A stretch of 64,000 bases of DNA from a virus (lineage: Duplodnaviria > Heunggongvirae > Uroviricota > Caudoviricetes). How positions within the stretch are numbered: position 1 is the first letter of the stretch; each line of letters begins with the position of its first letter. The position numbers and the translations under genes were made by a program. Where the stretch lies: IMG/VR virus record IMGVR_UViG_3300020049_016248; one strand, 5' to 3'. Positions 1 to 64,000 of this stretch are shown one piece after another. The notes beneath the pieces are model-generated. The model made no database searches. It had not been told where the DNA came from and was given only the letters and a program-made list of their open reading frames with translations.

Positions 1-2324
1 GTTACGAATTAGAAGTAATTAAAGATAAACAATTTAGTGATTATTTTTTAATTGTAGAAGATTTATTGAAATGGGCACGTCAAGAAGGTATTGGTGTAGG
101 TGTTGGTCGTGGTTCTTGTGGTGGTAGTTTATTAGCATACGCTTTAGATATTATTGCTCTTTCACCTGTTAAGTATGATTTATATTTCGAACGTTTTCTT
201 AACCCACAAAGAGAAAGTGCTGTAGATATCGATTTAGATATTGAAAATGGTGGTAGGGAGAAAATTAGACATTACTTAGAAGATAAGTATGGTAAAGAAT
301 CTGTTTTAGGTGTAGTAACTTTCCATTTATATGGACCTAAATCAGCATTACAAGATGCATCAAGAGGGTTGAAGAGAGATACTTCTTTTGAGTCTACATT
401 AATGAAAGAGGTTACAAAGTTACCTGACTTAGATGAACAAAAAGATTTAGTAACATATTTCCAAAAAGTATATAAAACTTCAACTTCTGAAACAGTTTTA
501 AAGTGGTGTGAAGACAATCAAGATACAATTCTTTACGCTAATAAATTGTTAGGTCAACCTAAAAATCTAGGAACTCATGCTGGTGGAATTTTAATTGCCC
601 CAGGGCCTGTTTATGATTATATCCCTGTTACTAGAGGAGGTGGTGAGGTTGTTACTGCATTTAAAGAAGCAGATGGTTCATCTAAAGATTTATCTGAACT
701 AGGATTATTGAAGTTAGATGTTTTAGGTTTGAGAACATTAAACGTTATAAATAATTGCGTTAAAAAAATTAAAATAGATTTAGGTGTAGATTTAAAACAA
801 GAAATATTAGACTTAGATTTGAGTAACCCTGAATTGTTTGAATTGATTCAAAAAGGTAATTTGTATGGTTTATTTCAATTAGACGGAGGAGCTTCACCTT
901 TGGTTAAGATGATTAAACCAAATCGATTTGAAGATATTGTAGCTATTAACTCTTTAAATCGACCAGGTCCACTAGAAACATTTGGACCTGTTTATGCAAA
1001 GTGGAAAAGACATTATGAAGAAGGGAAACCAGAAAAGTGTAAAGAAGATGAAATTTACCCTAAACTAGACTTTATGTTGAAAGCAACAAAAGAAAGTTAT
1101 GGTGCATTAATTTTCCAAGAACAATTTATGTTTATGGTCAAAGATGCAGCAGGGTTTAATTTAGGTGAAGCAGATAATTTTAGAAGAGCTATTGCTTGGA
1201 CTAAAGATCATCCTAAATATTATACAGTGAAAAAATACTTTGATACATTAGAAACAAAAATGCTTGAAAAAGGTTATTCCCAAGCAGACGTTGATTATTT
1301 TGTTGATTATTGTAGAAAATTCATGGGTTATTCTTTTAATAAATCCCATGCTTTGTTCTATAGTTATACAGGTATGCAATGTGTTTACTTAAAAAAGTAT
1401 TACCCTGCATATTTCTATGCTGAGTTAGCTAATGTAGAAAGTCATGAAAAGATAAGAGAAATTGTAGTTGATGCAATAGCAAATGGAATTAATGTTTTAG
1501 CTCCTTCTGTTACTAAATCACAACATGGATTTTCAGTTGAAAATGAAAAAACTATCAGAATGGGTTTCAATGCTTTAAAAGGTTTTGGTGACAAGGCGTA
1601 TGAAGAATTAGTAACCCTTAAAGTTAGTGATAGTAAAAACATTTATGATATTTTAACTTTACCATTTAAAAAATTAAACGTATCTGCATTTCAATCTTTA
1701 ATAGATGTAGGTGCATTCGATGAGTTTGGTGTTGAGAGAGAAAAGATTGAAAGTATAAGAGCTTTATATAAAGACCCAAAAATAGAAAAATGGTTTACTC
1801 GTAAAAGAAAACCATTAGACTTAACAACTATGCCACCTTCTTTATTAGATTTCCCTGAAGAAGTTGTTATGGGGTTAGCAGAAAAACATAAAGATGATCC
1901 GGATCATTGGAAAAAACTAATTCATGAATTAATTCCTTTCATTAAAGTTAAACCTCTTAAAGAAGAGGTTAAAAATAATCGTGAGGAAAACATATTAGGA
2001 TTTAGTTTAAAACAGGTAAGTAGTTTAGCGGAGTTACTTACTTTAGCAGAAAAATACCCTACCTTAAACTTAAAATCTCTAAGTCTTCATAATAATGAAT
2101 CAGATTTATGTTATTGGAGTTTGGTAAAAAGAACTGTTCTAAAAACAAAAAGGGGAAAAGAATATTTAAACTTAGAAATATCTGACGGTAGTACCACAAT
2201 AAAAGCTAAATGTTGGGATATGCTTGATTTGAAAAAAGGAAAAGCATACGTAAGTAATTTGAAAAAAGATTTATACGGGTATACTATTATTAACAATGGT
2301 TTATTAACAGAGATAGATTTGTAA
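1..2324 (+). CDS. dnaE: DNA polymerase III alpha subunit (DnaE-type, C-family), C-terminal portion; 5' end runs off the window
   Basis: The frame is open from base 3 with no upstream stop, so the M at 66 is not the true start. Motifs GIGVGVGRGSCGGSLLAYALDI, HAGGILIAPGPVYDYIPV and FNKSHALFYSYTGMQCVYLKKYYPAYFYAEL match DnaE palm/fingers signatures (GRGSaaGSLV, HAGGVVI, FNKSHAAAYA..YPAEFMAA). An OB-fold-like C-terminal tail is present. Confidence 0.85.
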   Translation, partial: YELEVIKDKQFSDYFLIVEDLLKWARQEGIGVGVGRGSCGGSLLAYALDIIALSPVKYDLYFERFLNPQRESAVDIDLDIENGGREKIRHYLEDKYGKESVLGVVTFHLYGPKSALQDASRGLKRDTSFESTLMKEVTKLPDLDEQKDLVTYFQKVYKTSTSETVLKWCEDNQDTILYANKLLGQPKNLGTHAGGILIAPGPVYDYIPVTRGGGEVVTAFKEADGSSKDLSELGLLKLDVLGLRTLNVINNCVKKIKIDLGVDLKQEILDLDLSNPELFELIQKGNLYGLFQLDGGASPLVKMIKPNRFEDIVAINSLNRPGPLETFGPVYAKWKRHYEEGKPEKCKEDEIYPKLDFMLKATKESYGALIFQEQFMFMVKDAAGFNLGEADNFRRAIAWTKDHPKYYTVKKYFDTLETKMLEKGYSQADVDYFVDYCRKFMGYSFNKSHALFYSYTGMQCVYLKKYYPAYFYAELANVESHEKIREIVVDAIANGINVLAPSVTKSQHGFSVENEKTIRMGFNALKGFGDKAYEELVTLKVSDSKNIYDILTLPFKKLNVSAFQSLIDVGAFDEFGVEREKIESIRALYKDPKIEKWFTRKRKPLDLTTMPPSLLDFPEEVVMGLAEKHKDDPDHWKKLIHELIPFIKVKPLKEEVKNNREENILGFSLKQVSSLAELLTLAEKYPTLNLKSLSLHNNESDLCYWSLVKRTVLKTKRGKEYLNLEISDGSTTIKAKCWDMLDLKKGKAYVSNLKKDLYGYTIINNGLLTEIDL

Positions 2325-2764
2325 TGTCTTTAGAGGATTTAATAGAAAAAAGCGTTAAAGATGAAAAAAGGATAAGGGAAGAACACTTAGTGTTAGAAAG
2401 CTATCAACGTTCTAACCCTTGGGTCGTAAATTCTTTATTATCTCAACTAGAAGAAGAAGGGTATCCAAAGATCCCTTCTTTTGAAGAAGCAGTTTCCTTA
2501 AGAGAAGAATATCTTTTAACTGATTTAAGTAAAGTATACTCGCAAATAAAAAAACGTAACCCTTTATTGATTGATAGAGGGCAAGAAGAAGTTTATTTTT
2601 ATTCTGTCAAAAAAAATCTATATAAACAACAACAAAAAAAAGGTTTATCTTTAGGGGATAAAGATACTAGTGGAAATTTAGTATCAGGTAGCAATATTGT
2701 CTTAGAAGTAGCTACTGTTAACCTGAAAGATTTTCTATATACTTATTATCAAACAAGAAATTAA
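2324..2764 (+). CDS. hypothetical protein (ATGA start/stop overlap with dnaE)
   Basis: 146-aa ORF, same strand, translationally coupled to the upstream gene. Confidence 0.5.
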   Translation: MSLEDLIEKSVKDEKRIREEHLVLESYQRSNPWVVNSLLSQLEEEGYPKIPSFEEAVSLREEYLLTDLSKVYSQIKKRNPLLIDRGQEEVYFYSVKKNLYKQQQKKGLSLGDKDTSGNLVSGSNIVLEVATVNLKDFLYTYYQTRN

Positions 2765-3744
2765 GAAATCTTATCTTCTAAACTGTCAAATTGTTGTTTA
2801 ATTCTATTTGAATATAAAGTTGAATATTCACCGTTTGAACCAGACACTTTCAAAGCAACTCTTTTAATTTTCTTAGTTACTTCACTTTCAGTAGTATATG
2901 GTACGTATTGATATTCACCAGAAGCGTTAGCATGAATTTTTACTGCTTGTACAGGGATAATAGAATTTGTATTCAAGAATAGATCATCCCAATCCACATT
3001 TGTTGAACGTGTAGCAATAATTTGTTCATTCGCATTAAACGGTGCAGCAGACCAACGTGTTTTATAAGATAAAATTCTACTATTTGAACCAGTATAATTT
3101 AAGATATACTTTATTAATAGAATATAATTACTTCTACCTGTTGTTTGAATTAAACCTCTACCTCTAAATTTGTAAAAATCACATTCTGTTAAAAATGTAG
3201 CAGGTGTTGTTCTAACAGCATCTTGTAAATTTGTAAAACTATCTGTAGGAAAAGTTTCTTTTTGCCATCTAGTGTCTAAAGTGTTTCGAAGTTGTGTTGC
3301 ATAAGACAAAGTTCCATGTGCTGCTTGATAGTTAAGGTCTCTAAACAAATGATATGCATTTATATTACCTGGTAAAGTGTTATAAGATTTTTTTCCACCA
3401 GAATTAAATGCATAAGCAATACCTGGTTTGTTAGGGTTTGAAACACTATTTACACTTTCTGAGAGTGGGGTGAATAAACCTCCAGTTTCATTTATTATAA
3501 TTGTATTCAAAGCTACAAACTCTAATAAGTTAAAACTACCATTGTTATCTGTATAAATAACAGAACCTGCTAGGTCCCAAAACTCTTTCCATTTAGCAGA
3601 GTTTGCTATTCTTCGTGATTCTTTACCACCAAACGCTTCAATGTTTCCATGATTCGTATTAAACCATGACACAAAACTACTTCCAGTTATACTTTTAAAG
3701 TAACTATCTATATCTGTACTGTTTTTAAATGTAACTGTAGCCAT
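2761..3744 (-). CDS. glycoside hydrolase family 19-like lysozyme/chitinase domain protein (endolysin or virion-associated lysin candidate)
   Basis: FYKFRGRGLIQTTGRSNY matches the GH19 catalytic signature (F/Y-x-GRG-x-IQ-L/T-T-G-x-x-NY) seen in phage GH19 endolysins. Confidence 0.65.
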   Translation of the reverse strand: MATVTFKNSTDIDSYFKSITGSSFVSWFNTNHGNIEAFGGKESRRIANSAKWKEFWDLAGSVIYTDNNGSFNLLEFVALNTIIINETGGLFTPLSESVNSVSNPNKPGIAYAFNSGGKKSYNTLPGNINAYHLFRDLNYQAAHGTLSYATQLRNTLDTRWQKETFPTDSFTNLQDAVRTTPATFLTECDFYKFRGRGLIQTTGRSNYILLIKYILNYTGSNSRILSYKTRWSAAPFNANEQIIATRSTNVDWDDLFLNTNSIIPVQAVKIHANASGEYQYVPYTTESEVTKKIKRVALKVSGSNGEYSTLYSNRIKQQFDSLEDKIS

Positions 3745-6593
3745 TATTTAACCTTATCTATTAAACTTTGTTTAACTAAAACAGATGAACTAGAAGCTGT
3801 TGCAGCGGTTGCTTTTGTGTTAACGTTTCTATTTGCAATCTCTCCTAGGTTGTTGTTATCTTGTTTTGTAACCTCTTGAGCAAAGTTGTTTCTACCATCA
3901 GCAGAAGAAAATTTCTTATTATCTTTTTTACCTTCCTTTTCCACATCTTCATTAAGTTTTAATATTCTAGCTCCAATGATTGAAGATGTAAATTTATGAC
4001 CTGATAATTTATGAGTTACTTCTAGTATTTGATATTCTCCATCAAAGAAACCCAAACCTTTAACAAAAATTCTTTTACCTGGACCTAACCAAGGATGAGC
4101 TAAACATTCTATAGTACAGTTTTGAAATTGGGAGAAAACAATTGTTAAATTTCTTTTTTTATCTGCAACTGTAACTGGTTTATTATATTCATCATTGTTG
4201 TTTACTTCATCTAAACTTGCTAAATCAGCAACTTGATTGTTAGCTGCAATAGATGCAGCATTAGGGGTACTTGTTTTTTCTACATTTAACGAAGTAATTA
4301 ACGAACCTTGAAACCTGTAAGAAAACACATCTTTCTCTTCAATAAACGTTTGTATAGTAGCTTGTTTAGGGGAATTACTAAACTCATTATCTCTATTAAT
4401 TTGTTGTTGAGGTTTAGCATATAGTTTATCTGCAGCTAATGTAGTTGCTATAATCCAAGTAGAATTAATACCTGCACCTGAACCAGTAGCTGCAGATAAC
4501 AATTCACATTCATTTTCTTGTAATACAGTTCTCAACCAGCGTAAAATTGTCCATTTATCATCTGAATTTTGCGGTGTGAATAACTGTTTATATTGATCTT
4601 TAGGAATTGTTAGTAAAATTTGGTCTGGGTGAATTTGATCTTGATTACCACCTTGCTCACCTCCAATAATACTTAAAAAATTACTAAAATCTCTTGACGT
4701 TGCTCTTGCTTTAATATTTTGTTCACTATATTGTCTTCTTTTATTTCTTTCTGCTGAATCAGTAATTTGAATTAATTGAGAGTTGTTAACGTCCATCATA
4801 ACATTTAAAATCAATTCACCCAAAGTAATAGTTCTACCTTTCTTTAAAGTGTTTCGTGTAAAGATTGCGAAGTCTAAAGGGTAATTGAAAACTATAGACC
4901 CTGTAGTTCTAAAACTTAAAGCTGCATGTAAAGCTCCTTTATCATCCATCGACAACTCAGGATTTAATAAAGCAATTTTAACATAATTACTCATATCTAA
5001 GTTTGTACGTGAAACTACTACTTGACCATTTTCTTCATTAAATGTAATACCATCATCAAACAAGTTTAATGTACCAGCAGTGTAATTACTTTCTGTATTA
5101 ATAGATTGAGTTAATGTGATTACATTTTTCCCTGGTATTAGTTGATTAGCTATTTTATTTCTAAAACTTCCATTTTCATCATCGAAAACAGCCCAACCAG
5201 GGTGATTCCAAAACTTTACTGAATTTGGATCATCTTTATCGTTCGGACTTGGAACTCTTATTTGCCAACCATATCTAAACCAAAAATCACCACCTACGTT
5301 TCCTGGACGAACATCATAAATGAAAGACCAAGGTGAATTTATATCTGTGAATTTATTACCTTGAACATCAACTAAAGTCATTTTAATTAATGTTAATCCG
5401 TTATCAGCTGTTTTACCAGCTTGAATTTCTAAATCTTGGAAGCCGATAGCTCCTGGTTTCGAAGCAACCCCATCGACAGGTGAAGGTGATAATACTAATT
5501 GACCGAACACTCTAACACCTACTCCTCTTTGAGCAAACACTTTCTTTCCACTTTCTGACTGTTCACCAATAAAATCAATACCTTCTTTAAAAGGGTCTAA
5601 GTTATATAAGTCTGCAATTCCCTTAGAATTGTTTTGAATATCAGCTGTTAAATTAAATCTTTCTTGAGAAAAACCTGGGGCTACTTCGTTTTGATATTTT
5701 GTAGCAGCGTTTTTAATTGAAGATAAGAGATTGCTTTTCTTATTAGAAGATTTACCTGTTGTATTGTCTTGAACATCTTCTGGAGTTTCACCTTCAGAAG
5801 CATAACCAGTAGGGTCTACAGTTATATCAGGAATAAGTTCAATGAAAGGGAAAACACTTTGAGGTGTATATCTAGTTGCGAGATAAAGTAAAAACTGTTT
5901 TAATCCAATCCAATCACTATCTTCATCAGAAGAAGATTTCTTCCCCCATGTTGCAGTAGTATCACTCAACTCTTGATTTCCAATGTTATTTGCAATCTGT
6001 TGAAAAGTATCAGTTAAATCCTGTCCTGCTTGTGTTTCATCAGCAGATGTTTCTTGAGTGTTTTCACCTGTAGAAACGTCACTCGTTGTGTTAGTTTTCT
6101 TTTCATCAGATGTTCTAGTATCTGATTCAGTTTCTCTAGAATAAGTAATCGTTATCGTTTCACTATTTGCTAATGCATTTTGAATTGAATTGAATACAAT
6201 ATTTAACGCTGTTCTAGAGTCACCAATAATATCAGTTCCTTTGGTCATACCAACCAACAAACAACCTTCAGTAGCAGTAGCATTGTTTCCAACGTGAATA
6301 CGAATACCTTCAAACCCTTTAACAGAATTAACTAATGGTAATTGTTTTTGTCCACCAATAACTCTTTCACCAACACCTGTCAATCCAGTAGGTGTTACAG
6401 TTACTCTGTATGAACCTAAAGGTATTGCAGTTTTCTTTGCAATTTTAATATTTTTTATCTCACTAACACTCATACTATTAGTTAAGTCTCTATCTTTATC
6501 TTCTAAAGTGTGACAAATGAACGTTCCATTGATTAACAAATCACCAATAGTAGTATTATTAGTTAAGGTTTTTCTTATTACTCGAATTTCCAT
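3744..6593 (-). CDS. large (949 aa) virion/tail-associated protein: N-terminal putative Cys-His peptidase-like domain, acidic Ser/Thr/Asp-rich linker, beta-rich C-terminal body
   Basis: Long ORF. N-terminus IRIHVGNNATATEGCLLVG resembles the H-x-G...(S/E)-G-C-(I/L) motif of YkuD/L,D-transpeptidase-fold domains. Low-complexity acidic region around aa 150-230. Sits between the LysM and GH19 genes. Confidence 0.5.
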   Translation of the reverse strand: MEIRVIRKTLTNNTTIGDLLINGTFICHTLEDKDRDLTNSMSVSEIKNIKIAKKTAIPLGSYRVTVTPTGLTGVGERVIGGQKQLPLVNSVKGFEGIRIHVGNNATATEGCLLVGMTKGTDIIGDSRTALNIVFNSIQNALANSETITITYSRETESDTRTSDEKKTNTTSDVSTGENTQETSADETQAGQDLTDTFQQIANNIGNQELSDTTATWGKKSSSDEDSDWIGLKQFLLYLATRYTPQSVFPFIELIPDITVDPTGYASEGETPEDVQDNTTGKSSNKKSNLLSSIKNAATKYQNEVAPGFSQERFNLTADIQNNSKGIADLYNLDPFKEGIDFIGEQSESGKKVFAQRGVGVRVFGQLVLSPSPVDGVASKPGAIGFQDLEIQAGKTADNGLTLIKMTLVDVQGNKFTDINSPWSFIYDVRPGNVGGDFWFRYGWQIRVPSPNDKDDPNSVKFWNHPGWAVFDDENGSFRNKIANQLIPGKNVITLTQSINTESNYTAGTLNLFDDGITFNEENGQVVVSRTNLDMSNYVKIALLNPELSMDDKGALHAALSFRTTGSIVFNYPLDFAIFTRNTLKKGRTITLGELILNVMMDVNNSQLIQITDSAERNKRRQYSEQNIKARATSRDFSNFLSIIGGEQGGNQDQIHPDQILLTIPKDQYKQLFTPQNSDDKWTILRWLRTVLQENECELLSAATGSGAGINSTWIIATTLAADKLYAKPQQQINRDNEFSNSPKQATIQTFIEEKDVFSYRFQGSLITSLNVEKTSTPNAASIAANNQVADLASLDEVNNNDEYNKPVTVADKKRNLTIVFSQFQNCTIECLAHPWLGPGKRIFVKGLGFFDGEYQILEVTHKLSGHKFTSSIIGARILKLNEDVEKEGKKDNKKFSSADGRNNFAQEVTKQDNNNLGEIANRNVNTKATAATASSSSVLVKQSLIDKVK

Positions 6594-6596
6594 TTT

Positions 6597-6869
6597 TTAG
6601 ATATCTTGTGATTCACCCCAAAGATCGAATACGCGAGTTAAAGGGAAAGGTATAATTAGTTTTGTTCCTATTGGAATATCAAAACTCATAAAATATTCTG
6701 GATTTGCACACATAATTACATATTCTAATGTAGCATCATTATAATATTTTAATGCTAATTGGTCAATTGTTTCATGAGCAGTTAAAACATGTTCAATATC
6801 AGTGTATGCTGGAGTAATTTTCCTCACTGGTTGAATCATAGTGTACTTATTATATCTATTGTATCCCAT
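6597..6869 (-). CDS. LysM-like small protein (phage tail protein X-like)
   Basis: 90 aa. ETIDQLALKYYNDATLEYVIMCANPEYF...IPIGTKLIIP fits the LysM pattern (DTLwgIA.kYyGd...ianaN.....lypGq.L.IP). Confidence 0.4.
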   Translation of the reverse strand: MGYNRYNKYTMIQPVRKITPAYTDIEHVLTAHETIDQLALKYYNDATLEYVIMCANPEYFMSFDIPIGTKLIIPFPLTRVFDLWGESQDI

Positions 6870-6988
6870 TAGTTTCTTTACTTTAAATAGGTTTATAGTT
6901 ACCTTGTTTAAACTGATAATTTTAAATTTAGTAGATTTTTTACAAATTAATCACAATTTTTAGCTTAATTAATTAGCAAAAATATAAT

Positions 6989-7453
6989 ATGAAAGATAAA
7001 TTATACTGGTTAAATTTAATTAACCCTGGAATGGTTTCTGATAGAACGTTAGAAACTAATTTAAAAGAAGTTGCATCTACAGCATTTCGCTTAAATGATT
7101 TAATCATTTTCACTTCCCCAGAAAAGATTGATGTCATTCACGAAACTTTGAAGAAAGATAAACCAAGTGGGTTGATGTATGTTTTGCTTGATGTAACGGA
7201 AAGTTTAACTTCTGAAACATTCAAAGGGGTGATGAATCCAGCACATTATAAAAATGCAAAACAATTAATGGAGTTAATCAACTCTTATAAAAAGGTTTCA
7301 GAAACAGTTGAAGATGAATTCAAATCTTTATCTTCAAAAGAACAACAAATTTACCTTGATATTATCCTTGATAAAATTTCTGCTAAAGGAATTGAATCTT
7401 TGGATGAGAAAGATAAAAGATTTTTAGAATTTAGCAAAAAAGAAAAAAAATAA
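6989..7453 (+). CDS. hypothetical protein
   Basis: 154-aa ORF; acidic/lysine-rich C-terminus. Confidence 0.5.
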   Translation: MKDKLYWLNLINPGMVSDRTLETNLKEVASTAFRLNDLIIFTSPEKIDVIHETLKKDKPSGLMYVLLDVTESLTSETFKGVMNPAHYKNAKQLMELINSYKKVSETVEDEFKSLSSKEQQIYLDIILDKISAKGIESLDEKDKRFLEFSKKEKK

Positions 7454-7454
7454 T

Positions 7455-7742
7455 ATGAACTTAGTCCCGAAATATATTGCATTAAATGCAGAGCAATATG
7501 CTAAAGTTGAGTCTTTCATTAGCTTAGGGTTCTTTGCGGAAAAAAAACCGCTTTATGTTGTAACCACAAAACCTAAATGTGAAGGGTTAGTGGTTTACGT
7601 AACTGTGGACAGGGTTAAAGCTAAACGTAAATGTTTTACTAAAAGTAAAAAACAAAGAAAAGCTTATTACACTAAGTTTGAATTCAGTAAAATGTTACCT
7701 TTTCATTTAATTGAAGAGTTAAATAAGGAACTAGGTATTTAA
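7455..7742 (+). CDS. hypothetical protein
   Basis: 95-aa ORF directly following the previous gene. Confidence 0.45.
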   Translation: MNLVPKYIALNAEQYAKVESFISLGFFAEKKPLYVVTTKPKCEGLVVYVTVDRVKAKRKCFTKSKKQRKAYYTKFEFSKMLPFHLIEELNKELGI

Positions 7743-7752
7743 TTTTAAGAAA

Positions 7753-8541
7753 ATGAAAAACTTATCAGAAAGTCAATTAGGGAAATTAGATGAAACTGCT
7801 TCAGATTATTATTTGAAACAAGCGCTTTACTATATTACTGAAGCTCATTTTGCAAAAGTTTCAATTCTTGAAAGGGAAAAGAAATCACATGAAGCAGAAG
7901 TTGCTAAACTTGTTCAAAAGCAACAAGCAGAAAATAAAATACAACCTTTTCTTTCCAACGTTCAATATAAACTTTATGAGTTGAAAAAGACATGGAAACC
8001 AGAACATGGTAACACTATCCTTAACGAAACTTATAATGAAGATTTACTTTCAGTTACACTAAACTTGGAAATTCTTACTAAGAATACTGAAATTATAAAC
8101 AACGTAGTAAAAGCATTAGAAATAGTAGGATTAGAAAAAACTACTTACAAATATTTGAGAGCTAATGCTAAAACTAAAACCGCAGTAACATCTGAATGGT
8201 ATTTAGAATTAGTAAATAAGTGTGCTAACCTAAACAACACACGAGGCTATTCAAAAGATGATCTTACTAGAATTTATCACGAACTGTGTCGTATGCATCT
8301 TGATTATCAACAAAGAAAAACTCAAACCGAAAAAGAATTAGAAGTACAAGCTTATAAAGAAGCACAAAGTAAAGAAGCTTTACAAAGAGAAGCTGTTTTA
8401 GTTGCACATGCTTGTCTTAAACATGGTTTTAACCCGTTGGAAATTACAACAAGGGACTTGTTAGATGTTAAGTTACAGGAAAAGGGATTAGTTCCTTCCA
8501 AAGTTTTACAAGATTTAGAATTTGAATTACAACAAAAATAA
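7753..8541 (+). CDS. hypothetical protein (predicted coiled-coil)
   Basis: 262-aa ORF. Confidence 0.5.
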   Translation: MKNLSESQLGKLDETASDYYLKQALYYITEAHFAKVSILEREKKSHEAEVAKLVQKQQAENKIQPFLSNVQYKLYELKKTWKPEHGNTILNETYNEDLLSVTLNLEILTKNTEIINNVVKALEIVGLEKTTYKYLRANAKTKTAVTSEWYLELVNKCANLNNTRGYSKDDLTRIYHELCRMHLDYQQRKTQTEKELEVQAYKEAQSKEALQREAVLVAHACLKHGFNPLEITTRDLLDVKLQEKGLVPSKVLQDLEFELQQK

Positions 8542-8561
8542 TTAATTAAAAAAAAGAAACT

Positions 8562-8948
8562 ATGCATATAAAAGCAGCTAACTTTATAGGACTTGTAATG
8601 ATACATTTTTTTATGAAATGTATCTACGAATTATCTTTAGGAAATTACATATCAAGTCTTGTCGAATTATTTGTTAGTCTTTTGTATTTTTGGCTTTTGA
8701 AAGGTGAACGTGAAATCCCAGTTGATAGAAAAACATTTTCCAGGAATTACAATTTCCCTTATATTTGCTTTGCTCTTTTTGCTATACTTGATTTTATATT
8801 GATCAAAACTACACTTATGTCTTCTGGTGTAATGATTTCTTCTTTACTTTTAAGTATTTATGCTCTTTACATATTAATTGCACCTAAAAAATCAATACTA
8901 GGGTTAGATATGGAAGTTCACAAGTTGTTTGGTAAACTTTTTAAATAA
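8562..8948 (+). CDS. hypothetical membrane protein
   Basis: 128 aa with several hydrophobic segments. Confidence 0.4.
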   Translation: MHIKAANFIGLVMIHFFMKCIYELSLGNYISSLVELFVSLLYFWLLKGEREIPVDRKTFSRNYNFPYICFALFAILDFILIKTTLMSSGVMISSLLLSIYALYILIAPKKSILGLDMEVHKLFGKLFK

Positions 8949-9141
8949 GGAATTTGAACATTTAAGTTCGATGACTAAAAGGGAGATTCGAAATAATAAG
9001 CATGTTGTAATAGTTTATATAATAGATAATAACTAATTTTAACATGTAATTAAGCACAGAAATATATAATATTGACCTAAGGTCTATTAATGCTTAATTA
9101 ATTATTTTCATTGGAATCAATATCTTTTTAATTTTTAACTT

Positions 9142-10668
9142 ATGTTCATTGGTTATATCGTCAACGACTTTCACCCTTGTTTGAAAACAATCAGTGAAAG
9201 TGAAATTGGAAAATATACAAACGATAAACCTATTTTAATTGTAGGTTTCGATAAAGCTTATGAGCTTTACCCTTCAATAACTCTTGAAAGCAAAGTTATT
9301 GACTCTTCTAAACAAATATTTTACTCCTTTTCTTTTCAAGAAGCTGAAGACAAGTATAAAGAAAATTTAAGAAATTTTTTAAATCATTGTTTTCAACTTT
9401 TCATTAATTCCTATAAAGTTATTCCTATTGTAGATGTTTCAGAGTTTAAACATTTGAAAGGGGAAGTTTTCTACTATGAAACTGCAACACTTATTACAGT
9501 TACTACCAGTAATAAGATTTACTACTTCAACAAAGAAATAATTACTTTCTTAAACCCTGATAGTTTAGATTTACTTTTAGATAAGTTGCAAGGTGCAAAT
9601 ATTATTTCTTGGGAAAAGTTTACTTTTATTCAAAGTTATTTAAAAGCTAATAATTGTTACAAGTCTAAAGAACAGATTAGATTAGAATATGCTAATGTTG
9701 GAGATGTCGATTTGTATCTAGGGGCAATGTGTTTAGATAGTTTGGTTAATTTGAATTTAGCAAACAAGTCAATAGATACTTGGCAACGAGCATATGAAAT
9801 TGAAACTTATTTATCTTCAATTAGAATTAAAGTTAACGAAGAGCTTTTGAAAAACTTAGCTTCTGATGAAGAGAACACTGTTGCACAAAGTATTTACAGT
9901 AACTTGAACAAAGGTTACATTGTTCAAAGATATAACGGGACAGACAAGATAACAGGTAGAATTTTTGCAACTAAGTCTGGTTTTTCAGTTCAAACGTTAA
10001 CATCGAATATGAAAAACATTATAGTAGCAGAAAAAGACTGTCTATTAGTAGAGTTTGATTATCAATATTTTGAATACACATTACTATCACAATTATGTAA
10101 GTTTACTCTTGCAGTAGACCCTCATCTAGCTTTATCTCAATTGTTATTTAGTGATACTGCTCATAGAGCAATCGGAAAAGAAATTAACTACAGTTTATTG
10201 TATGGTAAGTCTATAAACACCTTGTTAAAGGATTTATATAAACAGTTTGAAATTCATATCCCTGAACAAGAGTTAAAAGATAAATTGTTAGAGGTGATCA
10301 AACCTATGGAAGAATTAAAACAACGTTTAATTCAAGAGTTTGAATCAAACAAGTTTATATTAAATTACTTTAATAGAAACATTACCCCAGATAAAAGTTA
10401 TAATTGTTTAAATAATTACATTCAATCAACAGCAACTGACTTTTTTATCATTAAGCTTTTGAAAATAAAAAAACTGTTAAGTAAATATTCCTCTTTAAAT
10501 CAAATCGTATTACAAAATCACGATTCAGTTTTATTAAACTTAACAGTTAGTGAAATTGAATCAACAGATTTAGTGAAAGAAATTTTTGCTATTCTAAGAG
10601 AAGAAGAAAATAGTCTAGTAGCAGAGGTAGACATGAAATATGGGAATAGTTGGGGTAATTTAAAGTAA
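9142..10668 (+). CDS. family A (Pol I-like) DNA polymerase, polymerase domain only (no exonuclease domain in this ORF)
   Basis: Motif A LLVEFDYQYFEYTLLSQL (DYSQIELR-like), motif B RAIGKEINYSLLYGKS (RRxAKxxNFGxxYG) and motif C LQNHDSVLL (VHDE) appear in the correct order and spacing. Confidence 0.65.
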   Translation: MFIGYIVNDFHPCLKTISESEIGKYTNDKPILIVGFDKAYELYPSITLESKVIDSSKQIFYSFSFQEAEDKYKENLRNFLNHCFQLFINSYKVIPIVDVSEFKHLKGEVFYYETATLITVTTSNKIYYFNKEIITFLNPDSLDLLLDKLQGANIISWEKFTFIQSYLKANNCYKSKEQIRLEYANVGDVDLYLGAMCLDSLVNLNLANKSIDTWQRAYEIETYLSSIRIKVNEELLKNLASDEENTVAQSIYSNLNKGYIVQRYNGTDKITGRIFATKSGFSVQTLTSNMKNIIVAEKDCLLVEFDYQYFEYTLLSQLCKFTLAVDPHLALSQLLFSDTAHRAIGKEINYSLLYGKSINTLLKDLYKQFEIHIPEQELKDKLLEVIKPMEELKQRLIQEFESNKFILNYFNRNITPDKSYNCLNNYIQSTATDFFIIKLLKIKKLLSKYSSLNQIVLQNHDSVLLNLTVSEIESTDLVKEIFAILREEENSLVAEVDMKYGNSWGNLK

Positions 10669-10702
10669 ATAAAACAATTTTAATAAAACTTAACTATCAA
10701 AC

Positions 10703-11494
10703 ATGGACTTAAATAAAGAAATTTACTTAACTAAACAAGAGTTTTCTTTCACTAGAGAAGAAAATATTTTATTAAACCTATTTATTGACTACCCTCAAGT
10801 TCTTAATATCTTAACAAGGCATAAAGCTTTTATTGTAGGTGGTGCACTTACTTCTGTATTTTCCAATACTAAAATAAACGACTTAGATATATATTTTTTA
10901 TCTGAAGAAGACTTAATACAATGTGAAAAAGAGTTGCTTAATATAAGTAGAAGTAAGTTTCAAACTAAAAATGCAACTACCTTTTTACACTTGATAAATG
11001 TTCCTTTACAAATAATAAAAAAAATAATCAAACCAACTGTTGAAGATATATTTGATGAGTTTGATTTTACAGTTTGCATGGCAAGTTATAGTTTTGAGAA
11101 AAGAGAATTTATCTTCCACTATGACTTCTTTAAACATCTTGCACAAAGAGAATTAACTTTCAACACTAATAGTAAAAACCCAGTTCATGCTTTATTAAGA
11201 GTTGAAAAATATAAATCACGTGGTTTTACTTTCAAACAAAAAGAATTATTTAAAGTAATTGGTAATATTGTTGCTATGAAAATTAATACTAATGAAGAAA
11301 TGGCTTCTTTATTAGAAGGTATGTATGGAGAGAGTACAAAAGAAATTGTTAAAGCTTTAAGAACTCCTACTTTAGATAAAGAAAATTTTGATTTAAGTAA
11401 ATTTTTACAAATATTAGATGATTCATACAATCATGGGTCAATTGCACTCGCAAAGAGTTCTACAATTACTCCTCTTGACGATCTTCCTTTCTAG
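10703..11494 (+). CDS. hypothetical protein, possible nucleotidyltransferase-fold protein
   Basis: FIVGGALTSVFSNTKINDLDIYF resembles the G[GS]...DxD motif of the Pol-beta-like NTase superfamily. Weak. Confidence 0.35.
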   Translation: MDLNKEIYLTKQEFSFTREENILLNLFIDYPQVLNILTRHKAFIVGGALTSVFSNTKINDLDIYFLSEEDLIQCEKELLNISRSKFQTKNATTFLHLINVPLQIIKKIIKPTVEDIFDEFDFTVCMASYSFEKREFIFHYDFFKHLAQRELTFNTNSKNPVHALLRVEKYKSRGFTFKQKELFKVIGNIVAMKINTNEEMASLLEGMYGESTKEIVKALRTPTLDKENFDLSKFLQILDDSYNHGSIALAKSSTITPLDDLPF

Positions 11495-11596
11495 TCACCA
11501 AGGGTATCTATAGATATTTTAATTTTAGTTTTTAGTTGAATAGAATTTATATAATTTGAGGGTGTTAAAAAAATAAACAACCAAATAATATAACGT

Positions 11597-12769
11597 ATGA
11601 CAAAAACAGTAACAAAACCAAAAGACCCTAAAACAGTAGTATTTTCAGGTGTTTTTATGAAACTTGCCGACATGAAAGGTGAAAAGAAATTAATCATCTC
11701 ACCTCAGCAAGAGCCTTTATCTCCAACAGAAGCAATTGTTAAACCAGAAATTCAAGCTCAATTTAATAGCTCTGAATGGTATCAAGGTGATTTACTTCAA
11801 ACTGATGAAGGTTTCACTCCAACAGGAACATTGAAAGCTTTAAAAACAAAACCATCTCAAGATGATTTGAAAGCTGTTCGTTCTCGTGTTGAAGCTGCTT
11901 ATTCTGAAATTGCTGCTTTAAAAACTGCATGGGAAGATTACAAGCAATATGAATTTAAAATTGCATCTGGTATTGCAGAAGTTCCAGCAGGGTTAGAAAT
12001 TGACGACAAAGTATGGAACTTGATTTGTACGTCTGCAAAAATTGACAAATACATTCTTTTATTAGGACCTAAAGGTTGTGGTAAAACAGAAACTGCTAAA
12101 CAATTAGCTGCTGCAACAGGTATGGAACTTGTATCTTTCAATATGGGAGCTGCATTTAAACCAAAACAAATGTTTGCTGGAATGTTACAAGCAGAAAACG
12201 GTGACACTGTGTTTATCGAATCTGAATTCTTGAAAGCTTTCCAATCAGAAACACCAACATTAATTTTCTTGGATGAGTTAACTCGTACTCCACAAGTAGC
12301 TACAAACTATTTGATGACAATCCTTGACCGTAACCAATCTTATATTTACATTGAAGAATTAGGTAAACGTGTTTACCGTGGTTCAGGTGTAAGATTTATC
12401 TGCGCTGGTAACGTAGGGTCACAATATACAGATACACGTACAATTGACGGTGCATTCTGGGATCGTTTTATTAAATTGCCAGTGGATTACTTGTCACAAG
12501 CAAAAGAAGAAAAACTTGTTATGTCTCGTGCACCAAAAGCTAATCCAAAAGCAGTAAAAACTTTGATTGACCGTGCAAAGAAAACTCGCGAAGCTGAAAA
12601 ATCTGGTAAATTAAGTTCAGCAATTTCAACACGTCAGTTGATTGATATGGCTCACTACCTTGAATTAGGGTTTACAGTTGAAGAAGTTTTTGAAAACATT
12701 TTCTTAAATAACTTCATCAATGGAAACAATGATGAGCGTTCAGAAATCAAGGCAATCTGCCAATCATAG
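11597..12769 (+). CDS. cobS: CobS-like MoxR-family AAA+ ATPase
   Basis: Walker A LLLGPKGCGKTETAKQLA, Walker B LIFLDELTR, sensor region. Paired with a downstream vWA protein as in CobS/CobT and CbbQ/CbbO. Confidence 0.8.
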   Translation: MTKTVTKPKDPKTVVFSGVFMKLADMKGEKKLIISPQQEPLSPTEAIVKPEIQAQFNSSEWYQGDLLQTDEGFTPTGTLKALKTKPSQDDLKAVRSRVEAAYSEIAALKTAWEDYKQYEFKIASGIAEVPAGLEIDDKVWNLICTSAKIDKYILLLGPKGCGKTETAKQLAAATGMELVSFNMGAAFKPKQMFAGMLQAENGDTVFIESEFLKAFQSETPTLIFLDELTRTPQVATNYLMTILDRNQSYIYIEELGKRVYRGSGVRFICAGNVGSQYTDTRTIDGAFWDRFIKLPVDYLSQAKEEKLVMSRAPKANPKAVKTLIDRAKKTREAEKSGKLSSAISTRQLIDMAHYLELGFTVEEVFENIFLNNFINGNNDERSEIKAICQS

Positions 12770-12795
12770 TTACCAAGTATTACATTGAAATGTAT

Positions 12796-12827
12796 AAAGC
12801 CGCTAGGTTGTTTACTTTAGCGGCTTT
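12796..12827 (+). terminator. hairpin (aaagccgcta / tagcggcttt) between cobS and cobT, overlapping promoter-like motif copy 1
   Basis: 10-bp perfect inverted repeat with an 11-12 nt loop; the downstream T-run is weak. Confidence 0.35.
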
Positions 12828-12835
12828 ATCTTTAG
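12810..12835 (+). promoter_or_regulatory. promoter-like bipartite motif GTTTAC-N11-TATCTTTAG (copy 1)
   Basis: Exact match to a motif repeated 6 times in the window; ATG at 12860. Confidence 0.5.
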
Positions 12836-12859
12836 TTAAATTTAAAAATCAATACTCAT

Positions 12860-14839
12860 ATGAAAAAAATAGGTTCAGCATCAGGTCCTTCTAAGGCTTC
12901 AAAACATTTAGGAAAAAAAATGTTTTCTCGTGATAAAAAACTTGAAGATAAAAAAATTACTAAACCTTTAGAAGAGGTACATCCAGATGAGAAATTTTAT
13001 AACGTTGACAAAAACGAATTAGAAGAAGTAATGTCTTCTAAAAACCGTACGTCAAGTTACTGGTTGCCAGAAACAGATATTCCTGATTACTTTGTGTTAC
13101 AACGTATGATGAAAAACATTAATACTGTTTGTGGTTTTATCACTGGAAAAGCATTGAGAGTTAATTTCTCTGAGATTGATGGTCCAAGTCATGCAGATTT
13201 TGCTGGTGAAGAAATTACTATTTCTATCGGCTCATTATATGACTACCGTATTCCTTTCCATATGAGATTGAATATTGTTTTAGCTTTAGGTATTCATGAA
13301 TCTTGGCATGTAAAATATACTACTCCTGCTATGGAGAGAATGTTAGTGCAAAATGGTTTAACAAAAAGTAAAATTTCTCGTTTTGGATTTGGTAAAACTC
13401 AAAAAGTTGCAGACTTTAGCCAAAGTGGTAAACTTTTCAAACATAACTTCCAAACATTTTTAGCAAATTGTGTTGAAGATAGACGTATTGAACATTTAGG
13501 GTTAATTGATTACCCTGGGTATGTTTACTACATGGAAGAGTTTCGTAAATACGGGTTGTGGTGTAACATTAATGCTTTGTTAAACCCTGTAACTAAACCA
13601 GATTGGAATAACCCAGACCATTTTTATGGTGCATTAACACAATACATTGCATTTAAAAATGTAGCTCCAGAAATCTTACCAGTATTTGCTTCTTATGGAC
13701 CGAATACAAAAGAATTCAAAGCTTTAACAGATAAAGTAGATGCAATTTGTAAAGACGTTCCATTAACTTACGATGACACAATGTCACAGTCTTTAGAATT
13801 GTTGAAATTGTATCCTGACGAGCAAAAAAACAAACAAGCTAAGGAAAAAAATTGTAACGGAGATGGTAACGGTAAAAATCAAGGACCACAAATGGCAGAA
13901 GGAACTGCTGCTGATGGTAAAACTGTAAAACCAAGTAAAGACGAAAAAGAAGCAATTGGTGACATAAAAGACGATAATCAACCTTATGCTACTTCTGAGC
14001 AAAAAGATATTAAAATTGAAGATCGTTTTGACAAACATGACCAATACAGCCACGTTCATATTGAACCTGCAGCAGAAGGTCGTTTTGACCAAGCTGTTTT
14101 TGACCAAGCAAGTGAAATTGCTCGTCAAATTAGCAAAAATTTATCTTTCTTAGATTCACGTTTCAATCGTGTAACAGAAGCTTTTGAAATGAGAAATGGT
14201 GAATTGGATGAGGATGCAATCTTTGGTTTAAAATTCAACAAGGATATTTTCTACGAAGAAGAAGAAGCTCCAGGTTACTCAATGGATTTTGGAATCTTGA
14301 TTGATGAGTCTGGTTCAATGCACGGTAGCAAAATTCGTGATGCTAAAATTGCTGCATTAGCTTTAGCAATTGCTTTGAAAGATAACCAACATATTAACTT
14401 GTTTGTTTACGGTCACACTGCAAATACAGGAGGTCACCCAATTACAATGTACAAATACTTTGACCAATTAGAAAAAGGTTGCCAAGATATTTCAACATTG
14501 TTTTCAGTAGAAGCAAGATCTAACAATGCAGATGGTTATGCAATTTCTGCAATGGGAGATATCTTAAACAAAGGTAAATCAAGACAAAAAGTTTTAATTG
14601 TTGCATCTGACGGTCAACCACACGCATCAGGTTACGGTGGAAGACAAGCTAACCAACATACTGCTCAAATGGTTCAAAAACTTGAAATGCAAGGAATGTT
14701 TGTTTGTCAAATTGCAATGGAAAACTTTAACTCTGCTGAAATGTTTACAAACTTTGTTCCTTATGACAAAAACAGCTTAGGAGTTAACTTGAAAAAAGTG
14801 TTGTTAAAAAAATTAGTAGAAATCTCAAACTTAGTATAA
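12860..14839 (+). CDS. cobT: CobT-like von Willebrand factor A (vWA) domain protein with N-terminal HExxH-containing region
   Basis: C-terminal MIDAS motif LIDESGSMHG (DxSxS) followed by IVASDGQP. HESWH motif near aa 150. Immediately downstream of the MoxR AAA+ gene. Confidence 0.75.
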   Translation: MKKIGSASGPSKASKHLGKKMFSRDKKLEDKKITKPLEEVHPDEKFYNVDKNELEEVMSSKNRTSSYWLPETDIPDYFVLQRMMKNINTVCGFITGKALRVNFSEIDGPSHADFAGEEITISIGSLYDYRIPFHMRLNIVLALGIHESWHVKYTTPAMERMLVQNGLTKSKISRFGFGKTQKVADFSQSGKLFKHNFQTFLANCVEDRRIEHLGLIDYPGYVYYMEEFRKYGLWCNINALLNPVTKPDWNNPDHFYGALTQYIAFKNVAPEILPVFASYGPNTKEFKALTDKVDAICKDVPLTYDDTMSQSLELLKLYPDEQKNKQAKEKNCNGDGNGKNQGPQMAEGTAADGKTVKPSKDEKEAIGDIKDDNQPYATSEQKDIKIEDRFDKHDQYSHVHIEPAAEGRFDQAVFDQASEIARQISKNLSFLDSRFNRVTEAFEMRNGELDEDAIFGLKFNKDIFYEEEEAPGYSMDFGILIDESGSMHGSKIRDAKIAALALAIALKDNQHINLFVYGHTANTGGHPITMYKYFDQLEKGCQDISTLFSVEARSNNADGYAISAMGDILNKGKSRQKVLIVASDGQPHASGYGGRQANQHTAQMVQKLEMQGMFVCQIAMENFNSAEMFTNFVPYDKNSLGVNLKKVLLKKLVEISNLV

Positions 14840-15477
14840 TGGCTGAAAAAAAAGAAGACGGTAAAGGGAGAAAACTTCCCTTTACTATCAAATACGAAAT
14901 CGAAGAAACTGCAGATGGTGCAGATGTAAACTTTAAGCTTGAAAACAGCGAAGAAGATCGTTTGTTTGCTTACATGGTTACTTTATGGGACCTTAGTCAA
15001 TTACTTGACAGAGCAATGGATGATAAACGTATTCCAACAGAAGTAAAAGCAGATTTCTTAACAGCTGCTAAGATTTTGAAAGATATGACCCAGGCTTGTA
15101 AAATGAAAGTAGAAGAAAAGCTTAAAATGGGAACTGAAACAACTATCATGGAAAGATTACAAAAACTTTTCAAAGATGTAGCAGGTGACATGAATGAAGA
15201 AAATCCTTTCAAAGATTTAAAAGACCTAGGTAAAGATGGAATGAAACCATCTAAGGTAGTCATCGGTGGAGATGTTCCAGAAGAAATTCGACAACAACTT
15301 GAGGATGCTCTCAAAGCACAATTCGGTGAAGATATTGACATCGGTAACATGTCAAAAAAAGAAACTGAAGAACTTATCAGTAAACGAAAATCAAAAGGTG
15401 AAAAGTCTGACGATGAAGTTGACTTTGATGATTTAGATAAAAAATCAAATAAAGATTCATCTGATATTGATATGTAA
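14839..15477 (+). CDS. highly acidic hypothetical protein
   Basis: 212 aa, D/E-rich throughout, with a C-terminal DDEVDFDDLD run. Confidence 0.5.
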   Translation: MAEKKEDGKGRKLPFTIKYEIEETADGADVNFKLENSEEDRLFAYMVTLWDLSQLLDRAMDDKRIPTEVKADFLTAAKILKDMTQACKMKVEEKLKMGTETTIMERLQKLFKDVAGDMNEENPFKDLKDLGKDGMKPSKVVIGGDVPEEIRQQLEDALKAQFGEDIDIGNMSKKETEELISKRKSKGEKSDDEVDFDDLDKKSNKDSSDIDM

Positions 15478-15604
15478 AAAATAACTGAAACTGTAACAAT
15501 TAAAAAAGTATTATGTAGAGTTACAGGGTTGAGGACCGAATAGGGGGGCTACATCTTCAGGAATCGGCTTAGACCTGTTATAGTTTCAGTTTAATTTTAA
15601 AGTT

Positions 15605-15985
15605 ATGAATTTACAAATTTATGCCAAAGGGACTAAGTTAAGGTTAACAAAAGATTGGAATTTCCAATGTCATAAAGATGGTTATGGGCTTATGCCTTAC
15701 TCACCTACAAATAGTTATACTTTACAAGCAGGTACAATCTTATCAATTCATGATATTGATATTCGAGGTAATTGCAAAGTTCCAAGGTCAGTTTGTTTTC
15801 TTATCCCTAAAAAAGGTTGTCCTAGTGATGATTTTTACGAAAGTCAAACTTTTCATGTTGACTTCAATCAATTAGATAATTTAGAGTTTGAGTTAAATTC
15901 AAAAGCTGACTTAAAGTTAAATTCAATCAAGTTGAAAGATATGATAAGTTCAATCAATGAAGAGTTAAACGTTAAAGAAAAATAA
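15605..15985 (+). CDS. hypothetical protein
   Basis: 126-aa ORF. Confidence 0.45.
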   Translation: MNLQIYAKGTKLRLTKDWNFQCHKDGYGLMPYSPTNSYTLQAGTILSIHDIDIRGNCKVPRSVCFLIPKKGCPSDDFYESQTFHVDFNQLDNLEFELNSKADLKLNSIKLKDMISSINEELNVKEK

Positions 15986-15986
15986 A

Positions 15987-16376
15987 ATGAACTTAGAAAG
16001 TATTATCCTTTTTATAAGTATTGTTGTTATACATTTTATTGCTGATTTCATTTTCCAGGATGAGAAATGGGCAGTAGGAAAAAGTCATTCTATAAAACTA
16101 TTAACTTTACATGTTAGTATGTATACAACTGTATGGTTTATGTTTTGTAACTTTTACTGCTATGCAACAGGGAATTATATGATATATTTTTTAGTTCCGA
16201 TAACTTTTGTTTCACATTGGTTAACAGATTACTTTACTTCTAAAGTCACAAGTCGTTTATATGCTGAAAAGAAATTCGGCTCATCTATACCTAATTTAAG
16301 TTTCTTTACAATGATTGGATTTGACCAAGTGTTACATTATATTCAATTATTCTTAACTTTTTATTTTTTAAGTTAG
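15987..16376 (+). CDS. hypothetical membrane protein
   Basis: 129 aa with 3-4 hydrophobic helices. Confidence 0.45.
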   Translation: MNLESIILFISIVVIHFIADFIFQDEKWAVGKSHSIKLLTLHVSMYTTVWFMFCNFYCYATGNYMIYFLVPITFVSHWLTDYFTSKVTSRLYAEKKFGSSIPNLSFFTMIGFDQVLHYIQLFLTFYFLS

Positions 16377-16421
16377 TTTGTAGTTTACAAGGTTTAAAGT
16401 ATCTTAAGGTAAAATTAAAAT

Positions 16422-16700
16422 ATGAAAATCACTACAATCATATCACAAATTGATATCTTATTAGAAGCTTTAAAACAAACACAAACAGTTTATAAGGTTT
16501 CTTACAAAGAACAAGTAGATATCTCTTGTTTAAAACTATTTTTAGACCTCTCTTTACTTAATTTAGATTTACTTTATTCTCTGCAAGAGAAATGTAAAGA
16601 ATTAGGTATTGAAGCTGAAATAACTATCCCAACTCACATTGATGGTGTCGCGGTAAAAGATTTACCTGTTGACAAGCAATGTTTAACAATTCATTTTTAA
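16422..16700 (+). CDS. hypothetical protein
   Basis: 92-aa ORF. Confidence 0.4.
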   Translation: MKITTIISQIDILLEALKQTQTVYKVSYKEQVDISCLKLFLDLSLLNLDLLYSLQEKCKELGIEAEITIPTHIDGVAVKDLPVDKQCLTIHF

Positions 16701-16948
16701 TATGGTTGAAAGAACTAAAACTTTAAGTTCTCGTGAACAGAAAGCACAGAGATTGAAAGAACAAGTATTAAAAACTGAACAAAGTTTAAACGCACTTATA
16801 TACTTATATGAAAAGCGTTACCTATATATTACAACAGTAAGTAAGTAAATAATTGTTTTAATTTATTTTATTTCCTACTTTTACATTAAGCATTAACAGG
16901 TATGCTTAATAATACTCCCTGTTTATAAATCTTATTATTTATTAATTA

Positions 16949-17473
16949 ATGAAAGAAGTAAGATTATGTGCTAATCAAGAGTGTGGTAAAGAGTTCACTG
17001 TTTGGTCTTCACAAAAGAAGAGATATTGTTGTAGAAAGTGCACAATGACTTTAGAAAGGCGAGAGTCAATAAGACAAGAGAAAACTGGAAAACCAAACCC
17101 CAAAGTATCAATTGCACTGAAAAATTCTATTTCAGCTAAAAAATATCAATTTAAAAAGGGAAAAGACAATCCAGCATTTGGACGAAATCAAACAGGTGAA
17201 GCAAATCACAATTGGAAAGGTGGAAAAACAAATAAGAATCAAAAATTAAGAAATAGTCCACAGTATAAAATTTGGCGACAAGCTTGTATGGAACGAGATC
17301 ACTTTCAATGTACTGATTGTGGTGCAAAGGGATATTTACAAGTACATCATATAAAAGAGGTCTCTAACTACCCTGAACTTATTTGGGAACTTGATAACGG
17401 AAAAACAGTTTGCGTGTCGTGTCACGAAAAAATACACGGAAGATTTATAGGAAAATTTAAACAACAAAAATAA
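16949..17473 (+). CDS. HNH homing endonuclease with N-terminal Cys-rich zinc-finger region
   Basis: C-terminal VHHIKEVSNYPELIWELDNGKTVCVSCHEKIH is an HNH motif; CxxC pairs at the N-terminus. Confidence 0.75.
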   Translation: MKEVRLCANQECGKEFTVWSSQKKRYCCRKCTMTLERRESIRQEKTGKPNPKVSIALKNSISAKKYQFKKGKDNPAFGRNQTGEANHNWKGGKTNKNQKLRNSPQYKIWRQACMERDHFQCTDCGAKGYLQVHHIKEVSNYPELIWELDNGKTVCVSCHEKIHGRFIGKFKQQK

Positions 17474-18366
17474 TGGAAAATAAAAAAAAATATGCCTGTA
17501 TAAGTTTATCAGGTGGGATGGACTCTTCTACTTTACTTCTTAAATTGTTAGTTGAAGGTTATAATGTTACTGCTTTATCTTTTAATTACGGTCAAAAACA
17601 CTCTGTAGAATTAGAAAGAGCAACTGAATTAGTGAAATATATTAAATCAGATTCAAAAGGGGCTGGAAAAAGACAATCTGGAACTTTAACTCATCAAATT
17701 ATTAAACTAGATGGTTTAGGACAATTGTTAAATTCAACTTTAGTTGAAGGTGGTTCAGATGTTCCAGAAGGGCATTATGCTGAAGAAAATATGAAAGACA
17801 CGGTTGTGCCAAATCGTAATAAAATATTTTCTTCAATTATTCAAGCAGTTGCTTTATCTATAGCAGAACAAAATAATACTGAATGCGCTATTGCTATGGG
17901 TATTCATGCTGGTGATCATGCTATCTACCCTGATTGTAGACAAGAGTTTAGAGATGCAGATTTTGAAGCTTTCAAACAAGGTAATTGGGGGTCTGAAAAA
18001 GTAATCATCTATACTCCTTATCTTCATACTGATAAATTCGGTATTTTAGAAGATGGGTTAGTTTGTTGTGAAAAGTTAAGTTTAGATTTTAACGAAATAT
18101 ATAAACGTACTAATACAAGTTATAAGCCAATTTTTATCAGAGAAGTTTCTAAACAAACAATAGACGATAAAGACTATTACACCCCTGAAAGTAATGGTAA
18201 ATGGTATTCAGATTATAAGTCAGCAAGTTCGGTAGAACGAATAGAAGCATTTATTAAATTAGGTAAACAAGACCCAGTTGAATATGCTGATGAAACAGGA
18301 CCTGTTTCATGGGAAACAGCAAAAGCTTATGTAGAGAAAGTTCTCGCTGAACATAGTAATAAATAG
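17473..18366 (+). CDS. queC: QueC-like PP-loop ATPase (7-cyano-7-deazaguanine synthase homolog) with divergent C-terminal extension
   Basis: SLSGGMDSST (SGGxDS PP-loop), LSFNYGQKH (FDYGQRH), VPNRNKIF (VPGRNILF) and YPDCRQEF (YPDCRDEF) align with E. coli QueC. The canonical C-terminal Zn-binding CxxC cluster is not evident. Confidence 0.75.
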   Translation: MENKKKYACISLSGGMDSSTLLLKLLVEGYNVTALSFNYGQKHSVELERATELVKYIKSDSKGAGKRQSGTLTHQIIKLDGLGQLLNSTLVEGGSDVPEGHYAEENMKDTVVPNRNKIFSSIIQAVALSIAEQNNTECAIAMGIHAGDHAIYPDCRQEFRDADFEAFKQGNWGSEKVIIYTPYLHTDKFGILEDGLVCCEKLSLDFNEIYKRTNTSYKPIFIREVSKQTIDDKDYYTPESNGKWYSDYKSASSVERIEAFIKLGKQDPVEYADETGPVSWETAKAYVEKVLAEHSNK

Positions 18367-18385
18367 TTAAATTATTTTAAATTAA

Positions 18386-18420
18386 GAACCTACGCTACGC
18401 GTAGGTTCTCCTTGTTTTTA
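18386..18420 (+). terminator. rho-independent terminator-like hairpin (gaacctacgc / gcgtaggttc) followed by a T-rich tract
   Basis: Perfect 10-bp stem with a 3-nt loop, then tccttgttttta. Confidence 0.6.
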
Positions 18421-18446
18421 ACGTTTTTTGTTATTTTCGGTAGGAA

Positions 18447-18472
18447 GTTTACAAGTTTAACCATATCTTTAG
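18447..18472 (+). promoter_or_regulatory. promoter-like motif GTTTAC-N11-TATCTTTAG (copy 2)
   Basis: Exact motif; followed by conserved ATTATAAATTAAAAC and an ATG at 18497. Confidence 0.5.
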
Positions 18473-18496
18473 ATTATAAATTAAAACATATAGCAA

Positions 18497-18834
18497 TGAG
18501 TTATAAAAAATTCAAAATGACTGAAGAAGAGTTTATCGATTATTGCGAATCTCTTACTGAACAAGAATTGAAAAGATTTCAATTAGAGTCAAAAAAGGAT
18601 GATATTCAAAGAGCACACCATTGGCTTTATATTGCATGTATTACAATGGTTTTAGCATCATTTTCTACAAACTGGGCTAAACATGTAGCAGATTCTACAT
18701 TATTATATGTTACTTGCTTTATAATTACAATAGTTTCAATTTTTTTCGTTTTCGGTTTACTTAAAAGAATAAAACAAGAAAAATTAATGTATAAAATGTT
18801 AGAAATTTTCTACAAAGAAAACAATATCCTTTAA
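18497..18834 (+). CDS. hypothetical membrane protein (the ORF-track start at 18412 is probably too early)
   Basis: First ATG downstream of the promoter-like motif; two TM helices. Confidence 0.45.
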
Positions 18835-18836
18835 TC

Positions 18837-19016
18837 ATGGCAAAGAAAAAAGAAATTATCAAATTTGACCCCGAAGAAGTTAGAAAAGGGTTAAAAGGTA
18901 TTCGCAGACAAGAAGAAATTGATAACCAATTGCGAATACCTACTCATACTGTTCAAAAAAGTAAAAAAGAATACACTCGTAAACGTAAACATAAGAAAAA
19001 TTTTGAAGTTGAATAA
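18837..19016 (+). CDS. small basic protein (59 aa)
   Basis: ATG 18837 to TAA 19014-19016. K/R-rich. Below the ORF-track length cutoff. Confidence 0.3.
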   Translation: MAKKKEIIKFDPEEVRKGLKGIRRQEEIDNQLRIPTHTVQKSKKEYTRKRKHKKNFEVE

Positions 19017-19023
19017 TTTTATA

Positions 19024-19032
19024 TATCTTTAG
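19024..19032 (+). promoter_or_regulatory. variant promoter-like -7 box TATCTTTAG (upstream hexamer GTTGAA) ahead of the cassette array
   Basis: Matches the 3' half of the repeated promoter motif. Confidence 0.3.
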
Positions 19033-19066
19033 TAAAAAATAAATTTAAAGTTCTGAACCTCGCATT

Positions 19067-19086
19067 ACATATACACCTTGTTATAC
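19067..19086 (+). repeat. isolated 3' box ACACCTTGTTATAC (core-site-like GTTATAC) at the head of the array; possible attI-like boundary
   Basis: Almost identical to the 3' end of element D (tacaccttgttatatgc) and followed by the same cacggtttattaatg. Confidence 0.35.
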
Positions 19087-19144
19087 ACAGTACGGTTTAT
19101 TAATGTTGAATGCTGATACAAAGAATAATTAAAATTAAAAAAAT

Positions 19145-19477
19145 ATGCACAAACAAAAGGAAGTAAAAATAAATGTTGATGATAAAATACAACCACTAAT
19201 TCAATTTATATTTGATAGATTAACTGGTTTGATACCAATAGCATCTTGTATAGGTGGAGATGAATCACAAAACGAAAGTATGGATTGTTATATACTACTA
19301 ATAGTTAGGAATCATAATCATCTAAATCATCTAATGGATTTATGTTCATCTTGGCATTGTCAGTATATCAAACCAAATGGTGAAACTGGAAATGTACCAA
19401 CATATAGAATAAGTATTTCTAATTTAAACGATGTGTTGGATAAATTGAATTTGATAGATGAAAATTATATTTTTTAA
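19145..19477 (+). CDS. cassette-like small ORF 1, hypothetical
   Basis: 110 aa. Confidence 0.45.
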   Translation: MHKQKEVKINVDDKIQPLIQFIFDRLTGLIPIASCIGGDESQNESMDCYILLIVRNHNHLNHLMDLCSSWHCQYIKPNGETGNVPTYRISISNLNDVLDKLNLIDENYIF

Positions 19478-19591
19478 TTTACACCGAACTTAATTTGATA
19501 CACGAATATAGTATTGTGTATAACGTTCGGGCGGTTGGCGTTCGTTGCCGACTTTGGAACAAGAAACTTTAACTTTAAAAATAAATTTGAT

Positions 19592-19834
19592 ATGGAAAAC
19601 AAAACTTCAACAAGCCACGAAAACGGCAATGACGCTAACCGCTTGTTAGCACCAGTTATTTTTTGGCAACGCTTTGACCAAGTTAAACCACAAGGCGATG
19701 CGGAATATTTGGTGTGCAATACAGATGGCGTTATTCGAGTTAGTTACTTTGATGGCAAAGATTGGGGATATTTAGCTATTGTAAAAGAAAATATTACGCA
19801 TTGGTCAATACTTCCGAGTGTGCCAGTCATATAA
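19592..19834 (+). CDS. cassette-like small ORF 2, hypothetical (start moved to the first ATG)
   Basis: MENKTSTSHENG...; the ORF-track start at 19514 lies within the intergenic repeat. Confidence 0.4.
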   Translation: MENKTSTSHENGNDANRLLAPVIFWQRFDQVKPQGDAEYLVCNTDGVIRVSYFDGKDWGYLAIVKENITHWSILPSVPVI

Positions 19835-19839
19835 TTGGT

Positions 19840-19930
19840 GCTAACGGTTGGCAATATATGTAGTTGCCATGCACGAACTTAAAAATTAAATATAAACCTT
19901 AATAGGCAATTACATATATTGCTTGTTAGC
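19840..19930 (+). repeat. attC-like imperfect palindromic element B (GCTAACGG...GCTTGTTAGC)
   Basis: 5' box GCTAAC and 3' box GTTAGC are complementary. Inner arms ggcaatatatgtagttgcc / ggcaattacatatattgc with a ~37-nt loop. Extrahelical bases lie between the boxes. Confidence 0.55.
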
Positions 19931-19943
19931 AAATCGTAAAATT

Positions 19944-20099
19944 ATGGCATCAGAGAAGAAAAAACGTAAAGCAGATAAAAGACTTCATTGGGGTAGAGGT
20001 AAGAACTTCATGAAGTGGGTTGGTAAAGGCATCAAAGGTCTTTGTTATTTCACATCATCTCAAAGACAAGCAGATAAGAAGTTCGACATTGACGAATAA
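19944..20099 (+). CDS. cassette-like small ORF 3 (51 aa, basic)
   Basis: ATG 19944 to TAA 20097-20099. Not in the ORF track (<60 aa). Confidence 0.35.
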   Translation: MASEKKKRKADKRLHWGRGKNFMKWVGKGIKGLCYFTSSQRQADKKFDIDE

Positions 20100-20109
20100 T
20101 TTTATGTTT

Positions 20110-20201
20110 GCTAACGGTCGGCAATATGAAATGGTTGCCTTGTAAGACGTTTAAAATTTAGTAATAGCCTATCGGCAACTTTTTTATATTGCTTGTTAGG
20201 C
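20110..20201 (+). repeat. attC-like element C (GCTAACGG...GCTTGTTAGGC)
   Basis: Same architecture as element B, with a different stem sequence. Confidence 0.55.
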
Positions 20202-20216
20202 ACAGTAATTTATCAA

Positions 20217-20474
20217 ATGAAAATATATCAAACAAATGCAGCACTTGGTTATAGACAACTTGCATTTCTAATTAGATTAGATAAAAGTGCGAATGGACAC
20301 AACTACCTATGTATAGGCACACAAAATATTAATGACAACGAAATGTATCAAATTGGTAAAATAGTTGAAGATTTAGAAGATTTTTATTTGGAAGATACAA
20401 CTTTCAAAATAACTGATTCTGAATTAAACGGAACTTATCTGTTTGATTACTGGGTTTCTCATTATTGTGCCTAA
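20217..20474 (+). CDS. cassette-like small ORF 4, hypothetical
   Basis: First ATG after element C; the ORF-track TTG start lies inside the repeat. Confidence 0.45.
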   Translation: MKIYQTNAALGYRQLAFLIRLDKSANGHNYLCIGTQNINDNEMYQIGKIVEDLEDFYLEDTTFKITDSELNGTYLFDYWVSHYCA

Positions 20475-20564
20475 CGGTTGGGTGTATGAGAAGGTTTGCT
20501 TAGATGAACTTTCAAATTAATACAAATACATGTAGCAAACTTTCTTATACACCTTGTTATATGC
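20469..20564 (+). repeat. attC-like element D (GCCTAACGG...CCTTGTTATATGC)
   Basis: 5' box overlaps the stop codon of ORF 4. 20-bp stem ggtgtatgagaaggtttgct / agcaaactttcttatacacc with a 33-nt loop. Confidence 0.55.
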
Positions 20565-20579
20565 TTGCACGGTTTATTA

Positions 20580-20930
20580 ATGATAAAATTAATTAAAATG
20601 AAAAAGTTTAAATTTGAAGATTTACAATTAATTAATGTAGGCGATATTTATGCTATTACTTATAACGATAAAATAATTACCCTTGAAGGTAAAACCACAT
20701 TTTCGACAATAAGTAATGCGAAAAATATGCTTCAAAAAGTATTAACTGCTAATTATCATCAAGGACATTATTGGCACAAAGGTAAAGAAAATACCTTTTC
20801 TGATGAAGGTGGGCATATGAGAAACGGGGGTGTTATGGCTGGTTTGGATAAAATATTTAAAAAATTAGGCAAAGAACTAACTGAAGAATTACTTTCTAAT
20901 GGCGTTTTTGTGATTAAAAAAATACAATAG
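20580..20930 (+). CDS. cassette-like small ORF 5, hypothetical
   Basis: The ORF-track start at 20565 is TTG inside the repeat; first ATG at 20580. Confidence 0.45.
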   Translation: MIKLIKMKKFKFEDLQLINVGDIYAITYNDKIITLEGKTTFSTISNAKNMLQKVLTANYHQGHYWHKGKENTFSDEGGHMRNGGVMAGLDKIFKKLGKELTEELLSNGVFVIKKIQ

Positions 20931-20959
20931 TAATTTAGTAGCACGTTTGTAGTGCTTGC

Positions 20960-21052
20960 ATATAACGGCTTGGTGTATGAGAAGGTTTGCTTTGATGAAC
21001 TTCAAATTTACACTGAACTTGATAGCAAACTTTCTCATACACCTTGTTATAG
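20960..21052 (+). repeat. attC-like element E (ATATAACGG...CCTTGTTATAG), close paralog of element D
   Basis: Stem sequence nearly identical to D; loop diverged. Confidence 0.55.
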
Positions 21053-21096
21053 TTAGTTTTATTTTTTATTTTACAAAATTATAAATTTTCATAGAT

Positions 21097-21396
21097 ATGA
21101 CTGAAGAACAAATGAAAGAATATGTAGTAAATGGTGGAAAACTTTTTACTATCACTTTGATTGACACTATTAGAGATGGTGGAACAAAGATTATAAAAAC
21201 AACAAAAGACGATTATTATATCCATAAGGATAGTAAAAAGTTTCATTCTGGTTACACACCAAGTGAAGAAAATTTAATAACAGATTTTTTGTTAATAGAA
21301 TACTTGGTTGAACGAATTGAAACATACATCAAAAGATGTGTGGAAGATGTTGAACGAAACAAAAATCTGTTAATAGAAATTCAAAATAAAAAATAA
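21097..21396 (+). CDS. cassette-like small ORF 6, hypothetical
   Basis: 99 aa. Confidence 0.45.
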   Translation: MTEEQMKEYVVNGGKLFTITLIDTIRDGGTKIIKTTKDDYYIHKDSKKFHSGYTPSEENLITDFLLIEYLVERIETYIKRCVEDVERNKNLLIEIQNKK

Positions 21397-21402
21397 TATT
21401 AA

Positions 21403-21474
21403 CTATAACGGTTCGCAGATAAGCGAAGGCAAAGATTTAGAAACTAAAATTTTAACTTAAAAACAGAATATAAT
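21403..21474 (+). repeat. degenerate or partial attC-like element F (CTATAACGG + short hairpin ttcgc/gcgaa + loop-like motif), no clear 3' box
   Basis: Shares the 5' box and the gaaactaaaattttaacttaaaa loop-like motif with element B. Confidence 0.35.
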
Positions 21475-21723
21475 ATGAAAACGAGAACATCAATTTACCA
21501 CCGCACCTTTGCTTTTGCTTATGTGCTGTTAGTAGCTGTTATTTTTTGCGGTTGCGAAGGTAACGTAGAGCAGAAATCAACACCATATAGGCTTAGTGGC
21601 GGTCTTAATGTAGAAATAGTGATAATTGATAGTTGCGAATACATCATAATAAATGGTGGAAATGCAACTTGGGGAAGCCACAAAGGGAACTGTAAATTTT
21701 GTGCAGAACGTAGCAAAAAATAA
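21475..21723 (+). CDS. cassette-like small ORF 7, putative secreted protein or lipoprotein
   Basis: N-terminal hydrophobic segment ending in CGCEGN. Confidence 0.45.
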   Translation: MKTRTSIYHRTFAFAYVLLVAVIFCGCEGNVEQKSTPYRLSGGLNVEIVIIDSCEYIIINGGNATWGSHKGNCKFCAERSKK

Positions 21724-21726
21724 TTG

Positions 21727-21823
21727 CTACTAACGTTTTGCGTATATACGAGGTACGCCTTAACGAAAATTTCAAATTATAAACAAATGCTTGTAGGCGT
21801 ATCTTGTATATACGCTGTTAGGC
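21727..21823 (+). repeat. attC-like element G (CTACTAACG...CTGTTAGGC)
   Basis: Arms gcgtatatacgaggtacgcc / ggcgtatcttgtatatacgc; 3' box GTTAGGC fits the integron core GTTRRRY. Confidence 0.55.
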
Positions 21824-21835
21824 GAAGTACTTATT

Positions 21836-22075
21836 ATGGATTTTAGAAAAACATTAAAATACCTACGCATTGTGCAAACGGTATCAAACGAAGAAAGGCA
21901 CAAACAAGGATTGAAAAGATTAGGTCGTGGCTATTTCAATGCACACAGATTTAACCCTTACAATCCGCTTAGTTACATAGCACTCATTATTATACTAATT
22001 GTAGGTATATTAATGTTTGGCTTTGTCGGATTTTGGAAAGAAACTACAACGCTCAATCCGTTTCGGTGGGATTAG
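21836..22075 (+). CDS. cassette-like small ORF 8, membrane protein
   Basis: 79 aa with one strong TM helix. Confidence 0.45.
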   Translation: MDFRKTLKYLRIVQTVSNEERHKQGLKRLGRGYFNAHRFNPYNPLSYIALIIILIVGILMFGFVGFWKETTTLNPFRWD

Positions 22076-22081
22076 TATTTC

Positions 22082-22161
22082 GCCTAACGGTATCAAGCTA
22101 AAAGCTGACCGCCTTTATAAGCGGTTTGGTGATGGCGGTTTGATTTTAGGTTGTGTTATAT
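22082..22161 (+). repeat. attC-like element H (GCCTAACGG...GTGTTATAT), more degenerate
   Basis: 5' box GCCTAAC fits the inverse-core RYYYAAC; internal hairpin accgcctttataagcggt. Confidence 0.4.
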
Positions 22162-22183
22162 TTAGGTTTTTAAATTTTTAGCG

Positions 22184-22393
22184 ATGGAAGAAATGATAAA
22201 TTGTAAATGCGAAAAATGCGGAGTTGATTACGAGAAACCTGCAACTTTCAAAAAATGGAATGAAGAAAATACAAACGTGTTTTTTAGATGGAGTTTAGCA
22301 TTTTGCGATATGTGCAGGCGAGAAAAAGAACGTGAAGCATTGAAAGCATTACCAAATGTTTTGAGTGCGTTGGCAGAAAATTTAAAAACTTGA
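22184..22393 (+). CDS. cassette-like small ORF 9, zinc-ribbon-like protein
   Basis: CKCEKCG...CDMCRRE, two CxxC pairs. Confidence 0.45.
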   Translation: MEEMINCKCEKCGVDYEKPATFKKWNEENTNVFFRWSLAFCDMCRREKEREALKALPNVLSALAENLKT

Positions 22394-22455
22394 ATATAAC
22401 ATAAATATATAACAACTGTCTTTTAAAACAGTAATAAAATTAACAGTTTTAAGTC

Positions 22456-23271
22456 ATGGAAACACTCATTGAAAGTAAAGTTAATCGATTTGTTGAAAAG
22501 TTAGAGTTAAAACGTTACTCTAAAAACACAAAAAATATATATCTTTCAAACTTTAAATCTTTTTTAAACTATTTTAAAGGAGATATAGATAATTTAAAAG
22601 ATTCAGATATTTGTAATTATATTTTAACACAATCTAAAAACAAGTCGTACTCTTATCAAAATGTGTTAACAAATACTATTAAATTTTATTACGAAAAGGT
22701 AAATTATAGAAAAAGAAGGTTTTATAAAATAGAAAGACCTAAACAAGAAAGAAAGTTACCACAAGTGATTTCTAAAGAAGAAGTTTTAAAATCTATAGAG
22801 TTAATACCTAATTTAAAACATAAAGCAATAATTTCACTAGCTTTTTCTACTGGAATGAGAGTAAGTGAGATATGTAATTTGAAAATAGTAGATATTGATT
22901 CAAAGAGAATGATTTTAAGAATTTTAGATAGTAAAGGTAAAAAAGATAGAATAGTTCCTTTATCTGAAAGTATACTAACTTTGTTGAGAAGTTATTGGCA
23001 AGAATATAAACCTAAATTTTATTTATTTGAATCCTATAAACCTGGGGTTAAATATTCGACAGCGAGTTGTAGACAAATATGGAATAAATATAAAATAAAT
23101 AAGCAAAGTACTTTTCACACTCTTAGACATAGTTTTGCTACAACTATGTTAGAAAATAAAACTGATATTAGGACAATTCAAAGACTTTTAGGTCATTCTA
23201 ATTTGAAAACAACAGAAATATATACCCACGTTTCTACTGATTATTTGAAAACTTTAAAGTTACCTATATAA
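22456..23271 (+). CDS. tyrosine site-specific recombinase (XerC/XerD-like size, 271 aa)
   Basis: Catalytic residues in order: R (GMRVSE), K, HxxR (HTLRHSFAT), H (LGHSNL), Y (EIYTHV). N-terminal SAM-like core-binding domain. Confidence 0.8.
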   Translation: METLIESKVNRFVEKLELKRYSKNTKNIYLSNFKSFLNYFKGDIDNLKDSDICNYILTQSKNKSYSYQNVLTNTIKFYYEKVNYRKRRFYKIERPKQERKLPQVISKEEVLKSIELIPNLKHKAIISLAFSTGMRVSEICNLKIVDIDSKRMILRILDSKGKKDRIVPLSESILTLLRSYWQEYKPKFYLFESYKPGVKYSTASCRQIWNKYKINKQSTFHTLRHSFATTMLENKTDIRTIQRLLGHSNLKTTEIYTHVSTDYLKTLKLPI

Positions 23272-23297
23272 ACATATTGATTTTATTAAGGTTTGAA

Positions 23298-23323
23298 GTT
23301 TACTAATTATACTGTATCTTTAG
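23298..23323 (+). promoter_or_regulatory. promoter-like motif GTTTAC-N11-TATCTTTAG (copy 3)
   Basis: Exact motif plus the conserved GTTATAAATTTAAAAC extension; ATG at 23347. Confidence 0.5.
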
Positions 23324-23346
23324 GTTATAAATTTAAAACCAATAAA

Positions 23347-23913
23347 ATGAATAAATCAGTAAACAAATCAGCAAAAGAAGAAGTTGCAGACTTCTTAGAA
23401 GGTAAACCATTCTTGAATTCAAGACAAGCTTATCGTGCATTTAAAACTGCTAACCCAACATCAAAAGTAAGCCAAGGGTATTTCTACACCTTATTTACAA
23501 CTTTCGGTGACAAGGAAACTAAAGCATCAAAAGTAATTGATTTTATCAAACCAGAAATCTACGGTAATTGCTCTAAAGCTTACAAAGCTTATTGTGCTGA
23601 CACTGAAGAAGGTAAGAGAGTTGTATTTGCATACTTCTTAACTAACTGGAAGAAAGAATTAGGTATTGTTGGTTCAGCAAAAATCAAAAAAGAAAAAGTA
23701 GCTAAAAAAGAGAAAGTTGTTAAAGCAAAACAACCAAAAATTACACGTGCGGTTGTTGAAGTTAAAAACTTATCAGCTAAACAAATTTTAGCTAAAATTG
23801 CAGAACACGACAAAGCTTCTAAAATTTTAAATTTCAACGTGAAAAACAAAGCACGTATTTTAAAAGAAGCAATTTCTTTCTTTCAAACAAAAGGATTTGA
23901 AGTAATTGCTTAA
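23347..23913 (+). CDS. lysine-rich histone H1-like / DNA-binding protein (start adjusted)
   Basis: KKEKVAKKEKVVKAKQPK low-complexity basic region; the ORF-track start at 23293 overlaps the promoter motif. Confidence 0.45.
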   Translation: MNKSVNKSAKEEVADFLEGKPFLNSRQAYRAFKTANPTSKVSQGYFYTLFTTFGDKETKASKVIDFIKPEIYGNCSKAYKAYCADTEEGKRVVFAYFLTNWKKELGIVGSAKIKKEKVAKKEKVVKAKQPKITRAVVEVKNLSAKQILAKIAEHDKASKILNFNVKNKARILKEAISFFQTKGFEVIA

Positions 23914-23977
23914 AGCATTACCCAGGAAGTCGAAAAGGGGTATACTAGAGTAGACAATTACAAATATTTTTAAGAAT

Positions 23978-24256
23978 ATGTGGAAAGTAATAACTTTTGA
24001 ATTAATTCCGTTTCTTTTAATTATTTTATTTATTACTGAGATTGCAATCCCATTACTTTTCGGGAAACCACTTTTTGGTTCTTTTCGCAAAACAAAAAAA
24101 GAACCAAAAGATGAAAGTTCAATTGATTCTAAAATTGAAACGACTTCAAGTGAGTATGAAAAGGTAAAGGAAAAAGCAAAAGAAGTAAAGAGTGAAATTC
24201 AAAAAGAATCAGAAAGAGTGAAAGACTGGGAACAAAAAGCGAATGACCTACCGTAA
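23978..24256 (+). CDS. small membrane-anchored acidic protein
   Basis: N-terminal TM helix, then an E/K-rich tail. Confidence 0.4.
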   Translation: MWKVITFELIPFLLIILFITEIAIPLLFGKPLFGSFRKTKKEPKDESSIDSKIETTSSEYEKVKEKAKEVKSEIQKESERVKDWEQKANDLP

Positions 24257-24357
24257 CCAGTTAAAGTAAAAAAAAGGTATTAGTTGAATGTCTTTTTAAT
24301 ACATTTAGGTCTAAATTAAAAGTGAAAATAATTATTAACTAAAAACAAAAAGCAAAG

Positions 24358-25551
24358 ATGAAAAATCTTAATCTAAAAAAAGTATTGTTCCTCGCAATTG
24401 GAATTATCGGCTTAGTTTTCTTGATTGGATACGCAGGTTCCATTGGAGAAGAAGTAAAAGCTGGTGAAATTGTTGTAATTCAAAAACCAGTATCTGGTGA
24501 ATTATCTGTACACACAAAACCAGGTTGGGTGTGGCAACATTTTGGTATTGCTACTCATTACAAAAAATCTTTCCAATTCTGGTTTACCAAACCAACTGAA
24601 AAAGATGGAGTAGATAACTCTATAAAAGTTCGTTTTAACGATGGTGGTTATGCTAACATTTCTGGTTCAGTTCGTGTTGACCTTCCACTTGACCAGGTTG
24701 CAATATTGAATTTACATACGAAGTTTGGTTCTCAAGAAGCTATTGAACACCAGCTTGTAAAAACAGTATTAGAAAAATCTATCTATATGACAGGTCCACT
24801 AATGAGCTCTGCTGAATCTTATGCTGAGAAACGTAATAGTTTACTAAGTTATATTGAAGACCAAGCAACACAAGGTGTGTATAAAACGGTAACGAAGACA
24901 ATTAAAACTATCGACCCTATATCAGGAGCTGAAAAAACTACTTCTGTCGTTGAAATTGTTGTAAATAATAACATGCCGCAGCGTCAAGAAAAATCACCAA
25001 TATCAGAAACTCATATTAAATTATCTGGTCTTGCTTTGAATAGTATTGATTATGATGCAACTGTTGAAAAACAAATTTCCGCTCAGCAACAAGCTGTTAT
25101 GCAAGTTCAAACTGCTATTGCTAACTCAAAAAGAGCTGAACAAGATGCCTTAACTGCTGCTAAACAAGGTGAAGCTTCTGCTGCTAAAGCTAAGTGGGAC
25201 CAAGAAGTTATCAAAGCTAAAGTATTAACTGAAGCTCAACAAGAATTAGAAAAACAAAAACTTGCCACTCAACAAGCTGTACTTTACAAGCAACAATTAA
25301 TACTTGAAGGTGAAGGTGAAGCTACTAAACAAAAGTTGATTATGCAAGCGAATGGTGCCTTAGATCAAAAACTTGAAGCTTATAAAACAGTTCAAAAATA
25401 TTGGGCAGATGCATTCTCTAAATACCCAGGAGCTATAGTGCCAATGATCCAAACAGGTGGTAATTCATCAGGAAATGGAGCATTGAATTTTGCAGAACTC
25501 ATGTCAATGAAAGCAGCAAAAGATTTAGCTCTTGATTTAAAAAATAAATAA
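24358..25551 (+). CDS. SPFH/band-7 (flotillin/YqiK-like) membrane protein
   Basis: N-terminal TM helix; SPFH-like core (GEIVVIQKPVSGELSVHTKPGWVW); Ala/Gln-rich C-terminal coiled coil. Confidence 0.5.
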   Translation: MKNLNLKKVLFLAIGIIGLVFLIGYAGSIGEEVKAGEIVVIQKPVSGELSVHTKPGWVWQHFGIATHYKKSFQFWFTKPTEKDGVDNSIKVRFNDGGYANISGSVRVDLPLDQVAILNLHTKFGSQEAIEHQLVKTVLEKSIYMTGPLMSSAESYAEKRNSLLSYIEDQATQGVYKTVTKTIKTIDPISGAEKTTSVVEIVVNNNMPQRQEKSPISETHIKLSGLALNSIDYDATVEKQISAQQQAVMQVQTAIANSKRAEQDALTAAKQGEASAAKAKWDQEVIKAKVLTEAQQELEKQKLATQQAVLYKQQLILEGEGEATKQKLIMQANGALDQKLEAYKTVQKYWADAFSKYPGAIVPMIQTGGNSSGNGALNFAELMSMKAAKDLALDLKNK

Positions 25552-25571
25552 AAAGTACATAAATAAAAAAA

Positions 25572-25600
25572 CCTTGAGAACACTCTCAAGGTTTTTTTTT
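25572..25600 (+). terminator. rho-independent terminator (ccttgaga-acac-tctcaagg + T9)
   Basis: 8-bp perfect stem and 4-nt loop immediately followed by nine T. Confidence 0.8.
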
Positions 25601-25608
25601 AATCTATT

Positions 25609-25944
25609 ATGAAAAAAATAACTTTCACAAACGTTTATATAAAACGAGTTTTCGATTCGACTTGCAGTATGTATTATATTGTGAAAGGTCAAGGATTACA
25701 TCATAATGGGTTAGTTTATCATCAAGAGTCTCGTTCTTGTCTAGAAACTTATTTTATTGCTAATATAAGTTACAACATTGATACAAAGACTTATCAACTT
25801 GAATCGAAAGATTCAGTTTTACCACCTACAATAGTACAAATTGCAGAATCAGGAGCTCGAGTTGCTGACCTTTTAAGAAAAGAAGGGTTTTACAGAGCAG
25901 AATATAGTTTACAAGGTTTCACTTTTTCAAACTTAAATAACTAA
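25609..25944 (+). CDS. hypothetical protein
   Basis: 111 aa. Confidence 0.45.
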   Translation: MKKITFTNVYIKRVFDSTCSMYYIVKGQGLHHNGLVYHQESRSCLETYFIANISYNIDTKTYQLESKDSVLPPTIVQIAESGARVADLLRKEGFYRAEYSLQGFTFSNLNN

Positions 25945-26459
25945 TGATAAAACCTAAGGTACCGTCTTTTTTTAAAGTGATAGCAATATCTATTATCTTT
26001 TCTTATTTCTTTGGAAAGCTTCAAAACAAAACAATTAATGTTTTAGAGTACCCTGTAAAGAAAGAAACTAATCTTTTTATTGAAAAAGAACTTACACCTT
26101 ATTTAGATACTTTTCTTCTTGAGTCTAAGTATTATAATTATTCCCCTTCTAGAGTTTTCTACCTAGATACAATCCAATACGGTGTTTTACCTGATGGTGT
26201 TGCTGGTCAAACTTCTCTTTCAATACGAAGAGATACATTGCATGGTGTAATAACAATCAGTAGTGAGTATAGTAAAGACCTTATAAACAGTCGGCAGATA
26301 TTTTACCATGAAGTAGGGCATTGGTTAGGTTTAGAACATGAACAAAACATTATTATGATAGAAGGTTACGATTTCACTGATACTTCTTGGGTTAATATGT
26401 TTGGAAGAAACTGGGAAACTTTAACATACCAATATTTTAAATCTCTCAAAGCTCTATAA
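25944..26459 (+). CDS. membrane-anchored zinc metalloprotease (metzincin-like HExxHxxGxxH)
   Basis: FYHEVGHWLGLEHEQN, with an N-terminal hydrophobic anchor. Confidence 0.65.
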   Translation: MIKPKVPSFFKVIAISIIFSYFFGKLQNKTINVLEYPVKKETNLFIEKELTPYLDTFLLESKYYNYSPSRVFYLDTIQYGVLPDGVAGQTSLSIRRDTLHGVITISSEYSKDLINSRQIFYHEVGHWLGLEHEQNIIMIEGYDFTDTSWVNMFGRNWETLTYQYFKSLKAL

Positions 26460-26515
26460 CTTACGCTGCGCGTAGATTTCTCTTATTTTCATTTTTTTGT
26501 TATTTTTAGTAGGAA

Positions 26516-26541
26516 GTTTACTAATTTAACTGTATCTTTAG
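26516..26541 (+). promoter_or_regulatory. promoter-like motif GTTTAC-N11-TATCTTTAG (copy 4)
   Basis: Exact motif; preceded by the short palindrome tacgc-tgc-gcgta; ATG at 26579. Confidence 0.5.
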
Positions 26542-26578
26542 GTATCTTAATTAATCAAACAACCTAAACTTACAATTT

Positions 26579-27607
26579 ATGACAAAAGGTGAACAAATCG
26601 AAAACTTTTTAAAAACAAATACAATTGTTGATAAAAAATTAGCTTACGAAACGTTTATTAAAGAAACAAAAATAGAAGTTTCTTTTGCCCGTTTTGATTA
26701 TATCTGGAAAACAAAAGGAAACAATGCATCTCAAGTTATTTTAACACCTGCTATACCTCAAGTTAGAGAAAAGGTAAAACTTGTTAAAATTAGTGATATT
26801 CATTATCCAGATTCGATTTTAATTCCTTTCAAATCCAATACCCCATTAGATATTTTAGCCTCTGAACAGGGTGGAGTTCTACCAGCTACAATTACTGTAT
26901 CACCAGGTAAATCTGGTGTAGGTAAATCAACTATTTGGTTAGAACATTTAGGTAATGTTAAAAAGCAACATAAAAAAGCTCGTTTATTATTTATTTCAAC
27001 TGAGATGAATGATATCCATTTATACAAATATTCAAAACGTATTAAATTTGATGGTGTTGAGATTATGTTGTTAGGGGATTATGAAAACCCTGCTTACGCT
27101 TTAGAAGATGTTTTAAAAGAGGGTTGGGATATTATATTGTTAGATTCATTTCAAGATTGTGTTGATAAATTAGTTGCATCAGGGTTATTTCGTTCTACTC
27201 AAGCTGAATCTTGGTTGTTAACAACAATGGATAAAACAAGAAAAGGTGAAAATGATTTAAAACTTTACACTTCATTTATTTGTATTCAACATATGACAAA
27301 AGGTGGTGAGTATGCAGGGTCATCAAAATTGAAACATATGACTGATGCTATGGTAATGTTTGATTTTGATGAATTAGAAGAACCTTTTATTGAATATCAA
27401 AAGAATCGTGATGGTGCAATAAAGAAAAAACTTTACTTTAAAATTATCAATGGACAAGGTACTGTTTACAATGAACACCGTTTCCAACAAGATGAGGAAA
27501 ACAAACAGGAAGTAAGTAAAGTACGTAACCAAATATCACAAAAAAATACTGACTTCGATGATTTCTTCAATATCTCTGCACAACCTAAAGTTGAAGAAAC
27601 AGCGTAA
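26579..27607 (+). CDS. DnaB-C-terminal/RecA-superfamily P-loop ATPase
   Basis: Walker A SPGKSGVGKST, LLFISTEMN (DnaB-like SLEMs), Walker B ILLDSFQD. Confidence 0.55.
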   Translation: MTKGEQIENFLKTNTIVDKKLAYETFIKETKIEVSFARFDYIWKTKGNNASQVILTPAIPQVREKVKLVKISDIHYPDSILIPFKSNTPLDILASEQGGVLPATITVSPGKSGVGKSTIWLEHLGNVKKQHKKARLLFISTEMNDIHLYKYSKRIKFDGVEIMLLGDYENPAYALEDVLKEGWDIILLDSFQDCVDKLVASGLFRSTQAESWLLTTMDKTRKGENDLKLYTSFICIQHMTKGGEYAGSSKLKHMTDAMVMFDFDELEEPFIEYQKNRDGAIKKKLYFKIINGQGTVYNEHRFQQDEENKQEVSKVRNQISQKNTDFDDFFNISAQPKVEETA

Positions 27608-27617
27608 ATTGTTGGAA

Positions 27618-27643
27618 GTTTACAAGTTAATGCATATCTTTAG
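27618..27643 (+). promoter_or_regulatory. promoter-like motif GTTTAC-N11-TATCTTTAG (copy 5)
   Basis: Exact motif plus ATTATAAATTTAAAAC; ATG at 27670. Confidence 0.5.
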
Positions 27644-27669
27644 ATTATAAATTTAAAACATATACACCT

Positions 27670-28740
27670 ATGAAAACACAAGCTCAATTCGATTCATTCA
27701 AAACAATTTCGTTAAAAAATGAACCATTAACTCGTGAAGTATTACTTTCAGACTTACAAATTGTAAGCGAGAATGCTATTGCTTATCGCGGTAAAGAATT
27801 TAAGTGCACTGAACAGGCAATTAATGATATTGCTGACATTGTAGGTGTACCTAAAACTTTTGCTACCAGTTTTGGTAAATCATTTGGAACTGTAGGTAAA
27901 CAAAAACTTGTTGAATTACAAAAAAGTGCTCGCATTGCTAGTGGAAAAGGTATTACAGTTACTTTAGCTGCTAATAAAGTTTTCGGGATTGTGGAACGCG
28001 TTTATAAAGGAAGTCAAATTTTACCATACGCAACGTATTTTGATACATTTGAAAGATTAATGAACAGTCATAAACTTGACATTGTTGATTTCGGTCAAAC
28101 ACCAACAGGTGTATTCGTTTCAACAAAATCAGTTGAAGATGAGTTTAAAATTGGAAATTTTGGGAATGAAGTATTTCACCCAGGGTTTACATTAACGAAC
28201 AACCTTTCAAACGGTTTAGTTTTAGATTCTTATTTATATCGTTTGATTTGTACGAATGGAATGGTTGGTCAAAGTTTTGGACACTCTATTAAATACAATC
28301 CAGAGTCGATGACAGATTTCTTCAAATCTCTTATTGAATTTAAAAATTCAGGATTGATTCCTTTAGGGTTCAGAGACAAAGTAACACAAGCTATTCATAC
28401 GAAAGCATCTTATGCAGAAGTTCATTCAGCTGCAAAAATTATTACAAACAATTCTAAACTAACAATTGATTTAGTTGACCGTTTTGTTCCAGTAAATGAT
28501 ATTCGTAGAAAATTTGCATTGAAAGGAGCAGATACTGTAAAATGGAACTCTGCACAAGAAAAAAATGCAATCACTAATGTTAGTGTTTGGGATGTTGTAA
28601 ATGGTTTAACAGACTTTGCTTCTCATGATTATGGTTTTGATGTAAAAGAGTCTGACCGTTTATCAATGCAAAAACAAGCTGGTGATTTGTTAGGTAAACC
28701 AGCTTTTGATACTCAAAATTTAGTTCACGTTAGTTTATAA
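27670..28740 (+). CDS. hypothetical protein
   Basis: 356 aa. Confidence 0.5.
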   Translation: MKTQAQFDSFKTISLKNEPLTREVLLSDLQIVSENAIAYRGKEFKCTEQAINDIADIVGVPKTFATSFGKSFGTVGKQKLVELQKSARIASGKGITVTLAANKVFGIVERVYKGSQILPYATYFDTFERLMNSHKLDIVDFGQTPTGVFVSTKSVEDEFKIGNFGNEVFHPGFTLTNNLSNGLVLDSYLYRLICTNGMVGQSFGHSIKYNPESMTDFFKSLIEFKNSGLIPLGFRDKVTQAIHTKASYAEVHSAAKIITNNSKLTIDLVDRFVPVNDIRRKFALKGADTVKWNSAQEKNAITNVSVWDVVNGLTDFASHDYGFDVKESDRLSMQKQAGDLLGKPAFDTQNLVHVSL

Positions 28741-28743
28741 AAT

Positions 28744-29055
28744 ATGCTAAAACAAGTTTTTTTAAAAGCACAAATAGTTAAAGGGGAGTTAGTACTAACT
28801 CCCCTTAATTATCAAGGGTTAGTTAACGACTGTAAAGTCAAAACAACTAAACAGTTAACATTAGGTAAGTACTATCAAGCTGATTTAGTATTGGTAAATA
28901 AAGAATTCATTGTAGATGAAAAAACTTTATCTGAATTATCAAGTGCTCCTATGAAAGGATTTGTTTACGGTAAAACAGATAAACTGCAAAAAGCTCTGAA
29001 GGAGAACAAAGTTATCTTAGGGAGAAGTAACGATAATTATTTAATTCAACTATAA
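28744..29055 (+). CDS. hypothetical protein
   Basis: 103 aa. Confidence 0.45.
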   Translation: MLKQVFLKAQIVKGELVLTPLNYQGLVNDCKVKTTKQLTLGKYYQADLVLVNKEFIVDEKTLSELSSAPMKGFVYGKTDKLQKALKENKVILGRSNDNYLIQL

Positions 29056-29341
29056 TAAGAAAAGTAACTAACCTAGTTAAACAAATAAATTAAATAAAAA
29101 GTTGGTTCTAAACAAATAAGTTTCCAAATTTAGGTCATATTTAAAAGATGTATTAACAGAATTAAGATTACTAACAGCAATTTTATTTTATTCGGAAAAA
29201 AAAAAGATAGTAATCTGTAATATAAAACAACAATGAAAAATATTAATAAATATAACGGCAATTATTTTAGAGGGTTTAAAAACCTTTCTACCGCCAAGGT
29301 ATTTGTTAATTAACAAAACATAAGTTGTTTTAACATTTAAA

Positions 29342-29372
29342 AACCTTGGTAGAAATATCAAGGTTTTTTTAT
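29342..29372 (+). terminator. rho-independent terminator (aaccttg ... caaggtt + T7) upstream of the tRNA cluster
   Basis: 7-bp stem with a 10-nt loop, followed by seven T. Confidence 0.6.
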
Positions 29373-29379
29373 TTTTAAT

Positions 29380-29451
29380 GCGTTCTTAGCTGAGGTGGTT
29401 TAGCATTTGGTTGAAGCCCAAAAGACACTGGTTCGACTCCAGTAGATCGCA
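29380..29451 (+). tRNA. tRNA-Phe (anticodon GAA)
   Basis: Hand-folded cloverleaf: acceptor gcgttct/agatcgc (one T-T mismatch), D-arm gctg-aggtggtt-tagc, anticodon arm tttgg-ttGAAgc-ccaaa, T-arm actgg-ttcgact-ccagt. Confidence 0.6.
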
Positions 29452-29457
29452 CAATAT

Positions 29458-29531
29458 GATTCTGTAGCTCAGTTGAATAGAGCAATTGCCTTCTAAGCAA
29501 TAGGTCAAAGGTTTGAATCCTTTCAGAATCA
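29458..29531 (+). tRNA. tRNA-Arg (anticodon TCT)
   Basis: Acceptor gattctg/cagaatc perfect; D-arm gctc-agttgaata-gagc; anticodon arm attgc-ctTCTaa-gcaat; T-arm aaagg-tttgaat-ccttt. Confidence 0.8.
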
Positions 29532-29543
29532 CTTAAAATAAAT

Positions 29544-29625
29544 GCCGACGCGCTAACGTTGGAGGGTTAGGACAGTCTGTAAAACTGTTACATAAGTCTA
29601 GTAGGTTCGAATCCTATCGGCGGCA
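29544..29625 (+). tRNA. tRNA-Tyr (anticodon GTA), class II with long variable arm
   Basis: Acceptor gccgacg/cggcggc (one mismatch); anticodon arm acagt-ctGTAaa-actgt; 12-nt variable region; T-arm gtagg-ttcgaat-cctat. Confidence 0.65.
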
Positions 29626-29707
29626 CTAGCAGAACACAACTGCTGAAACAAATAGGTGATTCAGTTATCGGTGAGCAAGTCTGAACTAAAACAAAATGTT
29701 GCTTAAT

Positions 29708-29784
29708 GGACATATAGCTCAGCTGGTAGTAGCAAATGATTGTTAATCATTAGGTCGTAGGTTCGAACCCTACTATGTCCGCCA
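29708..29784 (+). tRNA. tRNA-Asn (anticodon GTT), CCA encoded
   Basis: Acceptor ggacata/tatgtcc perfect; anticodon arm aatga-ttGTTaa-tcatt; T-arm gtagg-ttcgaac-cctac; followed by gcca. Confidence 0.8.
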
Positions 29785-29793
29785 AGTAAACAA

Positions 29794-29879
29794 GCGAGTG
29801 TCGCATAGAGCCCGATTGCACCTGACTTCCAATCAGGAAAGATAAAATCACAACGCAGGTTGAAATCCTGTCGCTCGCT
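29794..29879 (+). tRNA. atypical tRNA-like gene (anticodon loop reads TCC = Gly, but 17-nt variable region, 3-bp D-stem and non-canonical T-loop ttgaaat)
   Basis: Acceptor gcgagtg/cgctcgc with a G-U pair; anticodon arm cctga-ctTCCaa-tcagg; unusual for a Gly tRNA. Possibly a pseudo-tRNA or non-canonical tRNA. Confidence 0.35.
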
Positions 29880-29923
29880 CTCAGCCAGTTGTTAAATCTG
29901 GTGAAAATTAAAACTTAACAAAC

Positions 29924-29996
29924 GCAAAAATAGCTCAATTGGTAGAGCGTTGCCTTGCCAAGGCAAAGGTTGTGAGTTCGAGACTCATTTTTTGCT
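29924..29996 (+). tRNA. tRNA-Gly (anticodon GCC)
   Basis: Acceptor gcaaaaa/tttttgc perfect; D-arm gctc-aattggtag-agc; anticodon arm ttgcc-ttGCCaa-ggcaa; T-arm gtgag-ttcgaga-ctcat. Confidence 0.75.
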
Positions 29997-29997
29997 C

Positions 29998-30114
29998 TGT
30001 GATATAGCTCAGCTGGCAGAGCGGCCCCGTGTAAAGGGGAAGGTCGTGGAATAAGTGAAAACTTGTTGCTTCTATATACGTATAGAATTGGGTGTTCGAA
30101 TCCCACTGTCACAA
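29998..30114 (+). pseudogene. tRNA-like gene interrupted by a ~45-nt insertion carrying a palindrome (ttctatatacgtatagaa) between the variable region and the T-loop; anticodon loop reads GTA
   Basis: Canonical 5' half tgtgata-ta-gctcagctggcagagc-g-gcccc-gtGTAaa-gggga-aggtc. Canonical 3' end ttcgaatcccac-tgtcaca pairs with the 5' acceptor including a G-U. The T-stem 5' strand is displaced by the inserted sequence. Confidence 0.4.
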
Positions 30115-30129
30115 CTAAAAAATAAAATT

Positions 30130-30324
30130 ATGTGGTCTGAAGATCAAGTGAAAGAATTCGTTCACAAGAGAGTTAAAGAGTTGTCAACAAACCCTTCTGC
30201 AATTGCTTTAGGGTCTTATTACAAAGGTTGTGATTGGCGCTTTGATAAGTTAAGAGCTTTTTGTGAACAGGAAGTAAAAAATTATACGCAAGAACTATTA
30301 AGAAAGAAACAACAAAAAACATGA
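30130..30324 (+). CDS. hypothetical protein (start adjusted to the first ATG after the tRNA-like gene)
   Basis: MWSEDQVKEF...; the ORF-track start at 30055 lies inside the tRNA-like sequence. Confidence 0.4.
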   Translation: MWSEDQVKEFVHKRVKELSTNPSAIALGSYYKGCDWRFDKLRAFCEQEVKNYTQELLRKKQQKT

Positions 30325-30542
30325 GTAACGTTTATAGTAAATTAGATAGGTTAAATCAATTGGAAGATGAAAATATAAAAAGTTTTGTTAAATTAGCAAG
30401 ACGTGTTTTAAAAACTAAAAATCCAAGTAGAGATGTGCCTGAATATTTTCAGAAAGATAAAAAAGTAAAAAAAGAAATTAAAAAAATGAGAACAAAAGCA
30501 ATAATAAAGAAATCTAAGAAACCTGACGAACAGGGCACTTAA
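30321..30542 (+). CDS. small basic hypothetical protein
   Basis: 73 aa, K-rich, overlaps the previous stop. Confidence 0.4.
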   Translation: MSNVYSKLDRLNQLEDENIKSFVKLARRVLKTKNPSRDVPEYFQKDKKVKKEIKKMRTKAIIKKSKKPDEQGT

Positions 30543-30567
30543 CTATTGTTTAAATTCTAAACGAATA

Positions 30568-30602
30568 ACCCAAGTGTCTTAGTTGATAACTTGGGTTTTC
30601 TT
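30568..30602 (+). terminator. rho-independent terminator (acccaagt ... acttgggt + TTTT)
   Basis: 8-bp perfect stem with a 13-nt loop, followed by ttttctt. Confidence 0.6.
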
Positions 30603-30704
30603 ATGCTTCTATGGCGAGAAGGGCGCGCAATATACTTTTTATCAAAGGGAATATTTCTAACTTGAACTATATTTAATAGAAAACAACTTAAACGTAGTTC
30701 GATA

Positions 30705-31316
30705 ATGAAATGTCAAAGTGTAAAATGTGAAAAAGAGCATGATGGTAAATATGGGAGCGGGAAATATTGCTCAAGACAATGTGCTAATAGTAGAACTTGG
30801 TCAGAGGAAGATAAGTTAAAAAAATCCAATTCTGCTAAAAATAGCAAAAAAGTTTTAACTCGAAGTTGTGAATGTTTATATAAATTAAAAGCTGCAGCGT
30901 TAAAAAAAAGTGAAAAAGCAAAGGAGGAAATTTTAATAGCGAATTGGGAAGATCTATCTTTTGAACGATTAAGAAAAAGAGTTATTTGGGAACAAAACGA
31001 ATGTTGTGCAACTTGTGGGATAAGTGAGTGGAGAGGAAAAAAAATTTCACTAGAATTAGAACATAAAGATGGAAACCATTCGAATAACGCAAAGGAAAAC
31101 TTAGAAGCATTATGTCCAAACTGTCATAGTTTAACAACTACTTGGAGAGGGAGAAATAAATCAAGAAAAGTAAAAAAAATCTCAGATGAAGATCTATTAA
31201 TATCTTTAATTGAAAACAATTGGAATATGAGACAAGCTTTACTTAATCTTAATTTAGCTGCAAAAGGAAGTAATTATAAAAGATGTCATAGGGTAAAAAG
31301 AATGATAGATTCTTAA
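30705..31316 (+). CDS. HNH homing endonuclease inserted in the tRNA region
   Basis: N-terminal CxxC zinc finger; C-terminal LELEHKDGNHSNNAKENLEALCPNCH is an HNH motif. Confidence 0.75.
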   Translation: MKCQSVKCEKEHDGKYGSGKYCSRQCANSRTWSEEDKLKKSNSAKNSKKVLTRSCECLYKLKAAALKKSEKAKEEILIANWEDLSFERLRKRVIWEQNECCATCGISEWRGKKISLELEHKDGNHSNNAKENLEALCPNCHSLTTTWRGRNKSRKVKKISDEDLLISLIENNWNMRQALLNLNLAAKGSNYKRCHRVKRMIDS

Positions 31317-31326
31317 TAAAACACAT

Positions 31327-31355
31327 GGGTGATGGTTCGATTCCATCTAGGAGCA
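31327..31355 (+). pseudogene. orphan tRNA 3' fragment (T-arm gatgg-ttcgatt-ccatc + acceptor 3' strand taggagc + a)
   Basis: Perfect T-arm and 7-nt acceptor strand 11 nt after the HNH stop codon. No matching 5' half was found within 160 bp upstream of the HNH gene. Confidence 0.5.
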
Positions 31356-31434
31356 CTCAGGTTTGAACTTTGATTATTTGAGCATTGACAAGGTCAATTA
31401 GACCTAACAAGATAGCTGAGTAAATAATCATTAT

Positions 31435-31507
31435 GACCTCGTAGCTCAATTGGCGGAGCACTATACTTTTAATATAGGGGTTATGGGTTCAAGTCCCATC
31501 GGGGTCA
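31435..31507 (+). tRNA. tRNA-Lys (anticodon TTT)
   Basis: Acceptor gacctcg/cggggtc with one G-U; D-arm gctc-aattggcgg-agc; anticodon arm ctata-ctTTTaa-tatag; T-arm atggg-ttcaagt-cccat. Confidence 0.8.
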
Positions 31508-31561
31508 CAATTATTTTTATTTCTTACCTAGGGTTATATTCCTATAACTTATGGGTTTTTA

Positions 31562-31587
31562 GTTTACTTATTAAGTGCTATCTTTAG
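31562..31587 (+). promoter_or_regulatory. promoter-like motif GTTTAC-N11-TATCTTTAG (copy 6)
   Basis: Exact motif; ATG at 31607. Confidence 0.5.
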
Positions 31588-31606
31588 TTATAAGAAAATT
31601 GAAAAC

Positions 31607-31873
31607 ATGTCGAGTTCAGAACAACTTATCACCGCTTTGAAGAGTAATAAAATTTTAGTTAAAACTCATTTTGAGTTTGAATCAGAATTTTTGTTTTTAG
31701 ACCATGGTGTTATAGAAAAAAGAGGTTGGAATACAGCATATGGTGTCGTTGGTGACAGATTAGCTGACATTGTTCTACATCCTGAAAATTGGCGTATACA
31801 TGAAAGAACTTTAACTGATGGTTATCCTTACCCATGGTCAGCAACTTACAAAACCCCAAAGTCACAAGCTTAG
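31607..31873 (+). CDS. hypothetical protein
   Basis: 88 aa. Confidence 0.45.
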   Translation: MSSSEQLITALKSNKILVKTHFEFESEFLFLDHGVIEKRGWNTAYGVVGDRLADIVLHPENWRIHERTLTDGYPYPWSATYKTPKSQA

Positions 31874-31881
31874 TCTTTATA

Positions 31882-32214
31882 ATGCAAATTCGAGTCTTCA
31901 AAGATGAAGACCGCACTAGGGCTTTACTTGATTTTTTATTTAGTAAAGGGGTAACATGGAACTCTGGTTCAAAAGCTTATCATTACGAAGCTGAATATTA
32001 TAATTTGAAAATAGCGTGGTTACCATTACAGCAATGGAGAACAACTTTATCTTTTAGTGAGAGTGCTTCAAGTTATTGTGAAAGTATAGAGTTTTCACTT
32101 CAAACTCCAGAAGTTACTTTTGAAATTATAGATAAATTTCTTGAAGATAATTATAACATAATTTGGTTACAAACTATAATTCAACAAACTGACGAAGAAC
32201 TAACACAATCTTAA
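31882..32214 (+). CDS. hypothetical protein (start adjusted to avoid a 40-nt overlap)
   Basis: In-frame ATG at 31882 (MQIRVFKDED). Confidence 0.4.
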   Translation: MQIRVFKDEDRTRALLDFLFSKGVTWNSGSKAYHYEAEYYNLKIAWLPLQQWRTTLSFSESASSYCESIEFSLQTPEVTFEIIDKFLEDNYNIIWLQTIIQQTDEELTQS

Positions 32215-32215
32215 T

Positions 32216-33442
32216 ATGAAATCACAACTTTTTATCCCTAAAAAATGTAAAGTAGGTTTTAACCTACGCCAAGATACTTACACTGGTAAGTTAGGTTATA
32301 TCATTATGCATGATGGTAAAGTATGGAGAAAAGAAAATTCTTGGGAAGGGTGGAGAGAAAAAGAAGCTACTGAAGAATTAAAAAATAAATATTTAGAAAA
32401 TTACGAGTTACAATATCATAAAAGAAACCCTGAGCATTACCCTGTTATTACTTCATTTGAAGAATTACCTCGTTGGTGTAAAGGTAAAATTGCTGAAGGT
32501 GTAGTTCCGATAGAATTTGATAATACTCCTACAGAAGGTTTTGTTTTAAATAGAAAAGCTGGTGGAGAGAATTGGGGTTGGAATCCAAGACAAACTTATT
32601 GTAGAGTTTATGACCCAAGAGGTTTTGAGTTTGAAATCACAATTCAAAATTTACTTTTCATTTTACAAGAAACAAACTCTATTAAAGGAAAAGGACTTGA
32701 AGGTCAATTCGTTTATTCTTGGGATAAAAAAGATCTTGTTTTATTACCAGTAGGTTGTCAAGAGTATAAATCATCTTCTGGATTTACTTCTTTGCAAGAT
32801 AAAAAAATTGAATTGAAAACCCTTATTGAAGGAGCAGTTTACAAAACAAAAAAAGAAGAATCAGTTATTTATTTAGGTAAATTTGATTGGTGGGAATGGA
32901 AACGTATAACGACAAACACATCAACTAAAGGTTTATTTTCTCATCACTTCTCTGAAACTTTCTCAACTAGAGATAAGAAAAAGAAATTAATTTTCTTCGA
33001 CTTAAAAGCAAACACATTTGTTTCTTACGATAAAGTAGACAAGTTAGCAGAATGTATTAACGATACACCAGTTTCTAATTATGCTGAATTAGTAAGTAAT
33101 TACTTGAAGAGCAAACATGGAATGGTTATTGAAGAGTTAGTTGTAGAACCTTTGAAAGAACCTTTGAAAATAGGTTCTTATAATCAAGTTGCTTTAAAGA
33201 AAGGTGAAGACTTGTTTTGGGGTTATTTACATACTCATTATGGTCTAAATTCAAGTGGGTGTTACCAAGCTTCCTTATCAACTAAAGTTATCTTAGAAAA
33301 AAATAAAATTATACAAAGAGAAAACTATAACGAAATTGTTACTGTTCCTAAAGATGAATTAGAAACTTCAGCTGGTAAGTTTGTTACAATTGTTGCAGTA
33401 AACAGTCAAGGTGAAAGATACATTTTCAACGAATTACGTTAA
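32216..33442 (+). CDS. hypothetical protein, paralog A of a two-member family (with 33991..35226)
   Basis: Shares the N-terminal motif KVGF..R.DTYTGKLGY.I....KVWRKE.SW.GWR and the central CRVYD.RGFEFEITI.NL.FIL with paralog B. Confidence 0.55.
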   Translation: MKSQLFIPKKCKVGFNLRQDTYTGKLGYIIMHDGKVWRKENSWEGWREKEATEELKNKYLENYELQYHKRNPEHYPVITSFEELPRWCKGKIAEGVVPIEFDNTPTEGFVLNRKAGGENWGWNPRQTYCRVYDPRGFEFEITIQNLLFILQETNSIKGKGLEGQFVYSWDKKDLVLLPVGCQEYKSSSGFTSLQDKKIELKTLIEGAVYKTKKEESVIYLGKFDWWEWKRITTNTSTKGLFSHHFSETFSTRDKKKKLIFFDLKANTFVSYDKVDKLAECINDTPVSNYAELVSNYLKSKHGMVIEELVVEPLKEPLKIGSYNQVALKKGEDLFWGYLHTHYGLNSSGCYQASLSTKVILEKNKIIQRENYNEIVTVPKDELETSAGKFVTIVAVNSQGERYIFNELR

Positions 33443-33445
33443 GAC

Positions 33446-33985
33446 ATGTTAAGTAAGACAAAAAACTGGTGGCAAGAGTGCTTGAAGGACTCAGAAAAAT
33501 TAGAAATGTGGCTTGTTTCATTATACAATAATGAAAAAGATGCTGAAGAAAGATTTCGAGACTTTGCAGCAAAATATTGTCAAGAAGATGAAGAAGCTTT
33601 GATAACGTTTCTTACATTAGCAGAACAAGAACACAAACATGCACAGTTAGTAGAATTGATTCTAATCAATAGAGGTTTAACTAAGTATAAAAAATCTTCT
33701 AAAGACGGTAGATATTGGCGAAATACATTACCTTGCATCAATGACAAACAAACTGCAGCAGCAATTGGAGCATTTGCAGAAAGTTTATCTTTAAAACGTA
33801 TGAGAGTTATCATCAAAGACCCTAATACTCCAAAAGATTTAGTTGCTCTTTTTGAAGTAATAGAACCAGAAGAAGCTTATCATGCTAAAGCTTTAACTGC
33901 AATAGCTACTAAACATGGTATGAGTAAAGTGAAAGATTGTCACGATAAAGGTTTAGAAGAACTTGGATTAAAAATAAAAAAATAA
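33446..33985 (+). CDS. ferritin-like (diiron-carboxylate fold) protein
   Basis: Two E..H pairs on predicted helices (LAEQEHKHAQL and EPEEAYHAKAL). Confidence 0.4.
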   Translation: MLSKTKNWWQECLKDSEKLEMWLVSLYNNEKDAEERFRDFAAKYCQEDEEALITFLTLAEQEHKHAQLVELILINRGLTKYKKSSKDGRYWRNTLPCINDKQTAAAIGAFAESLSLKRMRVIIKDPNTPKDLVALFEVIEPEEAYHAKALTAIATKHGMSKVKDCHDKGLEELGLKIKK

Positions 33986-33990
33986 AAAAT

Positions 33991-35226
33991 ATGAACACAA
34001 AATTGTACATCCCACAACTTATTAAAGTTGGTTTTCAAAAAAGAGACGACACTTATACAGGTAAGTTAGGTTATGTTATCTATCGTGATGATAAAAAGGT
34101 TTGGAGGAAGGAAAAATCATGGAATGGTTGGAGAGATGAAAAGGTAAAACCCGTTGAGTTAGAAAACGTTCCTCATTCTGGATTTCATCTTAACAAAGGT
34201 GTAGAAAGATATGGATATTGGGGAAGTGGTCGAAGTATGTGTCGTGTTTATGATGACCGTGGATTTGAATTCGAAATTACAATTGATAACCTTATGTTTA
34301 TTTTAATGGGTTCAGATTGTTCAAAGAGAGAATTAGCTGGTGAATTTGTTTACTCATGGAATGGGATGGAACTTGTTTTATTACCAGTAAACTCTCAAGA
34401 ATATGAAGAGTCTAAAAAGTTTACTTCTTTACAAGGTGGAAAAGTAAATACGAAAGACCTTATTGAAGGTGCGACATATGTTACAAAAAAGGGAAGTAAA
34501 TTAATTTACTTAGGTAAGTTTAATGTAAATTCTTTTAAGCAAATATACTCTTCTCATCATAGATCAAGTAAAAAGATTGCAAGTTTTGCAATGAAATATG
34601 TTTTCCACACAGCAGAAAGAGCTGAAAGTGATTATGAACTTGAAAGTTATATATTTGACCATACTTTCCAATATAAAGATACAAAGTTTATTTTCTTTAA
34701 TGATTTAGACAAGTTAGCTAATTGTATTGTAGAAGAACCTACAGAGAATTATTCTAAATATGTAGATGAATTTTTAAAAACATCATGGGGTTCTAAAATT
34801 ACAAATGTAGAAACTCAAACAATTACAGGTGAAGAAATATTACATTCTTCAAAAAGTAGCAAACCGTATTATCATTCTTCAAGAGAAGAAAGTGGGTATA
34901 ACCTTAAAGATAGAAAAGATTTTATAGGGGAAGCGTTTGAATATGTTAGTGAAAATACATATAGACATATTCAAATTCATGTTCTCAAAGTATTTGTCAA
35001 AGATGATGTAAGTTATTCTTACGGTAAGATGAAACAGACAGGTTACGCATTAACTTCAACAAAAATTGTTAATTTTAATGGAACTGAAATTAACGTCAAA
35101 AACAATTCAAAGAAAGATGACAAAGTGTACACAGAAAAGGAAATAAATTCTTTGTTGTTGCATAAATTAAATCTATCTTTAGAATGCAATTCAAAACACC
35201 CATTAAGTTTTATAAATAAATTTTAA
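33991..35226 (+). CDS. hypothetical protein, paralog B of 32216..33442
   Basis: Conserved blocks as listed for paralog A; C-terminal half diverged. Confidence 0.55.
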   Translation: MNTKLYIPQLIKVGFQKRDDTYTGKLGYVIYRDDKKVWRKEKSWNGWRDEKVKPVELENVPHSGFHLNKGVERYGYWGSGRSMCRVYDDRGFEFEITIDNLMFILMGSDCSKRELAGEFVYSWNGMELVLLPVNSQEYEESKKFTSLQGGKVNTKDLIEGATYVTKKGSKLIYLGKFNVNSFKQIYSSHHRSSKKIASFAMKYVFHTAERAESDYELESYIFDHTFQYKDTKFIFFNDLDKLANCIVEEPTENYSKYVDEFLKTSWGSKITNVETQTITGEEILHSSKSSKPYYHSSREESGYNLKDRKDFIGEAFEYVSENTYRHIQIHVLKVFVKDDVSYSYGKMKQTGYALTSTKIVNFNGTEINVKNNSKKDDKVYTEKEINSLLLHKLNLSLECNSKHPLSFINKF

Positions 35227-35240
35227 AAACAAATAAAAAC

Positions 35241-35675
35241 ATGGCAAACGATAAACAAAAATTAGTTGATGAGCTTTTTAACTTATTAGAAAAGAAAAAA
35301 GCTGAAATTAATCAAGCTGAAAAACCAAACTGGGTGACGAATTGTTCATTCCCTTTGAGTAAAAACAACAGCGACAGATTAAATATTCAAGTAGTCTCTG
35401 AACCAAATCAACTTGTAGAAGCTTTATCTTCTTTACTTGAAAAGCAAGCTTCTTTTGAAAAAGCAAACACTATTTTAGGTGAAAAAGCAACATTCAAATG
35501 GGGTGGGTTCACCGTAGAAGAATGGACAGTTGATTTCAAAACTCGTCTTGGTAAAATTAACATTGCTAACAAGAAAAAAGAATTAGCTGATTTAGAAGCA
35601 CGTTTAAGTAAACACATTTCTCAAGATAAAAAAGATGAAATGGATCTTGCTGATATTGCTAAAAAACTTTCATAA
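35241..35675 (+). CDS. hypothetical protein
   Basis: 144 aa. Confidence 0.45.
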   Translation: MANDKQKLVDELFNLLEKKKAEINQAEKPNWVTNCSFPLSKNNSDRLNIQVVSEPNQLVEALSSLLEKQASFEKANTILGEKATFKWGGFTVEEWTVDFKTRLGKINIANKKKELADLEARLSKHISQDKKDEMDLADIAKKLS

Positions 35676-35878
35676 TGAAAATCGTCTTACCTGCAAACTT
35701 CATTGAAGTTTTAAGTTTTTTACCAGAAACTGGTATGGGTTATCAAATTGTTGACATCACTATGAAAGATGGAACCGTTTTAACGAAAACAGTTTTTAAT
35801 AGTTCTTTAGTTGAAGTTGATTCAGCAGATGAAATTGATTTAGGTAAAATTCAAAGTGTAACACTTCATAAAAAATAA
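35675..35878 (+). CDS. hypothetical protein
   Basis: 67 aa, ATGA overlap. Confidence 0.4.
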   Translation: MKIVLPANFIEVLSFLPETGMGYQIVDITMKDGTVLTKTVFNSSLVEVDSADEIDLGKIQSVTLHKK

Positions 35879-35882
35879 ACAA

Positions 35883-36341
35883 ATGAAAAGAAATTCAACT
35901 ACTGTAATAATTTTTCTACTATTTTTAGTATTAGGCTTGTTTTTAGCAAGTTGTGGTAACGGGGTCCGTGAGGAAAGTAAAGTAGGTAAACTTTTAATTG
36001 GTGAACACCCTTTGAATGAGTTACATTTTGAAAACTTAAATAAGAATGAAGGGGAAAGTGACATTAAACCTAATAAACCAACTTACTTCATGTTTTCAAA
36101 CACATCGATAACATTTAATGTTACCCTTAATGATAGTAATATTGTAACTATGAATTTACCTATTTCTAGAGTAAGGTTTCGATATGATGAAATGATAACT
36201 CAACCTTATGTGAAGTTCAAATGGGTTAAAGGGGATACAGATTGGAGTGTTGCAGATCTTGAAAGTCATATTCTTTATATAGTTCTTTTTGTAAATAAGG
36301 AAGATGTTATTTACAACCCTCAAGTAGTACAAGTAAGATGA
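35883..36341 (+). CDS. putative lipoprotein
   Basis: Signal peptide followed by a lipobox-like LASC. Confidence 0.45.
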   Translation: MKRNSTTVIIFLLFLVLGLFLASCGNGVREESKVGKLLIGEHPLNELHFENLNKNEGESDIKPNKPTYFMFSNTSITFNVTLNDSNIVTMNLPISRVRFRYDEMITQPYVKFKWVKGDTDWSVADLESHILYIVLFVNKEDVIYNPQVVQVR

Positions 36342-36688
36342 AAGCTTTCGACCTTGTAGTTGCTCTTATCTCTTCAGAACCAACAGTTCGTTTGGGAATT
36401 GTGCAAACTCCTTCCTTTAAAGCAAATCATGTTTACAGAGTTCAGGGAGTAAAACACAATATTGTTTACATAGAGCGCGATGAAAGAGGGAGTGGAACAA
36501 ATGGTTGGTCAGAGCAAAATTTTAGATTACTTACAGATCAAGAGTATCTTGATTTATGTAGTTATTATGGTATAGCGTTTTCACTTCCTTGTGAGTTCCC
36601 GCCAAACCCTATAACTTTAGTAATAAACGAAATAAACAACGAATTGAATAATGAAAATATTGATTTCTCGACCAGATTTCAATTTTAG
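36338..36688 (+). CDS. small protein, member 1 of a three-member paralog family
   Basis: Shares NGW.E.NFR..T..E and the C-terminal C.FP.N..TLVINEIN.ELN motif with 36719..37015 and (C-terminal only) 39022..39432. Confidence 0.5.
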   Translation: MKAFDLVVALISSEPTVRLGIVQTPSFKANHVYRVQGVKHNIVYIERDERGSGTNGWSEQNFRLLTDQEYLDLCSYYGIAFSLPCEFPPNPITLVINEINNELNNENIDFSTRFQF

Positions 36689-36718
36689 AAACATTGCAAC
36701 CCTTAAGTAAATTTTTTT

Positions 36719-37015
36719 ATGAAAAAAGAAAACCACTTTGCTTCAGGGATGTTAGTAGTTTGCACAAAAAGTAGTACTGGTGGTTTTCGTGAAGGGCATA
36801 TTTACAAAGTTGTCGAGGACTATGGGGACTCTCTTACTGTAGAATGTGACTCAGAAGGGGATGCAAACGGTTGGAATAAAGAAAATTTTAGACACATCAC
36901 AATGGATGAGTTAGAATGTTTAATACTAAGTTGTAAAAAGGTTCCATGTGAATTACCTGGTAATAGATTAACTGTAATTATAAATAATATTAATCGCGAA
37001 TTAAATCAATATTAA
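36719..37015 (+). CDS. small protein, member 2 of the paralog family
   Basis: NGWNKENFRHITMDEL and VPCELPGNRLTVIINNINRELNQY. Confidence 0.5.
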   Translation: MKKENHFASGMLVVCTKSSTGGFREGHIYKVVEDYGDSLTVECDSEGDANGWNKENFRHITMDELECLILSCKKVPCELPGNRLTVIINNINRELNQY

Positions 37016-37016
37016 A

Positions 37017-38600
37017 ATGTATACAACAAACGAAAAAGGAGCTAAAACCTTAGCTACAAGTGGGAAAAACAGTTTAGATTACTTTGCAAACATTGGAACT
37101 TATCGCAATCGTAATGTAAAACAAGTAGCTGCAGATATGGCTAAAGCTTGGAAAGAAGATCCTATGTTAGCTTTATCAATATTGTTTTATGCTCGTATGA
37201 TTACTCGTAAAACAAAAGGAGCGTTTGTTTCTGATAAAGTACAAAAAGGTCAAGGTATTAAAGATGAATTTATAAAAGGTTTACAATACCTTGAAGCAAA
37301 TCACCCTTCAGTATTAGAGAAAAATTTATGGATTGTTCCTCTAGTAGGATCTTGGAAAGATTTATGGTATGACTCTGCATGCACAGGGCACTATCACTAT
37401 ATTATGCCTGAAAAAGTTTACGAGTTAATTAGACAAAGTATTCTTACAGATGAATACAATGGAGCTTTAATTGCAAAATACTTACCTCGTATTCGTTCAG
37501 CAAAACAAATAAAGAATGACAGACATAAACGTATGAATAAATGGGCGTTAGGTCTATGTTCATACTTAGGTTGGAATCAAAAACATTATCGTCAGTTTAA
37601 AGCAGATCCAGCTAAAATTGCTCATTCATGGCAAAGAAAAATGAGTGCTAAAAATTGGGATGAAATTGACTTTAGCAAAATCCCAGGTCGTGCTTTATTT
37701 CAAATGGTAAACAACACAGGGAAAGACGGAAAAACTTTATTACAAAGACATGGTTTAGAAGCTAAGTATGAAGCTTGGTTAGATACTCAACCTACAGCTA
37801 AATTTACAGGTTATGTTTACGAGTTGTTTTTACAAACAAAGCAACATAAAATATCTGCAGTGAAAAGAAAAACTTTAGACAAGCAATTTGATGGTTTATT
37901 GGCTTTAGCTAAAGCAGACGGTGTTGAAGGATTGAAAGGAAACGTTTGGTGTGCATTAGATACATCTAGTTCAATGGAATGTGGAGCAGTTGGTGAAAAC
38001 GGGGTTACAGCGTATGATGTGTGTATATCTTTAGGACTTTACTTTTCATCTTTAAACGAAGGTGCATTTAAAGATCATGTTGTAATGTTTGATGAAAAAT
38101 CTAAAGTTTTAAAATTATCAGGAGGTTTTGTTGAAAAAGCAAAACAAATAAGAATGGCATCAACAGCATGGGGTAGCACTAATTTTCAATCTGTAGTTGA
38201 TGAAATTGTACGTGTACGAAAAGCTAACCCTGCAATTCCAATTTCAGAATTCCCAGAAACTTTATTAGTAGTTTCAGATATGCAATTTGATAAAGCTGGA
38301 AAAAACACAAAAACTAATTACGAAGTTATGATGAAAAAATTATCTAATGTTGGATTAGGTAATATAAAAGTAATCTGGTGGCAAGTAAGTGGTAGAAGTG
38401 AAAAGAACGTTCCAAGCAAGTTTGATGATGACGGAGTGACACTAATTTCTGGTTTTGATCCTGCTATTATTTCCTTAATTTTAGGAGGTGAGAAGAGCAA
38501 AGTGGATGAAGTTACTGGTAAAACAAGAGCTTTAACACCATATGAAAATATGATGAAAGCTTTAGACCAAGAGGTTTTAAAACAATTAAAGATTGATTAA
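37017..38600 (+). CDS. vWA (MIDAS) domain protein
   Basis: VWCALDTSSSMEC (DxSxS) followed by a predicted Rossmann-like segment and VVSDMQFDKAG. Confidence 0.55.
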   Translation: MYTTNEKGAKTLATSGKNSLDYFANIGTYRNRNVKQVAADMAKAWKEDPMLALSILFYARMITRKTKGAFVSDKVQKGQGIKDEFIKGLQYLEANHPSVLEKNLWIVPLVGSWKDLWYDSACTGHYHYIMPEKVYELIRQSILTDEYNGALIAKYLPRIRSAKQIKNDRHKRMNKWALGLCSYLGWNQKHYRQFKADPAKIAHSWQRKMSAKNWDEIDFSKIPGRALFQMVNNTGKDGKTLLQRHGLEAKYEAWLDTQPTAKFTGYVYELFLQTKQHKISAVKRKTLDKQFDGLLALAKADGVEGLKGNVWCALDTSSSMECGAVGENGVTAYDVCISLGLYFSSLNEGAFKDHVVMFDEKSKVLKLSGGFVEKAKQIRMASTAWGSTNFQSVVDEIVRVRKANPAIPISEFPETLLVVSDMQFDKAGKNTKTNYEVMMKKLSNVGLGNIKVIWWQVSGRSEKNVPSKFDDDGVTLISGFDPAIISLILGGEKSKVDEVTGKTRALTPYENMMKALDQEVLKQLKID

Positions 38601-38801
38601 ACTTAATTTAATCTAAGTTCTTTACTAATTTATATTTATTGACATTATAACTTTCTGAAAAGAATCCCTATAAAAGCAGATACAGTACGGGGACATGCGG
38701 TTATTCTTATTAAAAACGCTAACAGCAATTTTTTAACTTCAATCTACAGAAAACAAAAAACAGCGTTTTGTATTATTTAGTGTGGGTGGACTTGGTTTTT
38801 C

Positions 38802-39011
38802 ATGTTTACCAAGTCTTTAAAAAGGTTAGGTAAATCTAACCTTTTTTATTTTTTTATTATGAAAGACAAAGATATAGAACATTTATTTGAACAACAAGTT
38901 CAATTTCACAAAAAACAAGCAGCATCTGCAAAGCGAGGGGCTTCAGTTTGGTTAGCACTTACAATCATATGGGTAGTAGCTATGCTTATAGCCTGTGCTA
39001 CACTAATTTAA
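38802..39011 (+). CDS. small membrane protein
   Basis: 69 aa, C-terminal TM helix. Confidence 0.35.
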   Translation: MFTKSLKRLGKSNLFYFFIMKDKDIEHLFEQQVQFHKKQAASAKRGASVWLALTIIWVVAMLIACATLI

Positions 39012-39021
39012 TATTTAGGAA

Positions 39022-39432
39022 ATGAGTGATTTTTTAAAAGAAATGAAAGTTCATGACGTAGCTTATGTTCACATAAACAAGATAATAGTTAGTTTATCAG
39101 GATCGCCAGACATTGAAATATTCATGATTAATACAATTGATGGTGAATCTTTTTTTGCTTCTGATTTAATTGGTGACTATGACTTGTCTGATGATTATAA
39201 CGTTGGTTATTCTTTCTTCAATGTAAAAGAATATCTTACTGCTGATTATGATGAGATCCAATTTTATGATTATATTGCAAAAACTCAACTTAACAATGTT
39301 CGTCCATTTTATCTCTCATACTTAGAAGCTTATAAAATTGCAAAAGAATATAACTTAAGAATAACTCCAAGTCCTACTATCAATGAAGTTGATTTATTGA
39401 TTACTGATATCAATGAAGAGTTACTTAGTTAA
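39022..39432 (+). CDS. small protein, member 3 of the paralog family (C-terminal motif only)
   Basis: C-terminus ITPSPTINEVDLLITDINEELLS resembles the TLVINEINxELN tail. Confidence 0.4.
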   Translation: MSDFLKEMKVHDVAYVHINKIIVSLSGSPDIEIFMINTIDGESFFASDLIGDYDLSDDYNVGYSFFNVKEYLTADYDEIQFYDYIAKTQLNNVRPFYLSYLEAYKIAKEYNLRITPSPTINEVDLLITDINEELLS

Positions 39433-39487
39433 AAAGACTTTTCAATTATTATAAATCTCTTCAAAGAATTAAATATTTAGTTAAACA

Positions 39488-39775
39488 ATGACTAAGTATT
39501 CTAAAATCTCTCGAGTTATCCAGGAAGCAACTAACAAACAACAGTTGCAAGAGTATAACACACCGCAGAAGCAAGATTTACTATTAATAATCAATAAAAT
39601 TATCTTGAATAAAAGTAATTCATCAAATCCAGATGAATTAAAGAAAAAATTAGATGATTTATTAAACTTTTATCGCTTTTATCAAAACAAGTTTCCAATT
39701 GAAGATAAGCTCGTGTATGAAGAGTTCAAGAAAAAATTACAAGTCTTAGCACAGAAATATAATATTTCTTTATAA
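39488..39775 (+). CDS. hypothetical protein
   Basis: 95 aa. Confidence 0.4.
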   Translation: MTKYSKISRVIQEATNKQQLQEYNTPQKQDLLLIINKIILNKSNSSNPDELKKKLDDLLNFYRFYQNKFPIEDKLVYEEFKKKLQVLAQKYNISL

Positions 39776-39836
39776 AGATTAAAAAAACCTTCTTTCCCTT
39801 TTACTATTTAGAGTTAAAAAGAACAAATTTAACTCA

Positions 39837-41153
39837 ATGTATATTCGCATATATCCCCAAAAAAATAATACAATCTTCAAAAGAACAGCTGGTGGTGTTA
39901 ATGAAGTATTAGGATTAGTTAATACAGGTAAAAATCCAATATTTGAATTAACTTCTGGGAATACCCAATCAACAATTCTAATGAATTTTGATATTTCTCC
40001 AATTTTAACATTATTAGAGAATTATTCTTATGAATGTAATCTTAAATTATGGGATGCAGGTATTCTTTTTGAACCTTCTATTTCACTAGATACTATTGAT
40101 TTAGTATATTTTAGAGAAGAGTTTATAGAAGGTGATGGTTTTCAGTTTATAGGAAGTAAAGCTTTAACAGGAGCTTCTAACTGGTTAGAAAGAGTGACTG
40201 GAACACCATGGTCACCAGCTCAACCGAATACATTTTCTTTAGGACAATTTCCAGCATATCAATTGAATGATGCTAATGAAGATTTATTGATAGAAAATTT
40301 AGCATCATTTATTGATGATGCAATAACTAATAGTGTAAATCCAAACTTTGGTATAAAGATTTCAACTAATACTGTTAGTGATCAAACTTATACGAAATTT
40401 ATACATTCAAGACATACTAAAACTATTTTCAAACCTTATTTAGAGTTTTATATTGACGATTCTATTGTTGATAAAAGACAAAGTGCAATTGCTACTCAAA
40501 CAAGTAAGATCTATTTATTAAACCAAACAGGGGTAAATTTCGTAGGGACTGCTGTAACTTGTGAAGTTAAAAACGCTGAAGGAACTGTTCTTTTCACTCC
40601 TGTAGTAAACAATCCTTCAAATGGTATATATTACATAGAAATAACACCAACTATAGATACAAGTAACACAACTTTATTTGACATTTGGTCTATAGATAGT
40701 GTAGAGTTAACAAAAGGTTTGATAACAGTTCAATCCCCAAACCAAATAGCTTCTAAAAAATTAGATGGATTGTTCTTTTACCCTGTTACAAGTTATGCTC
40801 ATCCATCTATCAGACAAAACGATGTAGTTTTATTTGAAGTTATTTCACAAATAAGAGGAAAAGGATTAGTTTTATTACCTGGGTATGAATATAGAGTTGT
40901 AAGTACTAGTGGGTTTGAAATGCAACCTTGGACACAAGTAAACATTTATGATAACAAATTGTTTTTTCATATAGATACTTCATATTATTTCCCAGGTTTA
41001 GAGTACGAAGTGTTCGTAAGATTAAATCATAACAATTCCATTAAAACGTCAAATATGACGTATAAATTTAGATTAACAGAAGATGCAGCAACTCATTTGA
41101 GAAGTTTAAATGCATCACCTTATAATAACAGAGATTATTTATTTTATCAATAA
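39837..41153 (+). CDS. putative virion structural protein
   Basis: 438 aa, beta-rich, first gene of a long co-directional structural block. Confidence 0.45.
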   Translation: MYIRIYPQKNNTIFKRTAGGVNEVLGLVNTGKNPIFELTSGNTQSTILMNFDISPILTLLENYSYECNLKLWDAGILFEPSISLDTIDLVYFREEFIEGDGFQFIGSKALTGASNWLERVTGTPWSPAQPNTFSLGQFPAYQLNDANEDLLIENLASFIDDAITNSVNPNFGIKISTNTVSDQTYTKFIHSRHTKTIFKPYLEFYIDDSIVDKRQSAIATQTSKIYLLNQTGVNFVGTAVTCEVKNAEGTVLFTPVVNNPSNGIYYIEITPTIDTSNTTLFDIWSIDSVELTKGLITVQSPNQIASKKLDGLFFYPVTSYAHPSIRQNDVVLFEVISQIRGKGLVLLPGYEYRVVSTSGFEMQPWTQVNIYDNKLFFHIDTSYYFPGLEYEVFVRLNHNNSIKTSNMTYKFRLTEDAATHLRSLNASPYNNRDYLFYQ

Positions 41154-42283
41154 TGCAAACATACGAATTACAAGACAATACAGTTGATAATTATATCCCC
41201 ATAACACCAACAAAACCACAAATTGGTTATATTGCAAAAGAGGAAAGTCAACAACTTTCTTCAAGGGAGTATAACTATGATGGTGTTAGTAATGTTGAAA
41301 ACACTTCAACATCTAATACTTTAGGTGAATTAAGTGTTAGGCAAGGTTTAGCTTCTGACGTGAAAGATATTGCAGTTAACTGTGGAAACTCAGCTACTGA
41401 TTATATAGGGGCAATTAAATACGATGTTCCTTATATTATTAATCCTGACTTTGCTGATTTTCTTTTATTAGATATACAAGCGAACCCTTTTACGACATTA
41501 GCTAATGCTAACATTGAAAGTTTAGCTGTTTCATTATACGAAACAGGTGATACAAATTCAAAAGTAATCAATATGTTTAATGGAATGCAAGGTTTAAGAA
41601 TTCCATTGAATAAATTTAATACTATAGTAAGTGGACAAACAACAAAAAACTTTGGTAAGTATTATATAAAAGTTGCACCTAAATATGTAGATGTACCTGT
41701 AACTCAAATAATTCCAAAGAAACATGTTGAATGGCAACTTGTAAACGGTGCTGATGCTGAAGGTAGAAGACAAGTTGTTCGATTTGACAATAGTAATTTT
41801 AGAAATACTCCATGGTTGTTTGAAAACAATCCACTACAAAGAGGTCGTTTACATGGTTCAGTGGTTGAAATTTGGAATGCAAGTAAAACAGAAAAAAAAC
41901 AAACAAAAATTTTAGTTGAAGAAGGTATAGATTTGAATACAGCATCTGGTATTTTTGTTTTAACACCAGATAACATGGGGTATGATTCAGCAAATGAAGT
42001 ATTAGGTCTAGGTGATATTCTAAGAGTATATCCAAGAGAAACATACTTCAATCCAATTTATATTGAAGTTTCTTATACTAATAAAGATAATGATTTGTTA
42101 TCTCTAATCCAATTTATGAAAAATGATGCAGTTAGAGATTTAATATCAAATGTAATAGAGGTTTATGATGAAAATGGGGTAGGTACTGATGCAAATGGAA
42201 ACTTAACAGGAACTATAATACAATCTTATCAAATTTCTAAAGAAAATAATAAAGAAATTCGTAGACAGATTAATCTAGATTAA
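41153..42283 (+). CDS. putative virion structural protein
   Basis: 376 aa, ATGA-coupled to neighbours. Confidence 0.45.
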   Translation: MQTYELQDNTVDNYIPITPTKPQIGYIAKEESQQLSSREYNYDGVSNVENTSTSNTLGELSVRQGLASDVKDIAVNCGNSATDYIGAIKYDVPYIINPDFADFLLLDIQANPFTTLANANIESLAVSLYETGDTNSKVINMFNGMQGLRIPLNKFNTIVSGQTTKNFGKYYIKVAPKYVDVPVTQIIPKKHVEWQLVNGADAEGRRQVVRFDNSNFRNTPWLFENNPLQRGRLHGSVVEIWNASKTEKKQTKILVEEGIDLNTASGIFVLTPDNMGYDSANEVLGLGDILRVYPRETYFNPIYIEVSYTNKDNDLLSLIQFMKNDAVRDLISNVIEVYDENGVGTDANGNLTGTIIQSYQISKENNKEIRRQINLD

Positions 42284-45200
42284 TGGCAGAAGATAATAAT
42301 TTAATACCACTAAACCCTGCTGGTAATGATGCAATTAAGGGTAATATTTTCTTTGGAAATAATTTAACTCCAGGAGGAACATTTTCTAATATACCACAAA
42401 CTGTAACATCTCCACTTGCAACACAAGAACAACAAGCTAAGATTACTTTAACATTAGCTCAAATTCAAGAAGAGTTAAGAAGAAATGCTCAAGAGCAAGA
42501 AGGGACAACAGAAGATGTTTTATCTGATCAAGCAATTAATGTTTTTTTACAAAACTATGTAAAACTATTAATTGATTATTCTGACTTAAGAAATTTTGTA
42601 TTTTTTGGTTCAGCGTACACTGAATTAGTTTATCATGTTAATTTTTTAATAAAAAACTATCCTTATTTAGGTTATTTTGCTAAAAATGTTGGATCTACAG
42701 CTGTAGATCCATTGAATACAATACAGTTAACTTCTTTACCTGGAAATGAAACACAAGTGACGTTTCAATACCCAAACTTATTACAAAAAGGTCAATATGT
42801 TTATGATAATAGCGGTGAAACAATTTGGACAGATTACGAATTGGTAGATGTAAACGAAAATAGGTTCCCTATTACTCAAGTTGATTTTACACAACCTACT
42901 TTATCAATTGTTAATGCAACCAATACAAGCCCTATAGTTATTCAAACTTCTCAAGCTCATGGTTTAAGTGCAGGTGAGAAAATAACTATACAAAATGTGT
43001 TAGGAAACACAGCAGCAAATGGTGAGTGGAAAATTTTAATATCACCAATTTCAGCAAGTCCTACAGCATTAACTATTGGTGTAGAATATAGAGTTTTATC
43101 TAGCTCTATTGTTCACAACTCTATTACTTATTATAAGGGACAAGTGTTTACTGCAGTGAATACAACGTTTAGCACTGGAAATGTTGCTTTAGCAAATGAA
43201 TTTGCTTTACAAAACTCTCACGGGGACGTTACATTAACAAATGGGGTTTATACACCTGCTTCTGGTGAAGTAGTTTTACCTTATATTGCAATAAGTGACG
43301 CTTCTGCTACAAGCCCTATAACAATAACTACAATCACACCACATAACCTGAACAATGGTGATATTGTTAAAATTGAAGGTGTATTAGGGAACACAGCAGC
43401 TAACGGTGAATGGACTATCAATAGTTTAGCACCTAATACTTTTGAATTGGTTAATTCAACTTACAATGGTACTTATTTAGGTTCTGGTTTGTTTATTAAC
43501 AAACTTATCTCTTATACTGTTGAAGGTAATATCACTGTAAATAACCTAATTGAATATATACCTACTACAGGTGTATTGTTTAGAGGGTTGTTTGTTTCTC
43601 CTAAATTACAAGTAATTAACGATTTCTATGTAAACTTAGAATCAATTCAAAAAGAATTATTAAAACCAACAAATATTACCCCTTGGCCAAGAGATATCAT
43701 TACTAATAATATCTTATTTGAAGGAGCTGAGTTTGAAGCATGGGTAAATAATCCTTCTACTATGGTTTCTGATTATCAAGCAGAAGACTTAGGGGTTATA
43801 TCTACTGATTTTAGTGAAAGTTTAAATCTAACTGGAGCTATAACATTAGATGAAACTAAAACAAATCAATTGATAAGAAGAGCTATACCTCATAGAGTTG
43901 TTGATGAATTAAGAGATACAGATGATAAGTTATTTTCTCGTTTTGTATTATTAGCAGGTAAAATGTTTGATTTAATAAAAGTTTATATAGATTTCTTGAA
44001 ATATACTAAATCATTAAACTATACACCTTTTAATCAATTGTCACCTGATTTTTATAAATTATATGCTGAACATTATGGGTTTGACTTGTTTGATGATGAC
44101 ACTGTAAGTTTAGCACAAGCTATTATTATAACAGAACCTGGGTTAGCATATGATCAACAGAACAATGCTACTTTTTCTGACCAAAACACTGCACAAACTA
44201 AGCAAGATTTACAATACGAAAAACAAAAACGTTTATTACTTAACTTATTTTATCTTTATCAAACTAAAGGTACTATTGTTTGTATAGAAAAGCTAGTGAA
44301 CTTACTTGGTTCACCAGAAGGGTTAGTGTTGTTAAAAGAATATTCTTTCAACAATACAACAGGTGCAAAGATTGTTGATAACGATAAAATTAAAGTACCT
44401 AAAATAGAGTATGAAATTGACCCAGATTATTTAATTGATTCAACAAACATTAATAACCCTGTTAATTTACCATATGTATATAGGCTTAAGTTAGATAATG
44501 AATCTATTGTAAATTTAAGAGAGTTTGAAATGTACACAGACCCTCAAAGTGCTATTCAAACTCAAGTTATTAATTATGGACAAACAACATATCCATATGG
44601 TAATTTTAAAACTGGGGCGTTCGCAAACTTACAAAATATAAATAGTTCAACTGGAGAATATGCACTTTTACCGTTGACTTTTCCAGACAAGTATTGTGGT
44701 ATTACTGTTGAATACATGATCCCACGTAGCGGTTATATTAAAGGTGTAGGTCAAGGTTTTGATGAAACTTCAATTCACTTAGCTAGCTTATATGAAGTTG
44801 ATGATATTGTTTATAATGGAAACGAACCAGTATTCATCCCAACATCTACACAATTTGCACCACTTACACCTGTTCCTTTTGAAGATAATCTTCAATCAGA
44901 CATTGTGCCTTTAAGTCTTAGAGCTAAAACATCTTTTATTCTTCAAAACCTAGGTCCTAACACAGATCTATTAGAAGTATATGTGAACACAATACCTATT
45001 GGAGGTATTTTATGGCAAAGTGACTTGAAACAAACTGCATTAGCATTGGTTAACGCTATTAATTTTAGTCAAACTGCTGTAGATTTTGTTGCATTATATC
45101 AAGAAAACTATGATAGTACTTTTACTATCACTATAGAAACTCGATATAATAATGATACTTTAAATGGGTCATTAGTAGAAGTTATGTCTAATGCAACATT

Positions 45201-47445
45201 AGCAACATCTTATGTGGACAATTCACAATTATCTATGAGTAATGATGTTAATCCTGGATTAACTAATTATAATCAATTTATTATAGCAAGATTAGAAGGG
45301 AAAGATTTAGTTGTAAGAGCTTATTTGAGATCTGAAACAAGTACAATCCACCCTTTAGCTACAAATTACATTGCTAAGTTAAATGATGTGTTTTCTGCTG
45401 ATGGTTTGAATCATACTTTACGTTTAGTTTATAGACCTGAGGGGATAGAAGTTTATCAAGACTATAAATATATTAGTTTAATGCTTTGGAGAGATGTCTC
45501 TACACATCCAAGTGGAGTGTATACATCTTTAAATTGCCCTCATAGTGAAATTGAAAATTGTACAGTTACAAATATTGATCATTTATTTGCTTACCCAGAC
45601 AATGACCCTACAAGTGGTGTTAGTAATGTTTCTGGTGAAGGAAATTTAACGATTACAAATGTAAACGGAACAATTAACAATATCGTAGTTTACGTTGGTG
45701 GTTTCCCTCAAAATGCCCCATTTAACTTTATCGGAACAGATGTTGCATTATTAGCAGCTGATATTGAAACAGCAATAAATAGTTTTTCAACAGATTTTAC
45801 TGCTAGTGTTATACCTGGTGATAATAAAGTTACAATAACTCAAAATACCCCAGATGTATTAGGAAATGGGCAAGTTATTACAATGAGTTTTGACAATAGT
45901 TCTGGTAATGATATAGATTTTATTTCTTATAATATAGAAGGAGCAGTTGATAACAACTCAGGAACAAACCCTTTTATAGATAAACCAAGATGGTGGGATT
46001 TATTAATAGGTTTACCTGTAAATATTGATATGTATTTCAAGAAAGTAGCTGTTTTCGAAGCACCTTCTATTGATCACCCAGACTCTCTAGATTTTGGTGT
46101 TGATGTTTCAGGGTTTGATTCTGAAAAATTTTCTTTCAATTTTGCAAATCAAATTACAGATACAAATAATGTATATTTGTCTGATAGAATTTCTGTACAA
46201 TGTCAGTTTAGAGCTCAGTTCCCTTACCCTGCAGGAGCTACAAGTAATACATCTAGGTTAGATTTATTCTTTTCAGCTTATCCAACAGACTTAGTTTCAG
46301 ATATAACATTAGTTAATCAGACTTACAAGGGAGGAAAAGTTTTATTTACAGAAGATATTCAAAACTTTTTTGTTCTACCTAATAATGAAACTGTAACAAT
46401 TGATAGTTTATTTACTTGGAACGGATGGTCTCCATCTATTCATCAAGATTATAATTACGACAATTATAATAAAGTGTATGAAAACTATCAATTATTTTCT
46501 GAGCAAGTATTAACATATTTATCTCTTTTACCATTCATTGAATTGATAGAAAGTAAATTTAAAGTTTTAGTATCTCAATTTATACCTATTGTGATAAACA
46601 TTTCACAAACAGGAAGATTAATTAGAGCATTAGAGAGAAATAAAGTTAGATATACAAATGTTCATAAAATTTGTGAAGGTACACAGATTGAAAGCCCTGC
46701 AATAGGAACTTTAAGAATAACTAACGGAACAAATAATAATTTTTCTTCGACAAATAATAATATAACTGTTTCCTTAGTTTTAAGAAGTTCTATTTTAAGT
46801 GCAAGTAATACTCCTATTATCACAATTCAAACAACAGAGACTCATAATTTAACTACTGGAAACACAGTTATAATACAAAATGTGTTAGGTAATACAGCAG
46901 CTAATGGAACGTGGGTTATTACAGTTACAGGTTTAGATACATTTACAATCCCAATTGCAGGAAACGGTACTCATATCCCTGAAACAGGTGATACAGAATA
47001 TGAAATTTTAACATCTAATACTATTGATTGGAATTTTACAAACTCTTACACTGCTTCACAATTAGCTGCAGATATCAACAGTGCTTATTCCCCATTAATC
47101 ACTTGTAACTCAGGTGATAATGATTTAGTTTTACAAGGGGATTACATATTATTTGAATCAACTTATGGTTATGATATTAATAAGACAGAATTGAAAGTAA
47201 TTGTTAATGGGAATGTTAGAGTAGATAGTGTAAGTGGATTTAGTGGTGGTGTTCCAGGTATATCTGGAACAGGAACATGTTTTACAGTACAATTTGTACC
47301 AGTTTTAGGTGAAAATCTTCCTGTAGGTGACATAGACCAATTAATTTATTATAGTTCTGAACAAGGTCCAGAATCTTATATTTATTATCAGTCAGAGATG
47401 TTAGACCCAATTTATATTTATTATGATATCGAAGAAACAATATAA
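42283..47445 (+). CDS. giant (1720 aa) tail fibre / baseplate-like structural protein with three copies of a GNTAANGEW module
   Basis: The repeat I..V.GNTAANGEW.I is encoded around nt 42990, 43380 and 46880. S/T/N-rich beta composition. Confidence 0.55.
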   Translation: MAEDNNLIPLNPAGNDAIKGNIFFGNNLTPGGTFSNIPQTVTSPLATQEQQAKITLTLAQIQEELRRNAQEQEGTTEDVLSDQAINVFLQNYVKLLIDYSDLRNFVFFGSAYTELVYHVNFLIKNYPYLGYFAKNVGSTAVDPLNTIQLTSLPGNETQVTFQYPNLLQKGQYVYDNSGETIWTDYELVDVNENRFPITQVDFTQPTLSIVNATNTSPIVIQTSQAHGLSAGEKITIQNVLGNTAANGEWKILISPISASPTALTIGVEYRVLSSSIVHNSITYYKGQVFTAVNTTFSTGNVALANEFALQNSHGDVTLTNGVYTPASGEVVLPYIAISDASATSPITITTITPHNLNNGDIVKIEGVLGNTAANGEWTINSLAPNTFELVNSTYNGTYLGSGLFINKLISYTVEGNITVNNLIEYIPTTGVLFRGLFVSPKLQVINDFYVNLESIQKELLKPTNITPWPRDIITNNILFEGAEFEAWVNNPSTMVSDYQAEDLGVISTDFSESLNLTGAITLDETKTNQLIRRAIPHRVVDELRDTDDKLFSRFVLLAGKMFDLIKVYIDFLKYTKSLNYTPFNQLSPDFYKLYAEHYGFDLFDDDTVSLAQAIIITEPGLAYDQQNNATFSDQNTAQTKQDLQYEKQKRLLLNLFYLYQTKGTIVCIEKLVNLLGSPEGLVLLKEYSFNNTTGAKIVDNDKIKVPKIEYEIDPDYLIDSTNINNPVNLPYVYRLKLDNESIVNLREFEMYTDPQSAIQTQVINYGQTTYPYGNFKTGAFANLQNINSSTGEYALLPLTFPDKYCGITVEYMIPRSGYIKGVGQGFDETSIHLASLYEVDDIVYNGNEPVFIPTSTQFAPLTPVPFEDNLQSDIVPLSLRAKTSFILQNLGPNTDLLEVYVNTIPIGGILWQSDLKQTALALVNAINFSQTAVDFVALYQENYDSTFTITIETRYNNDTLNGSLVEVMSNATLATSYVDNSQLSMSNDVNPGLTNYNQFIIARLEGKDLVVRAYLRSETSTIHPLATNYIAKLNDVFSADGLNHTLRLVYRPEGIEVYQDYKYISLMLWRDVSTHPSGVYTSLNCPHSEIENCTVTNIDHLFAYPDNDPTSGVSNVSGEGNLTITNVNGTINNIVVYVGGFPQNAPFNFIGTDVALLAADIETAINSFSTDFTASVIPGDNKVTITQNTPDVLGNGQVITMSFDNSSGNDIDFISYNIEGAVDNNSGTNPFIDKPRWWDLLIGLPVNIDMYFKKVAVFEAPSIDHPDSLDFGVDVSGFDSEKFSFNFANQITDTNNVYLSDRISVQCQFRAQFPYPAGATSNTSRLDLFFSAYPTDLVSDITLVNQTYKGGKVLFTEDIQNFFVLPNNETVTIDSLFTWNGWSPSIHQDYNYDNYNKVYENYQLFSEQVLTYLSLLPFIELIESKFKVLVSQFIPIVINISQTGRLIRALERNKVRYTNVHKICEGTQIESPAIGTLRITNGTNNNFSSTNNNITVSLVLRSSILSASNTPIITIQTTETHNLTTGNTVIIQNVLGNTAANGTWVITVTGLDTFTIPIAGNGTHIPETGDTEYEILTSNTIDWNFTNSYTASQLAADINSAYSPLITCNSGDNDLVLQGDYILFESTYGYDINKTELKVIVNGNVRVDSVSGFSGGVPGISGTGTCFTVQFVPVLGENLPVGDIDQLIYYSSEQGPESYIYYQSEMLDPIYIYYDIEETI

Positions 47446-47451
47446 AATCAA

Positions 47452-48438
47452 ATGAAAAAATTAAATTTAGCAACAGGTGGGCATCCTTTAAGACTTGATG
47501 ATATAGTTCATCTACAAGATGGTGTTATTGATGCTTTGAAAGGTGTTGTAGACGGTTTAGGTGCAAATAATCAAAACCTAATTTTACAAGGTTGCGTAAC
47601 TTCAGGTATATTTCCTGTATCTCTTTCAGCAGGTTACATTTATTATAGTGGTGAAGTTTACCCTGTAGATGCTCAAACTTTACCTGCGTTAGCTATAGGT
47701 CAAGTTTATTATTTCCAAGTAGAAGAGGTTGTAGTTTCACCCTCACCAGTATCTTATCAAAATTCTACACCGCAAAATGTGCATGTTAGAAGAAGAATGA
47801 AAGTAGTTGCAGCATCTAGTGCTCCAGTAAATTCATTCTTAATGAGTAGTGCAGTTAGATTAAATCAAGTATTAGGTTTAACTCCACAACGAGGAATTAT
47901 TATGTATTCAGGACCGGTTACAAACTTTGAATCAACAGGTAAAGGTAAAAGTGGAACGCAACTTGATGGTTGGGCACTTTGTAACGGTGGAACATTTAGT
48001 GTTCCAGGAGGAGGTTCTTTAACAACACCAGACTTGAGAGGTAAGTTTCTTGTTGGTTATGATAATAGAGCTTCTGACCCTTCAAATAGCATTTGGGATG
48101 CAACATATAACACTGTAGATGGTAGTAATATACCTAATGGAACAGGTGGTGAAAAAGAACATATTTTAACAAAAGATGAATTACCACCACATGAGCACGG
48201 TTTATCACCTGACTGGATTGCAGTAGCAGGTATGTATCCAAGTGGTTCAGGTTCACCTCAAGGAAGACCATCAATTGCTTCAGGAACTGATGCAAGTGTT
48301 ACTGTAGGAGGTTTTAGTGAATACCCTTTATCAAGCACTCACTTGTCTGAAGATGGTACTATTGACGGTTTAGTTTCTAATCCGCATGAAAATAGACCAC
48401 CGTACTTTACAGTGTGTTTCATTATGAAATTAATATAA
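47452..48438 (+). CDS. tail fibre protein with phage tail-collar domain
   Basis: DGWALCNGGTFSVPGGGSLTTPDLRGKFLVGYD matches the tail-collar motif (W..C.G........P.LRG.F). Confidence 0.6.
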   Translation: MKKLNLATGGHPLRLDDIVHLQDGVIDALKGVVDGLGANNQNLILQGCVTSGIFPVSLSAGYIYYSGEVYPVDAQTLPALAIGQVYYFQVEEVVVSPSPVSYQNSTPQNVHVRRRMKVVAASSAPVNSFLMSSAVRLNQVLGLTPQRGIIMYSGPVTNFESTGKGKSGTQLDGWALCNGGTFSVPGGGSLTTPDLRGKFLVGYDNRASDPSNSIWDATYNTVDGSNIPNGTGGEKEHILTKDELPPHEHGLSPDWIAVAGMYPSGSGSPQGRPSIASGTDASVTVGGFSEYPLSSTHLSEDGTIDGLVSNPHENRPPYFTVCFIMKLI

Positions 48439-48441
48439 TAA

Positions 48442-49110
48442 ATGGCAACTACTTTTAATAATATACAACTTGCGCTAGATGTAAAAGCACAAGATCGATT
48501 AAGAAAATGGTTTGCAGACAGAGGTTCAGCTGCAAATTTAATAATAACTTCAGTAGGGTTAGGTGATAGTGATGTTGATTATGAATTATCACAACAATAT
48601 ACTCGTATAAAAGTATTAAATGCACCTTATAATGTTGGGAAAATAAAACATCACTTAATTTACGAAGGACCTATTGAAAACATTACAGGTGATATTACTA
48701 TGTTTTTAAGAAGAGTAAATGATTCTGGGGTTGTAGAAAGTTTATACAATTATCCTCCAGATAATATTAATTTTGCTGCTGGTATTGCTCCACCTACATT
48801 AAATACTGGTTATGATTTTAGTACGATAAACTTTAACACGTTAAATTCAAATAAAGAAGGTTTTATAGTTTATTTTCAAACTTTACCTACTGGTTATTTA
48901 GATAGTAGTAATGTGCAACAAAGATTATCAGAACAATACGATTTTACATTTTTAAACTTTCCAGGAAGTTGGGAGATTATATTAGATCAAGAAAATAGTT
49001 CTTTTTTAATTGCAAAACCTGCAGCTTATGTATTTACAGGGAACACAGCATTAATTAAATTAAAAGGACAAACTTCAAGTATACAAAGAACTATAGGAGT
49101 AAATATATAA
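48442..49110 (+). CDS. putative structural protein
   Basis: 222 aa. Confidence 0.45.
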   Translation: MATTFNNIQLALDVKAQDRLRKWFADRGSAANLIITSVGLGDSDVDYELSQQYTRIKVLNAPYNVGKIKHHLIYEGPIENITGDITMFLRRVNDSGVVESLYNYPPDNINFAAGIAPPTLNTGYDFSTINFNTLNSNKEGFIVYFQTLPTGYLDSSNVQQRLSEQYDFTFLNFPGSWEIILDQENSSFLIAKPAAYVFTGNTALIKLKGQTSSIQRTIGVNI

Positions 49111-50405
49111 TGGCATGGAATACGTTAACAACAACAAATCAAGCTCTACAAAAAGATTATCTTTATGATTTTTCTAGTGGTAATTTTGTTTTACCGTTTA
49201 GTTTAAATTTATTTGACGGAATTGAAACTATAGGTTTCGGAACTAGTGGGATACATACTTTTGATTCTTGGAGACCTTCAACAGCTGGAACTTCTAGCCC
49301 TGGTTTAGTACAAAGTCCTGGTATGGGTTACTCTGTATTAATGAGAGCTTCAGGTAATCTAACTACTAATACTGATATTGATGGTTTAACCAAAAATATT
49401 ACAGTTTCTGGGGAATGGATGACTAGAACTCACGTTTTAGCAGCAGGTGGATATGGTACTTATGGTGGTACTTTAGAAGGTCCATATGAATTAACTTATA
49501 ACAGTGAAGGTTCCAAAACAGTTGATTTAAACTTATATACTCTTTATAATAACACTTGGCAACCTCCTTATACTACACCTCCAAGTCCACCGTTACCTTC
49601 AATCGTAAGACAGGCAATTAAAAGTTTTACTTTCAATGTTTTTCAACAAGCAGTTGCAGTTACTAAAATTAATAACTCTGCAGGAGCTACTTTAGCTGAC
49701 GGTACAACTTTGAATGACATGGAATACGGTGACACTTTAACTCTAAATAAATCAAATAATAGAGGTAGTAGTGTTTCATCTCAATGGACTATCTATAAAC
49801 AAGATTCTAATGGTATATATCAAATTGCAAGTAGTGGGGTTGATTATACTTTATTAAGTGGAACTTTAACTTCTGATACAATTCAAGTACGTTGGGAAAC
49901 AGATGGTTATTTTAAAATTGTCAACAGAGCAGAAGGTCAATCTAGTGTAAGTTCAGGGGTTAATTATGATGAGTCTAATTTAATTATACCAGTAGGTATT
50001 TCTGTAGTAGAAACTATTACTTTACCTTTAGTAGAAACTAACATTACACCACAAGTAGTATATACAAACACTATAGTAAGTACAGACCCATTAGTTGGTG
50101 TAGATACTTTTACAATAGATGTTAGTGCTACTGTAGATACGAGTCAAGCAGAATGGAGTCAAACAATAAACAGTACTACTACAATTATTCCTATGACACA
50201 ATCAACATGGACTAGTGAATTATTAGCTAGATGTAATATTAAGTGTCAAGTTAAAAGTGGTAATACAATAGTACAACAAGCTAACGGTTTAGGTCCACAT
50301 CAATTTACTTTAAATGCTGGAGAATATAATGTCGGTTATTTAATAACTCCTAAATCAGGTTATTTAGTGTTTACAAATTTAGTAACAGTAGGAGCAATTC
50401 GTTAA
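49110..50405 (+). CDS. putative structural protein (S/T-rich)
   Basis: 431 aa. Confidence 0.45.
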   Translation: MAWNTLTTTNQALQKDYLYDFSSGNFVLPFSLNLFDGIETIGFGTSGIHTFDSWRPSTAGTSSPGLVQSPGMGYSVLMRASGNLTTNTDIDGLTKNITVSGEWMTRTHVLAAGGYGTYGGTLEGPYELTYNSEGSKTVDLNLYTLYNNTWQPPYTTPPSPPLPSIVRQAIKSFTFNVFQQAVAVTKINNSAGATLADGTTLNDMEYGDTLTLNKSNNRGSSVSSQWTIYKQDSNGIYQIASSGVDYTLLSGTLTSDTIQVRWETDGYFKIVNRAEGQSSVSSGVNYDESNLIIPVGISVVETITLPLVETNITPQVVYTNTIVSTDPLVGVDTFTIDVSATVDTSQAEWSQTINSTTTIIPMTQSTWTSELLARCNIKCQVKSGNTIVQQANGLGPHQFTLNAGEYNVGYLITPKSGYLVFTNLVTVGAIR

Positions 50406-50415
50406 AAAAAAATAA

Positions 50416-53058
50416 ATGTCAACTACAATAAACAATACAACTCAAAGCAATTTTTTACCAGTTACAGTAAATCCAATTCCTGTAGCTACACCAGAAGATT
50501 TAATATATACTTTAGGTGGAACAGCAGATACAATTAACGGAATACCAGGAACAATTTTTCCAAGTATAGTTTTAGATCAAACGACACCTGGAGCTTGGTA
50601 TCATGGTGGTAATCCATTAATTGCTACAGACGCTATTAAAATTCATGGTGTTAATATTGCTTCTATTTCCAATTCAGAAGTTGAAGTAGTATCTGACTAT
50701 GTTCAAAAAGGTATTTTCGAATTGAGAAAAGATTTACCTTCAACAATTACTAGTGCAATTTCTTCTGGAACACGTACTATTATAACTGTTGCAGGTTCTT
50801 TAACTTTACCTATAAGTAGTTATGTAGAAATAGTTAACGTTACTAATCTACCTGATGGGTATTATAAAATTGTAGCTATTTCAGGTCCGATAACTGGATA
50901 TAGTAGTTTTGAAATTGAATTTGATTCTAGTTTATTAAGTTTAACAGTTTTATCTACAGCAACAGTTACAAGTCATCAATATTACTGGGATGAGGTTTAT
51001 ACAACTCCATTAGGTTTATATGCAGCAAGAGATACATCTATGGGTAACCCTAATTTTTATGAATTTATCGTTACAGGAAACAATTCTGAGTTTTTAAGTG
51101 TTTATATTGATGATCCAAACATTATACCTAAAACTGGTGATTCTTTGGTAATACAAAGGTTCTTTCAGACTGTAAATAGTTTTACCAATACATCTACTAC
51201 AGATGGGATAAACAATGTACCTGCTTACTCTGAAAGTGAAACTTATACGTTTACTATTCAAAATGTAACATCAACAGCATTTCCTGCTGCTACACCAGTT
51301 CCATATACTGAGTATCAATTAACATTAGATAAAAGTTTTGCTCCAATTATTTCTGGCCCAGGTATGTTGACAGAAAAATATATGTTAGTTTTACTAAACA
51401 GAGCAGGAACATCACCTAATAAAGAATTGATTACAGATACTTGGACTATGACAGAAGTTCATAGAGAACAATTATTAGGTGACCCTTATACTTATAGTGG
51501 TGTTACTTTACCTTCAGGTAGAAAAAATTACTTAAATTATAGTGGAGCTGAAAGATTAGGTTTTAAACAGTTATTATCAGGTATTATATCTGATAGCGAT
51601 ACCCCTTTTATTGTATTGCATTATGATGATAATGTAAAAGATAGAATTTATAAAGGAGTTGGTGATGTAGAAGTTCACTTCCCAACAGTTATGATTCAAG
51701 ATGAAAAAGGACCAGTTGTATTATCAAATAGAAATGCATTAAATTTAATTAATTCAACCTTTACAGACTCTAACGGTATTGGTGATTATAGTGCTTTATA
51801 TATGAAATACTCATCAAATGCAACACCAGTGAGATACGGTTGGGTTTTTTATGATTTACGTATTATTGTAATCGATCATGCAGAATTAGCTTTTGCATTG
51901 AGTTATAATAGTAATAGAAACTATACATTACCACAACCTGTAGTAGCGACTGCTAATACTCAAGTTCACCCTACATTATCTAATCCGTTAACTATTACAG
52001 CTGTTAGTGGAAACACTACACCTTTACCTATTACAATTACTTCTACTGGTAATCATAATTTTAAAAACGGGGATGAAGTATTCATTGAAGGTGTATTAGG
52101 TAACACTGCTGCAAATACTGTAAGTAGTATTCCTTATTATGTTCAAGTTGTAGATGCAATTAGTTTTAAAATTTATCAAGACAGTTTATTAACAACACCT
52201 ATTATGAGTAACGGTATTTATACTGGTGGTGGTCTTTTATATGGTACAAGATTAGCTTATGAATATTTTATTACTTATAGATTAAGAGGTAGTCATTATA
52301 AAACTGCTCCATATGCACAAGTAATTCCTTTCAATTTTGAAATAGGAGGTTTAGTAAGTACAGATCCATTATCAAATGTAAGTGTTAGTTTTAATCCATT
52401 AACTCATTTAGTAGATTATGACAGTACTACTAACACTTCTGGTATCCAAGAAGGTTTTGAAGCAAACGATTATGAAGTTATTATCGGGAAATACAAACAA
52501 AGTTTAGTTAACTTAGAAGAAAGTGATGGTATAGAAGATGTTGTTTTAATACAACCTGTAGAGTCTTTAAAAAATCTATTATTACCACCTTATACTTTAA
52601 ATGCTCAAAATACATCTCATAGTGTATCTTATACGAAAACATTATATGATGCTACAGTAGCTAGTATACCTGGACCACCTGATCAAAGTTATGATTTATT
52701 AAATAATTCAGATGAATATATTTACAACTTATCTAGTTCATTACCAGAAACATTATTTACTGCTGAGAACATTTGGAATATTGGATTAATTAAATATAAA
52801 CAATCTGTAACTCAATATAAATTAACTTTTGAAGTAATAGTTCCTGCAGATAAATGGAATAGTACACAAAATCCTTCTTATGAAACAGGAAATTTATTAA
52901 TGACAAGTAAATTTATTTCAGAGATTGAATTTTTGATTGAAGATGCAAACAATTTAGGTGATGTAATAGATTCACCTTATGTATATGCAAAAATATCACC
53001 AGTTTTAAGAAAAACTAACGATAGTAATATTGTATTGAGAATAGAATTAGATTTTTAA
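50416..53058 (+). CDS. large (880 aa) fibre-like structural protein carrying one GNTAAN module
   Basis: FIEGVLGNTAANTVSSIPYYV around nt 52090 is homologous to the repeats in the 1720-aa protein. Confidence 0.5.
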   Translation: MSTTINNTTQSNFLPVTVNPIPVATPEDLIYTLGGTADTINGIPGTIFPSIVLDQTTPGAWYHGGNPLIATDAIKIHGVNIASISNSEVEVVSDYVQKGIFELRKDLPSTITSAISSGTRTIITVAGSLTLPISSYVEIVNVTNLPDGYYKIVAISGPITGYSSFEIEFDSSLLSLTVLSTATVTSHQYYWDEVYTTPLGLYAARDTSMGNPNFYEFIVTGNNSEFLSVYIDDPNIIPKTGDSLVIQRFFQTVNSFTNTSTTDGINNVPAYSESETYTFTIQNVTSTAFPAATPVPYTEYQLTLDKSFAPIISGPGMLTEKYMLVLLNRAGTSPNKELITDTWTMTEVHREQLLGDPYTYSGVTLPSGRKNYLNYSGAERLGFKQLLSGIISDSDTPFIVLHYDDNVKDRIYKGVGDVEVHFPTVMIQDEKGPVVLSNRNALNLINSTFTDSNGIGDYSALYMKYSSNATPVRYGWVFYDLRIIVIDHAELAFALSYNSNRNYTLPQPVVATANTQVHPTLSNPLTITAVSGNTTPLPITITSTGNHNFKNGDEVFIEGVLGNTAANTVSSIPYYVQVVDAISFKIYQDSLLTTPIMSNGIYTGGGLLYGTRLAYEYFITYRLRGSHYKTAPYAQVIPFNFEIGGLVSTDPLSNVSVSFNPLTHLVDYDSTTNTSGIQEGFEANDYEVIIGKYKQSLVNLEESDGIEDVVLIQPVESLKNLLLPPYTLNAQNTSHSVSYTKTLYDATVASIPGPPDQSYDLLNNSDEYIYNLSSSLPETLFTAENIWNIGLIKYKQSVTQYKLTFEVIVPADKWNSTQNPSYETGNLLMTSKFISEIEFLIEDANNLGDVIDSPYVYAKISPVLRKTNDSNIVLRIELDF

Positions 53059-53363
53059 TGACTAAAGAAGAAACAATTCAACTTTTACAAGAAAACGGGT
53101 ATGTATTACATCCCGTTTTCAACATTTATATTATACCTAGTAATGCTTTAAGTATATATTTTAAATTTAACAATGATAATGAAGTAATCGTAGGGAAATT
53201 AAAATGGAATCAAGTATCTTTAAAAGATTATAAAACTATAAAGTTAGCATACTTCAACCCACATCATTACAATCTAAAGACTCAGTTAGATCGAAAGATT
53301 GAGCAAGAAGCAAAAATTAAGAAAGCGAAAATGAGAGAAGCAATGCTTCAGAAAAAATATTAA
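53058..53363 (+). CDS. hypothetical protein
   Basis: 101 aa, ATGA overlap. Confidence 0.4.
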   Translation: MTKEETIQLLQENGYVLHPVFNIYIIPSNALSIYFKFNNDNEVIVGKLKWNQVSLKDYKTIKLAYFNPHHYNLKTQLDRKIEQEAKIKKAKMREAMLQKKY

Positions 53364-53366
53364 AAA

Positions 53367-53708
53367 TTACTTTTTATATTTTTTTACTTTTTTCAATAAG
53401 TCCTTTTCTGACTTAGCAAAAATTCGAACATTATTATTATCGTCTTTATACCCTATATACTCACCGTGAGTAGTATATGAAACATTTCCTTGAAACATAG
53501 GAGAGACCATATAAAAGGATTTAGGTAATTTACCATCTGTTGTTTGAGAAGATTCAGACGGTTCTTTTTTCTTTTCACCATCCCAATTTTCATTCAAAGC
53601 TCCAATTTTATCTAAAGTTAAAATTATTTCATACAAATCACTGTCTGCTATGTTTGAAATAGATTCTTTAATTTTTTCTTTTAAAATTAATTTATTTACA
53701 GGGTTCAT
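53367..53708 (-). CDS. hypothetical protein (lone minus-strand gene)
   Basis: 113-aa ORF in an otherwise gene-free gap. Confidence 0.4.
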   Translation of the reverse strand: MNPVNKLILKEKIKESISNIADSDLYEIILTLDKIGALNENWDGEKKKEPSESSQTTDGKLPKSFYMVSPMFQGNVSYTTHGEYIGYKDDNNNVRIFAKSEKDLLKKVKKYKK

Positions 53709-53751
53709 TCTTTTTTTTTAATAAATTTAAGAGTATTTATAGTAAAACACA

Positions 53752-54117
53752 ATGCCATTTCCAAAAAAAGATAAAATACGTAAAATGTGCGGTAATTGTT
53801 TCCAAGATTACTGGGTGAGACCTTGGAAAGCAAAAAGAGGTACAAAGTTTTGTTCTAAGAAGTGTAAGAGTGAGTTTCACAGTAAAGGTAGAAAACATTG
53901 GTATCGACAACAACAGTTGTGGAAGAAGTGTGAAAACCCTTTCTGTAAATCAGGTACATGGACTTTAAAATGGGAAAGAGATAGAGGGATGTATAAGTAT
54001 TGCTCTAGAACTTGTGTATTATATTGTAAATCACATCAGTTTAAATTAGACTTTAAACAATTACAGGAAAAGAAACAAGATGATATGAGAAGAAATATCT
54101 GGAGATTAAACTTTTAA
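53752..54117 (+). CDS. Cys-rich zinc-ribbon protein
   Basis: Four CxxC pairs (CGNCF, CSKKC, CENPFC, CSRTC). Confidence 0.45.
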   Translation: MPFPKKDKIRKMCGNCFQDYWVRPWKAKRGTKFCSKKCKSEFHSKGRKHWYRQQQLWKKCENPFCKSGTWTLKWERDRGMYKYCSRTCVLYCKSHQFKLDFKQLQEKKQDDMRRNIWRLNF

Positions 54118-54119
54118 CA

Positions 54120-54578
54120 ATGAAGAAAAATATAGTTAAAGAACCACAACGTTTTATTACAGCAGACTTACAAGAAGGGGAACAAGCTGTAATCTATTGT
54201 TTAAACCCTAAACAAAGATTTGTTAACATGAAATTTCAATATGATGAAAAGCATAACTATTACAAACCTATAATATCTGCAGATAATGCAGTTGAAGTTG
54301 AGTTGAATGAAAAGTACAAAGAACAACTCGTAGAATTACAAGCTAAAATTATTATATTAGAGAACTTACACACAACTTATAATTACCTCTTTACTATCAT
54401 TAATCATGAGTTTTACTTGGTATCTGTCTCTTTACATAATATGTCTCTAGGTTATGATATCACCTTGGAGATTGCAGATCAATTGAATATAAAAACTCTA
54501 ACCCCTGTATGGAAAGGTACATACACGAGTTTTGTAGTAAATGCTTTCACAGAAGACATTTTTATACAAAGAAAATAA
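54120..54578 (+). CDS. hypothetical protein
   Basis: 152 aa. Confidence 0.45.
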   Translation: MKKNIVKEPQRFITADLQEGEQAVIYCLNPKQRFVNMKFQYDEKHNYYKPIISADNAVEVELNEKYKEQLVELQAKIIILENLHTTYNYLFTIINHEFYLVSVSLHNMSLGYDITLEIADQLNIKTLTPVWKGTYTSFVVNAFTEDIFIQRK

Positions 54579-54692
54579 AAAAACATTGAAAAAACTTAAA
54601 AAAATAACTATTTATAGTTGAAGTGTTGATAGATTATGCTCACTTTTACTTTGTATTAAAAATAACTTTATAAACTTTTTATTTATCTTTTT

Positions 54693-54953
54693 ATGACTCT
54701 TTTAAACTTTTCTCTCGAAGAACAAATTTCTAGCTTAACTCTTCAATTAAGTGATTTAAAATCACGAGCACGCGTTGTAAATTACAAAAACGCTCTTCCC
54801 AAATTACCTAAAGTTCCAAACTCTGCAACTTTAATAGGTTTCAAAAAAAGATTATCTAACTGGAAAAAAGGATTACTTTCTTTAGAAAGTGAACGTCTTC
54901 ATCAATCTATCAAAAATGACCCAAACTTGTTACAAAATTACGTAACTCGTTAA
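54693..54953 (+). CDS. hypothetical protein
   Basis: 86 aa. Confidence 0.4.
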   Translation: MTLLNFSLEEQISSLTLQLSDLKSRARVVNYKNALPKLPKVPNSATLIGFKKRLSNWKKGLLSLESERLHQSIKNDPNLLQNYVTR

Positions 54954-55002
54954 TCATTATATTTCACAATTCTTTATTTATTAATTTTTAATTTTTATTT
55001 CA

Positions 55003-55776
55003 ATGTCAGCAGCAAACAACTTGCAAAAAACTCTAGAGCGTTTAGCACGCATGAACTCAGCAAACAAAACAACAACAACTACAACAAAATCAACAGTTAA
55101 GTACTTCAAAGCAAAACCTGGAAAGAACAACTTATTAGTATTACCAACACCGTTTGGTTCTAATGATCCGTTTTTAGAATGGGGAACACACAAAAATTTA
55201 TTAGATCAAGCTTGGAAAGATGTAGCATGTATTCAACACAACCGTGGAGAAGAATGTGTAATCTGTCAAGTTGTAGAAGATTTAAAAAAACAAGATTGGA
55301 AAGGTAATTACAATTTATGGAAACCTTTAGAATTAAAAATTCGTTATTATTCACCAGTTATTAACTTAGATGAGGTTGACGCAGGTGTACAATGGTGGGG
55401 TTATGGTAAATCAGTATTATCTCAATTTGAAAACTGGTTGTTAAACCTAGAAGAAGATGAAGCTCCTTTCTATTCAACAGAAAGACCAGAAAAAATTATC
55501 GTATCTTACAATGATCAAGCTGCCCCAACAGATATGTATAAGTTAGATAAAAAACTTATTGCTAAAGCATATTCAGCTTCTCAAAATGCTGAATGGGCAG
55601 AACAAATCAAACCTTTAAACGAAGTTATGACGTATGAAATGCCACAAGAGAAAGTCTTAGAAGCATTAGAAGGTTATTTAGATCGTAGAAAAGATGAATT
55701 AGACGCTACATCAGTAGACGAGGAAGACGAAAACAACGGTCCGTCAAATAAAAAACTTGACAGTCTAAAAAAATAA
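55003..55776 (+). CDS. T4 gp32-like single-stranded DNA-binding protein
   Basis: N-terminus LERLARMNSANK...KYFKAKPGKNNLLVLPTP resembles gp32 (LAAQMAKLNGNKGF...GQAVIRFLPS). Putative Zn site H..C....C..C in HNRGEECVICQ. Acidic C-terminus DEEDENNG. Confidence 0.55.
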   Translation: MSAANNLQKTLERLARMNSANKTTTTTTKSTVKYFKAKPGKNNLLVLPTPFGSNDPFLEWGTHKNLLDQAWKDVACIQHNRGEECVICQVVEDLKKQDWKGNYNLWKPLELKIRYYSPVINLDEVDAGVQWWGYGKSVLSQFENWLLNLEEDEAPFYSTERPEKIIVSYNDQAAPTDMYKLDKKLIAKAYSASQNAEWAEQIKPLNEVMTYEMPQEKVLEALEGYLDRRKDELDATSVDEEDENNGPSNKKLDSLKK

Positions 55777-55867
55777 TAAACAAATAAAAATAAAAAAGGG
55801 TTGAAATATACCCTTTTTATTTCTCAACTAGTTAATCAATAAGTTTAACATATAATCTCTTTGTCTA

Positions 55868-57094
55868 ATGGCGAAAAAAGAAAAAGAAGTATCAAAAGTC
55901 GATGATATTTTCTCACAATTAATTACAGAACAAAACAATTTATTTACTGGAGCTGCTGCTTCTGGTGCTGATATGTTTTCAGACGTTAAAATGTATATCT
56001 CAACAGGTTCAGCAATTTTCGACACTGTTATTTCTAATAAAGAAGTAGGTGGTTGGCCTTGTGGTAGAATCGTAGAAGTCTTCGGTGAAGAAGCAATAGG
56101 AAAATCAACTTTAGCTTTCCAAGCAATGGCTAATTGTCAAAAAATGGGAGGTATTCCTATTTACTTTGACGTTGAGCAAGCAGGTTCTAGAGAAATGATG
56201 AAAGCTTGTGGTGTTGATTTGAATCGTTTAATTATCTCTGGTTTAACTTCAATTGAAGAAGTATTCGGAGCAATGGAACAAAATCTAACTACAATTATCA
56301 ACAACAAAGCATATAAAGATAAACCAATCTTTATTGTTATCGATTCTTTAGCTCAAATGACTACAGATGCTGAAGTTGAAGCAGATTATGACAATAACAT
56401 GATGCTTAATACCCTTAAAGCTAAACAAATCGGTAAAGCTTTAAGAAAAATTTCTCCTTTCTTGAGAAAAGCAAATGCTTGTTTATATATTGTAAATCAA
56501 ACAAGATCTAAAATTGGTGTTATGTTTGGAGACCCTACTACTACAACTTCTGGTAAAGCTTTACCATTTGCAGCATCATTACGAATTAAATTGTTAGGAA
56601 AATCTCCAGTAGTTATTCCAGACCCTTTTGTTGAACAAGAGTGGGAGAAAATGTTGAAGCAATACGAATTTGAAGTTAAAGAGTGGCAAGATAGAGGTAA
56701 ATTAGGTTCTAAACCTGAAAAACCTAAAAAACCAAAAGGTGATGAGGTAATCATTGGTTATCAAGTAACTGCAAGAACAGAAAAGAATAAAATCGGACCT
56801 CCAAAAAGAGAAGCTGAATTTACAATTATTTTCTCACAAGGAATCATGGAAGAAGATGCATGGTTAGATTATGGTGTTAAGTATAACGTTATCAGACAAC
56901 TTTCTTCTACTGAATTTGAATTCATCAATCATCCAGAAGTGGGTAAATTTAAACGTAAAGAGTTTAAAGGTATTTTAGCTGATGTTGAATTGCATGATGA
57001 AATTAAAAAAGAATTAGTTTCTAAGTTAGTAAGAGCTCCTCTTGCTACTGAAATCAATGACGAAGAAGAAGAGGAAGAATTAACTGAAAACTAA
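55868..57094 (+). CDS. uvsX: UvsX/RecA-family recombinase
   Basis: Walker A GEEAIGKST (RecA GPESSGKTT), IVIDSLAQM (RecA IVVDSVAAL), acidic C-terminal tail. Confidence 0.8.
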   Translation: MAKKEKEVSKVDDIFSQLITEQNNLFTGAAASGADMFSDVKMYISTGSAIFDTVISNKEVGGWPCGRIVEVFGEEAIGKSTLAFQAMANCQKMGGIPIYFDVEQAGSREMMKACGVDLNRLIISGLTSIEEVFGAMEQNLTTIINNKAYKDKPIFIVIDSLAQMTTDAEVEADYDNNMMLNTLKAKQIGKALRKISPFLRKANACLYIVNQTRSKIGVMFGDPTTTTSGKALPFAASLRIKLLGKSPVVIPDPFVEQEWEKMLKQYEFEVKEWQDRGKLGSKPEKPKKPKGDEVIIGYQVTARTEKNKIGPPKREAEFTIIFSQGIMEEDAWLDYGVKYNVIRQLSSTEFEFINHPEVGKFKRKEFKGILADVELHDEIKKELVSKLVRAPLATEINDEEEEEELTEN

Positions 57095-57184
57095 AACTTA
57101 TGGAAAATAAAGACTACAAAGTACTTTATATAGATGCTTTTAATCTCTAACTTTTACTAATTTTCTTATATTTACTATAAAGTA

Positions 57185-58159
57185 ATGGGGAAAATTACAA
57201 CAGAAGAGTATATTAAACGTTCAAAGGAAATTCATGGAAACAAATATAACTACTCAAAAACAGTTTACAAAAACCAAAAAACAAAAGTGATAATAATATG
57301 CCCGTTACACGGGGAATATTTACAGTGGCCTCAAAGTCATTGGCACAATGGTGGTTGTAAAAAATGTGGCAGTTTAACTAGTGGGGTAAGTCGAACAGGT
57401 CGTGGTCGCGGAGTAACAACTGAAAGTTTTATAAAAAAAGCTAACAAAACACACAACAATAAATACGACTATTCAAAAACTATATATAAAACTGTACATG
57501 ATAAAATCACTATTACTTGCCTAGAACACGGTGAATTTATACAAGCTCCTTCTAGACATTTATATGGAAGATCTGGTTGTAGTAAATGTGGAAACAAAAG
57601 AAAAGGTAAACTAGGACAAGGTCAAACTACAGAAGAGTTTGTAAAACTATTAAAAGAAAAGTATAAAGATAGATATGACTATTCAAAAACTATTTACACA
57701 GGATTAAGTAAAGATGATAAAATCACTATTATTTGCCCAGAACACGGGGAGTTTATACAACGAACAACTAATCATTTTTACTCTGGTGCTGGTTGTCCAA
57801 GGTGTAAAAGTTCTATCGGGGAGAGATTAGTTGAAGATTATTTAAAAAAAAATAATATAAATTACTTATCAGAATATAGTTTTAAAGATTGTAAATATAA
57901 AAGACAACTACGTTTTGATTTTTATTTACCTGATTATAATATATGTATTGAATTTGACGGAGCACAACATTCAAACTCAAAAACCTATATGAATGGTGAA
58001 CAATTAAAAGGACAAGATTTTAAAACTTTAAAAAAACGAGATAGGATTAAAAACAAATATTGTAAAAAAAACAACATTAAACTGATTAGAATACCGTTTA
58101 CAAAAATGAAAAACATACAAACAATTTTAAATAAAAAAATACATGGAACCGACATATAG
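57185..58159 (+). CDS. putative homing endonuclease: three tandem Cys/His zinc-module repeats plus a C-terminal PD-(D/E)xK (Vsr/DUF559-like) nuclease motif
   Basis: Three ~50-aa repeats (YNYSKTVYK...IICPLHGEY, YDYSKTIYK...ITCLEHGEF, YDYSKTIYT...IICPEHGEF), then RFDFYLPDYNICIEFDGAQH. Confidence 0.5.
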   Translation: MGKITTEEYIKRSKEIHGNKYNYSKTVYKNQKTKVIIICPLHGEYLQWPQSHWHNGGCKKCGSLTSGVSRTGRGRGVTTESFIKKANKTHNNKYDYSKTIYKTVHDKITITCLEHGEFIQAPSRHLYGRSGCSKCGNKRKGKLGQGQTTEEFVKLLKEKYKDRYDYSKTIYTGLSKDDKITIICPEHGEFIQRTTNHFYSGAGCPRCKSSIGERLVEDYLKKNNINYLSEYSFKDCKYKRQLRFDFYLPDYNICIEFDGAQHSNSKTYMNGEQLKGQDFKTLKKRDRIKNKYCKKNNIKLIRIPFTKMKNIQTILNKKIHGTDI

Positions 58160-59126
58160 GGTATTATACATTGACGCTTTCAACCTGTTTTATCGTATGT
58201 TCTCTGCTTTTGATGCAAGTGATTCAAACGGAGAACCAGTAGGTGGTTTTGTCGGCTCTGTTGTAAACATACAAAAACTTATTGAAAAATTTAAAGTTCA
58301 AGAAGTAATTGTATGTTTTGACGGACCTGATGCAGGGATGAGAAGAAGAAGTGTATATAAAGAATATAAAGGAAAAAGAGGTAGAAAGAAACGCTTTTCT
58401 GTTGTTAAAATTGGTGATGATAAAGAACTAGTAGACAATGAACAGGAACAATTAAGACTATTATATAGCTTCTTAAAACATTTACCTATAAAAGTAGTTG
58501 TTATCCCTTATTATGAAGCTGATGATGTTATTGGGTATCTTGTTAGTAAAAATCAACAATATACAAACATTATTGTTTCAGCAGATAAAGATTATTTACA
58601 ATTAGTTAACAGTAAAACTTTCGTATGGTCCCCTCAAAAGAAAATTTTGTATACACCAGAAGTTTTAACAGCAGAATGGAAAACAGCTCCAGAAAACATA
58701 ACTTATGTAAGAGCTTTAGTTGGAGATACTTCTGATAAATTATCAGGTGTAAAAGGTATAGGGCAAGATACAGTTTTTAAACTTTTACCTCAACTTCACA
58801 CAGAGATTTATGAAAGTTTTGATCAATTTTGGGGTCAAGTTGAAAACTTAGAAGAAGGTAAATCAAAAACAATTAAGAGTTTAAAAGAGAATAAAGAACA
58901 AGCTAAAACAATGTATAAGTTAATGAAACTTGACTATACTTGTTTAAATCAAAAAGCTATTGAAATGTTAGACGTTCAGTTAACTGAACAAGAAAACAAA
59001 GATTTCTCTAAAGTATCTTTTAAACTATTTTGTGTAAAACAAAAACTAGAATCTTATATTAAGAATTTTGATTTATGGATTCGTCCTTTTCTTTTCTTAA
59101 AAAAAGATGTTAAATTAAAAGTATAA
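58143..59126 (+). CDS. rnh: 5'-3' exonuclease / flap endonuclease (T4 RNase H-like)
   Basis: VLYIDAFNLFYRMF, VCFDGPDAGMRRRSVYKEYKGKR and IPYYEADDVIGYL match FEN/Pol I 5'-nuclease motifs. Confidence 0.75.
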   Translation: MEPTYRVLYIDAFNLFYRMFSAFDASDSNGEPVGGFVGSVVNIQKLIEKFKVQEVIVCFDGPDAGMRRRSVYKEYKGKRGRKKRFSVVKIGDDKELVDNEQEQLRLLYSFLKHLPIKVVVIPYYEADDVIGYLVSKNQQYTNIIVSADKDYLQLVNSKTFVWSPQKKILYTPEVLTAEWKTAPENITYVRALVGDTSDKLSGVKGIGQDTVFKLLPQLHTEIYESFDQFWGQVENLEEGKSKTIKSLKENKEQAKTMYKLMKLDYTCLNQKAIEMLDVQLTEQENKDFSKVSFKLFCVKQKLESYIKNFDLWIRPFLFLKKDVKLKV

Positions 59127-59130
59127 CAAA

Positions 59131-60522
59131 ATGACAAGTGTATTAGAACAAAATATAACAGATGCGTTAGCTAAAGATTTTAGTAAATTCGGTCAAAAGT
59201 TTCAATTAGCTACATTGTCCCTTTTTATACAAGATAGAGTGTTTGCTAATAAAATTAAAAGTATCATTAAACCAGAATATTTTGATAATGTGTATTGTCA
59301 AAGATTATGTGAAATAACTTTAAACTTTATTAACACTTTTCATACACAACCCGACTTTGATACTTTAAAAACTATTATTGAGACTGATGAAACCTTAACA
59401 AGCACAAAACTTTACTTGTTAACTTTAGAAAACATTAAAAATGTAGAATTGTCCAAGAAAGATTTTGTTGGACAGGAAGTGGAAAAGTTTTGTTTTACTA
59501 GATTTGCTTTAACTAAACTAGAAGAAGAAAAAAACAATATTCTTTTAGGTAAGTTTGAAATTGCTAGAGAAACAGGTATGAGTAAGTACAAGGTTGTAAA
59601 TCATCAAGTTAAAGAGTATACTTTAAAACAAGATTTTACAACTATCTTAGACAATAAAAACTATAAACCTGTTGCAACAAATTTACCTTCAGTAAATCTA
59701 GTAACGCAAGGTGGACCAGGTGGAGGTAATTTATGTGTTATAGTAGCTCAAAGTAATTTTGGTAAGTCTAATGCTTTAGTTGCATTAGCTAGACAAGTAG
59801 CTTTAGATGGAAAGAAAGCATTATATATCAGTTTAGAAACTGACGGGATACAATTAATACAAAGAGCTTTAGCTGGATTAACAAACTTAACACAAGAAAC
59901 ATTAAAAGAGCACCCTGGATTGATTACTCAAAAAGTAAAAGATGTTAAAGGTGATATTAAATTCATAGAATTAAAAGCAACGCAAGCTTTTATGGATAAG
60001 ATAGCTATGCAAATAGATCAAGTTAAAGGTCAAGGTTTCTTTCCAGATTTAATTATGATAGATGGTTTAAATCAAGTAAAACCATCTCAAGGAATGAGAT
60101 TTTCAAACTCTAATGATAAATTTGAATATATAGCTGAAGAAATGAGAGATTTAGCTAAAGAGTTAGATTTACCAATTTATACTTGTTTTCAAAGTAATAG
60201 AGGTGGTTTTAATACAGAAATGGCTGATGAACAAAATATTGGAAAGGCAATTGAAGTTTATCAAGTTTGTGATTTCATGTTAATGTTTACTCAATCTATT
60301 CCACAACAAGAAACAAGTGAATGTCATGTTCAAGTTTTAAAAAATAGATTAGGACCTAAAGGTTTGACGTTAAAATTACAATATGATCCAAACAAATGTG
60401 TATTTACAGAAGTTGAAACAGTTCAAAGATCTTTATTATATGATAGAAAACTAAGAACTGAAATCACAAAAGGTTTAGATACTATGCAAGATAGAATTGA
60501 TAAAGCAAAAGGTAAAAGATAA
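59131..60522 (+). CDS. DnaB-family replicative DNA helicase (T4 gp41-like)
   Basis: Walker A VAQSNFGKSNALVAL, YISLETD (SLEM), Walker B LIMIDGLNQ, arginine-finger region. Confidence 0.75.
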   Translation: MTSVLEQNITDALAKDFSKFGQKFQLATLSLFIQDRVFANKIKSIIKPEYFDNVYCQRLCEITLNFINTFHTQPDFDTLKTIIETDETLTSTKLYLLTLENIKNVELSKKDFVGQEVEKFCFTRFALTKLEEEKNNILLGKFEIARETGMSKYKVVNHQVKEYTLKQDFTTILDNKNYKPVATNLPSVNLVTQGGPGGGNLCVIVAQSNFGKSNALVALARQVALDGKKALYISLETDGIQLIQRALAGLTNLTQETLKEHPGLITQKVKDVKGDIKFIELKATQAFMDKIAMQIDQVKGQGFFPDLIMIDGLNQVKPSQGMRFSNSNDKFEYIAEEMRDLAKELDLPIYTCFQSNRGGFNTEMADEQNIGKAIEVYQVCDFMLMFTQSIPQQETSECHVQVLKNRLGPKGLTLKLQYDPNKCVFTEVETVQRSLLYDRKLRTEITKGLDTMQDRIDKAKGKR

Positions 60523-60700
60523 AAAAATAAACTTTTTTATATATATGATTTTTTATCAATTCTCCCCATAAAAAGTTTGTAAAAATAAAACTTTTTTGTT
60601 TCTTTTTTCTTACAAAAAATGTATTTAATTTTACAGAAATTATTTCTACTTAAGCTTATTTTCAAGCTTAATTTTATTAACTAAAATATTATCAAAAAAA

Positions 60701-62977
60701 ATGAACGAGGCGCAAAACAGTGCAGGAGAATCTACCCCTCAAGGTCAAGGGAAACAAATTGCAAGTGGATCTAAAGTATTATCAGATTTGAAATTTTATA
60801 ACGGTTATTCACGTTATAACCCATTCTTAGAAAGAAAAGAAACATGGGAAGAGAGTGTAATGCGTGTAATGGATATGCATAAGTATAATCCAAAGTTTAA
60901 AAACGCATTTAAAAACGAAGAGTTTAAAGAATTATTTAACTATGCAACAGAAGCATATAAAGAAAAGTTAGTATTAGCATCTCAAAGAACTTTACAATTT
61001 GGTGGTGATTCAATTATGAAGCATAATGCAAGATTGTATAACTGTTTAACTTCTTATTGTGATAGAACAGAGTTTTTTCAAGAATGTTTATATTGGTTAT
61101 TATGCGGCTGTGGTGTAGGTTTTTCAGTTCAAACTAAACATATAAGCAAATTGCCTTCTGTAGCTAAAAGAACAAAAGGTACAAAAACATTTACAATCCC
61201 TGACTCAATGGAAGGTTGGGCTGATGCTATTGGGGTATTAATGTCTTCTTATTTTGTTACTGATTCTACATTTCCTGAATTTCAAGGTTATGAAATTAAA
61301 TTTGATTATAGTCAAATTAGACCAGAAGGTGCATTAATTAGTGGTGGGTTTAAAGCACCAGGACCAGAAGGTTTAAGAAAAAGTTTAATTAAAATTGAAG
61401 AATTATTAGAGAAATCATTAATAGAAAACGGTAATCGTTTAAAACCTATTATAGCTTATGATATTGTGATGCATTTGTCAGATGCAGTATTATCTGGTGG
61501 AGTAAGACGCTCTGCTACAATTTGTTTATTTTCACCAGAAGATAAAGAAATGTTAAATGCTAAAACAGGAAATTGGTTTTACAATAATCCTCAAAGAGCA
61601 CGTTCAAATAATTCAGTTCTTTTACTTAAAGATAAAACAACAAGAGAACAATTTGCTGATATTATGAATTCTGTTAAGTCTTTTGGCGAACCAGGTTTCA
61701 TTTTTTCAGACAGTGAAGATATCATTTACAACCCTTGTGTGGAAATTGGAATGAGACCACAAACAGAAGATGGAAGATCTGGTTGGCAAGGTTGTAATTT
61801 GACAGAAATCAATGGTTCTCAATGTGTTTCTAAAGAAGCATTTTTAAGAGCTTGTAAAGCAAGTGCAATTATAGGAACTTTACAAGCTGCTTATACAGAT
61901 TTTAAATATGTTAATTCAGTAGCTAAGGAAATCTTTGATAGAGAAGCTTTATTAGGTTGTTCAATCACTGGTTTTGCTAATAACCCTAAAATTTTATTCG
62001 ATGGGGAGATTTTAAAAGAAGGTGCTGAGTTAATTAAAGCTGTTAATAAACAAGTAGCTGATATTATTGGAATTAGACAAGCAGCAAGAACAACTTGCGT
62101 TAAACCTTCTGGTAACGCTTCAGTTTTATTAGAAACTGCTTCTGGTATTCACGGAGAACATTCTGAAATGTACTTCAGAATTATGCAAATGAATAAAAAC
62201 GATGAAGTTGCTAAACATATTGCAGCTGAGTTTCCAGAATTAATTGAAGAATCTGTATGGTCAGCAACGAAAAGTGACTATGCAGTTTATATTCCTATCA
62301 AAACAAAAAAAGGATCATTATATAAAGAACAATTACTAGGAGTAAAACAATTAGAATATGTTAGATTAGTTCAACAAACATGGGTAGAATTTGGAACTAA
62401 TACAGATTTGTGTATTGACCCGAAAACAAGACATAATGTATCTAACACTATTCAAGTAGATAACTGGGATGAGGTAGAAGAGTATATTTATGAAAATAGA
62501 AAATTCTTTGCTGGTATTAGTTTATTACCTTATAGTGGTGATAAGATTTATTCTCAAGCTCCTTTCACAGCTGTTCTCAAACCAGAGCAAATTTTAGAAA
62601 AATATGGTCAAGCTTGTTTATTTGCTTCAGGGTTAATCGTTGACGCTTTACATTGTTTTGAAGATAATTTATGGACAGCATGTGATCATGCATTGCGTAG
62701 AGATTTACCTTTAGATGGTACAAGAACTCAAGTTCTTTTAAAGAAAGATTGGGTTAGAAGAGCAAAGCAATTTGCAAAACGTTATTTTAAAAATAACTTA
62801 GAAGAAATGACTTTCTGTTTAAAAGATATTCACTTGTATCACAAATGGTTAGAAGTATCTAGAGCAATTAAAGGTTTAGACATTACTCAAGTAGATTTAA
62901 AACCAGAATTTACAGCAATCGATACTTTAGGTGCTATTGCTTGTAGTGGAGCAGGTTGCGAAGTTGTATCTATTTAA
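60701..62977 (+). CDS. nrdJ: ribonucleotide reductase catalytic subunit, most consistent with class II (adenosylcobalamin-dependent, NrdJ-like)
   Basis: Active-site loop IYNPCVEIGM (NPCxE), GEPGFIFSD, C-terminal Cys pair CSGAGCEVVSI. No ATP-cone and no R2 gene visible in the window. Class assignment is an inference. Confidence 0.6.
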   Translation: MNEAQNSAGESTPQGQGKQIASGSKVLSDLKFYNGYSRYNPFLERKETWEESVMRVMDMHKYNPKFKNAFKNEEFKELFNYATEAYKEKLVLASQRTLQFGGDSIMKHNARLYNCLTSYCDRTEFFQECLYWLLCGCGVGFSVQTKHISKLPSVAKRTKGTKTFTIPDSMEGWADAIGVLMSSYFVTDSTFPEFQGYEIKFDYSQIRPEGALISGGFKAPGPEGLRKSLIKIEELLEKSLIENGNRLKPIIAYDIVMHLSDAVLSGGVRRSATICLFSPEDKEMLNAKTGNWFYNNPQRARSNNSVLLLKDKTTREQFADIMNSVKSFGEPGFIFSDSEDIIYNPCVEIGMRPQTEDGRSGWQGCNLTEINGSQCVSKEAFLRACKASAIIGTLQAAYTDFKYVNSVAKEIFDREALLGCSITGFANNPKILFDGEILKEGAELIKAVNKQVADIIGIRQAARTTCVKPSGNASVLLETASGIHGEHSEMYFRIMQMNKNDEVAKHIAAEFPELIEESVWSATKSDYAVYIPIKTKKGSLYKEQLLGVKQLEYVRLVQQTWVEFGTNTDLCIDPKTRHNVSNTIQVDNWDEVEEYIYENRKFFAGISLLPYSGDKIYSQAPFTAVLKPEQILEKYGQACLFASGLIVDALHCFEDNLWTACDHALRRDLPLDGTRTQVLLKKDWVRRAKQFAKRYFKNNLEEMTFCLKDIHLYHKWLEVSRAIKGLDITQVDLKPEFTAIDTLGAIACSGAGCEVVSI

Positions 62978-63052
62978 TACTTACTTAATTTTAATTAAAG
63001 AGGTTCTACTAAAAATAGAACCTCTTTTTGTATATTTAATATTAAACATTTA

Positions 63053-63853
63053 ATGATAGAAAATAACTTTTTCCCTTTACTTTTTGCGATATCACCTGTA
63101 GTTTTATATTGCATACTTATTTATGTTTTCATTCCTAAAGAAATGGTTTGTTTAAACAGAGCTAAGAGATACTTAATTTACGGTTCACTATCACCTTTTT
63201 TAGTGTTCTTATTTCACTTTTTATTCCCATCGTGGTCTACTTTAAGTGATAGATCACTCATCCCTATGTTTACCTATGCTGTAATTCAAATTGGATTATT
63301 AGAAGAAATAGTTAAATTTGTAACGTTTAAATATGTTAATACACAAAGAAAAAACTTAAAACAAGATTTACCTATTGCAACTATGTTTTATTATATGACT
63401 GTTTCTGCTGGGTTTGCTCTAACAGAAAATATTATATATCTAATGAACTATGGAAATATAGTTTTACTACCAAGAGCAACAAGTGCTATCGTTTTACATT
63501 TAATTTGCGGTGTGTTTGCTGGCTATTTTATTTCTAAAGCTTATAGTTTGAAAGACCCATATTTAAACCCACAAGGACAATTTGAAAAGCTTGTAAATGA
63601 TTATATTATAATAGGTAAATATTTTTATTATATTTTAGGTATATTTTTTGCGACTGCATTACATGGTATTTATGATTATAACTTGTCAATACCAGAAATA
63701 CTACCTTATACAACTTTACTTAAAAATATTACTTTAATCTCTGGATTAATTATAGGTTACTTCATAATAAGAGAATTAATTCAATTAAGTAGAGAACATA
63801 GAAAAAATTATTTTAATGGAACCTCTTCAAAAGAAATATCCTCAAAAAATTAA
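63053..63853 (+). CDS. PrsW-family intramembrane metalloprotease-like membrane protein
   Basis: Multi-TM protein with LEEIVKF (EExxK), FALTENIIY (FxxxE) and HGIYDYN (HxxxD/N) in the canonical order. Confidence 0.55.
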   Translation: MIENNFFPLLFAISPVVLYCILIYVFIPKEMVCLNRAKRYLIYGSLSPFLVFLFHFLFPSWSTLSDRSLIPMFTYAVIQIGLLEEIVKFVTFKYVNTQRKNLKQDLPIATMFYYMTVSAGFALTENIIYLMNYGNIVLLPRATSAIVLHLICGVFAGYFISKAYSLKDPYLNPQGQFEKLVNDYIIIGKYFYYILGIFFATALHGIYDYNLSIPEILPYTTLLKNITLISGLIIGYFIIRELIQLSREHRKNYFNGTSSKEISSKN

Positions 63854-64000
63854 CATTTACAATTTAAAGTATTTTTTTAACTTTAAACCTATACCTGTAA
63901 GTCAAATCTTACCTGGAATGTTAATTCAATTTAATTATCGTTCCCCTGAAGGTGTTCACGATGTTAAACCTTTGATTTACGTTTTAGAAGTTGAACAAGA

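What the first reader, a model, noticed from the sequence alone, without database searches (positions are those of the whole stretch)
2761..6869. Inverted three-gene cell-wall module: LysM protein, 949-aa protein with LD-transpeptidase-like N-terminus, and GH19 lysozyme-like enzyme
These are the only consecutive minus-strand genes in the window, embedded between dnaE and + strand early genes. The small LysM protein resembles P2 gpX, which in contractile-tail gene clusters sits next to the baseplate hub. The giant protein begins with a ~120-aa domain carrying an H-x-G...E-G-C-L-L-V-G motif like YkuD-fold cysteine peptidases, then a long acidic T/S/D/E-rich linker and a large beta-rich body. The last gene has an unambiguous GH19 catalytic signature. 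Together they look like a virion-associated peptidoglycan-degrading (ejection) apparatus or an unusual lysis cassette, and the strand inversion hints at independent regulation or acquisition as a unit.
Basis: partly seen in the sequence, partly recalled or inferred. Interest (0 to 1): 0.55.

Follow-up and report, generated by a model that had tools for sequence, protein, structure and literature searches.

The report
Phage baseplate hub carrying cell-wall-cutting enzymes
This is a small operon from an uncultured giant phage that encodes the central hub of its contractile tail fused to a cell-wall-cutting enzyme, plus a small helper protein and a second cell-wall enzyme; this kind of infection tool is already known, here in a previously undescribed and unusually modular form.

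Summary
Three tightly packed minus-strand genes lie at exactly 2761-6869, and they are the only multi-gene minus-strand block in the window.

- **90-aa protein:** a LysM-fold gpX/gp53-type baseplate protein. Sequence support is weak; gene order supports it.

About 80 metagenomic relatives, on contigs up to 326 kb, keep the hub body. They swap the attached enzyme among at least seven peptidoglycan-hydrolase classes, and some fuse GH19 to the hub's C-terminus.

The best reading is a virion-borne device that opens the cell wall during infection, analogous to T4 gp5 and the diffocin hub-hydrolase. It is not a lysis cassette and not a recent acquisition. Whether the GH19 protein travels in the virion or acts as the endolysin is unresolved. 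I rate it a new variant of a known kind, of moderate interest.

The parts
6597..6869 (-). 90-aa LysM-fold protein of the gpX (P2 Tail protein X) / T4 gp53 type; inner-baseplate component and first gene of the operon
   Evidence: PHROG phrog_7145 'baseplate wedge subunit' 6e-9 and phrog_46 'baseplate hub' 2e-5. Pfam Phage_tail_X E 0.007, 16.4 bits, below the 22-bit cutoff. A family profile against PDB gives only weak hits (E 0.3-1.3); 6 of the 12 are LysM or LysM-type PG-binding domains, including P2 Tail protein X 2ltf. tblastn hits 'phage Tail Protein X' and 'baseplate wedge subunit' at E 2e-3 to 8e-3. In both of those records the LysM gene sits just upstream of the hub position (an annotated gpD in the prophage, an unannotated 246-aa gene in BCD7), as here.
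6144..6593 (-). Residues 1-150 of the 949-aa protein: DUF5675 domain, a YkuD/C82-like cysteine peptidase fold with putative catalytic H100 and C111 (codons within 6261-6296)
5949..6143 (-). Residues 151-215: acidic T/S/D/E-rich flexible linker that tethers the enzyme to the hub
   Evidence: Composition and charge. pLDDT is below 50 over residues 161-189. Linker length varies from 36 to 134 residues among homologues.
3954..5948 (-). Residues 216-880: conserved body containing the baseplate central hub fold (gp27 / gpD / Mu gp44 / XkdQ type), with extra domains
3744..3953 (-). Residues 881-949 plus the stop codon: low-confidence K/N/S-rich C-terminal tail; relatives attach a second enzyme domain at this position
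   Evidence: pLDDT is below 50 over residues 910-939. C-terminal extensions of 80-440 aa occur in many homologues. They include GH19 (P0005, P0016) and M15_4/VanY (P0060).
2761..3744 (-). 327-aa divergent GH19-fold glycosidase. Putative catalytic E86 and E96 lie at 3457-3489, and the motif DFYKFRGRGLIQTTGRSNY at 3124-3180. The gene is translationally coupled to the hub gene.
6870..6988 (.). Divergent intergenic region holding the presumed promoter of the minus-strand operon
   Evidence: This is the only non-coding gap flanking the operon. A TATTTAAA-like motif lies about 20 nt upstream of the ATG here and in relatives, but it also precedes 9 of 55 window genes, so it is not diagnostic. The sigma-70 scan finds no more sites than chance.

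Best explanation
This is a conserved structural mini-operon for the inner baseplate of an uncultured jumbo phage with a contractile tail. Gene 1 (90 aa) is a LysM-fold gpX/gp53-type protein that assembles on the hub. Gene 2 (949 aa) is the central hub itself. By analogy with solved hubs, it would form a trimeric adaptor between the six-fold tail tube and the three-fold spike. It is enlarged by extra domains. Its N-terminus carries a DUF5675 (YkuD-like His/Cys) peptidoglycan peptidase on a flexible acidic tether about 65 residues long. Gene 3 (327 aa) is a GH19-fold glycan-strand hydrolase, translated in step with the hub.

**Proposed mechanism (inferred, not shown).** When the sheath contracts and drives the tube and hub through the outer membrane, the tethered peptidase cuts peptidoglycan locally so that the tube can reach the inner membrane. 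If the GH19 enzyme docks on the hub, it contributes as well. The peptidase would cut peptide stems and the GH19 enzyme would cut glycan strands, the same 'two-blade' logic as the diffocin hub-hydrolase.

**Shown here.** The gene structure; the domain identities at sequence level (DUF5675) or fold level (hub, GH19, YkuD-like); conservation of the putative catalytic residues; modular exchange of the enzyme domain on a conserved hub body; and conserved synteny and orientation.

**Inferred.** Presence in the virion, enzymatic activity and bond specificity, timing of expression, and physical association of the GH19 protein with the hub.
For: 2. **Gene order.** The LysM gene sits immediately upstream of the hub position, the canonical order seen in TMP-gpU-TailX-gpD-gpV of a P2-like prophage. 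The LysM gene of Bacillus phage BCD7 sits likewise, after the TMP.
3. **N-terminal enzyme.** The domain matches DUF5675 at E 2e-22, keeps H100 and C111 and resembles L,D-transpeptidase folds.
4. **Enzyme exchange.** Relatives with 30-56% identity across the body carry DUF5675, M15_3, Amidase_2, GH24 lysozyme or GH73 glucosaminidase at the N-terminus. Others carry GH19 or M15_4/VanY at the C-terminus, or an internal CHAP domain. The only property these domains share is peptidoglycan cleavage, which argues that the slot exists to carry a cell-wall hydrolase.
5. **GH19 fold.** The 327-aa protein has the GH19 fold with conserved E86, E96 and the RGxIQTT..NY motif. Its structural neighbour TseP-C is an experimentally shown peptidoglycan glycosidase with a Glu dyad about 9 residues apart (PMC11893102).
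6. **Link between GH19 and the hub.** In locus L002 a GH19 domain is fused to the hub's C-terminus and there is no separate third gene. In the window the two genes overlap as TAATG.
7. **Phage context.** Relatives lie on contigs of 169-326 kb that carry DnaE, PolA, rIIA/rIIB-like and thyA genes. The window itself carries UvsX, DnaB, ribonucleotide reductase and 7 tRNAs. In L005 the hub pair is adjacent to homologues (49% and 45% identity) of window genes 39837-42283. In the window those genes lie in a block that also holds a T4 gp10_C-like tail-fibre protein.
Against: - No sequence-level link to any characterised hub exists. Pfam Phage_GPD is absent. A family profile against PDB finds nothing. 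hhalign against Mu gp44 is negative. tblastn of the body against 50,697 phage records finds nothing.
- The hub call therefore rests on an AF2 model of moderate confidence (pLDDT 68, pTM 0.63) and on gene order.
- The DUF5675 part of that model is poor (pLDDT 50-60), and DUF5675 has no demonstrated activity.
- No sheath, tube or spike gene was identified in the window, and the gene after the hub is not a spike as it is in canonical clusters.
- The 327-aa family also occurs as a stand-alone gene in cellular Bacteroidota genomes (source names). It is absent next to the hub in L004, so its tie to the hub is lineage-specific.
- There are no proteomic or expression data.
Confidence: 0.78

Rival explanations
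1. The 327-aa GH19-fold protein is the phage's endolysin, acting from within at the end of infection. It is merely co-transcribed with late structural genes. Only the hub's own DUF5675 domain is virion-borne.
For: GH19 enzymes are common endolysins of phages of Gram-negative bacteria, and the best structural matches are endolysins. The protein stands alone and has no recognisable docking domain. Its family also occurs outside any hub context, in cellular genomes and in another phage-like contig next to an amidase. The sister lineage L004 has the hub pair without it. No other peptidoglycan hydrolase turned up among the other 31 window ORFs scanned against Pfam.
Against: No holin- or spanin-like gene is adjacent. 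The start codon overlaps the hub stop. In close relatives a GH19 domain occupies the equivalent position as a covalent C-terminal domain of the hub. Only about a quarter of the genome is visible, so a separate lysis cassette cannot be excluded.
Confidence: 0.35
2. The whole three-gene block is a lysis cassette. The 949-aa protein would be a large multidomain endolysin whose body binds the cell wall rather than forming part of the tail.
For: Stand-alone DUF5675 proteins sit next to holins in crAss-like phages. All the add-on domains belong to endolysin-type families.
Confidence: 0.05
3. The enzyme-like domains are catalytically dead or serve only to bind peptidoglycan, anchoring the baseplate or tube to the wall. 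Penetration would then be purely mechanical.
For: DUF5675 has no demonstrated activity. Its His-Cys spacing (10 residues) is shorter than the 14-17 I recall for the classical YkuD motif. The GH19-like protein fails the Pfam GH19 model.
Against: The putative catalytic His/Cys and Glu/Glu residues are conserved across the families. Relatives replace the domain with bona fide hydrolase families that score above Pfam thresholds, namely M15_3, Amidase_2, GH24 and CHAP. This is hard to explain unless catalysis is under selection.
Confidence: 0.1
4. The inverted block is a recently acquired mobile module (a moron or gene cassette) rather than an ancestral part of the phage.
For: The strand is inverted relative to every neighbour. 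The enzyme domains are clearly exchanged horizontally.
Against: The inverted LysM+hub pair keeps the same flanks (DnaE plus a 146-aa gene on one side, a DUF6576 gene on the other) in relatives whose hubs are 90% and 47% identical. The inversion is also conserved in more distant loci. G+C is 0.30-0.34, the same as its surroundings. A hub is an essential structural gene. Only the third gene and the enzyme domains behave as exchangeable parts.
Confidence: 0.05

Closest known systems
Diffocin hub-hydrolase CD1368 (PDB 8v3w; PMC10996793)
   Different: In diffocin both enzymes (a lytic transglycosylase and an NlpC/P60-type endopeptidase) are C-terminal, and the hub is about 314 aa. Here the enzyme is N-terminal and belongs to DUF5675, and the body is about 665 aa. 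The glycosidase is GH19-fold and is encoded separately, though it is fused C-terminally in relatives. The diffocin target is Gram-positive. The host here is unknown, with hints pointing to Bacteroidota.
T4 gp27-gp5 cell-puncturing device, with the LysM protein gp53 (from established knowledge of T4)
   Same: Both are tail-tip complexes that bring a peptidoglycan hydrolase to the wall on contraction, with a LysM baseplate protein encoded next to the enzyme-bearing gene. As in T4, baseplate genes are scattered among replication genes.
   Different: In T4 the lysozyme (GH24) is an internal domain of the spike gp5, not of the hub gp27. No OB-fold or beta-helix spike is evident in the 949-aa protein. 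No sequence similarity was detected.
P2 gpX-gpD, R-type pyocin hub (PDB 6u5h) and Mu gp44 (PDB 1wru)
   Different: Those hubs are 320-380 aa and carry no enzyme. The next gene in those clusters is the spike (gpV), whereas here it is a GH19-fold enzyme. The Pfam Phage_GPD model does not match this protein.
Tail-associated lysins of Gram-positive phages (phi812 hub with a peptidase C51 domain, PDB 9euf; 80alpha gp59, PDB 6v8i)
   Different: They carry different enzyme families in different positions, they belong to different phage lineages, and they share no sequence similarity with this protein.
Stand-alone DUF5675 proteins of crAss-like and Bacteroides phages, annotated L,D-carboxypeptidase/transpeptidase
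   Same: They share the same domain, at 35-43% identity over about 150 aa.
   Different: Those are proteins of about 150 aa, some encoded next to a holin, and are presumed endolysins. Here the domain is fused to a structural hub.
GH19 phage endolysins and the T6SS effector domain TseP-C (PDB 9ms7, 9eoi, 8p8e, 8xcl)
   Different: This protein is 327 aa against about 180-240 aa, and only 160-180 residues superpose. Identity is 16-21%. It falls below the Pfam GH19 threshold. It represents a family of about 26 clusters with no Pfam domain covering the GH19-like region.

Membership tests
Baseplate central hub (gp27 / gpD / Mu gp44 / XkdQ fold) | The characteristic hub fold, with tube-like beta-barrel domains that form a trimeric 6-to-3-fold adaptor | tested here: met
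Baseplate central hub (gp27 / gpD / Mu gp44 / XkdQ fold) | Sequence membership in Pfam Phage_GPD or a PHROG 'baseplate hub' family | tested here: not met
   Only DUF5675 is found in Pfam at E<=1. hhalign against Mu gp44 gives probability 0.2. The family profile against PDB gives no hit. Only phrog_52 'tail protein' matches, at 6.8e-6 for this protein and in 23 of 39 family members.
Baseplate central hub (gp27 / gpD / Mu gp44 / XkdQ fold) | Position in the genome immediately downstream of the LysM (gpX/XkdP-type) gene | tested here: met
   The 90-aa gene ends 3 nt before the hub start. The same order occurs in a P2-like prophage, and the LysM gene of phage BCD7 sits likewise after the TMP. It also occurs in all five related loci examined.
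Baseplate central hub (gp27 / gpD / Mu gp44 / XkdQ fold) | Physical presence at the tail tip of the virion | not testable with these tools
   This needs virion proteomics or cryo-EM of a cultured relative, and none exists in the 50,697 phage records searched.
Pfam DUF5675 (PF18925) | A score above the curated gathering threshold | tested here: met
   79.5 bits against a 26.7-bit cutoff, E 2.3e-22, residues 5-138 covering profile positions 2-113 of 114.
YkuD / MEROPS C82 L,D-transpeptidase superfamily | The YkuD fold with a catalytic His and a Cys in an [S/T]-x-G-C motif | tested here: inconclusive
YkuD / MEROPS C82 L,D-transpeptidase superfamily | Activity on peptidoglycan stem peptides | not testable with these tools
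   No biochemical data for DUF5675 were found.
Glycoside hydrolase family 19 | The GH19 lysozyme-like alpha-helical fold | tested here: met
Glycoside hydrolase family 19 | The catalytic Glu pair and the conserved RG-x-IQ-x-[ST]...NY substrate/water-positioning motif | tested here: met
   E86 and E96 are at least 90% conserved. R194, G195, R196, G197, I199, Q200, T201, T202, R204 and Y207 are invariant in 27 homologues. The motif aligns with GH19 endolysins. Equating E86/E96 with the catalytic dyad is an inference from spacing and from TseP-C; it was not verified by superposition.
Glycoside hydrolase family 19 | Sequence membership in Pfam Glyco_hydro_19 (PF00182) | tested here: not met
   There is no hit at E<=1. 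None of the 26 homologues carries a precomputed PF00182 hit. The protein is best described as a divergent GH19-like subfamily.
LysM-fold tail protein X / T4 gp53 type | Sequence match to Phage_tail_X or gp53-type families | tested here: inconclusive
   Pfam Phage_tail_X scores 16.4 bits against a 22-bit cutoff (E 0.007), and Phage_gp53 gives E 0.11. phrog_7145 'baseplate wedge subunit' matches at 6e-9. PDB profile hits are E 0.3-1.3, and 6 of the 12 are LysM or LysM-type PG-binding domains. tblastn hits Tail Protein X at E about 3e-3. No structure was predicted for this protein.
Canonical holin-endolysin lysis cassette | An adjacent small membrane protein (holin), with or without spanins | tested here: not met
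   The neighbours are a hydrophilic 146-aa protein and a DUF6576 protein. The nearest multi-TM ORF (8562-8948) lies 1.7 kb away on the other strand, among + strand genes.

The most novel reading that the evidence does not exclude
An uncultured lineage of jumbo phages may use the N-terminus of an oversized baseplate hub, and sometimes its C-terminus, as an exchangeable slot for cell-wall hydrolases. At least seven enzyme classes appear on one conserved body. This would put DUF5675 and a new divergent GH19 subfamily into the virion. It would give DUF5675 its first functional context as an infection-stage peptidoglycan peptidase. It would also offer a natural library of hub-compatible lysin modules for engineering tailocins and phages. 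A more speculative extension is that the YkuD-like domain works as a transpeptidase that covalently anchors the tail to peptidoglycan rather than cutting it.
Probability: 0.45. Interest if true: 0.5.

Novelty: new variant of a known kind. Interest (0 to 1): 0.38.

Why it matters
Tail-borne cell-wall hydrolases determine how contractile phages and tailocins cross the cell wall, and they are used as templates for engineered antibacterials.

This locus adds a hub family that sequence annotation does not recognise. It has no Pfam or PHROG hub assignment and no relative among 50,697 deposited phage genomes. On this hub, nature has repeatedly exchanged the enzymatic part while keeping the structural scaffold.

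The locus also gives a concrete, testable context for DUF5675, a widespread domain of unknown function. It flags a GH19-like subfamily that current models miss.

The underlying principle, a hub or spike carrying a peptidoglycan hydrolase, is already well established. This is an extension of that principle, not a surprise.

Tried and rejected
- **Nucleotide similarity.** Megablast of the region against phage genomes found nothing.
- **Sequence link from the body to known hubs.** All attempts were negative: phmmer and a family profile against PDB, hhalign against Mu gp44 and tblastn of the body alone at E<=1. Mu gp44 belongs to phrog_177, not phrog_52, so phrog_52 could not be tied to a characterised hub.
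- **Is the GH19 domain fused to hub P0005 an orthologue of the 327-aa protein?** No. Only the 19-residue motif aligns, so it is an analogous but different GH19 module.
- **Are the genes flanking the homologue in L007 tandem paralogues?** No.
- **Promoters.** The T4 late promoter TATAAATA is not enriched. The sigma-70 and terminator scans are at chance level. A TATTTA[AT] motif is conserved about 20 nt upstream of the LysM gene in relatives, but it also precedes 9 of 55 window genes, so it cannot be called a specific late promoter.
- **Frameshift fusion of the hub and GH19 genes.** I considered and rejected this. A TAA stop lies in the GH19 frame just upstream of its ATG, and there is no slippery site.
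- **Recent acquisition.** Rejected on conserved synteny and matching base composition.
- **P2 gpD.** The stretch of the P2 record I fetched did not contain the gene, and I did not pursue it.
Full report
**Observation.** They are packed like an operon. A 3-nt spacer separates genes 1 and 2. The stop of gene 2 and the start of gene 3 overlap by one base, TAATG. The 3' end of gene 3 overlaps the + strand 146-aa gene by 4 nt, in convergent orientation.

GC and AT skew turn negative only over 3-7 kb. The other minus-strand ORFs of at least 110 aa lie inside + strand genes, apart from one lone 113-aa ORF at 53367-53708. G+C content (0.30-0.34) is the same as in the flanks.

H100 and T-E-G-C111 are present. 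The linker at residues 151-215 is T/S/D/E-rich. The FRGRGLIQTTGRSNY motif is present.

**The 949-aa protein.**
- Residues 5-138 match Pfam DUF5675 at E 2.3e-22.
- tblastn against 50,697 phage records finds only this N-terminal domain, at 35-43% identity. The hits are stand-alone proteins of about 150 aa in crAss-like and Bacteroides phages. They are annotated L,D-carboxypeptidase/transpeptidase, and several lie next to a holin.
- A 2026 preprint describes DUF5675 as structurally similar to MEROPS C82 (YkuD), with function still unknown.
- H100 and C111 are conserved in all DUF5675-type relatives.
- The remaining ~735 residues have no Pfam match, no PDB sequence match and no match in deposited phage genomes.
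- An AlphaFold2 model built on a 78-sequence alignment has mean pLDDT 68 and pTM 0.63, with the body mostly at 70-90.

The protein is therefore the central baseplate hub of a contractile tail, with a YkuD-like enzyme tethered to its N-terminus. The hub assignment holds at fold level only. hhalign against Mu gp44 is negative. The only sequence-level hint is phrog_52 'tail protein', which matches residues 825-906 and 23 of 39 family members.

**The family of the hub body.**
- A search of 5.8 billion proteins found 80 homologues, all metagenomic, on contigs up to 326 kb.
- An exhaustive phmmer search of 1.84 billion representatives found only 60 clusters. The family is compact and lineage-specific.
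- The body (residues ~216-880) is collinear in all members, but the ends vary.
- The N-terminal 100-210 residues are DUF5675, Peptidase_M15_3, Amidase_2, GH24 lysozyme or GH73 glucosaminidase.
- C-terminal extensions of 80-440 residues include GH19 and M15_4/VanY. One member has an internal CHAP domain.
- Bodies that are 47-54% identical to the query carry different N-terminal enzymes. This is real domain exchange, not deep divergence.
- The only property shared by all these modules is peptidoglycan cleavage. This is the strongest argument that the slot exists to deliver a wall hydrolase.

**The 90-aa protein.**
- Pfam Phage_tail_X is below threshold (E 0.007).
- phrog_7145 'baseplate wedge subunit' matches at 6e-9, and phrog_46 'baseplate hub' at 2e-5.
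- A 13-sequence profile gives only weak PDB hits (E 0.3-1.3), but 6 of the 12 are LysM or LysM-type PG-binding domains, including P2 Tail protein X.
- tblastn weakly hits an annotated Tail Protein X in a P2-like Salmonella prophage and a 'baseplate wedge subunit' in Bacillus phage BCD7.
- The prophage order is TMP-gpU-X-gpD-gpV, so the LysM gene immediately precedes the hub. In BCD7 the order is TMP, a hypothetical gene, LysM, an unannotated 246-aa gene, then gp25 and J further on.

The same order is seen here and in all five related loci examined. The gpX/gp53-type assignment is therefore reasonable, though it rests on weak sequence evidence plus synteny.

**The 327-aa protein.**
- Pfam GH19 does not match.
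- Sequence matches to solved GH19 endolysins cover only the ~25-residue motif, at E 0.017 for the single sequence and 2e-5 for the family profile.
- The 26 homologues carry no Pfam annotation on the GH19-like region. They include phage-like contigs and cellular genes from Flavobacteriaceae and an Acidimicrobiia MAG, two with peptidoglycan-binding annotations.
- E86 and E96 are nearly invariant. The block D189-Y207 contains 13 invariant positions.
- The AF2 model is good (pLDDT 85, pTM 0.87).
- Foldseek gave only TseP-C at E 0.06.
- TseP-C is an experimentally shown peptidoglycan glycosidase with a closely spaced Glu dyad (PMC11893102).

The protein is thus a divergent GH19-fold enzyme and most likely a muramidase. 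About 160-180 of its 327 residues form the GH19 core.

**Context and evolution.**
- The window is phage DNA of a replication-rich region. It carries DnaE, PolA, UvsX, DnaB, SSB, an exonuclease, ribonucleotide reductase, a CobS/CobT-like pair, QueC and seven tRNAs.
- A 90%-identical hub lies on a 245-kb contig with the same three inverted genes between DnaE and a DUF6576 gene.
- At 47% hub identity, L002 (from a 169-kb contig) has the 90-aa gene plus a 1159-aa hub, and L004 (from a 48-kb contig) has an 89-aa gene plus a 989-aa hub, both in the same inverted position. In L002 a canonical GH19 domain is fused to the hub's C-terminus and there is no third gene. In L004 there is neither.
- More distant loci keep the small gene plus the hub, inverted relative to their neighbours.
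- In L005 the pair is adjacent to homologues (49% and 45% identity) of window genes 39837-41153 and 41153-42283. In the window those genes lie in a block that also holds a T4 gp10_C-like tail-fibre protein and giant proteins with FCCH domains. That block is probably the peripheral baseplate.
- The two-gene core is therefore ancestral and essential, not a recent acquisition. The third gene and the enzyme domains are the mobile parts.
- UvsX has no close cultured relative; the best hit is 34% identical.

**Mechanism.** The best-supported model is a virion-borne device that opens the cell wall. The hub trimer sits at the tube tip. The LysM protein assembles beside it. The DUF5675 peptidase hangs from the hub on a flexible acidic tether about 65 residues long. 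On contraction it cuts stem peptides locally. The GH19 enzyme either docks on the hub's C-terminal tail, where relatives fuse a GH19 or M15 domain, and cuts glycan strands, or it is simply the endolysin.

The closest analogue is the diffocin hub-hydrolase, a gp27-like hub joined by a loop to a lytic transglycosylase and an endopeptidase (PMC10996793). T4 gp5/gp27/gp53 is the classical parallel. All functional steps here are inferred. None of presence in the virion, enzymatic activity or expression timing has been shown.

**Rivals.**
- The GH19 protein may be the endolysin, and this remains plausible (confidence 0.35). No holin is adjacent and the gene is coupled to the hub gene. But its family also occurs outside any hub context, and no other lysin was found in the window. 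Only about a quarter of the genome is visible.
- The readings as a whole-module lysis cassette, as catalytically dead domains, or as a recently acquired cassette are each poorly supported.

**Verdict.** The principle is known. The specific architecture is new: an N-terminal exchangeable enzyme slot on an oversized hub that sequence methods do not recognise, DUF5675 in a virion context, and a trans-encoded divergent GH19. I rate it a new variant of a known kind, of moderate interest.

Noticed in passing
window 39837-53058 (+): A block of large ORFs with almost no family matches (438, 376, 1720, 328, 222, 431 and 880 aa). The first two are 49% and 45% identical to genes that lie directly beside the hub pair in locus L005. 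The 328-aa protein has a T4 gp10_C-like / tail-fibre C-terminus. The 1720-aa and 880-aa proteins contain E1_FCCH-type domains. This is probably the peripheral baseplate and fibre module, separated from the hub by about 33 kb of replication genes.
   Followed up: partly
window 66-2324 (+); L001 14273-19007; L002 13931-17377: The DnaE (Pol III alpha) gene runs off the start of the window. In the 90%-identical relative L001 it is interrupted by intein-type domains (Intein_splicing, Hint) and a TnsA-like endonuclease gene. In L002 it is an intact 1148-aa gene.
   Followed up: no
window 22456-23271 (+): A tyrosine recombinase (Phage_integrase, E 3e-38) sits in what otherwise looks like a virulent, T4-style jumbo phage genome.
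   Followed up: no
window 29380-31508 (+): A cluster of seven tRNA genes (Phe, Arg, Tyr, Asn, Gly x2, Lys), with an HNH-like ORF (30705-31316) between the sixth and seventh.
   Followed up: no
window 11597-14839 (+) and 17473-18366 (+): A CobS-like AAA_5/CbbQ_C ATPase is paired with a CobT-like VWA protein. A QueC homologue (7-deazaguanine pathway, E 4e-36) suggests possible DNA or tRNA base modification.
   Followed up: no
window 8562-8948 (+): A 128-aa ORF that looks strongly hydrophobic by eye (several predicted membrane spans). It is the nearest membrane-protein candidate to the module. It lies on the opposite strand among + strand genes, and nothing indicates that it is a holin.
   Followed up: no
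window 6989-7453 (+); L001 9130-9600; L002 8289-8711; L004 4090-4530: A DUF6576 protein lies close to the hub operon on the opposite strand in the window and in three relatives (directly adjacent in the window and L001; one thyA gene away in L002 and L004). Its function is unknown.
   Followed up: no
window 6870-6900 (-) and the equivalent upstream regions in L001-L005: A TATTTA[AT]-like motif about 20 nt upstream of the start codon is conserved across relatives of the LysM gene. It is also present upstream of 9 of 55 window genes, against about 3% expected on a uniform background. It could be a promoter or translation-initiation element in this AT-rich phage, but it is not specific to structural genes.
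   Followed up: partly
window 32216-33442 and 33991-35226 (+): Two nearby genes of 408 and 411 aa both match phrog_2475 (unknown function, E 1e-63 to 1e-66), which suggests a tandem-like duplication.
   Followed up: no
window 57185-58159 (+): An HNH/homing-endonuclease gene (phrog_559, E 3e-74) is inserted between the UvsX and exonuclease genes. Further HNH ORFs lie at 16949-17473 and 30705-31316.
   Followed up: no
L003 6924-9996: In a distant relative the hub is preceded by a 746-aa gene, the 90-aa LysM gene and a separate 183-aa M15_4/VanY peptidase gene. This is another arrangement in which a wall hydrolase is encoded in trans beside the hub.
   Followed up: no

What the first reader, a model, noticed from the sequence alone, without database searches (positions are those of the whole stretch)
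12810..31587. Phage promoter family GTTTAC-N11-TATCTTTAG, six exact copies, often directly after hairpin terminators
Six sites carry the hexamer GTTTAC, exactly 11 nt of variable sequence, then TATCTTTAG: 12810-12835, 18447-18472, 23298-23323, 26516-26541, 27618-27643 and 31562-31587. A start codon follows each one 25-45 nt downstream. Three copies continue with (A/G)TTATAAATT(T)AAAAC. A seventh variant (GTTGAA-N10-TATCTTTAG at 19008-19032) precedes the cassette array.

Several sit just downstream of strong hairpins, including a perfect 10-bp palindrome gaacctacgc-tac-gcgtaggttc at 18386-18408, forming terminator-promoter units. The 3' box resembles the Bacteroidetes sigma-A -7 element TAnnTTTG. 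The -33 element TTTG would be expected about 20 nt upstream, not at N11, so this may be a phage-specific middle or late promoter read by a modified host polymerase or a phage sigma factor.
Basis: seen in the sequence. Interest (0 to 1): 0.6.

Follow-up and report, generated by a model that had tools for sequence, protein, structure and literature searches.

The report
Conserved three-box phage promoter family
The repeated GTTTAC-N11-TATCTTTAG sites are real and are almost certainly the promoters of an uncultured phage of Bacteroidota-type bacteria; they have the host's usual two promoter boxes plus an extra, phage-specific box between them whose reader is unknown.

Summary
There are six exact GTTTAC-N11-TATCTTTAG sites, all on the gene strand and all intergenic, where chance predicts none. 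One 1-mismatch site and about five looser variants also exist.

The motif is conserved in four related metagenomic phages whose marker protein is 50-53% identical. There it lies before homologous and unrelated genes, with a variable 11-nt spacer. A degenerate consensus gives 23 hits on the gene strand, 0 on the other strand, and about 0.7 expected.

TATCTTTA behaves as a Bacteroidota -7 box at -12..-5. Across 181 genes, the box ends 3-5 nt before the ATG in 13 cases, never 0-2 nt, and otherwise mostly 14-35 nt. That pattern implies a start site 5 nt after the box and a class of leaderless mRNAs.

GTTTAC (-29..-24) is therefore a third box in the spacer. It is clade-specific: a sister clade keeps both outer boxes without it.

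Some sites form hairpin-plus-promoter cassettes that are duplicated and shuffled, like T4 PeSLs.

No sigma factor, RNA polymerase or MotA/AsiA-like gene was recognised among about 70 window ORFs. No start sites have been measured.

The parts
12802..12835 (+). Class-I promoter (boxes at -37..-32, -29..-24 and -12..-4). Predicted start site about 12839. It serves the CobT-like VWA gene 12860-14839.
   Evidence: Exact match. An orthologous site lies before the CobT-like gene of L211 at 15538.
12794..12829 (+). Hairpin after the CobS-like AAA gene. Its loop holds the GTTTAC box and its 3' arm fills the 11-nt spacer, so terminator and promoter overlap.
   Evidence: -18.5 kcal/mol, z = -3.7. The orthologous position in L211 has a 13-bp stem of different sequence (-22.6 kcal/mol, z = -5.0), so the structure is conserved while the sequence changed.
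16375..16408 (+). Class-I promoter with one mismatch (TATCTTAAG). Predicted start site about 16412. It serves ORF 16422-16700.
18385..18409 (+). Intrinsic-terminator-like hairpin with a T-run, after the QueC gene. It is the upstream half of a terminator-promoter cassette.
   Evidence: 11 pairs; -17.1 kcal/mol, z = -5.4.
18439..18472 (+). Class-I promoter. Predicted start site about 18476. It serves the membrane-protein ORF 18496-18834 and ORF 18837-19016.
   Evidence: Exact match. The module is about 80% identical to 26460-26541.
19008..19032 (+). Variant promoter GTTGAA-N10-TATCTTTAG, just upstream of the cassette array (first ORF at 19145).
   Evidence: The spacing is one nt short, so function is less certain.
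23290..23323 (+). Class-I promoter. Predicted start site about 23327. It serves ORF 23347-23913.
   Evidence: Exact match. TTTG lies at -35..-32.
24283..24308 (+). Variant promoter GTTGAA-N11-TACATTTAG before the Band_7-like gene 24358-25551.
26461..26475 (+). Weak, degenerate hairpin with a T-rich tract. It is the paralogue of the 18385 hairpin.
   Evidence: -5 kcal/mol, z = -0.9; alignment.
26508..26541 (+). Class-I promoter. Predicted start site about 26545. It serves the RecA/DnaB-like ATPase gene 26579-27607.
   Evidence: Exact match. Orthologous sites lie before the homologous gene in L125 (8492), L121 (8423), L122 (8429) and L211 (8556).
27610..27643 (+). Class-I promoter. Predicted start site about 27647. 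It serves gene 27670-28740 (phrog_1362).
   Evidence: Exact match. Orthologous sites lie in L125 (9933), L121 (9941), L122 (9941) and L211 (9953).
31554..31587 (+). Class-I promoter after tRNA-Lys. Predicted start site about 31591. It heads the closely packed gene run 31607-38600.
   Evidence: Exact match; gene packing.
35157..35182 (+). Variant GTTGCA-N11-TATCTTTAG inside the 3' end of ORF 33991-35226, before ORF 35241-35675. A possible internal promoter.
6906..6931 (+). Variant GTTTAA-N11-TAAATTTAG before the DUF6576 gene 6989-7453.
   Evidence: The TAAATTTA(G/T) box is kept before the homologous gene in L122 and L121.
22138..22165 (+). Loose variant GTTTGA-N13-TATATTTAG before ORF 22184-22393. 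A weak candidate.

Best explanation
These sites are the promoters of one co-regulated, probably early or middle, gene class of an uncultured phage that infects a Bacteroidota-type host.

**Anatomy (shown).** Each site has three boxes:
- a -33-like element, R-G-T-W-G, at -37..-33;
- a phage-clade-specific box, G-K-T-N-A-C (GTTTAC in this phage), at -29..-24;
- after a variable 11 nt, TATCTTTA at -12..-5, usually followed by G.

**Core recognition (inferred).** The two outer boxes have the geometry of Bacteroidota primary-sigma promoters (TTG, about 20 nt, TAnnTTTG). The host RNA polymerase with its primary sigma factor most likely makes the core contacts. It would start transcription 5 nt after the box, for example at about 18476. 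That gives 10-34-nt A-rich leaders in this phage and leaderless mRNAs in its relatives.

**The middle box (inferred, my committed guess).** It lies where no sigma-70-family polymerase is known to read bases. I take it to be the docking site of a phage-encoded auxiliary DNA-binding factor. That factor would switch the class on, or time it, and would compensate for weak outer boxes (TAG instead of TTG in about half of the sites; A instead of G at -5).

**Cassettes (shown).** Several promoters are joined to an upstream hairpin. They behave as portable terminator-promoter cassettes that are duplicated within the genome and travel with their genes between genomes.

**Sub-probabilities.** Promoter: about 0.85. 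Host primary-sigma-type core recognition: about 0.6. Auxiliary factor on the middle box: about 0.4-0.45.
For: **Non-random and oriented.**
- Six exact sites against none expected.
- The degenerate consensus G[GT]TNAC-N11-TANNTT[TA]A gives 23 gene-strand hits and 0 on the other strand in five related genomes. About 0.7 are expected.
- Every hit lies shortly upstream of a gene on that strand.

**Phylogenetic footprint.**
- The relatives L125, L121, L122 and L211 have a marker protein 50-53% identical to the window's.
- They carry the boxes before the homologues of 26579, 27670 and the CobT-like gene, and before unrelated genes.
- The 11-nt spacer differs throughout.

**Positions not imposed by the search pattern are conserved.** R-37 22/23, G-36 22/23, T-35 22/23, W-34 23/23, A-30 18/23, C-9 20/23, G-4 18/23, T-2 21/23.

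**Start-site geometry.** Over 181 genes, the distance from the box end to the ATG is:
- never 0-2 nt;
- 3-5 nt in 13 cases, with a peak of 7 at 4 nt (for example TATCTTTAGaccATG);
- sparse at 6-13 nt;
- broad at 14-35 nt.

This fits a box at -12..-5. That is where the TAnnTTTG box of Flavobacterium psychrophilum sits (PMC9723704).

**Host type.**
- Only 2 of 75 genes have a Shine-Dalgarno core.
- The nearest relatives of the phage's tyrosine recombinase (41-54% identity) are mostly in Bacteroidota genomes.

**The middle box marks a class and a clade.**
- Clade B phages (L123, L212) keep G-36 T-35 T-34 G-33 and TATCTTTA(C/T) in the same register but have no such box.
- Its sequence differs between subclades: GTTNAC against GGTWAC.
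- Within one genome, some promoters lack it.

**Cassette behaviour.**
- Two modules in the window are about 80% identical.
- Promoters stay with their genes although gene order differs between genomes.
- Metagenome contigs L213, L214 and L220 resemble the window only over 47-105 nt at the promoter. L218 has four sites in 2.6 kb.
Against: - No transcription start site has been measured. Every position number rests on the leaderless geometry and on analogy with Flavobacterium.
- The host is unknown.
- The -7 box has A, not the consensus G, at -5 in all 23 sites. About half of the sites have TAG, not TTG, at -35..-33. Recognition by an unmodified host sigma factor is therefore not assured.
- No canonical TTG-N18-21-TAnnTTTG promoter lies in any intergenic region of the window.
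- No candidate factor was found. About 70 window ORFs gave no transcription-related Pfam or PHROGs hit.
- One conserved small protein could not be modelled (pLDDT 41). Another candidate is not conserved in the family.
- A site between the -35 and -10 regions is more typical of repressors than of activators. The sign of regulation is therefore a guess.
- Strong phage early promoters, such as those of T4, carry extra conserved positions without needing any phage factor.
Confidence: 0.45

Rival explanations
1. Host polymerase alone. The sites are strong early promoters read by unmodified host polymerase with its primary sigma factor. The GKTNAC box and the other extra conserved positions are part of an optimised consensus, or are a polymerase contact peculiar to this host lineage. 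No phage factor is involved.
For: - The outer boxes have the host-type geometry and sequence.
- Immediate-early genes must be read by host polymerase, yet the window has no canonical TAnnTTTG promoter. Some TAnnTTTA(G) sites must therefore work unaided, unless the early promoters lie elsewhere.
- T4 early promoters likewise have a phage-specific consensus: GTTTAC at -36..-31 (PMC1524935).
- PeSL cassettes in T4-type phages are early promoters (PMC4122927).
- No factor gene was found.
Against: - To my knowledge, no sigma-70-family holoenzyme reads bases at -29..-24. Here, however, G-29 and C-24 were already invariant in the 16 sites collected without requiring them.
- The box is absent from the sister clade, which has the same -7 box.
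- It is also absent from other promoters of the same genomes.
- The departures from the host consensus (A at -5, TAG at -35..-33) suggest that help is needed.
Confidence: 0.3
2. Phage sigma factor or re-targeted host sigma factor. A phage-encoded sigma factor, or a phage protein pair that remodels the host sigma factor as T4 AsiA/MotA does, reads the whole 14-bp upstream element (-37..-24) together with the -12..-5 box.
For: - All 23 sites have A at -5 instead of the host's G. Most have G at -4, giving a box one nt longer than TAnnTTTG. In F. psychrophilum, a box one nt shorter (TAnnTTGY) marks a separate regulon (PMC9723704).
- Canonical host promoters are absent from the window's intergenic regions.
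- The GKTNAC box ends 11 nt before the -10-like element. This is the spacing of the T4 MotA box, (a/t)3TGCTTtA-N11-13-TAtaAT (PMC1524935).
Against: - No sigma, anti-sigma, MotA, AsiA, gp55 or polymerase homologue was found among about 70 window ORFs. The precomputed Pfam calls of five relatives' loci show none either.
- Unlike MotA promoters, these sites keep a conserved -35/-33-like element in the normal register.
- Promoters without the GKTNAC box use the same -7 box.
Confidence: 0.17
3. Not a promoter. The motif acts at another level, for example as an RNA processing or translation signal in the leader, as a recombination or homing site, or as a dispersed mobile repeat.
For: - Parts of the cassettes are duplicated within the genome.
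- They are shared between otherwise unrelated contigs, as mobile repeats would be.
- Three copies share a further 15 nt downstream.
Against: - A two-box pattern with a fixed-length but sequence-variable spacer is typical of protein-DNA recognition.
- The distance to the ATG varies from 3 to 37 nt, which argues against a ribosome-binding role.
- Strict co-orientation with genes (23 against 0) and the empty 0-2 nt bin fit transcription initiation.
- No Rfam family matches the sites.
- The boxes are conserved at orthologous positions while their flanks diverge.
Confidence: 0.05

Closest known systems
Bacteroidota primary-sigma (sigma-A) promoters: -33 TTTG/TTG and -7 TAnnTTTG
   Same: - TA-NN-TTT occupies what the leaderless geometry indicates is -12..-6.
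- A (G)TTG-like element lies 20 nt upstream of the TA.
- Leaders are A-rich and lack a Shine-Dalgarno sequence, as in Bacteroidota (PMC9723704, PMC6847099).
   Different: - Position -5 is A, not G, in all 23 sites.
- The middle base of TTG is A in about half of the sites.
- There is an additional invariant box, GKTNAC, at -29..-24.
- Positions -4 (G) and -2 (T) are also conserved.
PeSLs (promoter-early stem-loops), composite promoter-terminator cassettes of T4-type phages (PMC2839356, PMC4122927)
   Same: - A stem-loop lies directly upstream of a highly conserved phage promoter, followed by a short leader and a start codon.
- The cassettes sit between small or variable genes.
- Cassettes are duplicated within the genome.
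- They are shared between otherwise unrelated sequences.
- They move with their genes when gene order changes.
   Different: - PeSL promoters are sigma-70 type (for example TTTACW-N17-TAYWAT) with a Shine-Dalgarno sequence. These are Bacteroidota type, with a third box and no Shine-Dalgarno sequence.
- Only 2 of 7 class-I sites in the window have a strong hairpin.
- Recombination at the cassettes is inferred here, not shown.
T4 MotA-dependent middle promoters: (a/t)3TGCTTtA-N11-13-TAtaAT (PMC1524935)
   Same: A phage-specific box ends 11 nt upstream of a host-type -10/-7 element. It marks a non-late gene class that includes replication genes.
   Different: - The box sequence is unrelated.
- A -35/-33-like element is retained here, whereas MotA promoters lack one.
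- No MotA or AsiA homologue was detected.
- The host sigma factor is of a different type.
T4 early promoters (-35 region GTTTAC at -36..-31; PMC1524935)
   Same: The hexamer GTTTAC is identical. Both are phage-specific consensus promoters serving many short early transcription units.
   Different: Here the hexamer sits at -29..-24, about 7 nt closer to the start site, with a separate -35/-33-like element upstream of it. The identity of the hexamer is most likely coincidental.

Membership tests
Bacteroidota sigma-A promoter | -7 box TAnnTTTG at about -12..-5 | tested here: inconclusive
   TA-NN-TTT is present in 22/23 sites (the 16383 site has TTA), and its position is supported by the leaderless geometry. 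The last base is A, not G, in 23/23 sites.
Bacteroidota sigma-A promoter | -33 TTG/TTTG about 19-21 nt upstream of the -7 box | tested here: inconclusive
   G-36 T-35 W-34 G-33 lies with N20 to the TA. T-35 is 22/23 and G-33 is 15/23. Position -34 is T in 13 sites and A in 10. Clade B has a clean GTTGC.
Bacteroidota sigma-A promoter | Transcription by host polymerase with sigma-A, starting about 5 nt after the box | not testable with these tools
   This needs 5'-end mapping or in vitro transcription. Only the indirect distance histogram is available.
T4-type PeSL cassette | Stem-loop immediately upstream of a conserved early promoter | tested here: inconclusive
   Hairpins at 18385-18409 and 12794-12829 are strong; the latter overlaps its promoter. 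Those before 26516 and 31562 are weak. 23298, 27618 and 16383 have none.
T4-type PeSL cassette | Sigma-70-type -35/N17/-10 promoter plus a Shine-Dalgarno sequence | tested here: not met
   There is no Shine-Dalgarno sequence (2/75 genes). The -10-like box is TATCTTTA, of the Bacteroidota type. An extra box is present.
T4-type PeSL cassette | Association with gene shuffling or variable regions | tested here: met
   Promoter-gene units are relocated between genomes. Some contigs resemble the window only at the promoter. A module is duplicated within the window.
T4 MotA-type middle promoter | MotA box TGCTTtA centred near -30, 11-13 nt from the -10 element | tested here: not met
   The spacing matches (N11), but the sequence is GKTNAC, unrelated to TGCTT.
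T4 MotA-type middle promoter | No -35 element; MotA and AsiA encoded by the phage | tested here: not met
   A -35/-33-like element is conserved. No MotA or AsiA hit was found in the window ORFs by PHROGs or Pfam. The rest of the genome was not seen.
Sigma-54 promoter | GG-N10-GC (TGGCAC-N5-TTGC) at -24/-12 | tested here: not met
   GGTTAC in L121 and L122 looks superficially similar. However, the distance to the next conserved element is 15 nt, and there is no conserved GC at -12.

The most novel reading that the evidence does not exclude
Phages of Bacteroidota may carry a sigma-appropriation-like system analogous to T4 MotA/AsiA, or a new small phage sigma factor. In this reading a phage protein reads the 14-bp element R-G-T-W-G-N3-G-K-T-N-A-C (-37..-24), which looks like a direct repeat of GTW with an 8-bp period. 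The host sigma factor would read only the -7 box. The result would be a temporal promoter class with its own code, one that co-evolves with the phage clade: GTTNAC, GGTWAC or absent.
Probability: 0.25. Interest if true: 0.7.

Novelty: new variant of a known kind. Interest (0 to 1): 0.45.

Why it matters
**What is new.** I know of no description of temporal promoter classes in Bacteroidota phages, and my text searches found this motif in no relevant paper.

**Practical use.** This family gives an explicit, testable promoter code, with start sites predicted to the nucleotide, for a widespread group of uncultured AT-rich phages from digester and other metagenomes. The code can be used to:
- annotate transcription units and leaderless genes in such phages;
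- supply strong, portable promoters for Bacteroidota genetics, where E. coli signals fail;
- search for the factor that reads the extra box.

**If a phage factor exists.** It would be a new example of a phage redirecting the unusual Bacteroidota transcription machinery.

**Genome evolution.** The cassette behaviour extends the PeSL idea of promoter-mediated gene shuffling beyond T4-type phages of Proteobacteria.

Tried and rejected
- **IMG/VR scan for the 15-base pattern.** Uninformative.
- **Related loci in IMG/VR with the 26579 protein.** No relatives.
- **Megablast of 20 kb and tblastn of four proteins against cultured phages.** No close cultured relative. The huge uncultured phage LR756508.1 has distant homologues of two proteins but no motif.
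- **Sigma-70-type promoter scan.** No enrichment: 85 found against 86.8 expected.
- **A sigma-70 reading** (TTTACN-N16-TAGNTT). Rejected. The putative -10 hexamer is not conserved, and in the leaderless genes the start site would fall beyond the ATG.
- **Sigma-54 and ECF readings.** Rejected on spacing and sequence.
- **A second 'late' motif, TATTTA(G/T)AGT.** Only three intergenic copies, with equal numbers on the wrong strand. Not established.
- **Candidate factor 23347-23913 (188 aa, two tandem repeats).** Homologues occur only in close relatives of this phage. Dropped.
- **Candidate factor 7455-7742 (95 aa, conserved in clade A).** The database search returned only close homologues. The AlphaFold model had pLDDT 41.5, so no fold search was run.
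- **Rfam.** Only tRNAs.
- **Literature searches for the motif strings and for Bacteroidota phage promoters.** Nothing relevant.
- **One relative (P0008).** No DNA could be fetched.

Full report
**1. Observation**

The pattern GTTTAC-N11-TATCTTTAG occurs six times, at exactly the stated coordinates and always on the + strand. None of 100 dinucleotide-preserving shuffles produced a single match.

TATCTTTAG alone occurs 11 times, all on the + strand, against 1.38 expected. Eight copies lie upstream of genes. Three (2646, 8632, 38026) are inside ORFs without the upstream box and are probably chance.

Allowing mismatches adds more sites:
- 16383: GTTTAC-N11-TATCTTAAG
- 19008: GTTGAA-N10-TATCTTTAG
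- 24283: GTTGAA-N11-TACATTTAG
- 35157: GTTGCA-N11-TATCTTTAG
- 6906: GTTTAA-N11-TAAATTTAG
- 22138: GTTTGA-N13-TATATTTAG

The hairpin at 18385-18409 is strong (-17.1 kcal/mol, z = -5.4). So is the one at 12794-12829 (-18.5 kcal/mol, z = -3.7), which overlaps its promoter. Those before 26516 and 31562 are weak, and 23298 and 27618 have none.

**2. What the window is**

It is a phage with 30% G+C. It has no near match among 50,697 phage records and no close cultured relative by protein search.

Recognisable genes:
- DNA polymerase III alpha and a family-A DNA polymerase
- CobS-like and CobT-like proteins
- QueC
- UvsX, DnaB and ribonucleotide reductase
- a tail module at about 39.8-53 kb
- eight tRNAs

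The same phage occurs in several JGI, ENA and Logan metagenome assemblies. No capsid, portal or terminase gene was seen in the 64 kb plus 9 kb of flanks. The genome is therefore probably much larger than what I examined.

Only 2 of 75 genes have a Shine-Dalgarno core. The nearest relatives of its tyrosine recombinase (41-54% identity) are mostly in Bacteroidota genomes. A Bacteroidota-type host is the best inference, but it is not proven.

**3. Conservation in relatives**

Homologues of protein 27670-28740 define a family of uncultured phages. I fetched loci for seven of them.

Four relatives (L125, L121, L122, L211) have a marker protein 50-53% identical to the window's and 31-38% G+C. They carry the same bipartite pattern before the homologues of 26579, 27670 and the CobT-like gene, and before unrelated genes. 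The 11-nt spacer differs throughout.

The upstream hexamer differs by subclade:
- GTTTAC in this phage and L125
- GTT(T/A/C/G)AC in L211
- GGT(T/A)AC in L121 and L122

The degenerate consensus G[GT]TNAC-N11-TANNTT[TA]A gives 23 hits on the gene strand and none on the other strand in these five genomes. About 0.7 are expected. It gives no hits in three more distant genomes.

A metagenome scan for GGAAGTTTAC-N11-TATCTTTAG returned 12 contigs:
- Most are AT-rich and phage-like, with the site just upstream of an ORF.
- L218 has four sites in 2.6 kb.
- L213, L214 and L220 resemble the window only over 47-105 nt at the promoter.

The motif is thus a selected, oriented, gene-proximal signal shared by a phage group. 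It is not a chance repeat.

**4. Where transcription would start**

I pooled 181 genes of the family. I then measured the distance from the end of the 8-mer TA[TCA][CTA]TTTA to the ATG:
- never 0-2 nt
- 3-5 nt in 13 cases, with a peak of 7 at 4 nt (for example TATCTTTAGaccATG, TATCTTTAGattATG, TATCTTTACacaATG)
- sparse at 6-13 nt
- broad at 14-35 nt

This is what a promoter box at -12..-5 predicts. Either the A of the ATG is +1 (a leaderless mRNA), or a leader of at least about 10 nt follows.

In Flavobacterium psychrophilum the primary-sigma box TAnnTTTG lies at -12..-5 (PMC9723704). I therefore number T of TATCTTTA as -12. The predicted start sites in the window are 12839, 16412, 18476, 23327, 26545, 27647 and 31591.

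The sequence shared downstream of three copies, (A/G)TTATAAATTTAAAAC, would then be the first bases of an A-rich leader without a Shine-Dalgarno sequence.

**5. Full anatomy**

Aligning the 23 sites shows conservation at positions that the search pattern did not impose:

| Position | Base | Sites |
|---|---|---|
| -37 | R | 22/23 |
| -36 | G | 22/23 |
| -35 | T | 22/23 |
| -34 | W | 23/23 |
| -33 | G | 15/23 |
| -30 | A | 18/23 |
| -9 | C | 20/23 |
| -4 | G | 18/23 |
| -2 | T | 21/23 |

So there is a -35/-33-like element, (G)T(T/A)G, with exactly 20 nt between its G and the TA.

Two more distant relatives (L123 and L212, clade B) have CTGTTGCnT with G-36 T-35 T-34 G-33 in the same register. 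They also have the same TATCTTTA(C/T), but no conserved hexamer at -29..-24.

GTTTAC is therefore a third, clade-specific box inside the spacer. Within clade A genomes, other promoter-like sites have the -7 box without it. The box thus marks a class.

**6. Mechanism**

Shown:
- the three-box anatomy
- its conservation
- its strand and position relative to genes
- the distance distribution to the ATG

Inferred:
- that it is a promoter
- that the outer boxes are read by host polymerase with its primary sigma factor
- that transcription starts 5 nt after the box

For the middle box I considered three readings.

(a) A phage-encoded auxiliary DNA-binding factor. I commit to this at about 0.4-0.45, for these reasons:
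- Base-specific reading at -29..-24 is not a known property of sigma-70-family holoenzymes. This rests on my own knowledge of E. coli-type complexes.
- The box is specific to a clade and to a class.
- The outer boxes are sub-consensus (TAG in about half of the sites; A at -5 in all).
- The box ends 11 nt before the -10-like element, as the T4 MotA box does (PMC1524935).

(b) Host polymerase alone, with an optimised phage consensus as in T4 early promoters (about 0.3). One observation favours this. The window has no canonical TTG-N18-21-TAnnTTTG in any intergenic region. Some TAnnTTTA(G) promoters must therefore work unaided, unless the early promoters lie elsewhere.

(c) A phage sigma factor or a sigma-appropriation system (about 0.17).

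About 70 window ORFs were scanned with Pfam and/or PHROGs. None hit a sigma factor, polymerase, anti-sigma factor, MotA, AsiA or gp55. The precomputed Pfam calls of the relatives' loci show none either. Most ORFs match nothing, and much of the genome is unseen, so this is weak negative evidence.

Two candidate proteins led nowhere.

**7. Cassettes**

Modules 18380-18472 and 26460-26541 are about 80% identical. Each consists of a hairpin (ACGC-NNN-GCGTAG), a T-run and the promoter.

The 26579 and 27670 genes lie elsewhere in the relatives' gene order, yet keep their promoters. Unrelated contigs share only the promoter segment.

At the junction between the CobS-like and CobT-like genes, a hairpin encloses the GTTTAC box in its loop. 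The orthologous hairpin in L211 has a different stem sequence, so the structure itself is conserved.

This matches the behaviour of PeSL promoter-terminator cassettes of T4-type phages (PMC2839356, PMC4122927). The difference is that the promoter here is of the Bacteroidota type.

**8. Comparison and novelty**

The family works like a Bacteroidota primary-sigma promoter. It fails strict membership on the last base of the -7 box and, in half of the sites, on the -33 triplet. It also carries an extra invariant box.

It resembles T4 middle promoters in geometry only. The identity of the hexamer with the T4 early -35 (GTTTAC at -36..-31) is positional coincidence.

I found no description of this motif in the literature library. 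I rate it a new variant of a known kind: a phage promoter class and PeSL-like cassette adapted to Bacteroidota signals. It is of moderate interest. Interest would rise if a dedicated phage factor is found.

**9. Limits**

- There are no experimental start sites.
- The host is unknown.
- The genome is incomplete.
- The sites are partly related by duplication and orthology, so the 23 sites represent fewer independent events.
- The sign of regulation, and even the existence of a factor, are inferences.

Noticed in passing
window 19017-23271: About nine small ORFs (19145-22393) are separated by roughly 100-nt intergenic regions. These regions are imperfect inverted repeats flanked by ..CTAAC(G).. 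and ..GTTAG.. motifs, for example arms 19851-19868/19905-19922, 20972-20991/21024-21043 and 21740-21760/21795-21815. A 271-aa tyrosine recombinase on the same strand follows at 22456-23271. This looks like an integron-type cassette array with attC-like sites inside a phage. The recombinase's nearest relatives (41-54% identity) are mostly in Bacteroidota genomes.
   Followed up: partly
window 30605-31356: With introns allowed, ARAGORN calls a tRNA split by a roughly 657-nt insert that contains the HNH-endonuclease ORF 30705-31316. A clear T-arm (GGTTCGATTCC) lies just after the ORF at about 31335. This may be an intron-interrupted tRNA gene, but the permissive search could give a false positive.
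   Followed up: partly
window 29380-30114 and 31435-31508: A cluster of tRNA genes: Phe, Arg, Tyr, Asn, Gly and Gly, plus a 117-nt Rfam tRNA hit at 29998-30114 and a separate tRNA-Lys. ARAGORN and Rfam disagree on two members.
   Followed up: no
L121 11169, 13887, 17105; L122 11185, 14004; L125 11195, 13883, 17847; L211 13443, 18360; window 7753, 15605, 23978: Many genes of this phage family begin 3-5 nt after a -7-like box, which implies leaderless mRNAs. This is a much larger share than the 5.5% reported for Flavobacterium psychrophilum itself (PMC9723704).
   Followed up: yes
window 12794-12829 and L211 15517-15558: A hairpin between the CobS-like and CobT-like genes encloses the GTTTAC box in its loop. 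It is conserved in structure, but its stem sequence differs between the two phages. It could couple termination of the upstream gene to promoter activity.
   Followed up: partly
window 32216-33442 and 33991-35226: Two paralogous genes of about 410 aa (phrog_2475, unknown function) flank a rubrerythrin-like gene. Homologues occur in large Vibrio, Bacillus and Prevotella phages.
   Followed up: no
window 17473-18366 and 37017-38600: QueC (7-cyano-7-deazaguanine synthase) hints at deazaguanine modification of DNA or tRNA. A DUF2828/DUF7788 protein, annotated in PHROGs as RNA-binding, lies at the end of the 31607-38600 gene run.
   Followed up: no
window 15478-15604 and 38601-38801: Two unusually G+C-rich or long intergenic regions (127 and 201 nt) have no promoter-like box and no Rfam match. 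They may hold structured RNAs.
   Followed up: no
window 39805, 53734, 54609: Three intergenic copies of (C/G)TATTTA(G/T)AGT lie before genes in or next to the tail region. They could hint at a different, late promoter type, but the counts are too small and there are equal numbers on the wrong strand.
   Followed up: partly

What the first reader, a model, noticed from the sequence alone, without database searches (positions are those of the whole stretch)
17473..18366. Stand-alone QueC homolog with a non-canonical C-terminus, downstream of an HNH endonuclease
The protein aligns with QueC across the PP-loop (SGGMDSST), the NYGQKH substrate motif, and the VPNRNKIF and YPDCRQEF blocks. It is 297 aa, compared with ~230 for QueC, and the usual C-terminal zinc-binding CxxC...C cluster is not recognisable. 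In phages, QueC homologs belong to 7-deazaguanine DNA hypermodification pathways (preQ0, dG+, dADG with DpdA, FolE, QueD, QueE) that protect DNA from restriction. No partner genes are in this window, so the gene either works with host enzymes or with genes elsewhere, or the divergent C-terminus signals a different amidation chemistry.
Basis: partly seen in the sequence, partly recalled or inferred. Interest (0 to 1): 0.55.

Follow-up and report, generated by a model that had tools for sequence, protein, structure and literature searches.

The report
Orphan zinc-less QueC in jumbo phage
A roughly 220 kb phage carries an intact, phage-specific version of the preQ0-making enzyme QueC in which all four zinc-binding cysteines are replaced; unlike 79 of 80 relatives it has no pathway partner nearby, and a homing endonuclease has inserted exactly at its start codon.

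Summary
ORF 17473-18366 encodes a 297 aa QueC-family protein with every canonical motif except the zinc site, an HNH gene lies directly upstream, and the window holds no partner genes.

The unusual C-terminus is not peculiar to this gene. It marks a large, essentially phage-only QueC clade in which the four Zn ligands are S216, D247, S250 and S253, with a beta-hairpin insert and a 25 aa tail. In 79 of 80 relatives this clade sits within 1.7 kb of DpdA, QueD, QueE or FolE. Its only cultured member, Flavobacterium phage immuto, has DNA fully modified with a preQ0-derived base. A different chemistry is therefore not supported.

What is unusual is the context. The source is a jumbo phage (219,579 bp contig). 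Profile searches found no partner across about 101 kb (-25.5 to +75.6 kb). About 54% of the genome could not be reached, so whether a DpdA exists is unresolved.

The HNH is a QueC-locus homing endonuclease. It is absent from a sister strain, inserted exactly at QueC's start codon, flanked by a divergent tract, and its homologs sit 5' of QueC in two unrelated phages.

Verdict: a new variant of a known kind, of moderate interest.

The parts
17473..18366 (+). QueC-family gene (297 aa) of the phage-specific zinc-less clade. It has the PP-loop SGGMDS (13-18), YGQKHSVE (39-46), VPNRN (112-116), YPDC (152-155) and TNTSY (213-217). A beta-hairpin insert (220-243) and SDYKSASSVER (246-256) stand in place of C..CxxCxxC, and there is a C-terminal extension (273-297).
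16949..17473 (+). Free-standing HNH homing endonuclease gene (174 aa) inserted exactly at the 5' end of QueC. It uses the leader and first two codons that belong to QueC in the HNH-less sister strain, and its stop overlaps the QueC start (TAATG).
17485..19042 (.). Tract of elevated divergence from the sister strain (78.6% nucleotide identity, against 95-98% in the flanks on both sides). It covers QueC and about 700 bp downstream, and is interpreted as a co-conversion or allele-replacement tract linked to the endonuclease.
18385..18419 (+). Terminator-like hairpin (11 bp stem, 6 GC pairs, 3 nt loop) followed by a T-run, 19 bp after the QueC stop codon. It closes the HNH-QueC transcription unit.

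Best explanation
The gene encodes a functional member of a phage-specific, zinc-site-lacking clade of QueC. QueC is 7-cyano-7-deazaguanine (preQ0) synthase, which performs the ATP- and ammonia-dependent conversion CDG -> ADG -> preQ0.

Shown:
- It keeps the QueC fold and every canonical catalytic motif, including the essential Tyr next to the first zinc ligand.
- All four zinc ligands are replaced by Ser/Asp with the CxxCxxC spacing preserved.
- This state is invariant in a large clade that normally sits inside DpdA-QueC-QueD-QueE-FolE clusters.
- It is a resident gene of a roughly 220 kb jumbo phage, present at the same locus in two strains and intact in both.
- It is not within 43 kb upstream or 57 kb downstream of any partner gene.
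- The HNH gene in front of it is a strain-specific insertion at the QueC start codon, with a divergent tract beside it.

Inferred:
- The enzyme still makes preQ0 without zinc.
- In this phage it feeds a 7-deazaguanine pathway whose other steps come either from genes in the unsurveyed 54% of the genome or from the host's own FolE, QueD and QueE.
- The HNH spreads by cleaving HNH-less QueC alleles during co-infection and being copied in together with adjacent QueC sequence.
For: Family and fold:
- Pfam QueC scores 125 bits.
- Foldseek's best hits are QueC structures 3BL5 and 2PG3. The AF2 model has pTM 0.80.
- hhalign against canonical bacterial QueCs gives probability 100% and maps the ligands to S216, D247, S250 and S253.
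- The motifs SGGxDS, YxQxHxxE, VPxRN, YPDC and the essential Tyr (E. coli Y189 = Y217 here) defined in PMC13329287 are all present.

Clade:
- All 120 best homologs carry the Ser/Asp motif and no CxxCxxC.
- Invariant residues include S216, D247, S250 and S253.
- Only 3 unplaced MAG contigs among 185,579 species-representative genomes carry the clade. Among 50,697 phage records, only immuto shares the C-terminus.

Pathway link:
- 79 of 80 relatives have a partner within 1.7 kb, and 38 of 38 loci with adequate flanks do.
- Immuto encodes FolE, QueD, QueE, QueC, QueF, DpdA3 and DpdN, and its DNA carries fdPreQ1.

Residence and integrity:
- Sister strain L302 has QueC at the same locus.
- dN/dS is 0.19 overall and 0.09 for the core.

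Orphan status. Genome size.

Homing endonuclease: presence/absence polymorphism and divergent tract; exact junction; HNH homologs 5' of QueC in two unrelated phages with discordant identities, HNH 74% against QueC 57%; inteins in other QueC homologs.
Against: - Zinc is described as required for QueC, and mutating the four Cys residues abolishes QatC function (PMC13329287, PMC13639016). No zinc-less QueC has been assayed, so activity is inferred from context only.
- In immuto the host could in principle supply preQ0.
- No DpdA, QueD, QueE or FolE was found in 46% of the genome, whereas relatives keep them within 1.7 kb. The phage may therefore lack them entirely, in which case a DNA-modification role here would fail.
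- The two strain alleles are as divergent from each other (79%) as from other clade members. The low dN/dS therefore mostly reflects selection before or outside this genome.
- Co-conversion is inferred from the divergence pattern, and no donor allele was identified.
Confidence: 0.6

Rival explanations
1. QueC is truly stand-alone. The phage has no DpdA or other pathway genes, and QueC acts on CDG made by the host. The preQ0 produced would feed the host queuosine pathway, possibly to modify phage-encoded tRNA-Tyr(GUA) and tRNA-Asn(GUU). Alternatively, the enzyme simply drains the CDG pool.
For: - No partner gene in about 101 kb, although relatives keep partners within 1.7 kb.
- The window carries a tRNA array that includes the Q-family tRNAs Tyr(GUA) and Asn(GUU), and a HisRS-like ORF lies upstream.
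- QueC is retained intact in two strains.
Against: - No phage is known to use a lone QueC this way.
- A host able to make CDG normally has its own QueC, which would make the phage copy redundant.
- 54% of the genome has not been seen.
- Immuto already shows QueC 11 kb away from its partners.
- DpdA subgroups have been missed before (HVTV-1; and PMC10516641).
Confidence: 0.27
2. The altered C-terminus changes the chemistry. The enzyme might stop at the amide (an ADG synthase like the proposed QueC*), or it might attach a deazaguanine to a protein as Cap9 and QatC do.
For: - The zinc motif, conserved in QueC, Cap9 and QatC, is missing.
- The NCBIfam equivalog score is below its cut-off.
- Most relatives lack QueF, so their end product (preQ0 or ADG) is not known from sequence.
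Against: - All substrate- and ATP-contacting motifs of canonical QueC are retained.
- The clade co-occurs with DpdA, QueD, QueE and FolE exactly as canonical phage QueC does.
- Immuto adds QueF, which needs preQ0, and its DNA carries a preQ1 derivative.
- There are no QatC or Cap9 model hits in PADLOC, only a generic QueC match at 48 bits, and no QatB- or CdnD-like partner or terminal extension domains.
- The bacterial QueCs closest to the clade share the same core motifs and the VER.EAF...DP..Y end.
Confidence: 0.07
3. The gene is a non-functional passenger, carried into or kept in the genome only because it is linked to the homing endonuclease.
For: - The HNH-QueC pair is the only segment shared with otherwise unrelated phages.
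- There is no pathway context.
- The low dN/dS may predate its residence in this genome.
Against: - The sister strain has QueC at the same locus without the HNH, so QueC predates the endonuclease here.
- Both alleles are full-length and keep all clade-invariant residues.
- The gene is identical on at least 7 contigs from several samples.
- It has its own coupled start and a terminator.
Confidence: 0.06

Closest known systems
[quoted passage not shown]
   Same: 60.7% identical over the full length, including the zinc-less C-terminus, the hairpin insert and the terminal extension. It is a phage gene in a low-GC, Bacteroidota-type phage.
   Different: Immuto encodes QueD, QueE, FolE, DpdA3, DpdN and QueF 11-18 kb downstream, and its DNA carries fdPreQ1. 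The window's phage has none of these within about 101 kb. The rest of the two genomes is only distantly related (replication proteins 25-45% identical). Immuto has no HNH in front of QueC.
Canonical bacterial QueC, preQ0 synthase (EC 6.3.4.20; PDB 3BL5 and 2PG3; E. coli b0444)
   Same: It has the same fold and the same PP-loop, YxQxHxxE, VPxRN and YPDC motifs and essential Tyr. The profile-profile alignment gives probability 100% across residues 4-272.
   Different: The C(x)8CxxCxxC zinc site is replaced by S...DxxSxxS. There are three insertions or extensions (+67 aa). The score is below the NCBIfam equivalog cut-off. The clade is restricted to phages.
Phage DpdA/preQ0 DNA-modification clusters (Hutinet 2019; Cui 2023)
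   Same: This QueC clade is a standard component of such clusters: DpdA directly upstream, with QueD, QueE, FolE and an NTP pyrophosphatase downstream.
   Different: In this phage the cluster is absent around QueC, and DpdA, the signature gene, was not found in 46% of the genome.
Cap9 (type IV CBASS) and QatC (QatABCD), the QueC-like defence enzymes
   Same: They share the QueC-like Rossmann core and use CDG and ATP (PDB 9NTO is the fourth Foldseek hit).
   Different: They keep the zinc motif, have extra N- and C-terminal domains and dedicated protein substrates (CdnD, QatB), and are bacterial defence genes. None of this applies here.
Free-standing homing endonucleases of large phages and intein-borne endonucleases (from my own knowledge: T4 seg and mob genes beside conserved nucleotide-metabolism genes)
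   Same: The HNH gene is inserted next to a highly conserved gene. It shows presence/absence polymorphism between strains, a divergent tract beside the insertion, and homologs at the same position in unrelated genomes. Other QueC homologs carry inteins with LAGLIDADG domains.
   Different: A QueC-targeting homing endonuclease has not, to my knowledge, been described. Cleavage specificity was not tested.

Membership tests
Canonical QueC (preQ0 synthase, PF06508 cluster 1 of PMC13329287) | SGGxDS pyrophosphate-binding loop | tested here: met
   S13-G-G-M-D-S18; invariant in alignments A1 and A2
Canonical QueC (preQ0 synthase, PF06508 cluster 1 of PMC13329287) | YxQxHxxE, VPxRN and YPDC substrate/ATP motifs, plus the essential Tyr in the zinc region (E. 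coli Y189) | tested here: met
   Y39GQKHSVE46, V112PNRN116, Y152PDC155 and Y217 in TNTSY; motif definitions
Canonical QueC (preQ0 synthase, PF06508 cluster 1 of PMC13329287) | C(x)8CxxCxxC zinc-binding motif | tested here: not met
   hhalign places S216, D247, S250 and S253 at the four ligand positions. The Pfam match stops at profile position 184 of 210, and no CxxCxxC is present
Canonical QueC (preQ0 synthase, PF06508 cluster 1 of PMC13329287) | Curated score cut-offs | tested here: inconclusive
   Pfam 125 bits against a cut-off of 22 (met); NCBIfam equivalog TIGR00364 114 bits against 150.3 (not met)
Canonical QueC (preQ0 synthase, PF06508 cluster 1 of PMC13329287) | QueC fold | tested here: met
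   The AF2 model (pTM 0.80) has Foldseek best hits 3BL5 and 2PG3, with TM 0.65-0.74 normalised to the target
Canonical QueC (preQ0 synthase, PF06508 cluster 1 of PMC13329287) | Catalyses CDG -> preQ0 | not testable with these tools
   Inferred only from clade context and the modified DNA of phage immuto
   Identity is 63-79% to the 120 best homologs, all of which have the Ser/Asp motif, and 61% to immuto
Phage 7-deazaguanine DNA-modification system | A DpdA (TGT-family DNA transglycosylase) encoded by the same genome | tested here: inconclusive
   None found by HMM, tblastn, Pfam or PHROG from about -25.5 kb to +75.6 kb.
Phage 7-deazaguanine DNA-modification system | Clustering of QueC with QueD, QueE and FolE | tested here: not met
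   Relatives have a partner within 1.7 kb in 79 of 80 loci. Here there is none within 43 kb upstream or 57 kb downstream
Phage 7-deazaguanine DNA-modification system | 7-Deazaguanine nucleosides in virion DNA | not testable with these tools
   Requires LC-MS/MS of the phage DNA
QatC / Cap9 defence-type QueC homologs | Family-specific profile match, extra N/C-terminal domains, a partner protein substrate (QatB or CdnD), retained zinc motif | tested here: not met
   PADLOC gives only the generic QueC model at 48 bits over the PP-loop. There are no extension domains, no such neighbours, and the gene is in a phage
Gat-QueC (archaeosine/dG+ synthase) | Glutamine amidotransferase domain fused to QueC | tested here: not met
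   The protein begins 12 residues before the PP-loop, and QueC is the only Pfam domain
Free-standing HNH homing endonuclease (ORF 16949-17473) | HNH nuclease motif | tested here: met
   Pfam HNH covers residues 121-164 and 14 PHROG HNH families match
Free-standing HNH homing endonuclease (ORF 16949-17473) | Presence/absence polymorphism at a fixed site next to a conserved gene, with a divergent tract beside it, and recurrence at the same site in unrelated genomes | tested here: met
   Absent from sister strain L302, with flanks 95-98% identical and the QueC tract 78.6%. The junction is at the QueC start codon. Homologs lie 5' of QueC in L298/L299 and L300/L301
Free-standing HNH homing endonuclease (ORF 16949-17473) | Site-specific cleavage of the endonuclease-less allele | not testable with these tools
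   Requires an in vitro cleavage or co-infection assay

The most novel reading that the evidence does not exclude
The lone, zinc-independent QueC is a counter-defence enzyme. With no DpdA in the genome, it would convert the host's CDG pool to preQ0. That would starve QueC-like defence enzymes (Cap9 in type IV CBASS, QatC in QatABCD), which need CDG to deazaguanylate and activate their partner proteins. The loss of the zinc site would make the enzyme independent of metal supply during infection.
Probability: 0.05. Interest if true: 0.8.

Novelty: new variant of a known kind. Interest (0 to 1): 0.45.

Why it matters
Three points matter.

1. The current literature treats the C(x)8CxxCxxC zinc site as a hallmark of QueC that is required for function. 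Here a very large phage clade has replaced all four ligands with Ser/Asp while keeping every catalytic motif, and it sits in working DNA-modification clusters. If the enzyme is active, the zinc site is dispensable. That redefines the family signature and explains why equivalog models under-call these genes.

2. A QueC kept without any nearby partner in a roughly 220 kb phage is an exception to an otherwise near-universal clustering rule. It shows either a dispersed pathway or a QueC-only strategy that depends on host CDG.

3. QueC emerges as a recurrent target of selfish elements: a dedicated HNH homing endonuclease, and inteins in other homologs. This gives a mechanism for allele exchange of DNA-modification genes between co-infecting phages.

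Tried and rejected
- **Near-identical DNA in cultured phages:** none. An exact 54-mer and PrsW peptides searched in IMG/VR also found nothing, so the phage is not in that collection.
- **Closing the genome from the flanks:** the upstream and downstream flanks do not overlap.
- **Genome-wide repeated motif as a multi-site handle for one metagenome scan:** only a local 15-mer was found, present three times.
- **Degenerate QueE-motif scan of JGI metagenomes, looking for a 219,579 bp contig:** the pattern was validated on held loci (43 of about 51 QueE-bearing loci, 0 of 77 bacterial loci). The collection scan stopped at 120 rows without showing that contig, so it was inconclusive.
- **HNH paralogs as handles elsewhere in the genome:** the two HNH genes in the window are unrelated, and the HNH family has no second member carrying the contig-length fingerprint.
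- **A DpdA homolog search read by contig-length fingerprint:** not run. The families are star-like (DpdA median identity 53%, QueC 73%), and no relative is close to the resident allele, so the chance of the right protein appearing among 120 listed rows was judged below 10%.
- **Hidden DpdA among unannotated 260-360 aa window ORFs:** no TGT, PTPS, radical-SAM or GTP-cyclohydrolase hits in Pfam or PHROGs.
- **Nearest cultured relatives via DNA pol III alpha:** the best hit is 33% identical.
Full report
**1. The observation**

ORF 17473-18366 (+) encodes 297 aa. It matches Pfam QueC strongly (125 bits against a cut-off of 22), but only over profile positions 3-184 of 210. It falls below the NCBIfam QueC equivalog cut-off (114 against 150.3 bits) and matches PHROG 1550, 'QueC-like'. 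Solved QueC structures align by sequence only to residues 167-188. The ORF directly upstream (16949-17473) is an HNH endonuclease, and its stop codon overlaps the QueC start as TAATG. A terminator-like hairpin with a T-run follows the QueC stop at 18385-18419.

**2. What replaces the zinc site**

Alignment with E. coli QueC shows TLTCY...GCGHCAAC replaced by TNTSYKPI...SDYKSASSVER. A profile-profile alignment of 50 clade members against 16 canonical bacterial QueCs gives probability 100% over residues 4-272. It aligns canonical 'TWSCY..hC-GkCGtCvER.EAF' with 'TNTSY..[24-residue insert]..SDYKSASSVERIEAF'. The four ligands therefore become S216, D247, S250 and S253, with the CxxCxxC spacing kept, and all four are invariant across the 50 aligned clade members.

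The extra length comes from a variable insert (residues 58-72), the insert in the zinc loop (220-243) and a 25-residue tail (273-297). An AlphaFold2 model (mean pLDDT 79, pTM 0.80) shows a long beta-hairpin at 220-247, a helix at 251-263, a small beta pair and a terminal helix. Foldseek's best matches are QueC structures 3BL5 and 2PG3, then Cap9 (9NTO).

A 2026 survey of the family (PMC13329287) lists the canonical signature as SGGxDS, YxQxHxxE, VPxRN, YPDC, C(x)8CxxCxxC and an essential Tyr after the first Cys. It calls zinc 'required for function'. The QatC structure paper (PMC13639016) calls the zinc motif highly conserved in BsQueC, Cap9 and QatC and shows that a four-Cys mutant is dead. 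The window protein keeps every motif (Y39GQKHSVE46, V112PNRN116, Y152PDC155, Y217) except the Cys ligands. Neither these papers nor the phage deazaguanine papers mention a zinc-less QueC.

**3. The clade**

The protein database returns thousands of homologs. The best 120 are 63-79% identical, 283-337 aa long, and all have the Ser/Asp motif with no CxxCxxC. At the level of 50%-identity representatives, there are Cys-containing near relatives (for example TNTCY..CGKCGSCVER). There is also a second zinc-less pattern (..SGKSGSDIER), so the site has been lost in more than one way.

Among 185,579 species-representative prokaryotic genomes, only three short or unplaced MAG contigs carry the clade. 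All other hits are canonical QueCs of about 215-240 aa at 39% identity or less. Among 50,697 deposited phage genomes, only the Flavobacterium phage immuto isolates share the C-terminal region. The clade is therefore essentially phage-specific and known mostly from metagenomes.

**4. What the clade does**

Phage immuto (61% identical, colinear) encodes QueD, QueE, FolE, DpdA, a formyltransferase (DpdN) and QueF 11-18 kb downstream of its QueC. Cui et al. [quoted passage not shown] In its DNA they saw dA, dC and dT plus a 324 Da nucleoside identified as fdPreQ1, a preQ0-derived base, and its DNA resisted restriction enzymes whose sites contain G (PMC10516641).

I fetched 80 IMG/VR loci encoding relatives at 64-75% identity and scanned them with immuto's proteins.

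| Measure across the 80 relatives' loci | Result |
|---|---|
| At least one of DpdA, QueD, QueE, FolE present | 79 of 80 (the exception has only 69 bp of downstream flank) |
| Distance from QueC to nearest partner | median 408 bp, maximum 1.7 kb |
| Loci with >=3 kb upstream and >=6 kb downstream | 38 |
| Of those 38, with at least one partner | 38 |
| Of those 38, with DpdA / QueD / QueE / FolE | 34 / 35 / 29 / 34 |
| Of those 38, with all four | 23 |
| DpdA lying upstream of QueC | 65 of 67 (median gap 315 bp) |

The two closest non-self relatives with context, P0005 and P0003, also have QueD or DpdA next door.

The unusual C-terminus is therefore the normal state of the QueC that serves phage DpdA clusters. 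The idea that it signals a different chemistry is not supported, although it cannot be excluded biochemically.

**5. The context in this phage is exceptional**

None of immuto's partners hits the window by tblastn. Profile HMMs built from 42-57 relatives' DpdA, QueD, QueE and FolE, 24 NTP pyrophosphatases, and two sequences each of QueF and DpdN found nothing in any of six frames of the window and its first flanks. The best E-value was 0.25, against 533 bits for the QueC control. Pfam and PHROG scans of the other sizeable ORFs found no TGT, PTPS, radical-SAM or GTP-cyclohydrolase domains. None of 17 genes around QueC has a homolog within 10 kb of QueC in any of the 80 relatives.

Nine window proteins all report a longest contig of 219,579 bp, and sister strains lie on contigs of 245,140 and 191,278 bp. 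The window also has a tRNA array, DNA pol III alpha, a PolA-domain gene, tail-like genes and almost uniform strand use. Together these identify a jumbo phage. It has no close cultured relative (pol III alpha 33% at best).

By walking through overlapping assemblies of the same and sister strains I extended the survey to about -25.5 kb and +75.6 kb in window coordinates. That is about 101 kb, or 46% of the contig, and still contains no partner. The remaining ~118 kb could not be reached. Whether the genome encodes a DpdA is therefore unresolved. The literature also shows that DpdA subgroups have been overlooked before.

**6. The HNH is a QueC-locus homing endonuclease**

Its family is small, with 37 homologs. 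The homolog at 74% identity (P0318) and one at 56% (P0324) both sit immediately 5' of a clade QueC in two otherwise unrelated phages (L298/L299 and L300/L301). Those phages do have DpdA, QueD and other partners within 10 kb.

Similarity between the window and those phages is confined to the HNH-QueC segment, and the identities are discordant:

| Compared with | HNH identity | QueC identity |
|---|---|---|
| L298 | 74% | 57% |
| L300 | 56% | 64% |

A sister strain of the jumbo phage (L302) has the same neighbourhood (VWA-212-126-DUF3307-92-48) followed directly by a 304 aa QueC with no HNH. Its flanks are 95-98% identical to the window. The HNH is a clean insertion, and QueC plus about 700 bp downstream is only 78.6% identical.

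The junction is exact. The leader and first two codons of the sister strain's QueC are the leader and first two codons of the window's HNH. This is the pattern expected for homing with co-conversion, or for an old endonuclease-linked allele. No donor was identified, because the two alleles are as far from each other (79%) as from other clade members. Several more distant QueC homologs carry inteins, some with LAGLIDADG domains, near the GDH/YPDC region. Phage QueC is therefore a recurrent homing target.

**7. Is the gene functional here?**

It is present at the same locus in both strains, which shows that QueC predates the HNH in this lineage. It is full-length and keeps all clade-invariant residues. 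It is identical on at least 7 contigs from several samples. dN/dS between the alleles is 0.19, and 0.09 outside the two variable inserts, with dS about 0.9. Much of that divergence may predate residence in this genome, so this argues against decay rather than proving current selection.

**8. Explanation and rivals**

Best (0.6): this is a functional zinc-less phage QueC making preQ0, resident in a jumbo phage. Its pathway partners are either distant in the unseen 54% of the genome or supplied by the host, and a QueC-specific homing endonuclease has inserted at its start.

Rivals:
- Truly stand-alone use of host CDG, for Q-tRNA or CDG depletion (0.27). The window encodes tRNA-Tyr(GUA) and tRNA-Asn(GUU).
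- Altered chemistry (0.07).
- Non-functional passenger (0.06).

**9. Novelty and interest**

The gene family and the pathway are known, and immuto's copy is already annotated as QueC. Three things are new: recognition of a large phage-only clade lacking the 'hallmark' zinc site, the first clear orphan of that clade in a jumbo phage, and a homing endonuclease dedicated to the QueC locus. I rate it a new variant of a known kind, with interest 0.45.

Noticed in passing
Proteins P0122, P0133, P0146, P0153, P0181, P0151 (homologs): QueC homologs of 442-734 aa contain inteins (Pfam Intein_splicing, some with LAGLIDADG_3). Most are inserted near residues 140-155 by the GDH/YPDC motif, and one near residue 225. 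Phage QueC is a recurrent target of homing elements.
   Followed up: partly
Representative proteins P0131, P0136-P0138, P0143, P0145, P0146 compared with P0134, P0148; L298:5650-6492: A second zinc-less replacement pattern (..SGKSGSDIER, Ser/Ser/Asp) exists beside the DYKSASS pattern. Close relatives still have TNTCY..CGKCGSCVER. This suggests the zinc site was lost more than once within this branch of QueC.
   Followed up: partly
window 30705-31316; L303:4557-5042; L309:6661-7347(-); L306:9828-10586; L309:3696-4469; L311:4894-5721: The jumbo phage is rich in homing-endonuclease genes: a second, unrelated HNH in the window, a third HNH upstream, a LAGLIDADG, a NUMOD3 protein, and Cys-rich HNH-like ORFs of 257 and 275 aa. 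Some of these are strain-specific.
   Followed up: partly
window 19043-23328 and 26208-27934: These blocks are absent from sister strain L302. The first holds about ten small ORFs and a tyrosine recombinase/integrase (22456-23271), so it may be a strain-specific insertion or mobile block immediately downstream of the QueC tract.
   Followed up: no
window 19071-19085, 20547-20561, 21037-21051: The exact 15-mer ATACACCTTGTTATA occurs three times within 2 kb, each time ahead of a small ORF inside the strain-specific block. It may be a local promoter or regulatory motif. With mismatches allowed, the count is not above chance window-wide.
   Followed up: partly
window 29380-29997 and 31435-31508; L303:1582-2199: There is a tRNA array (Phe, Arg, Tyr-GUA, Asn-GUU, Gly x2, Lys), and a 205 aa HisRS-like ORF lies upstream of the window. 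Tyr, Asn and His tRNAs are queuosine substrates, which could matter if QueC feeds tRNA modification.
   Followed up: no
window 10703-14839: A Gad2-like nucleotidyltransferase is followed by a MoxR/CbbQ-type AAA ATPase and a 659 aa VWA (CobT-like) protein, just upstream of the QueC region. The function of this trio in the phage is unknown.
   Followed up: no
L006 (JGI Ga0206642_1013757) against window 12300-19117: This contig variant has the HNH truncated to 61 aa, window 14811-16183 missing and 16184-16544 inverted. QueC is still 100% identical. It could be a real rearranged strain or a misassembly.
   Followed up: no
window 66-2324 (continues upstream; L011:6543-10001) and window 9142-10668: The phage encodes a full DnaE-type DNA pol III alpha (1131-1152 aa, with a strain length difference) as well as a family A polymerase-domain gene. 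This is an unusual double polymerase complement.
   Followed up: no
P0028 (337 aa homolog): This protein carries a roughly 52-residue insertion flanked by a duplicated IAMGIHAGDH motif. It may be an insertion footprint or an assembly artefact at the same hot spot where the inteins sit.
   Followed up: no
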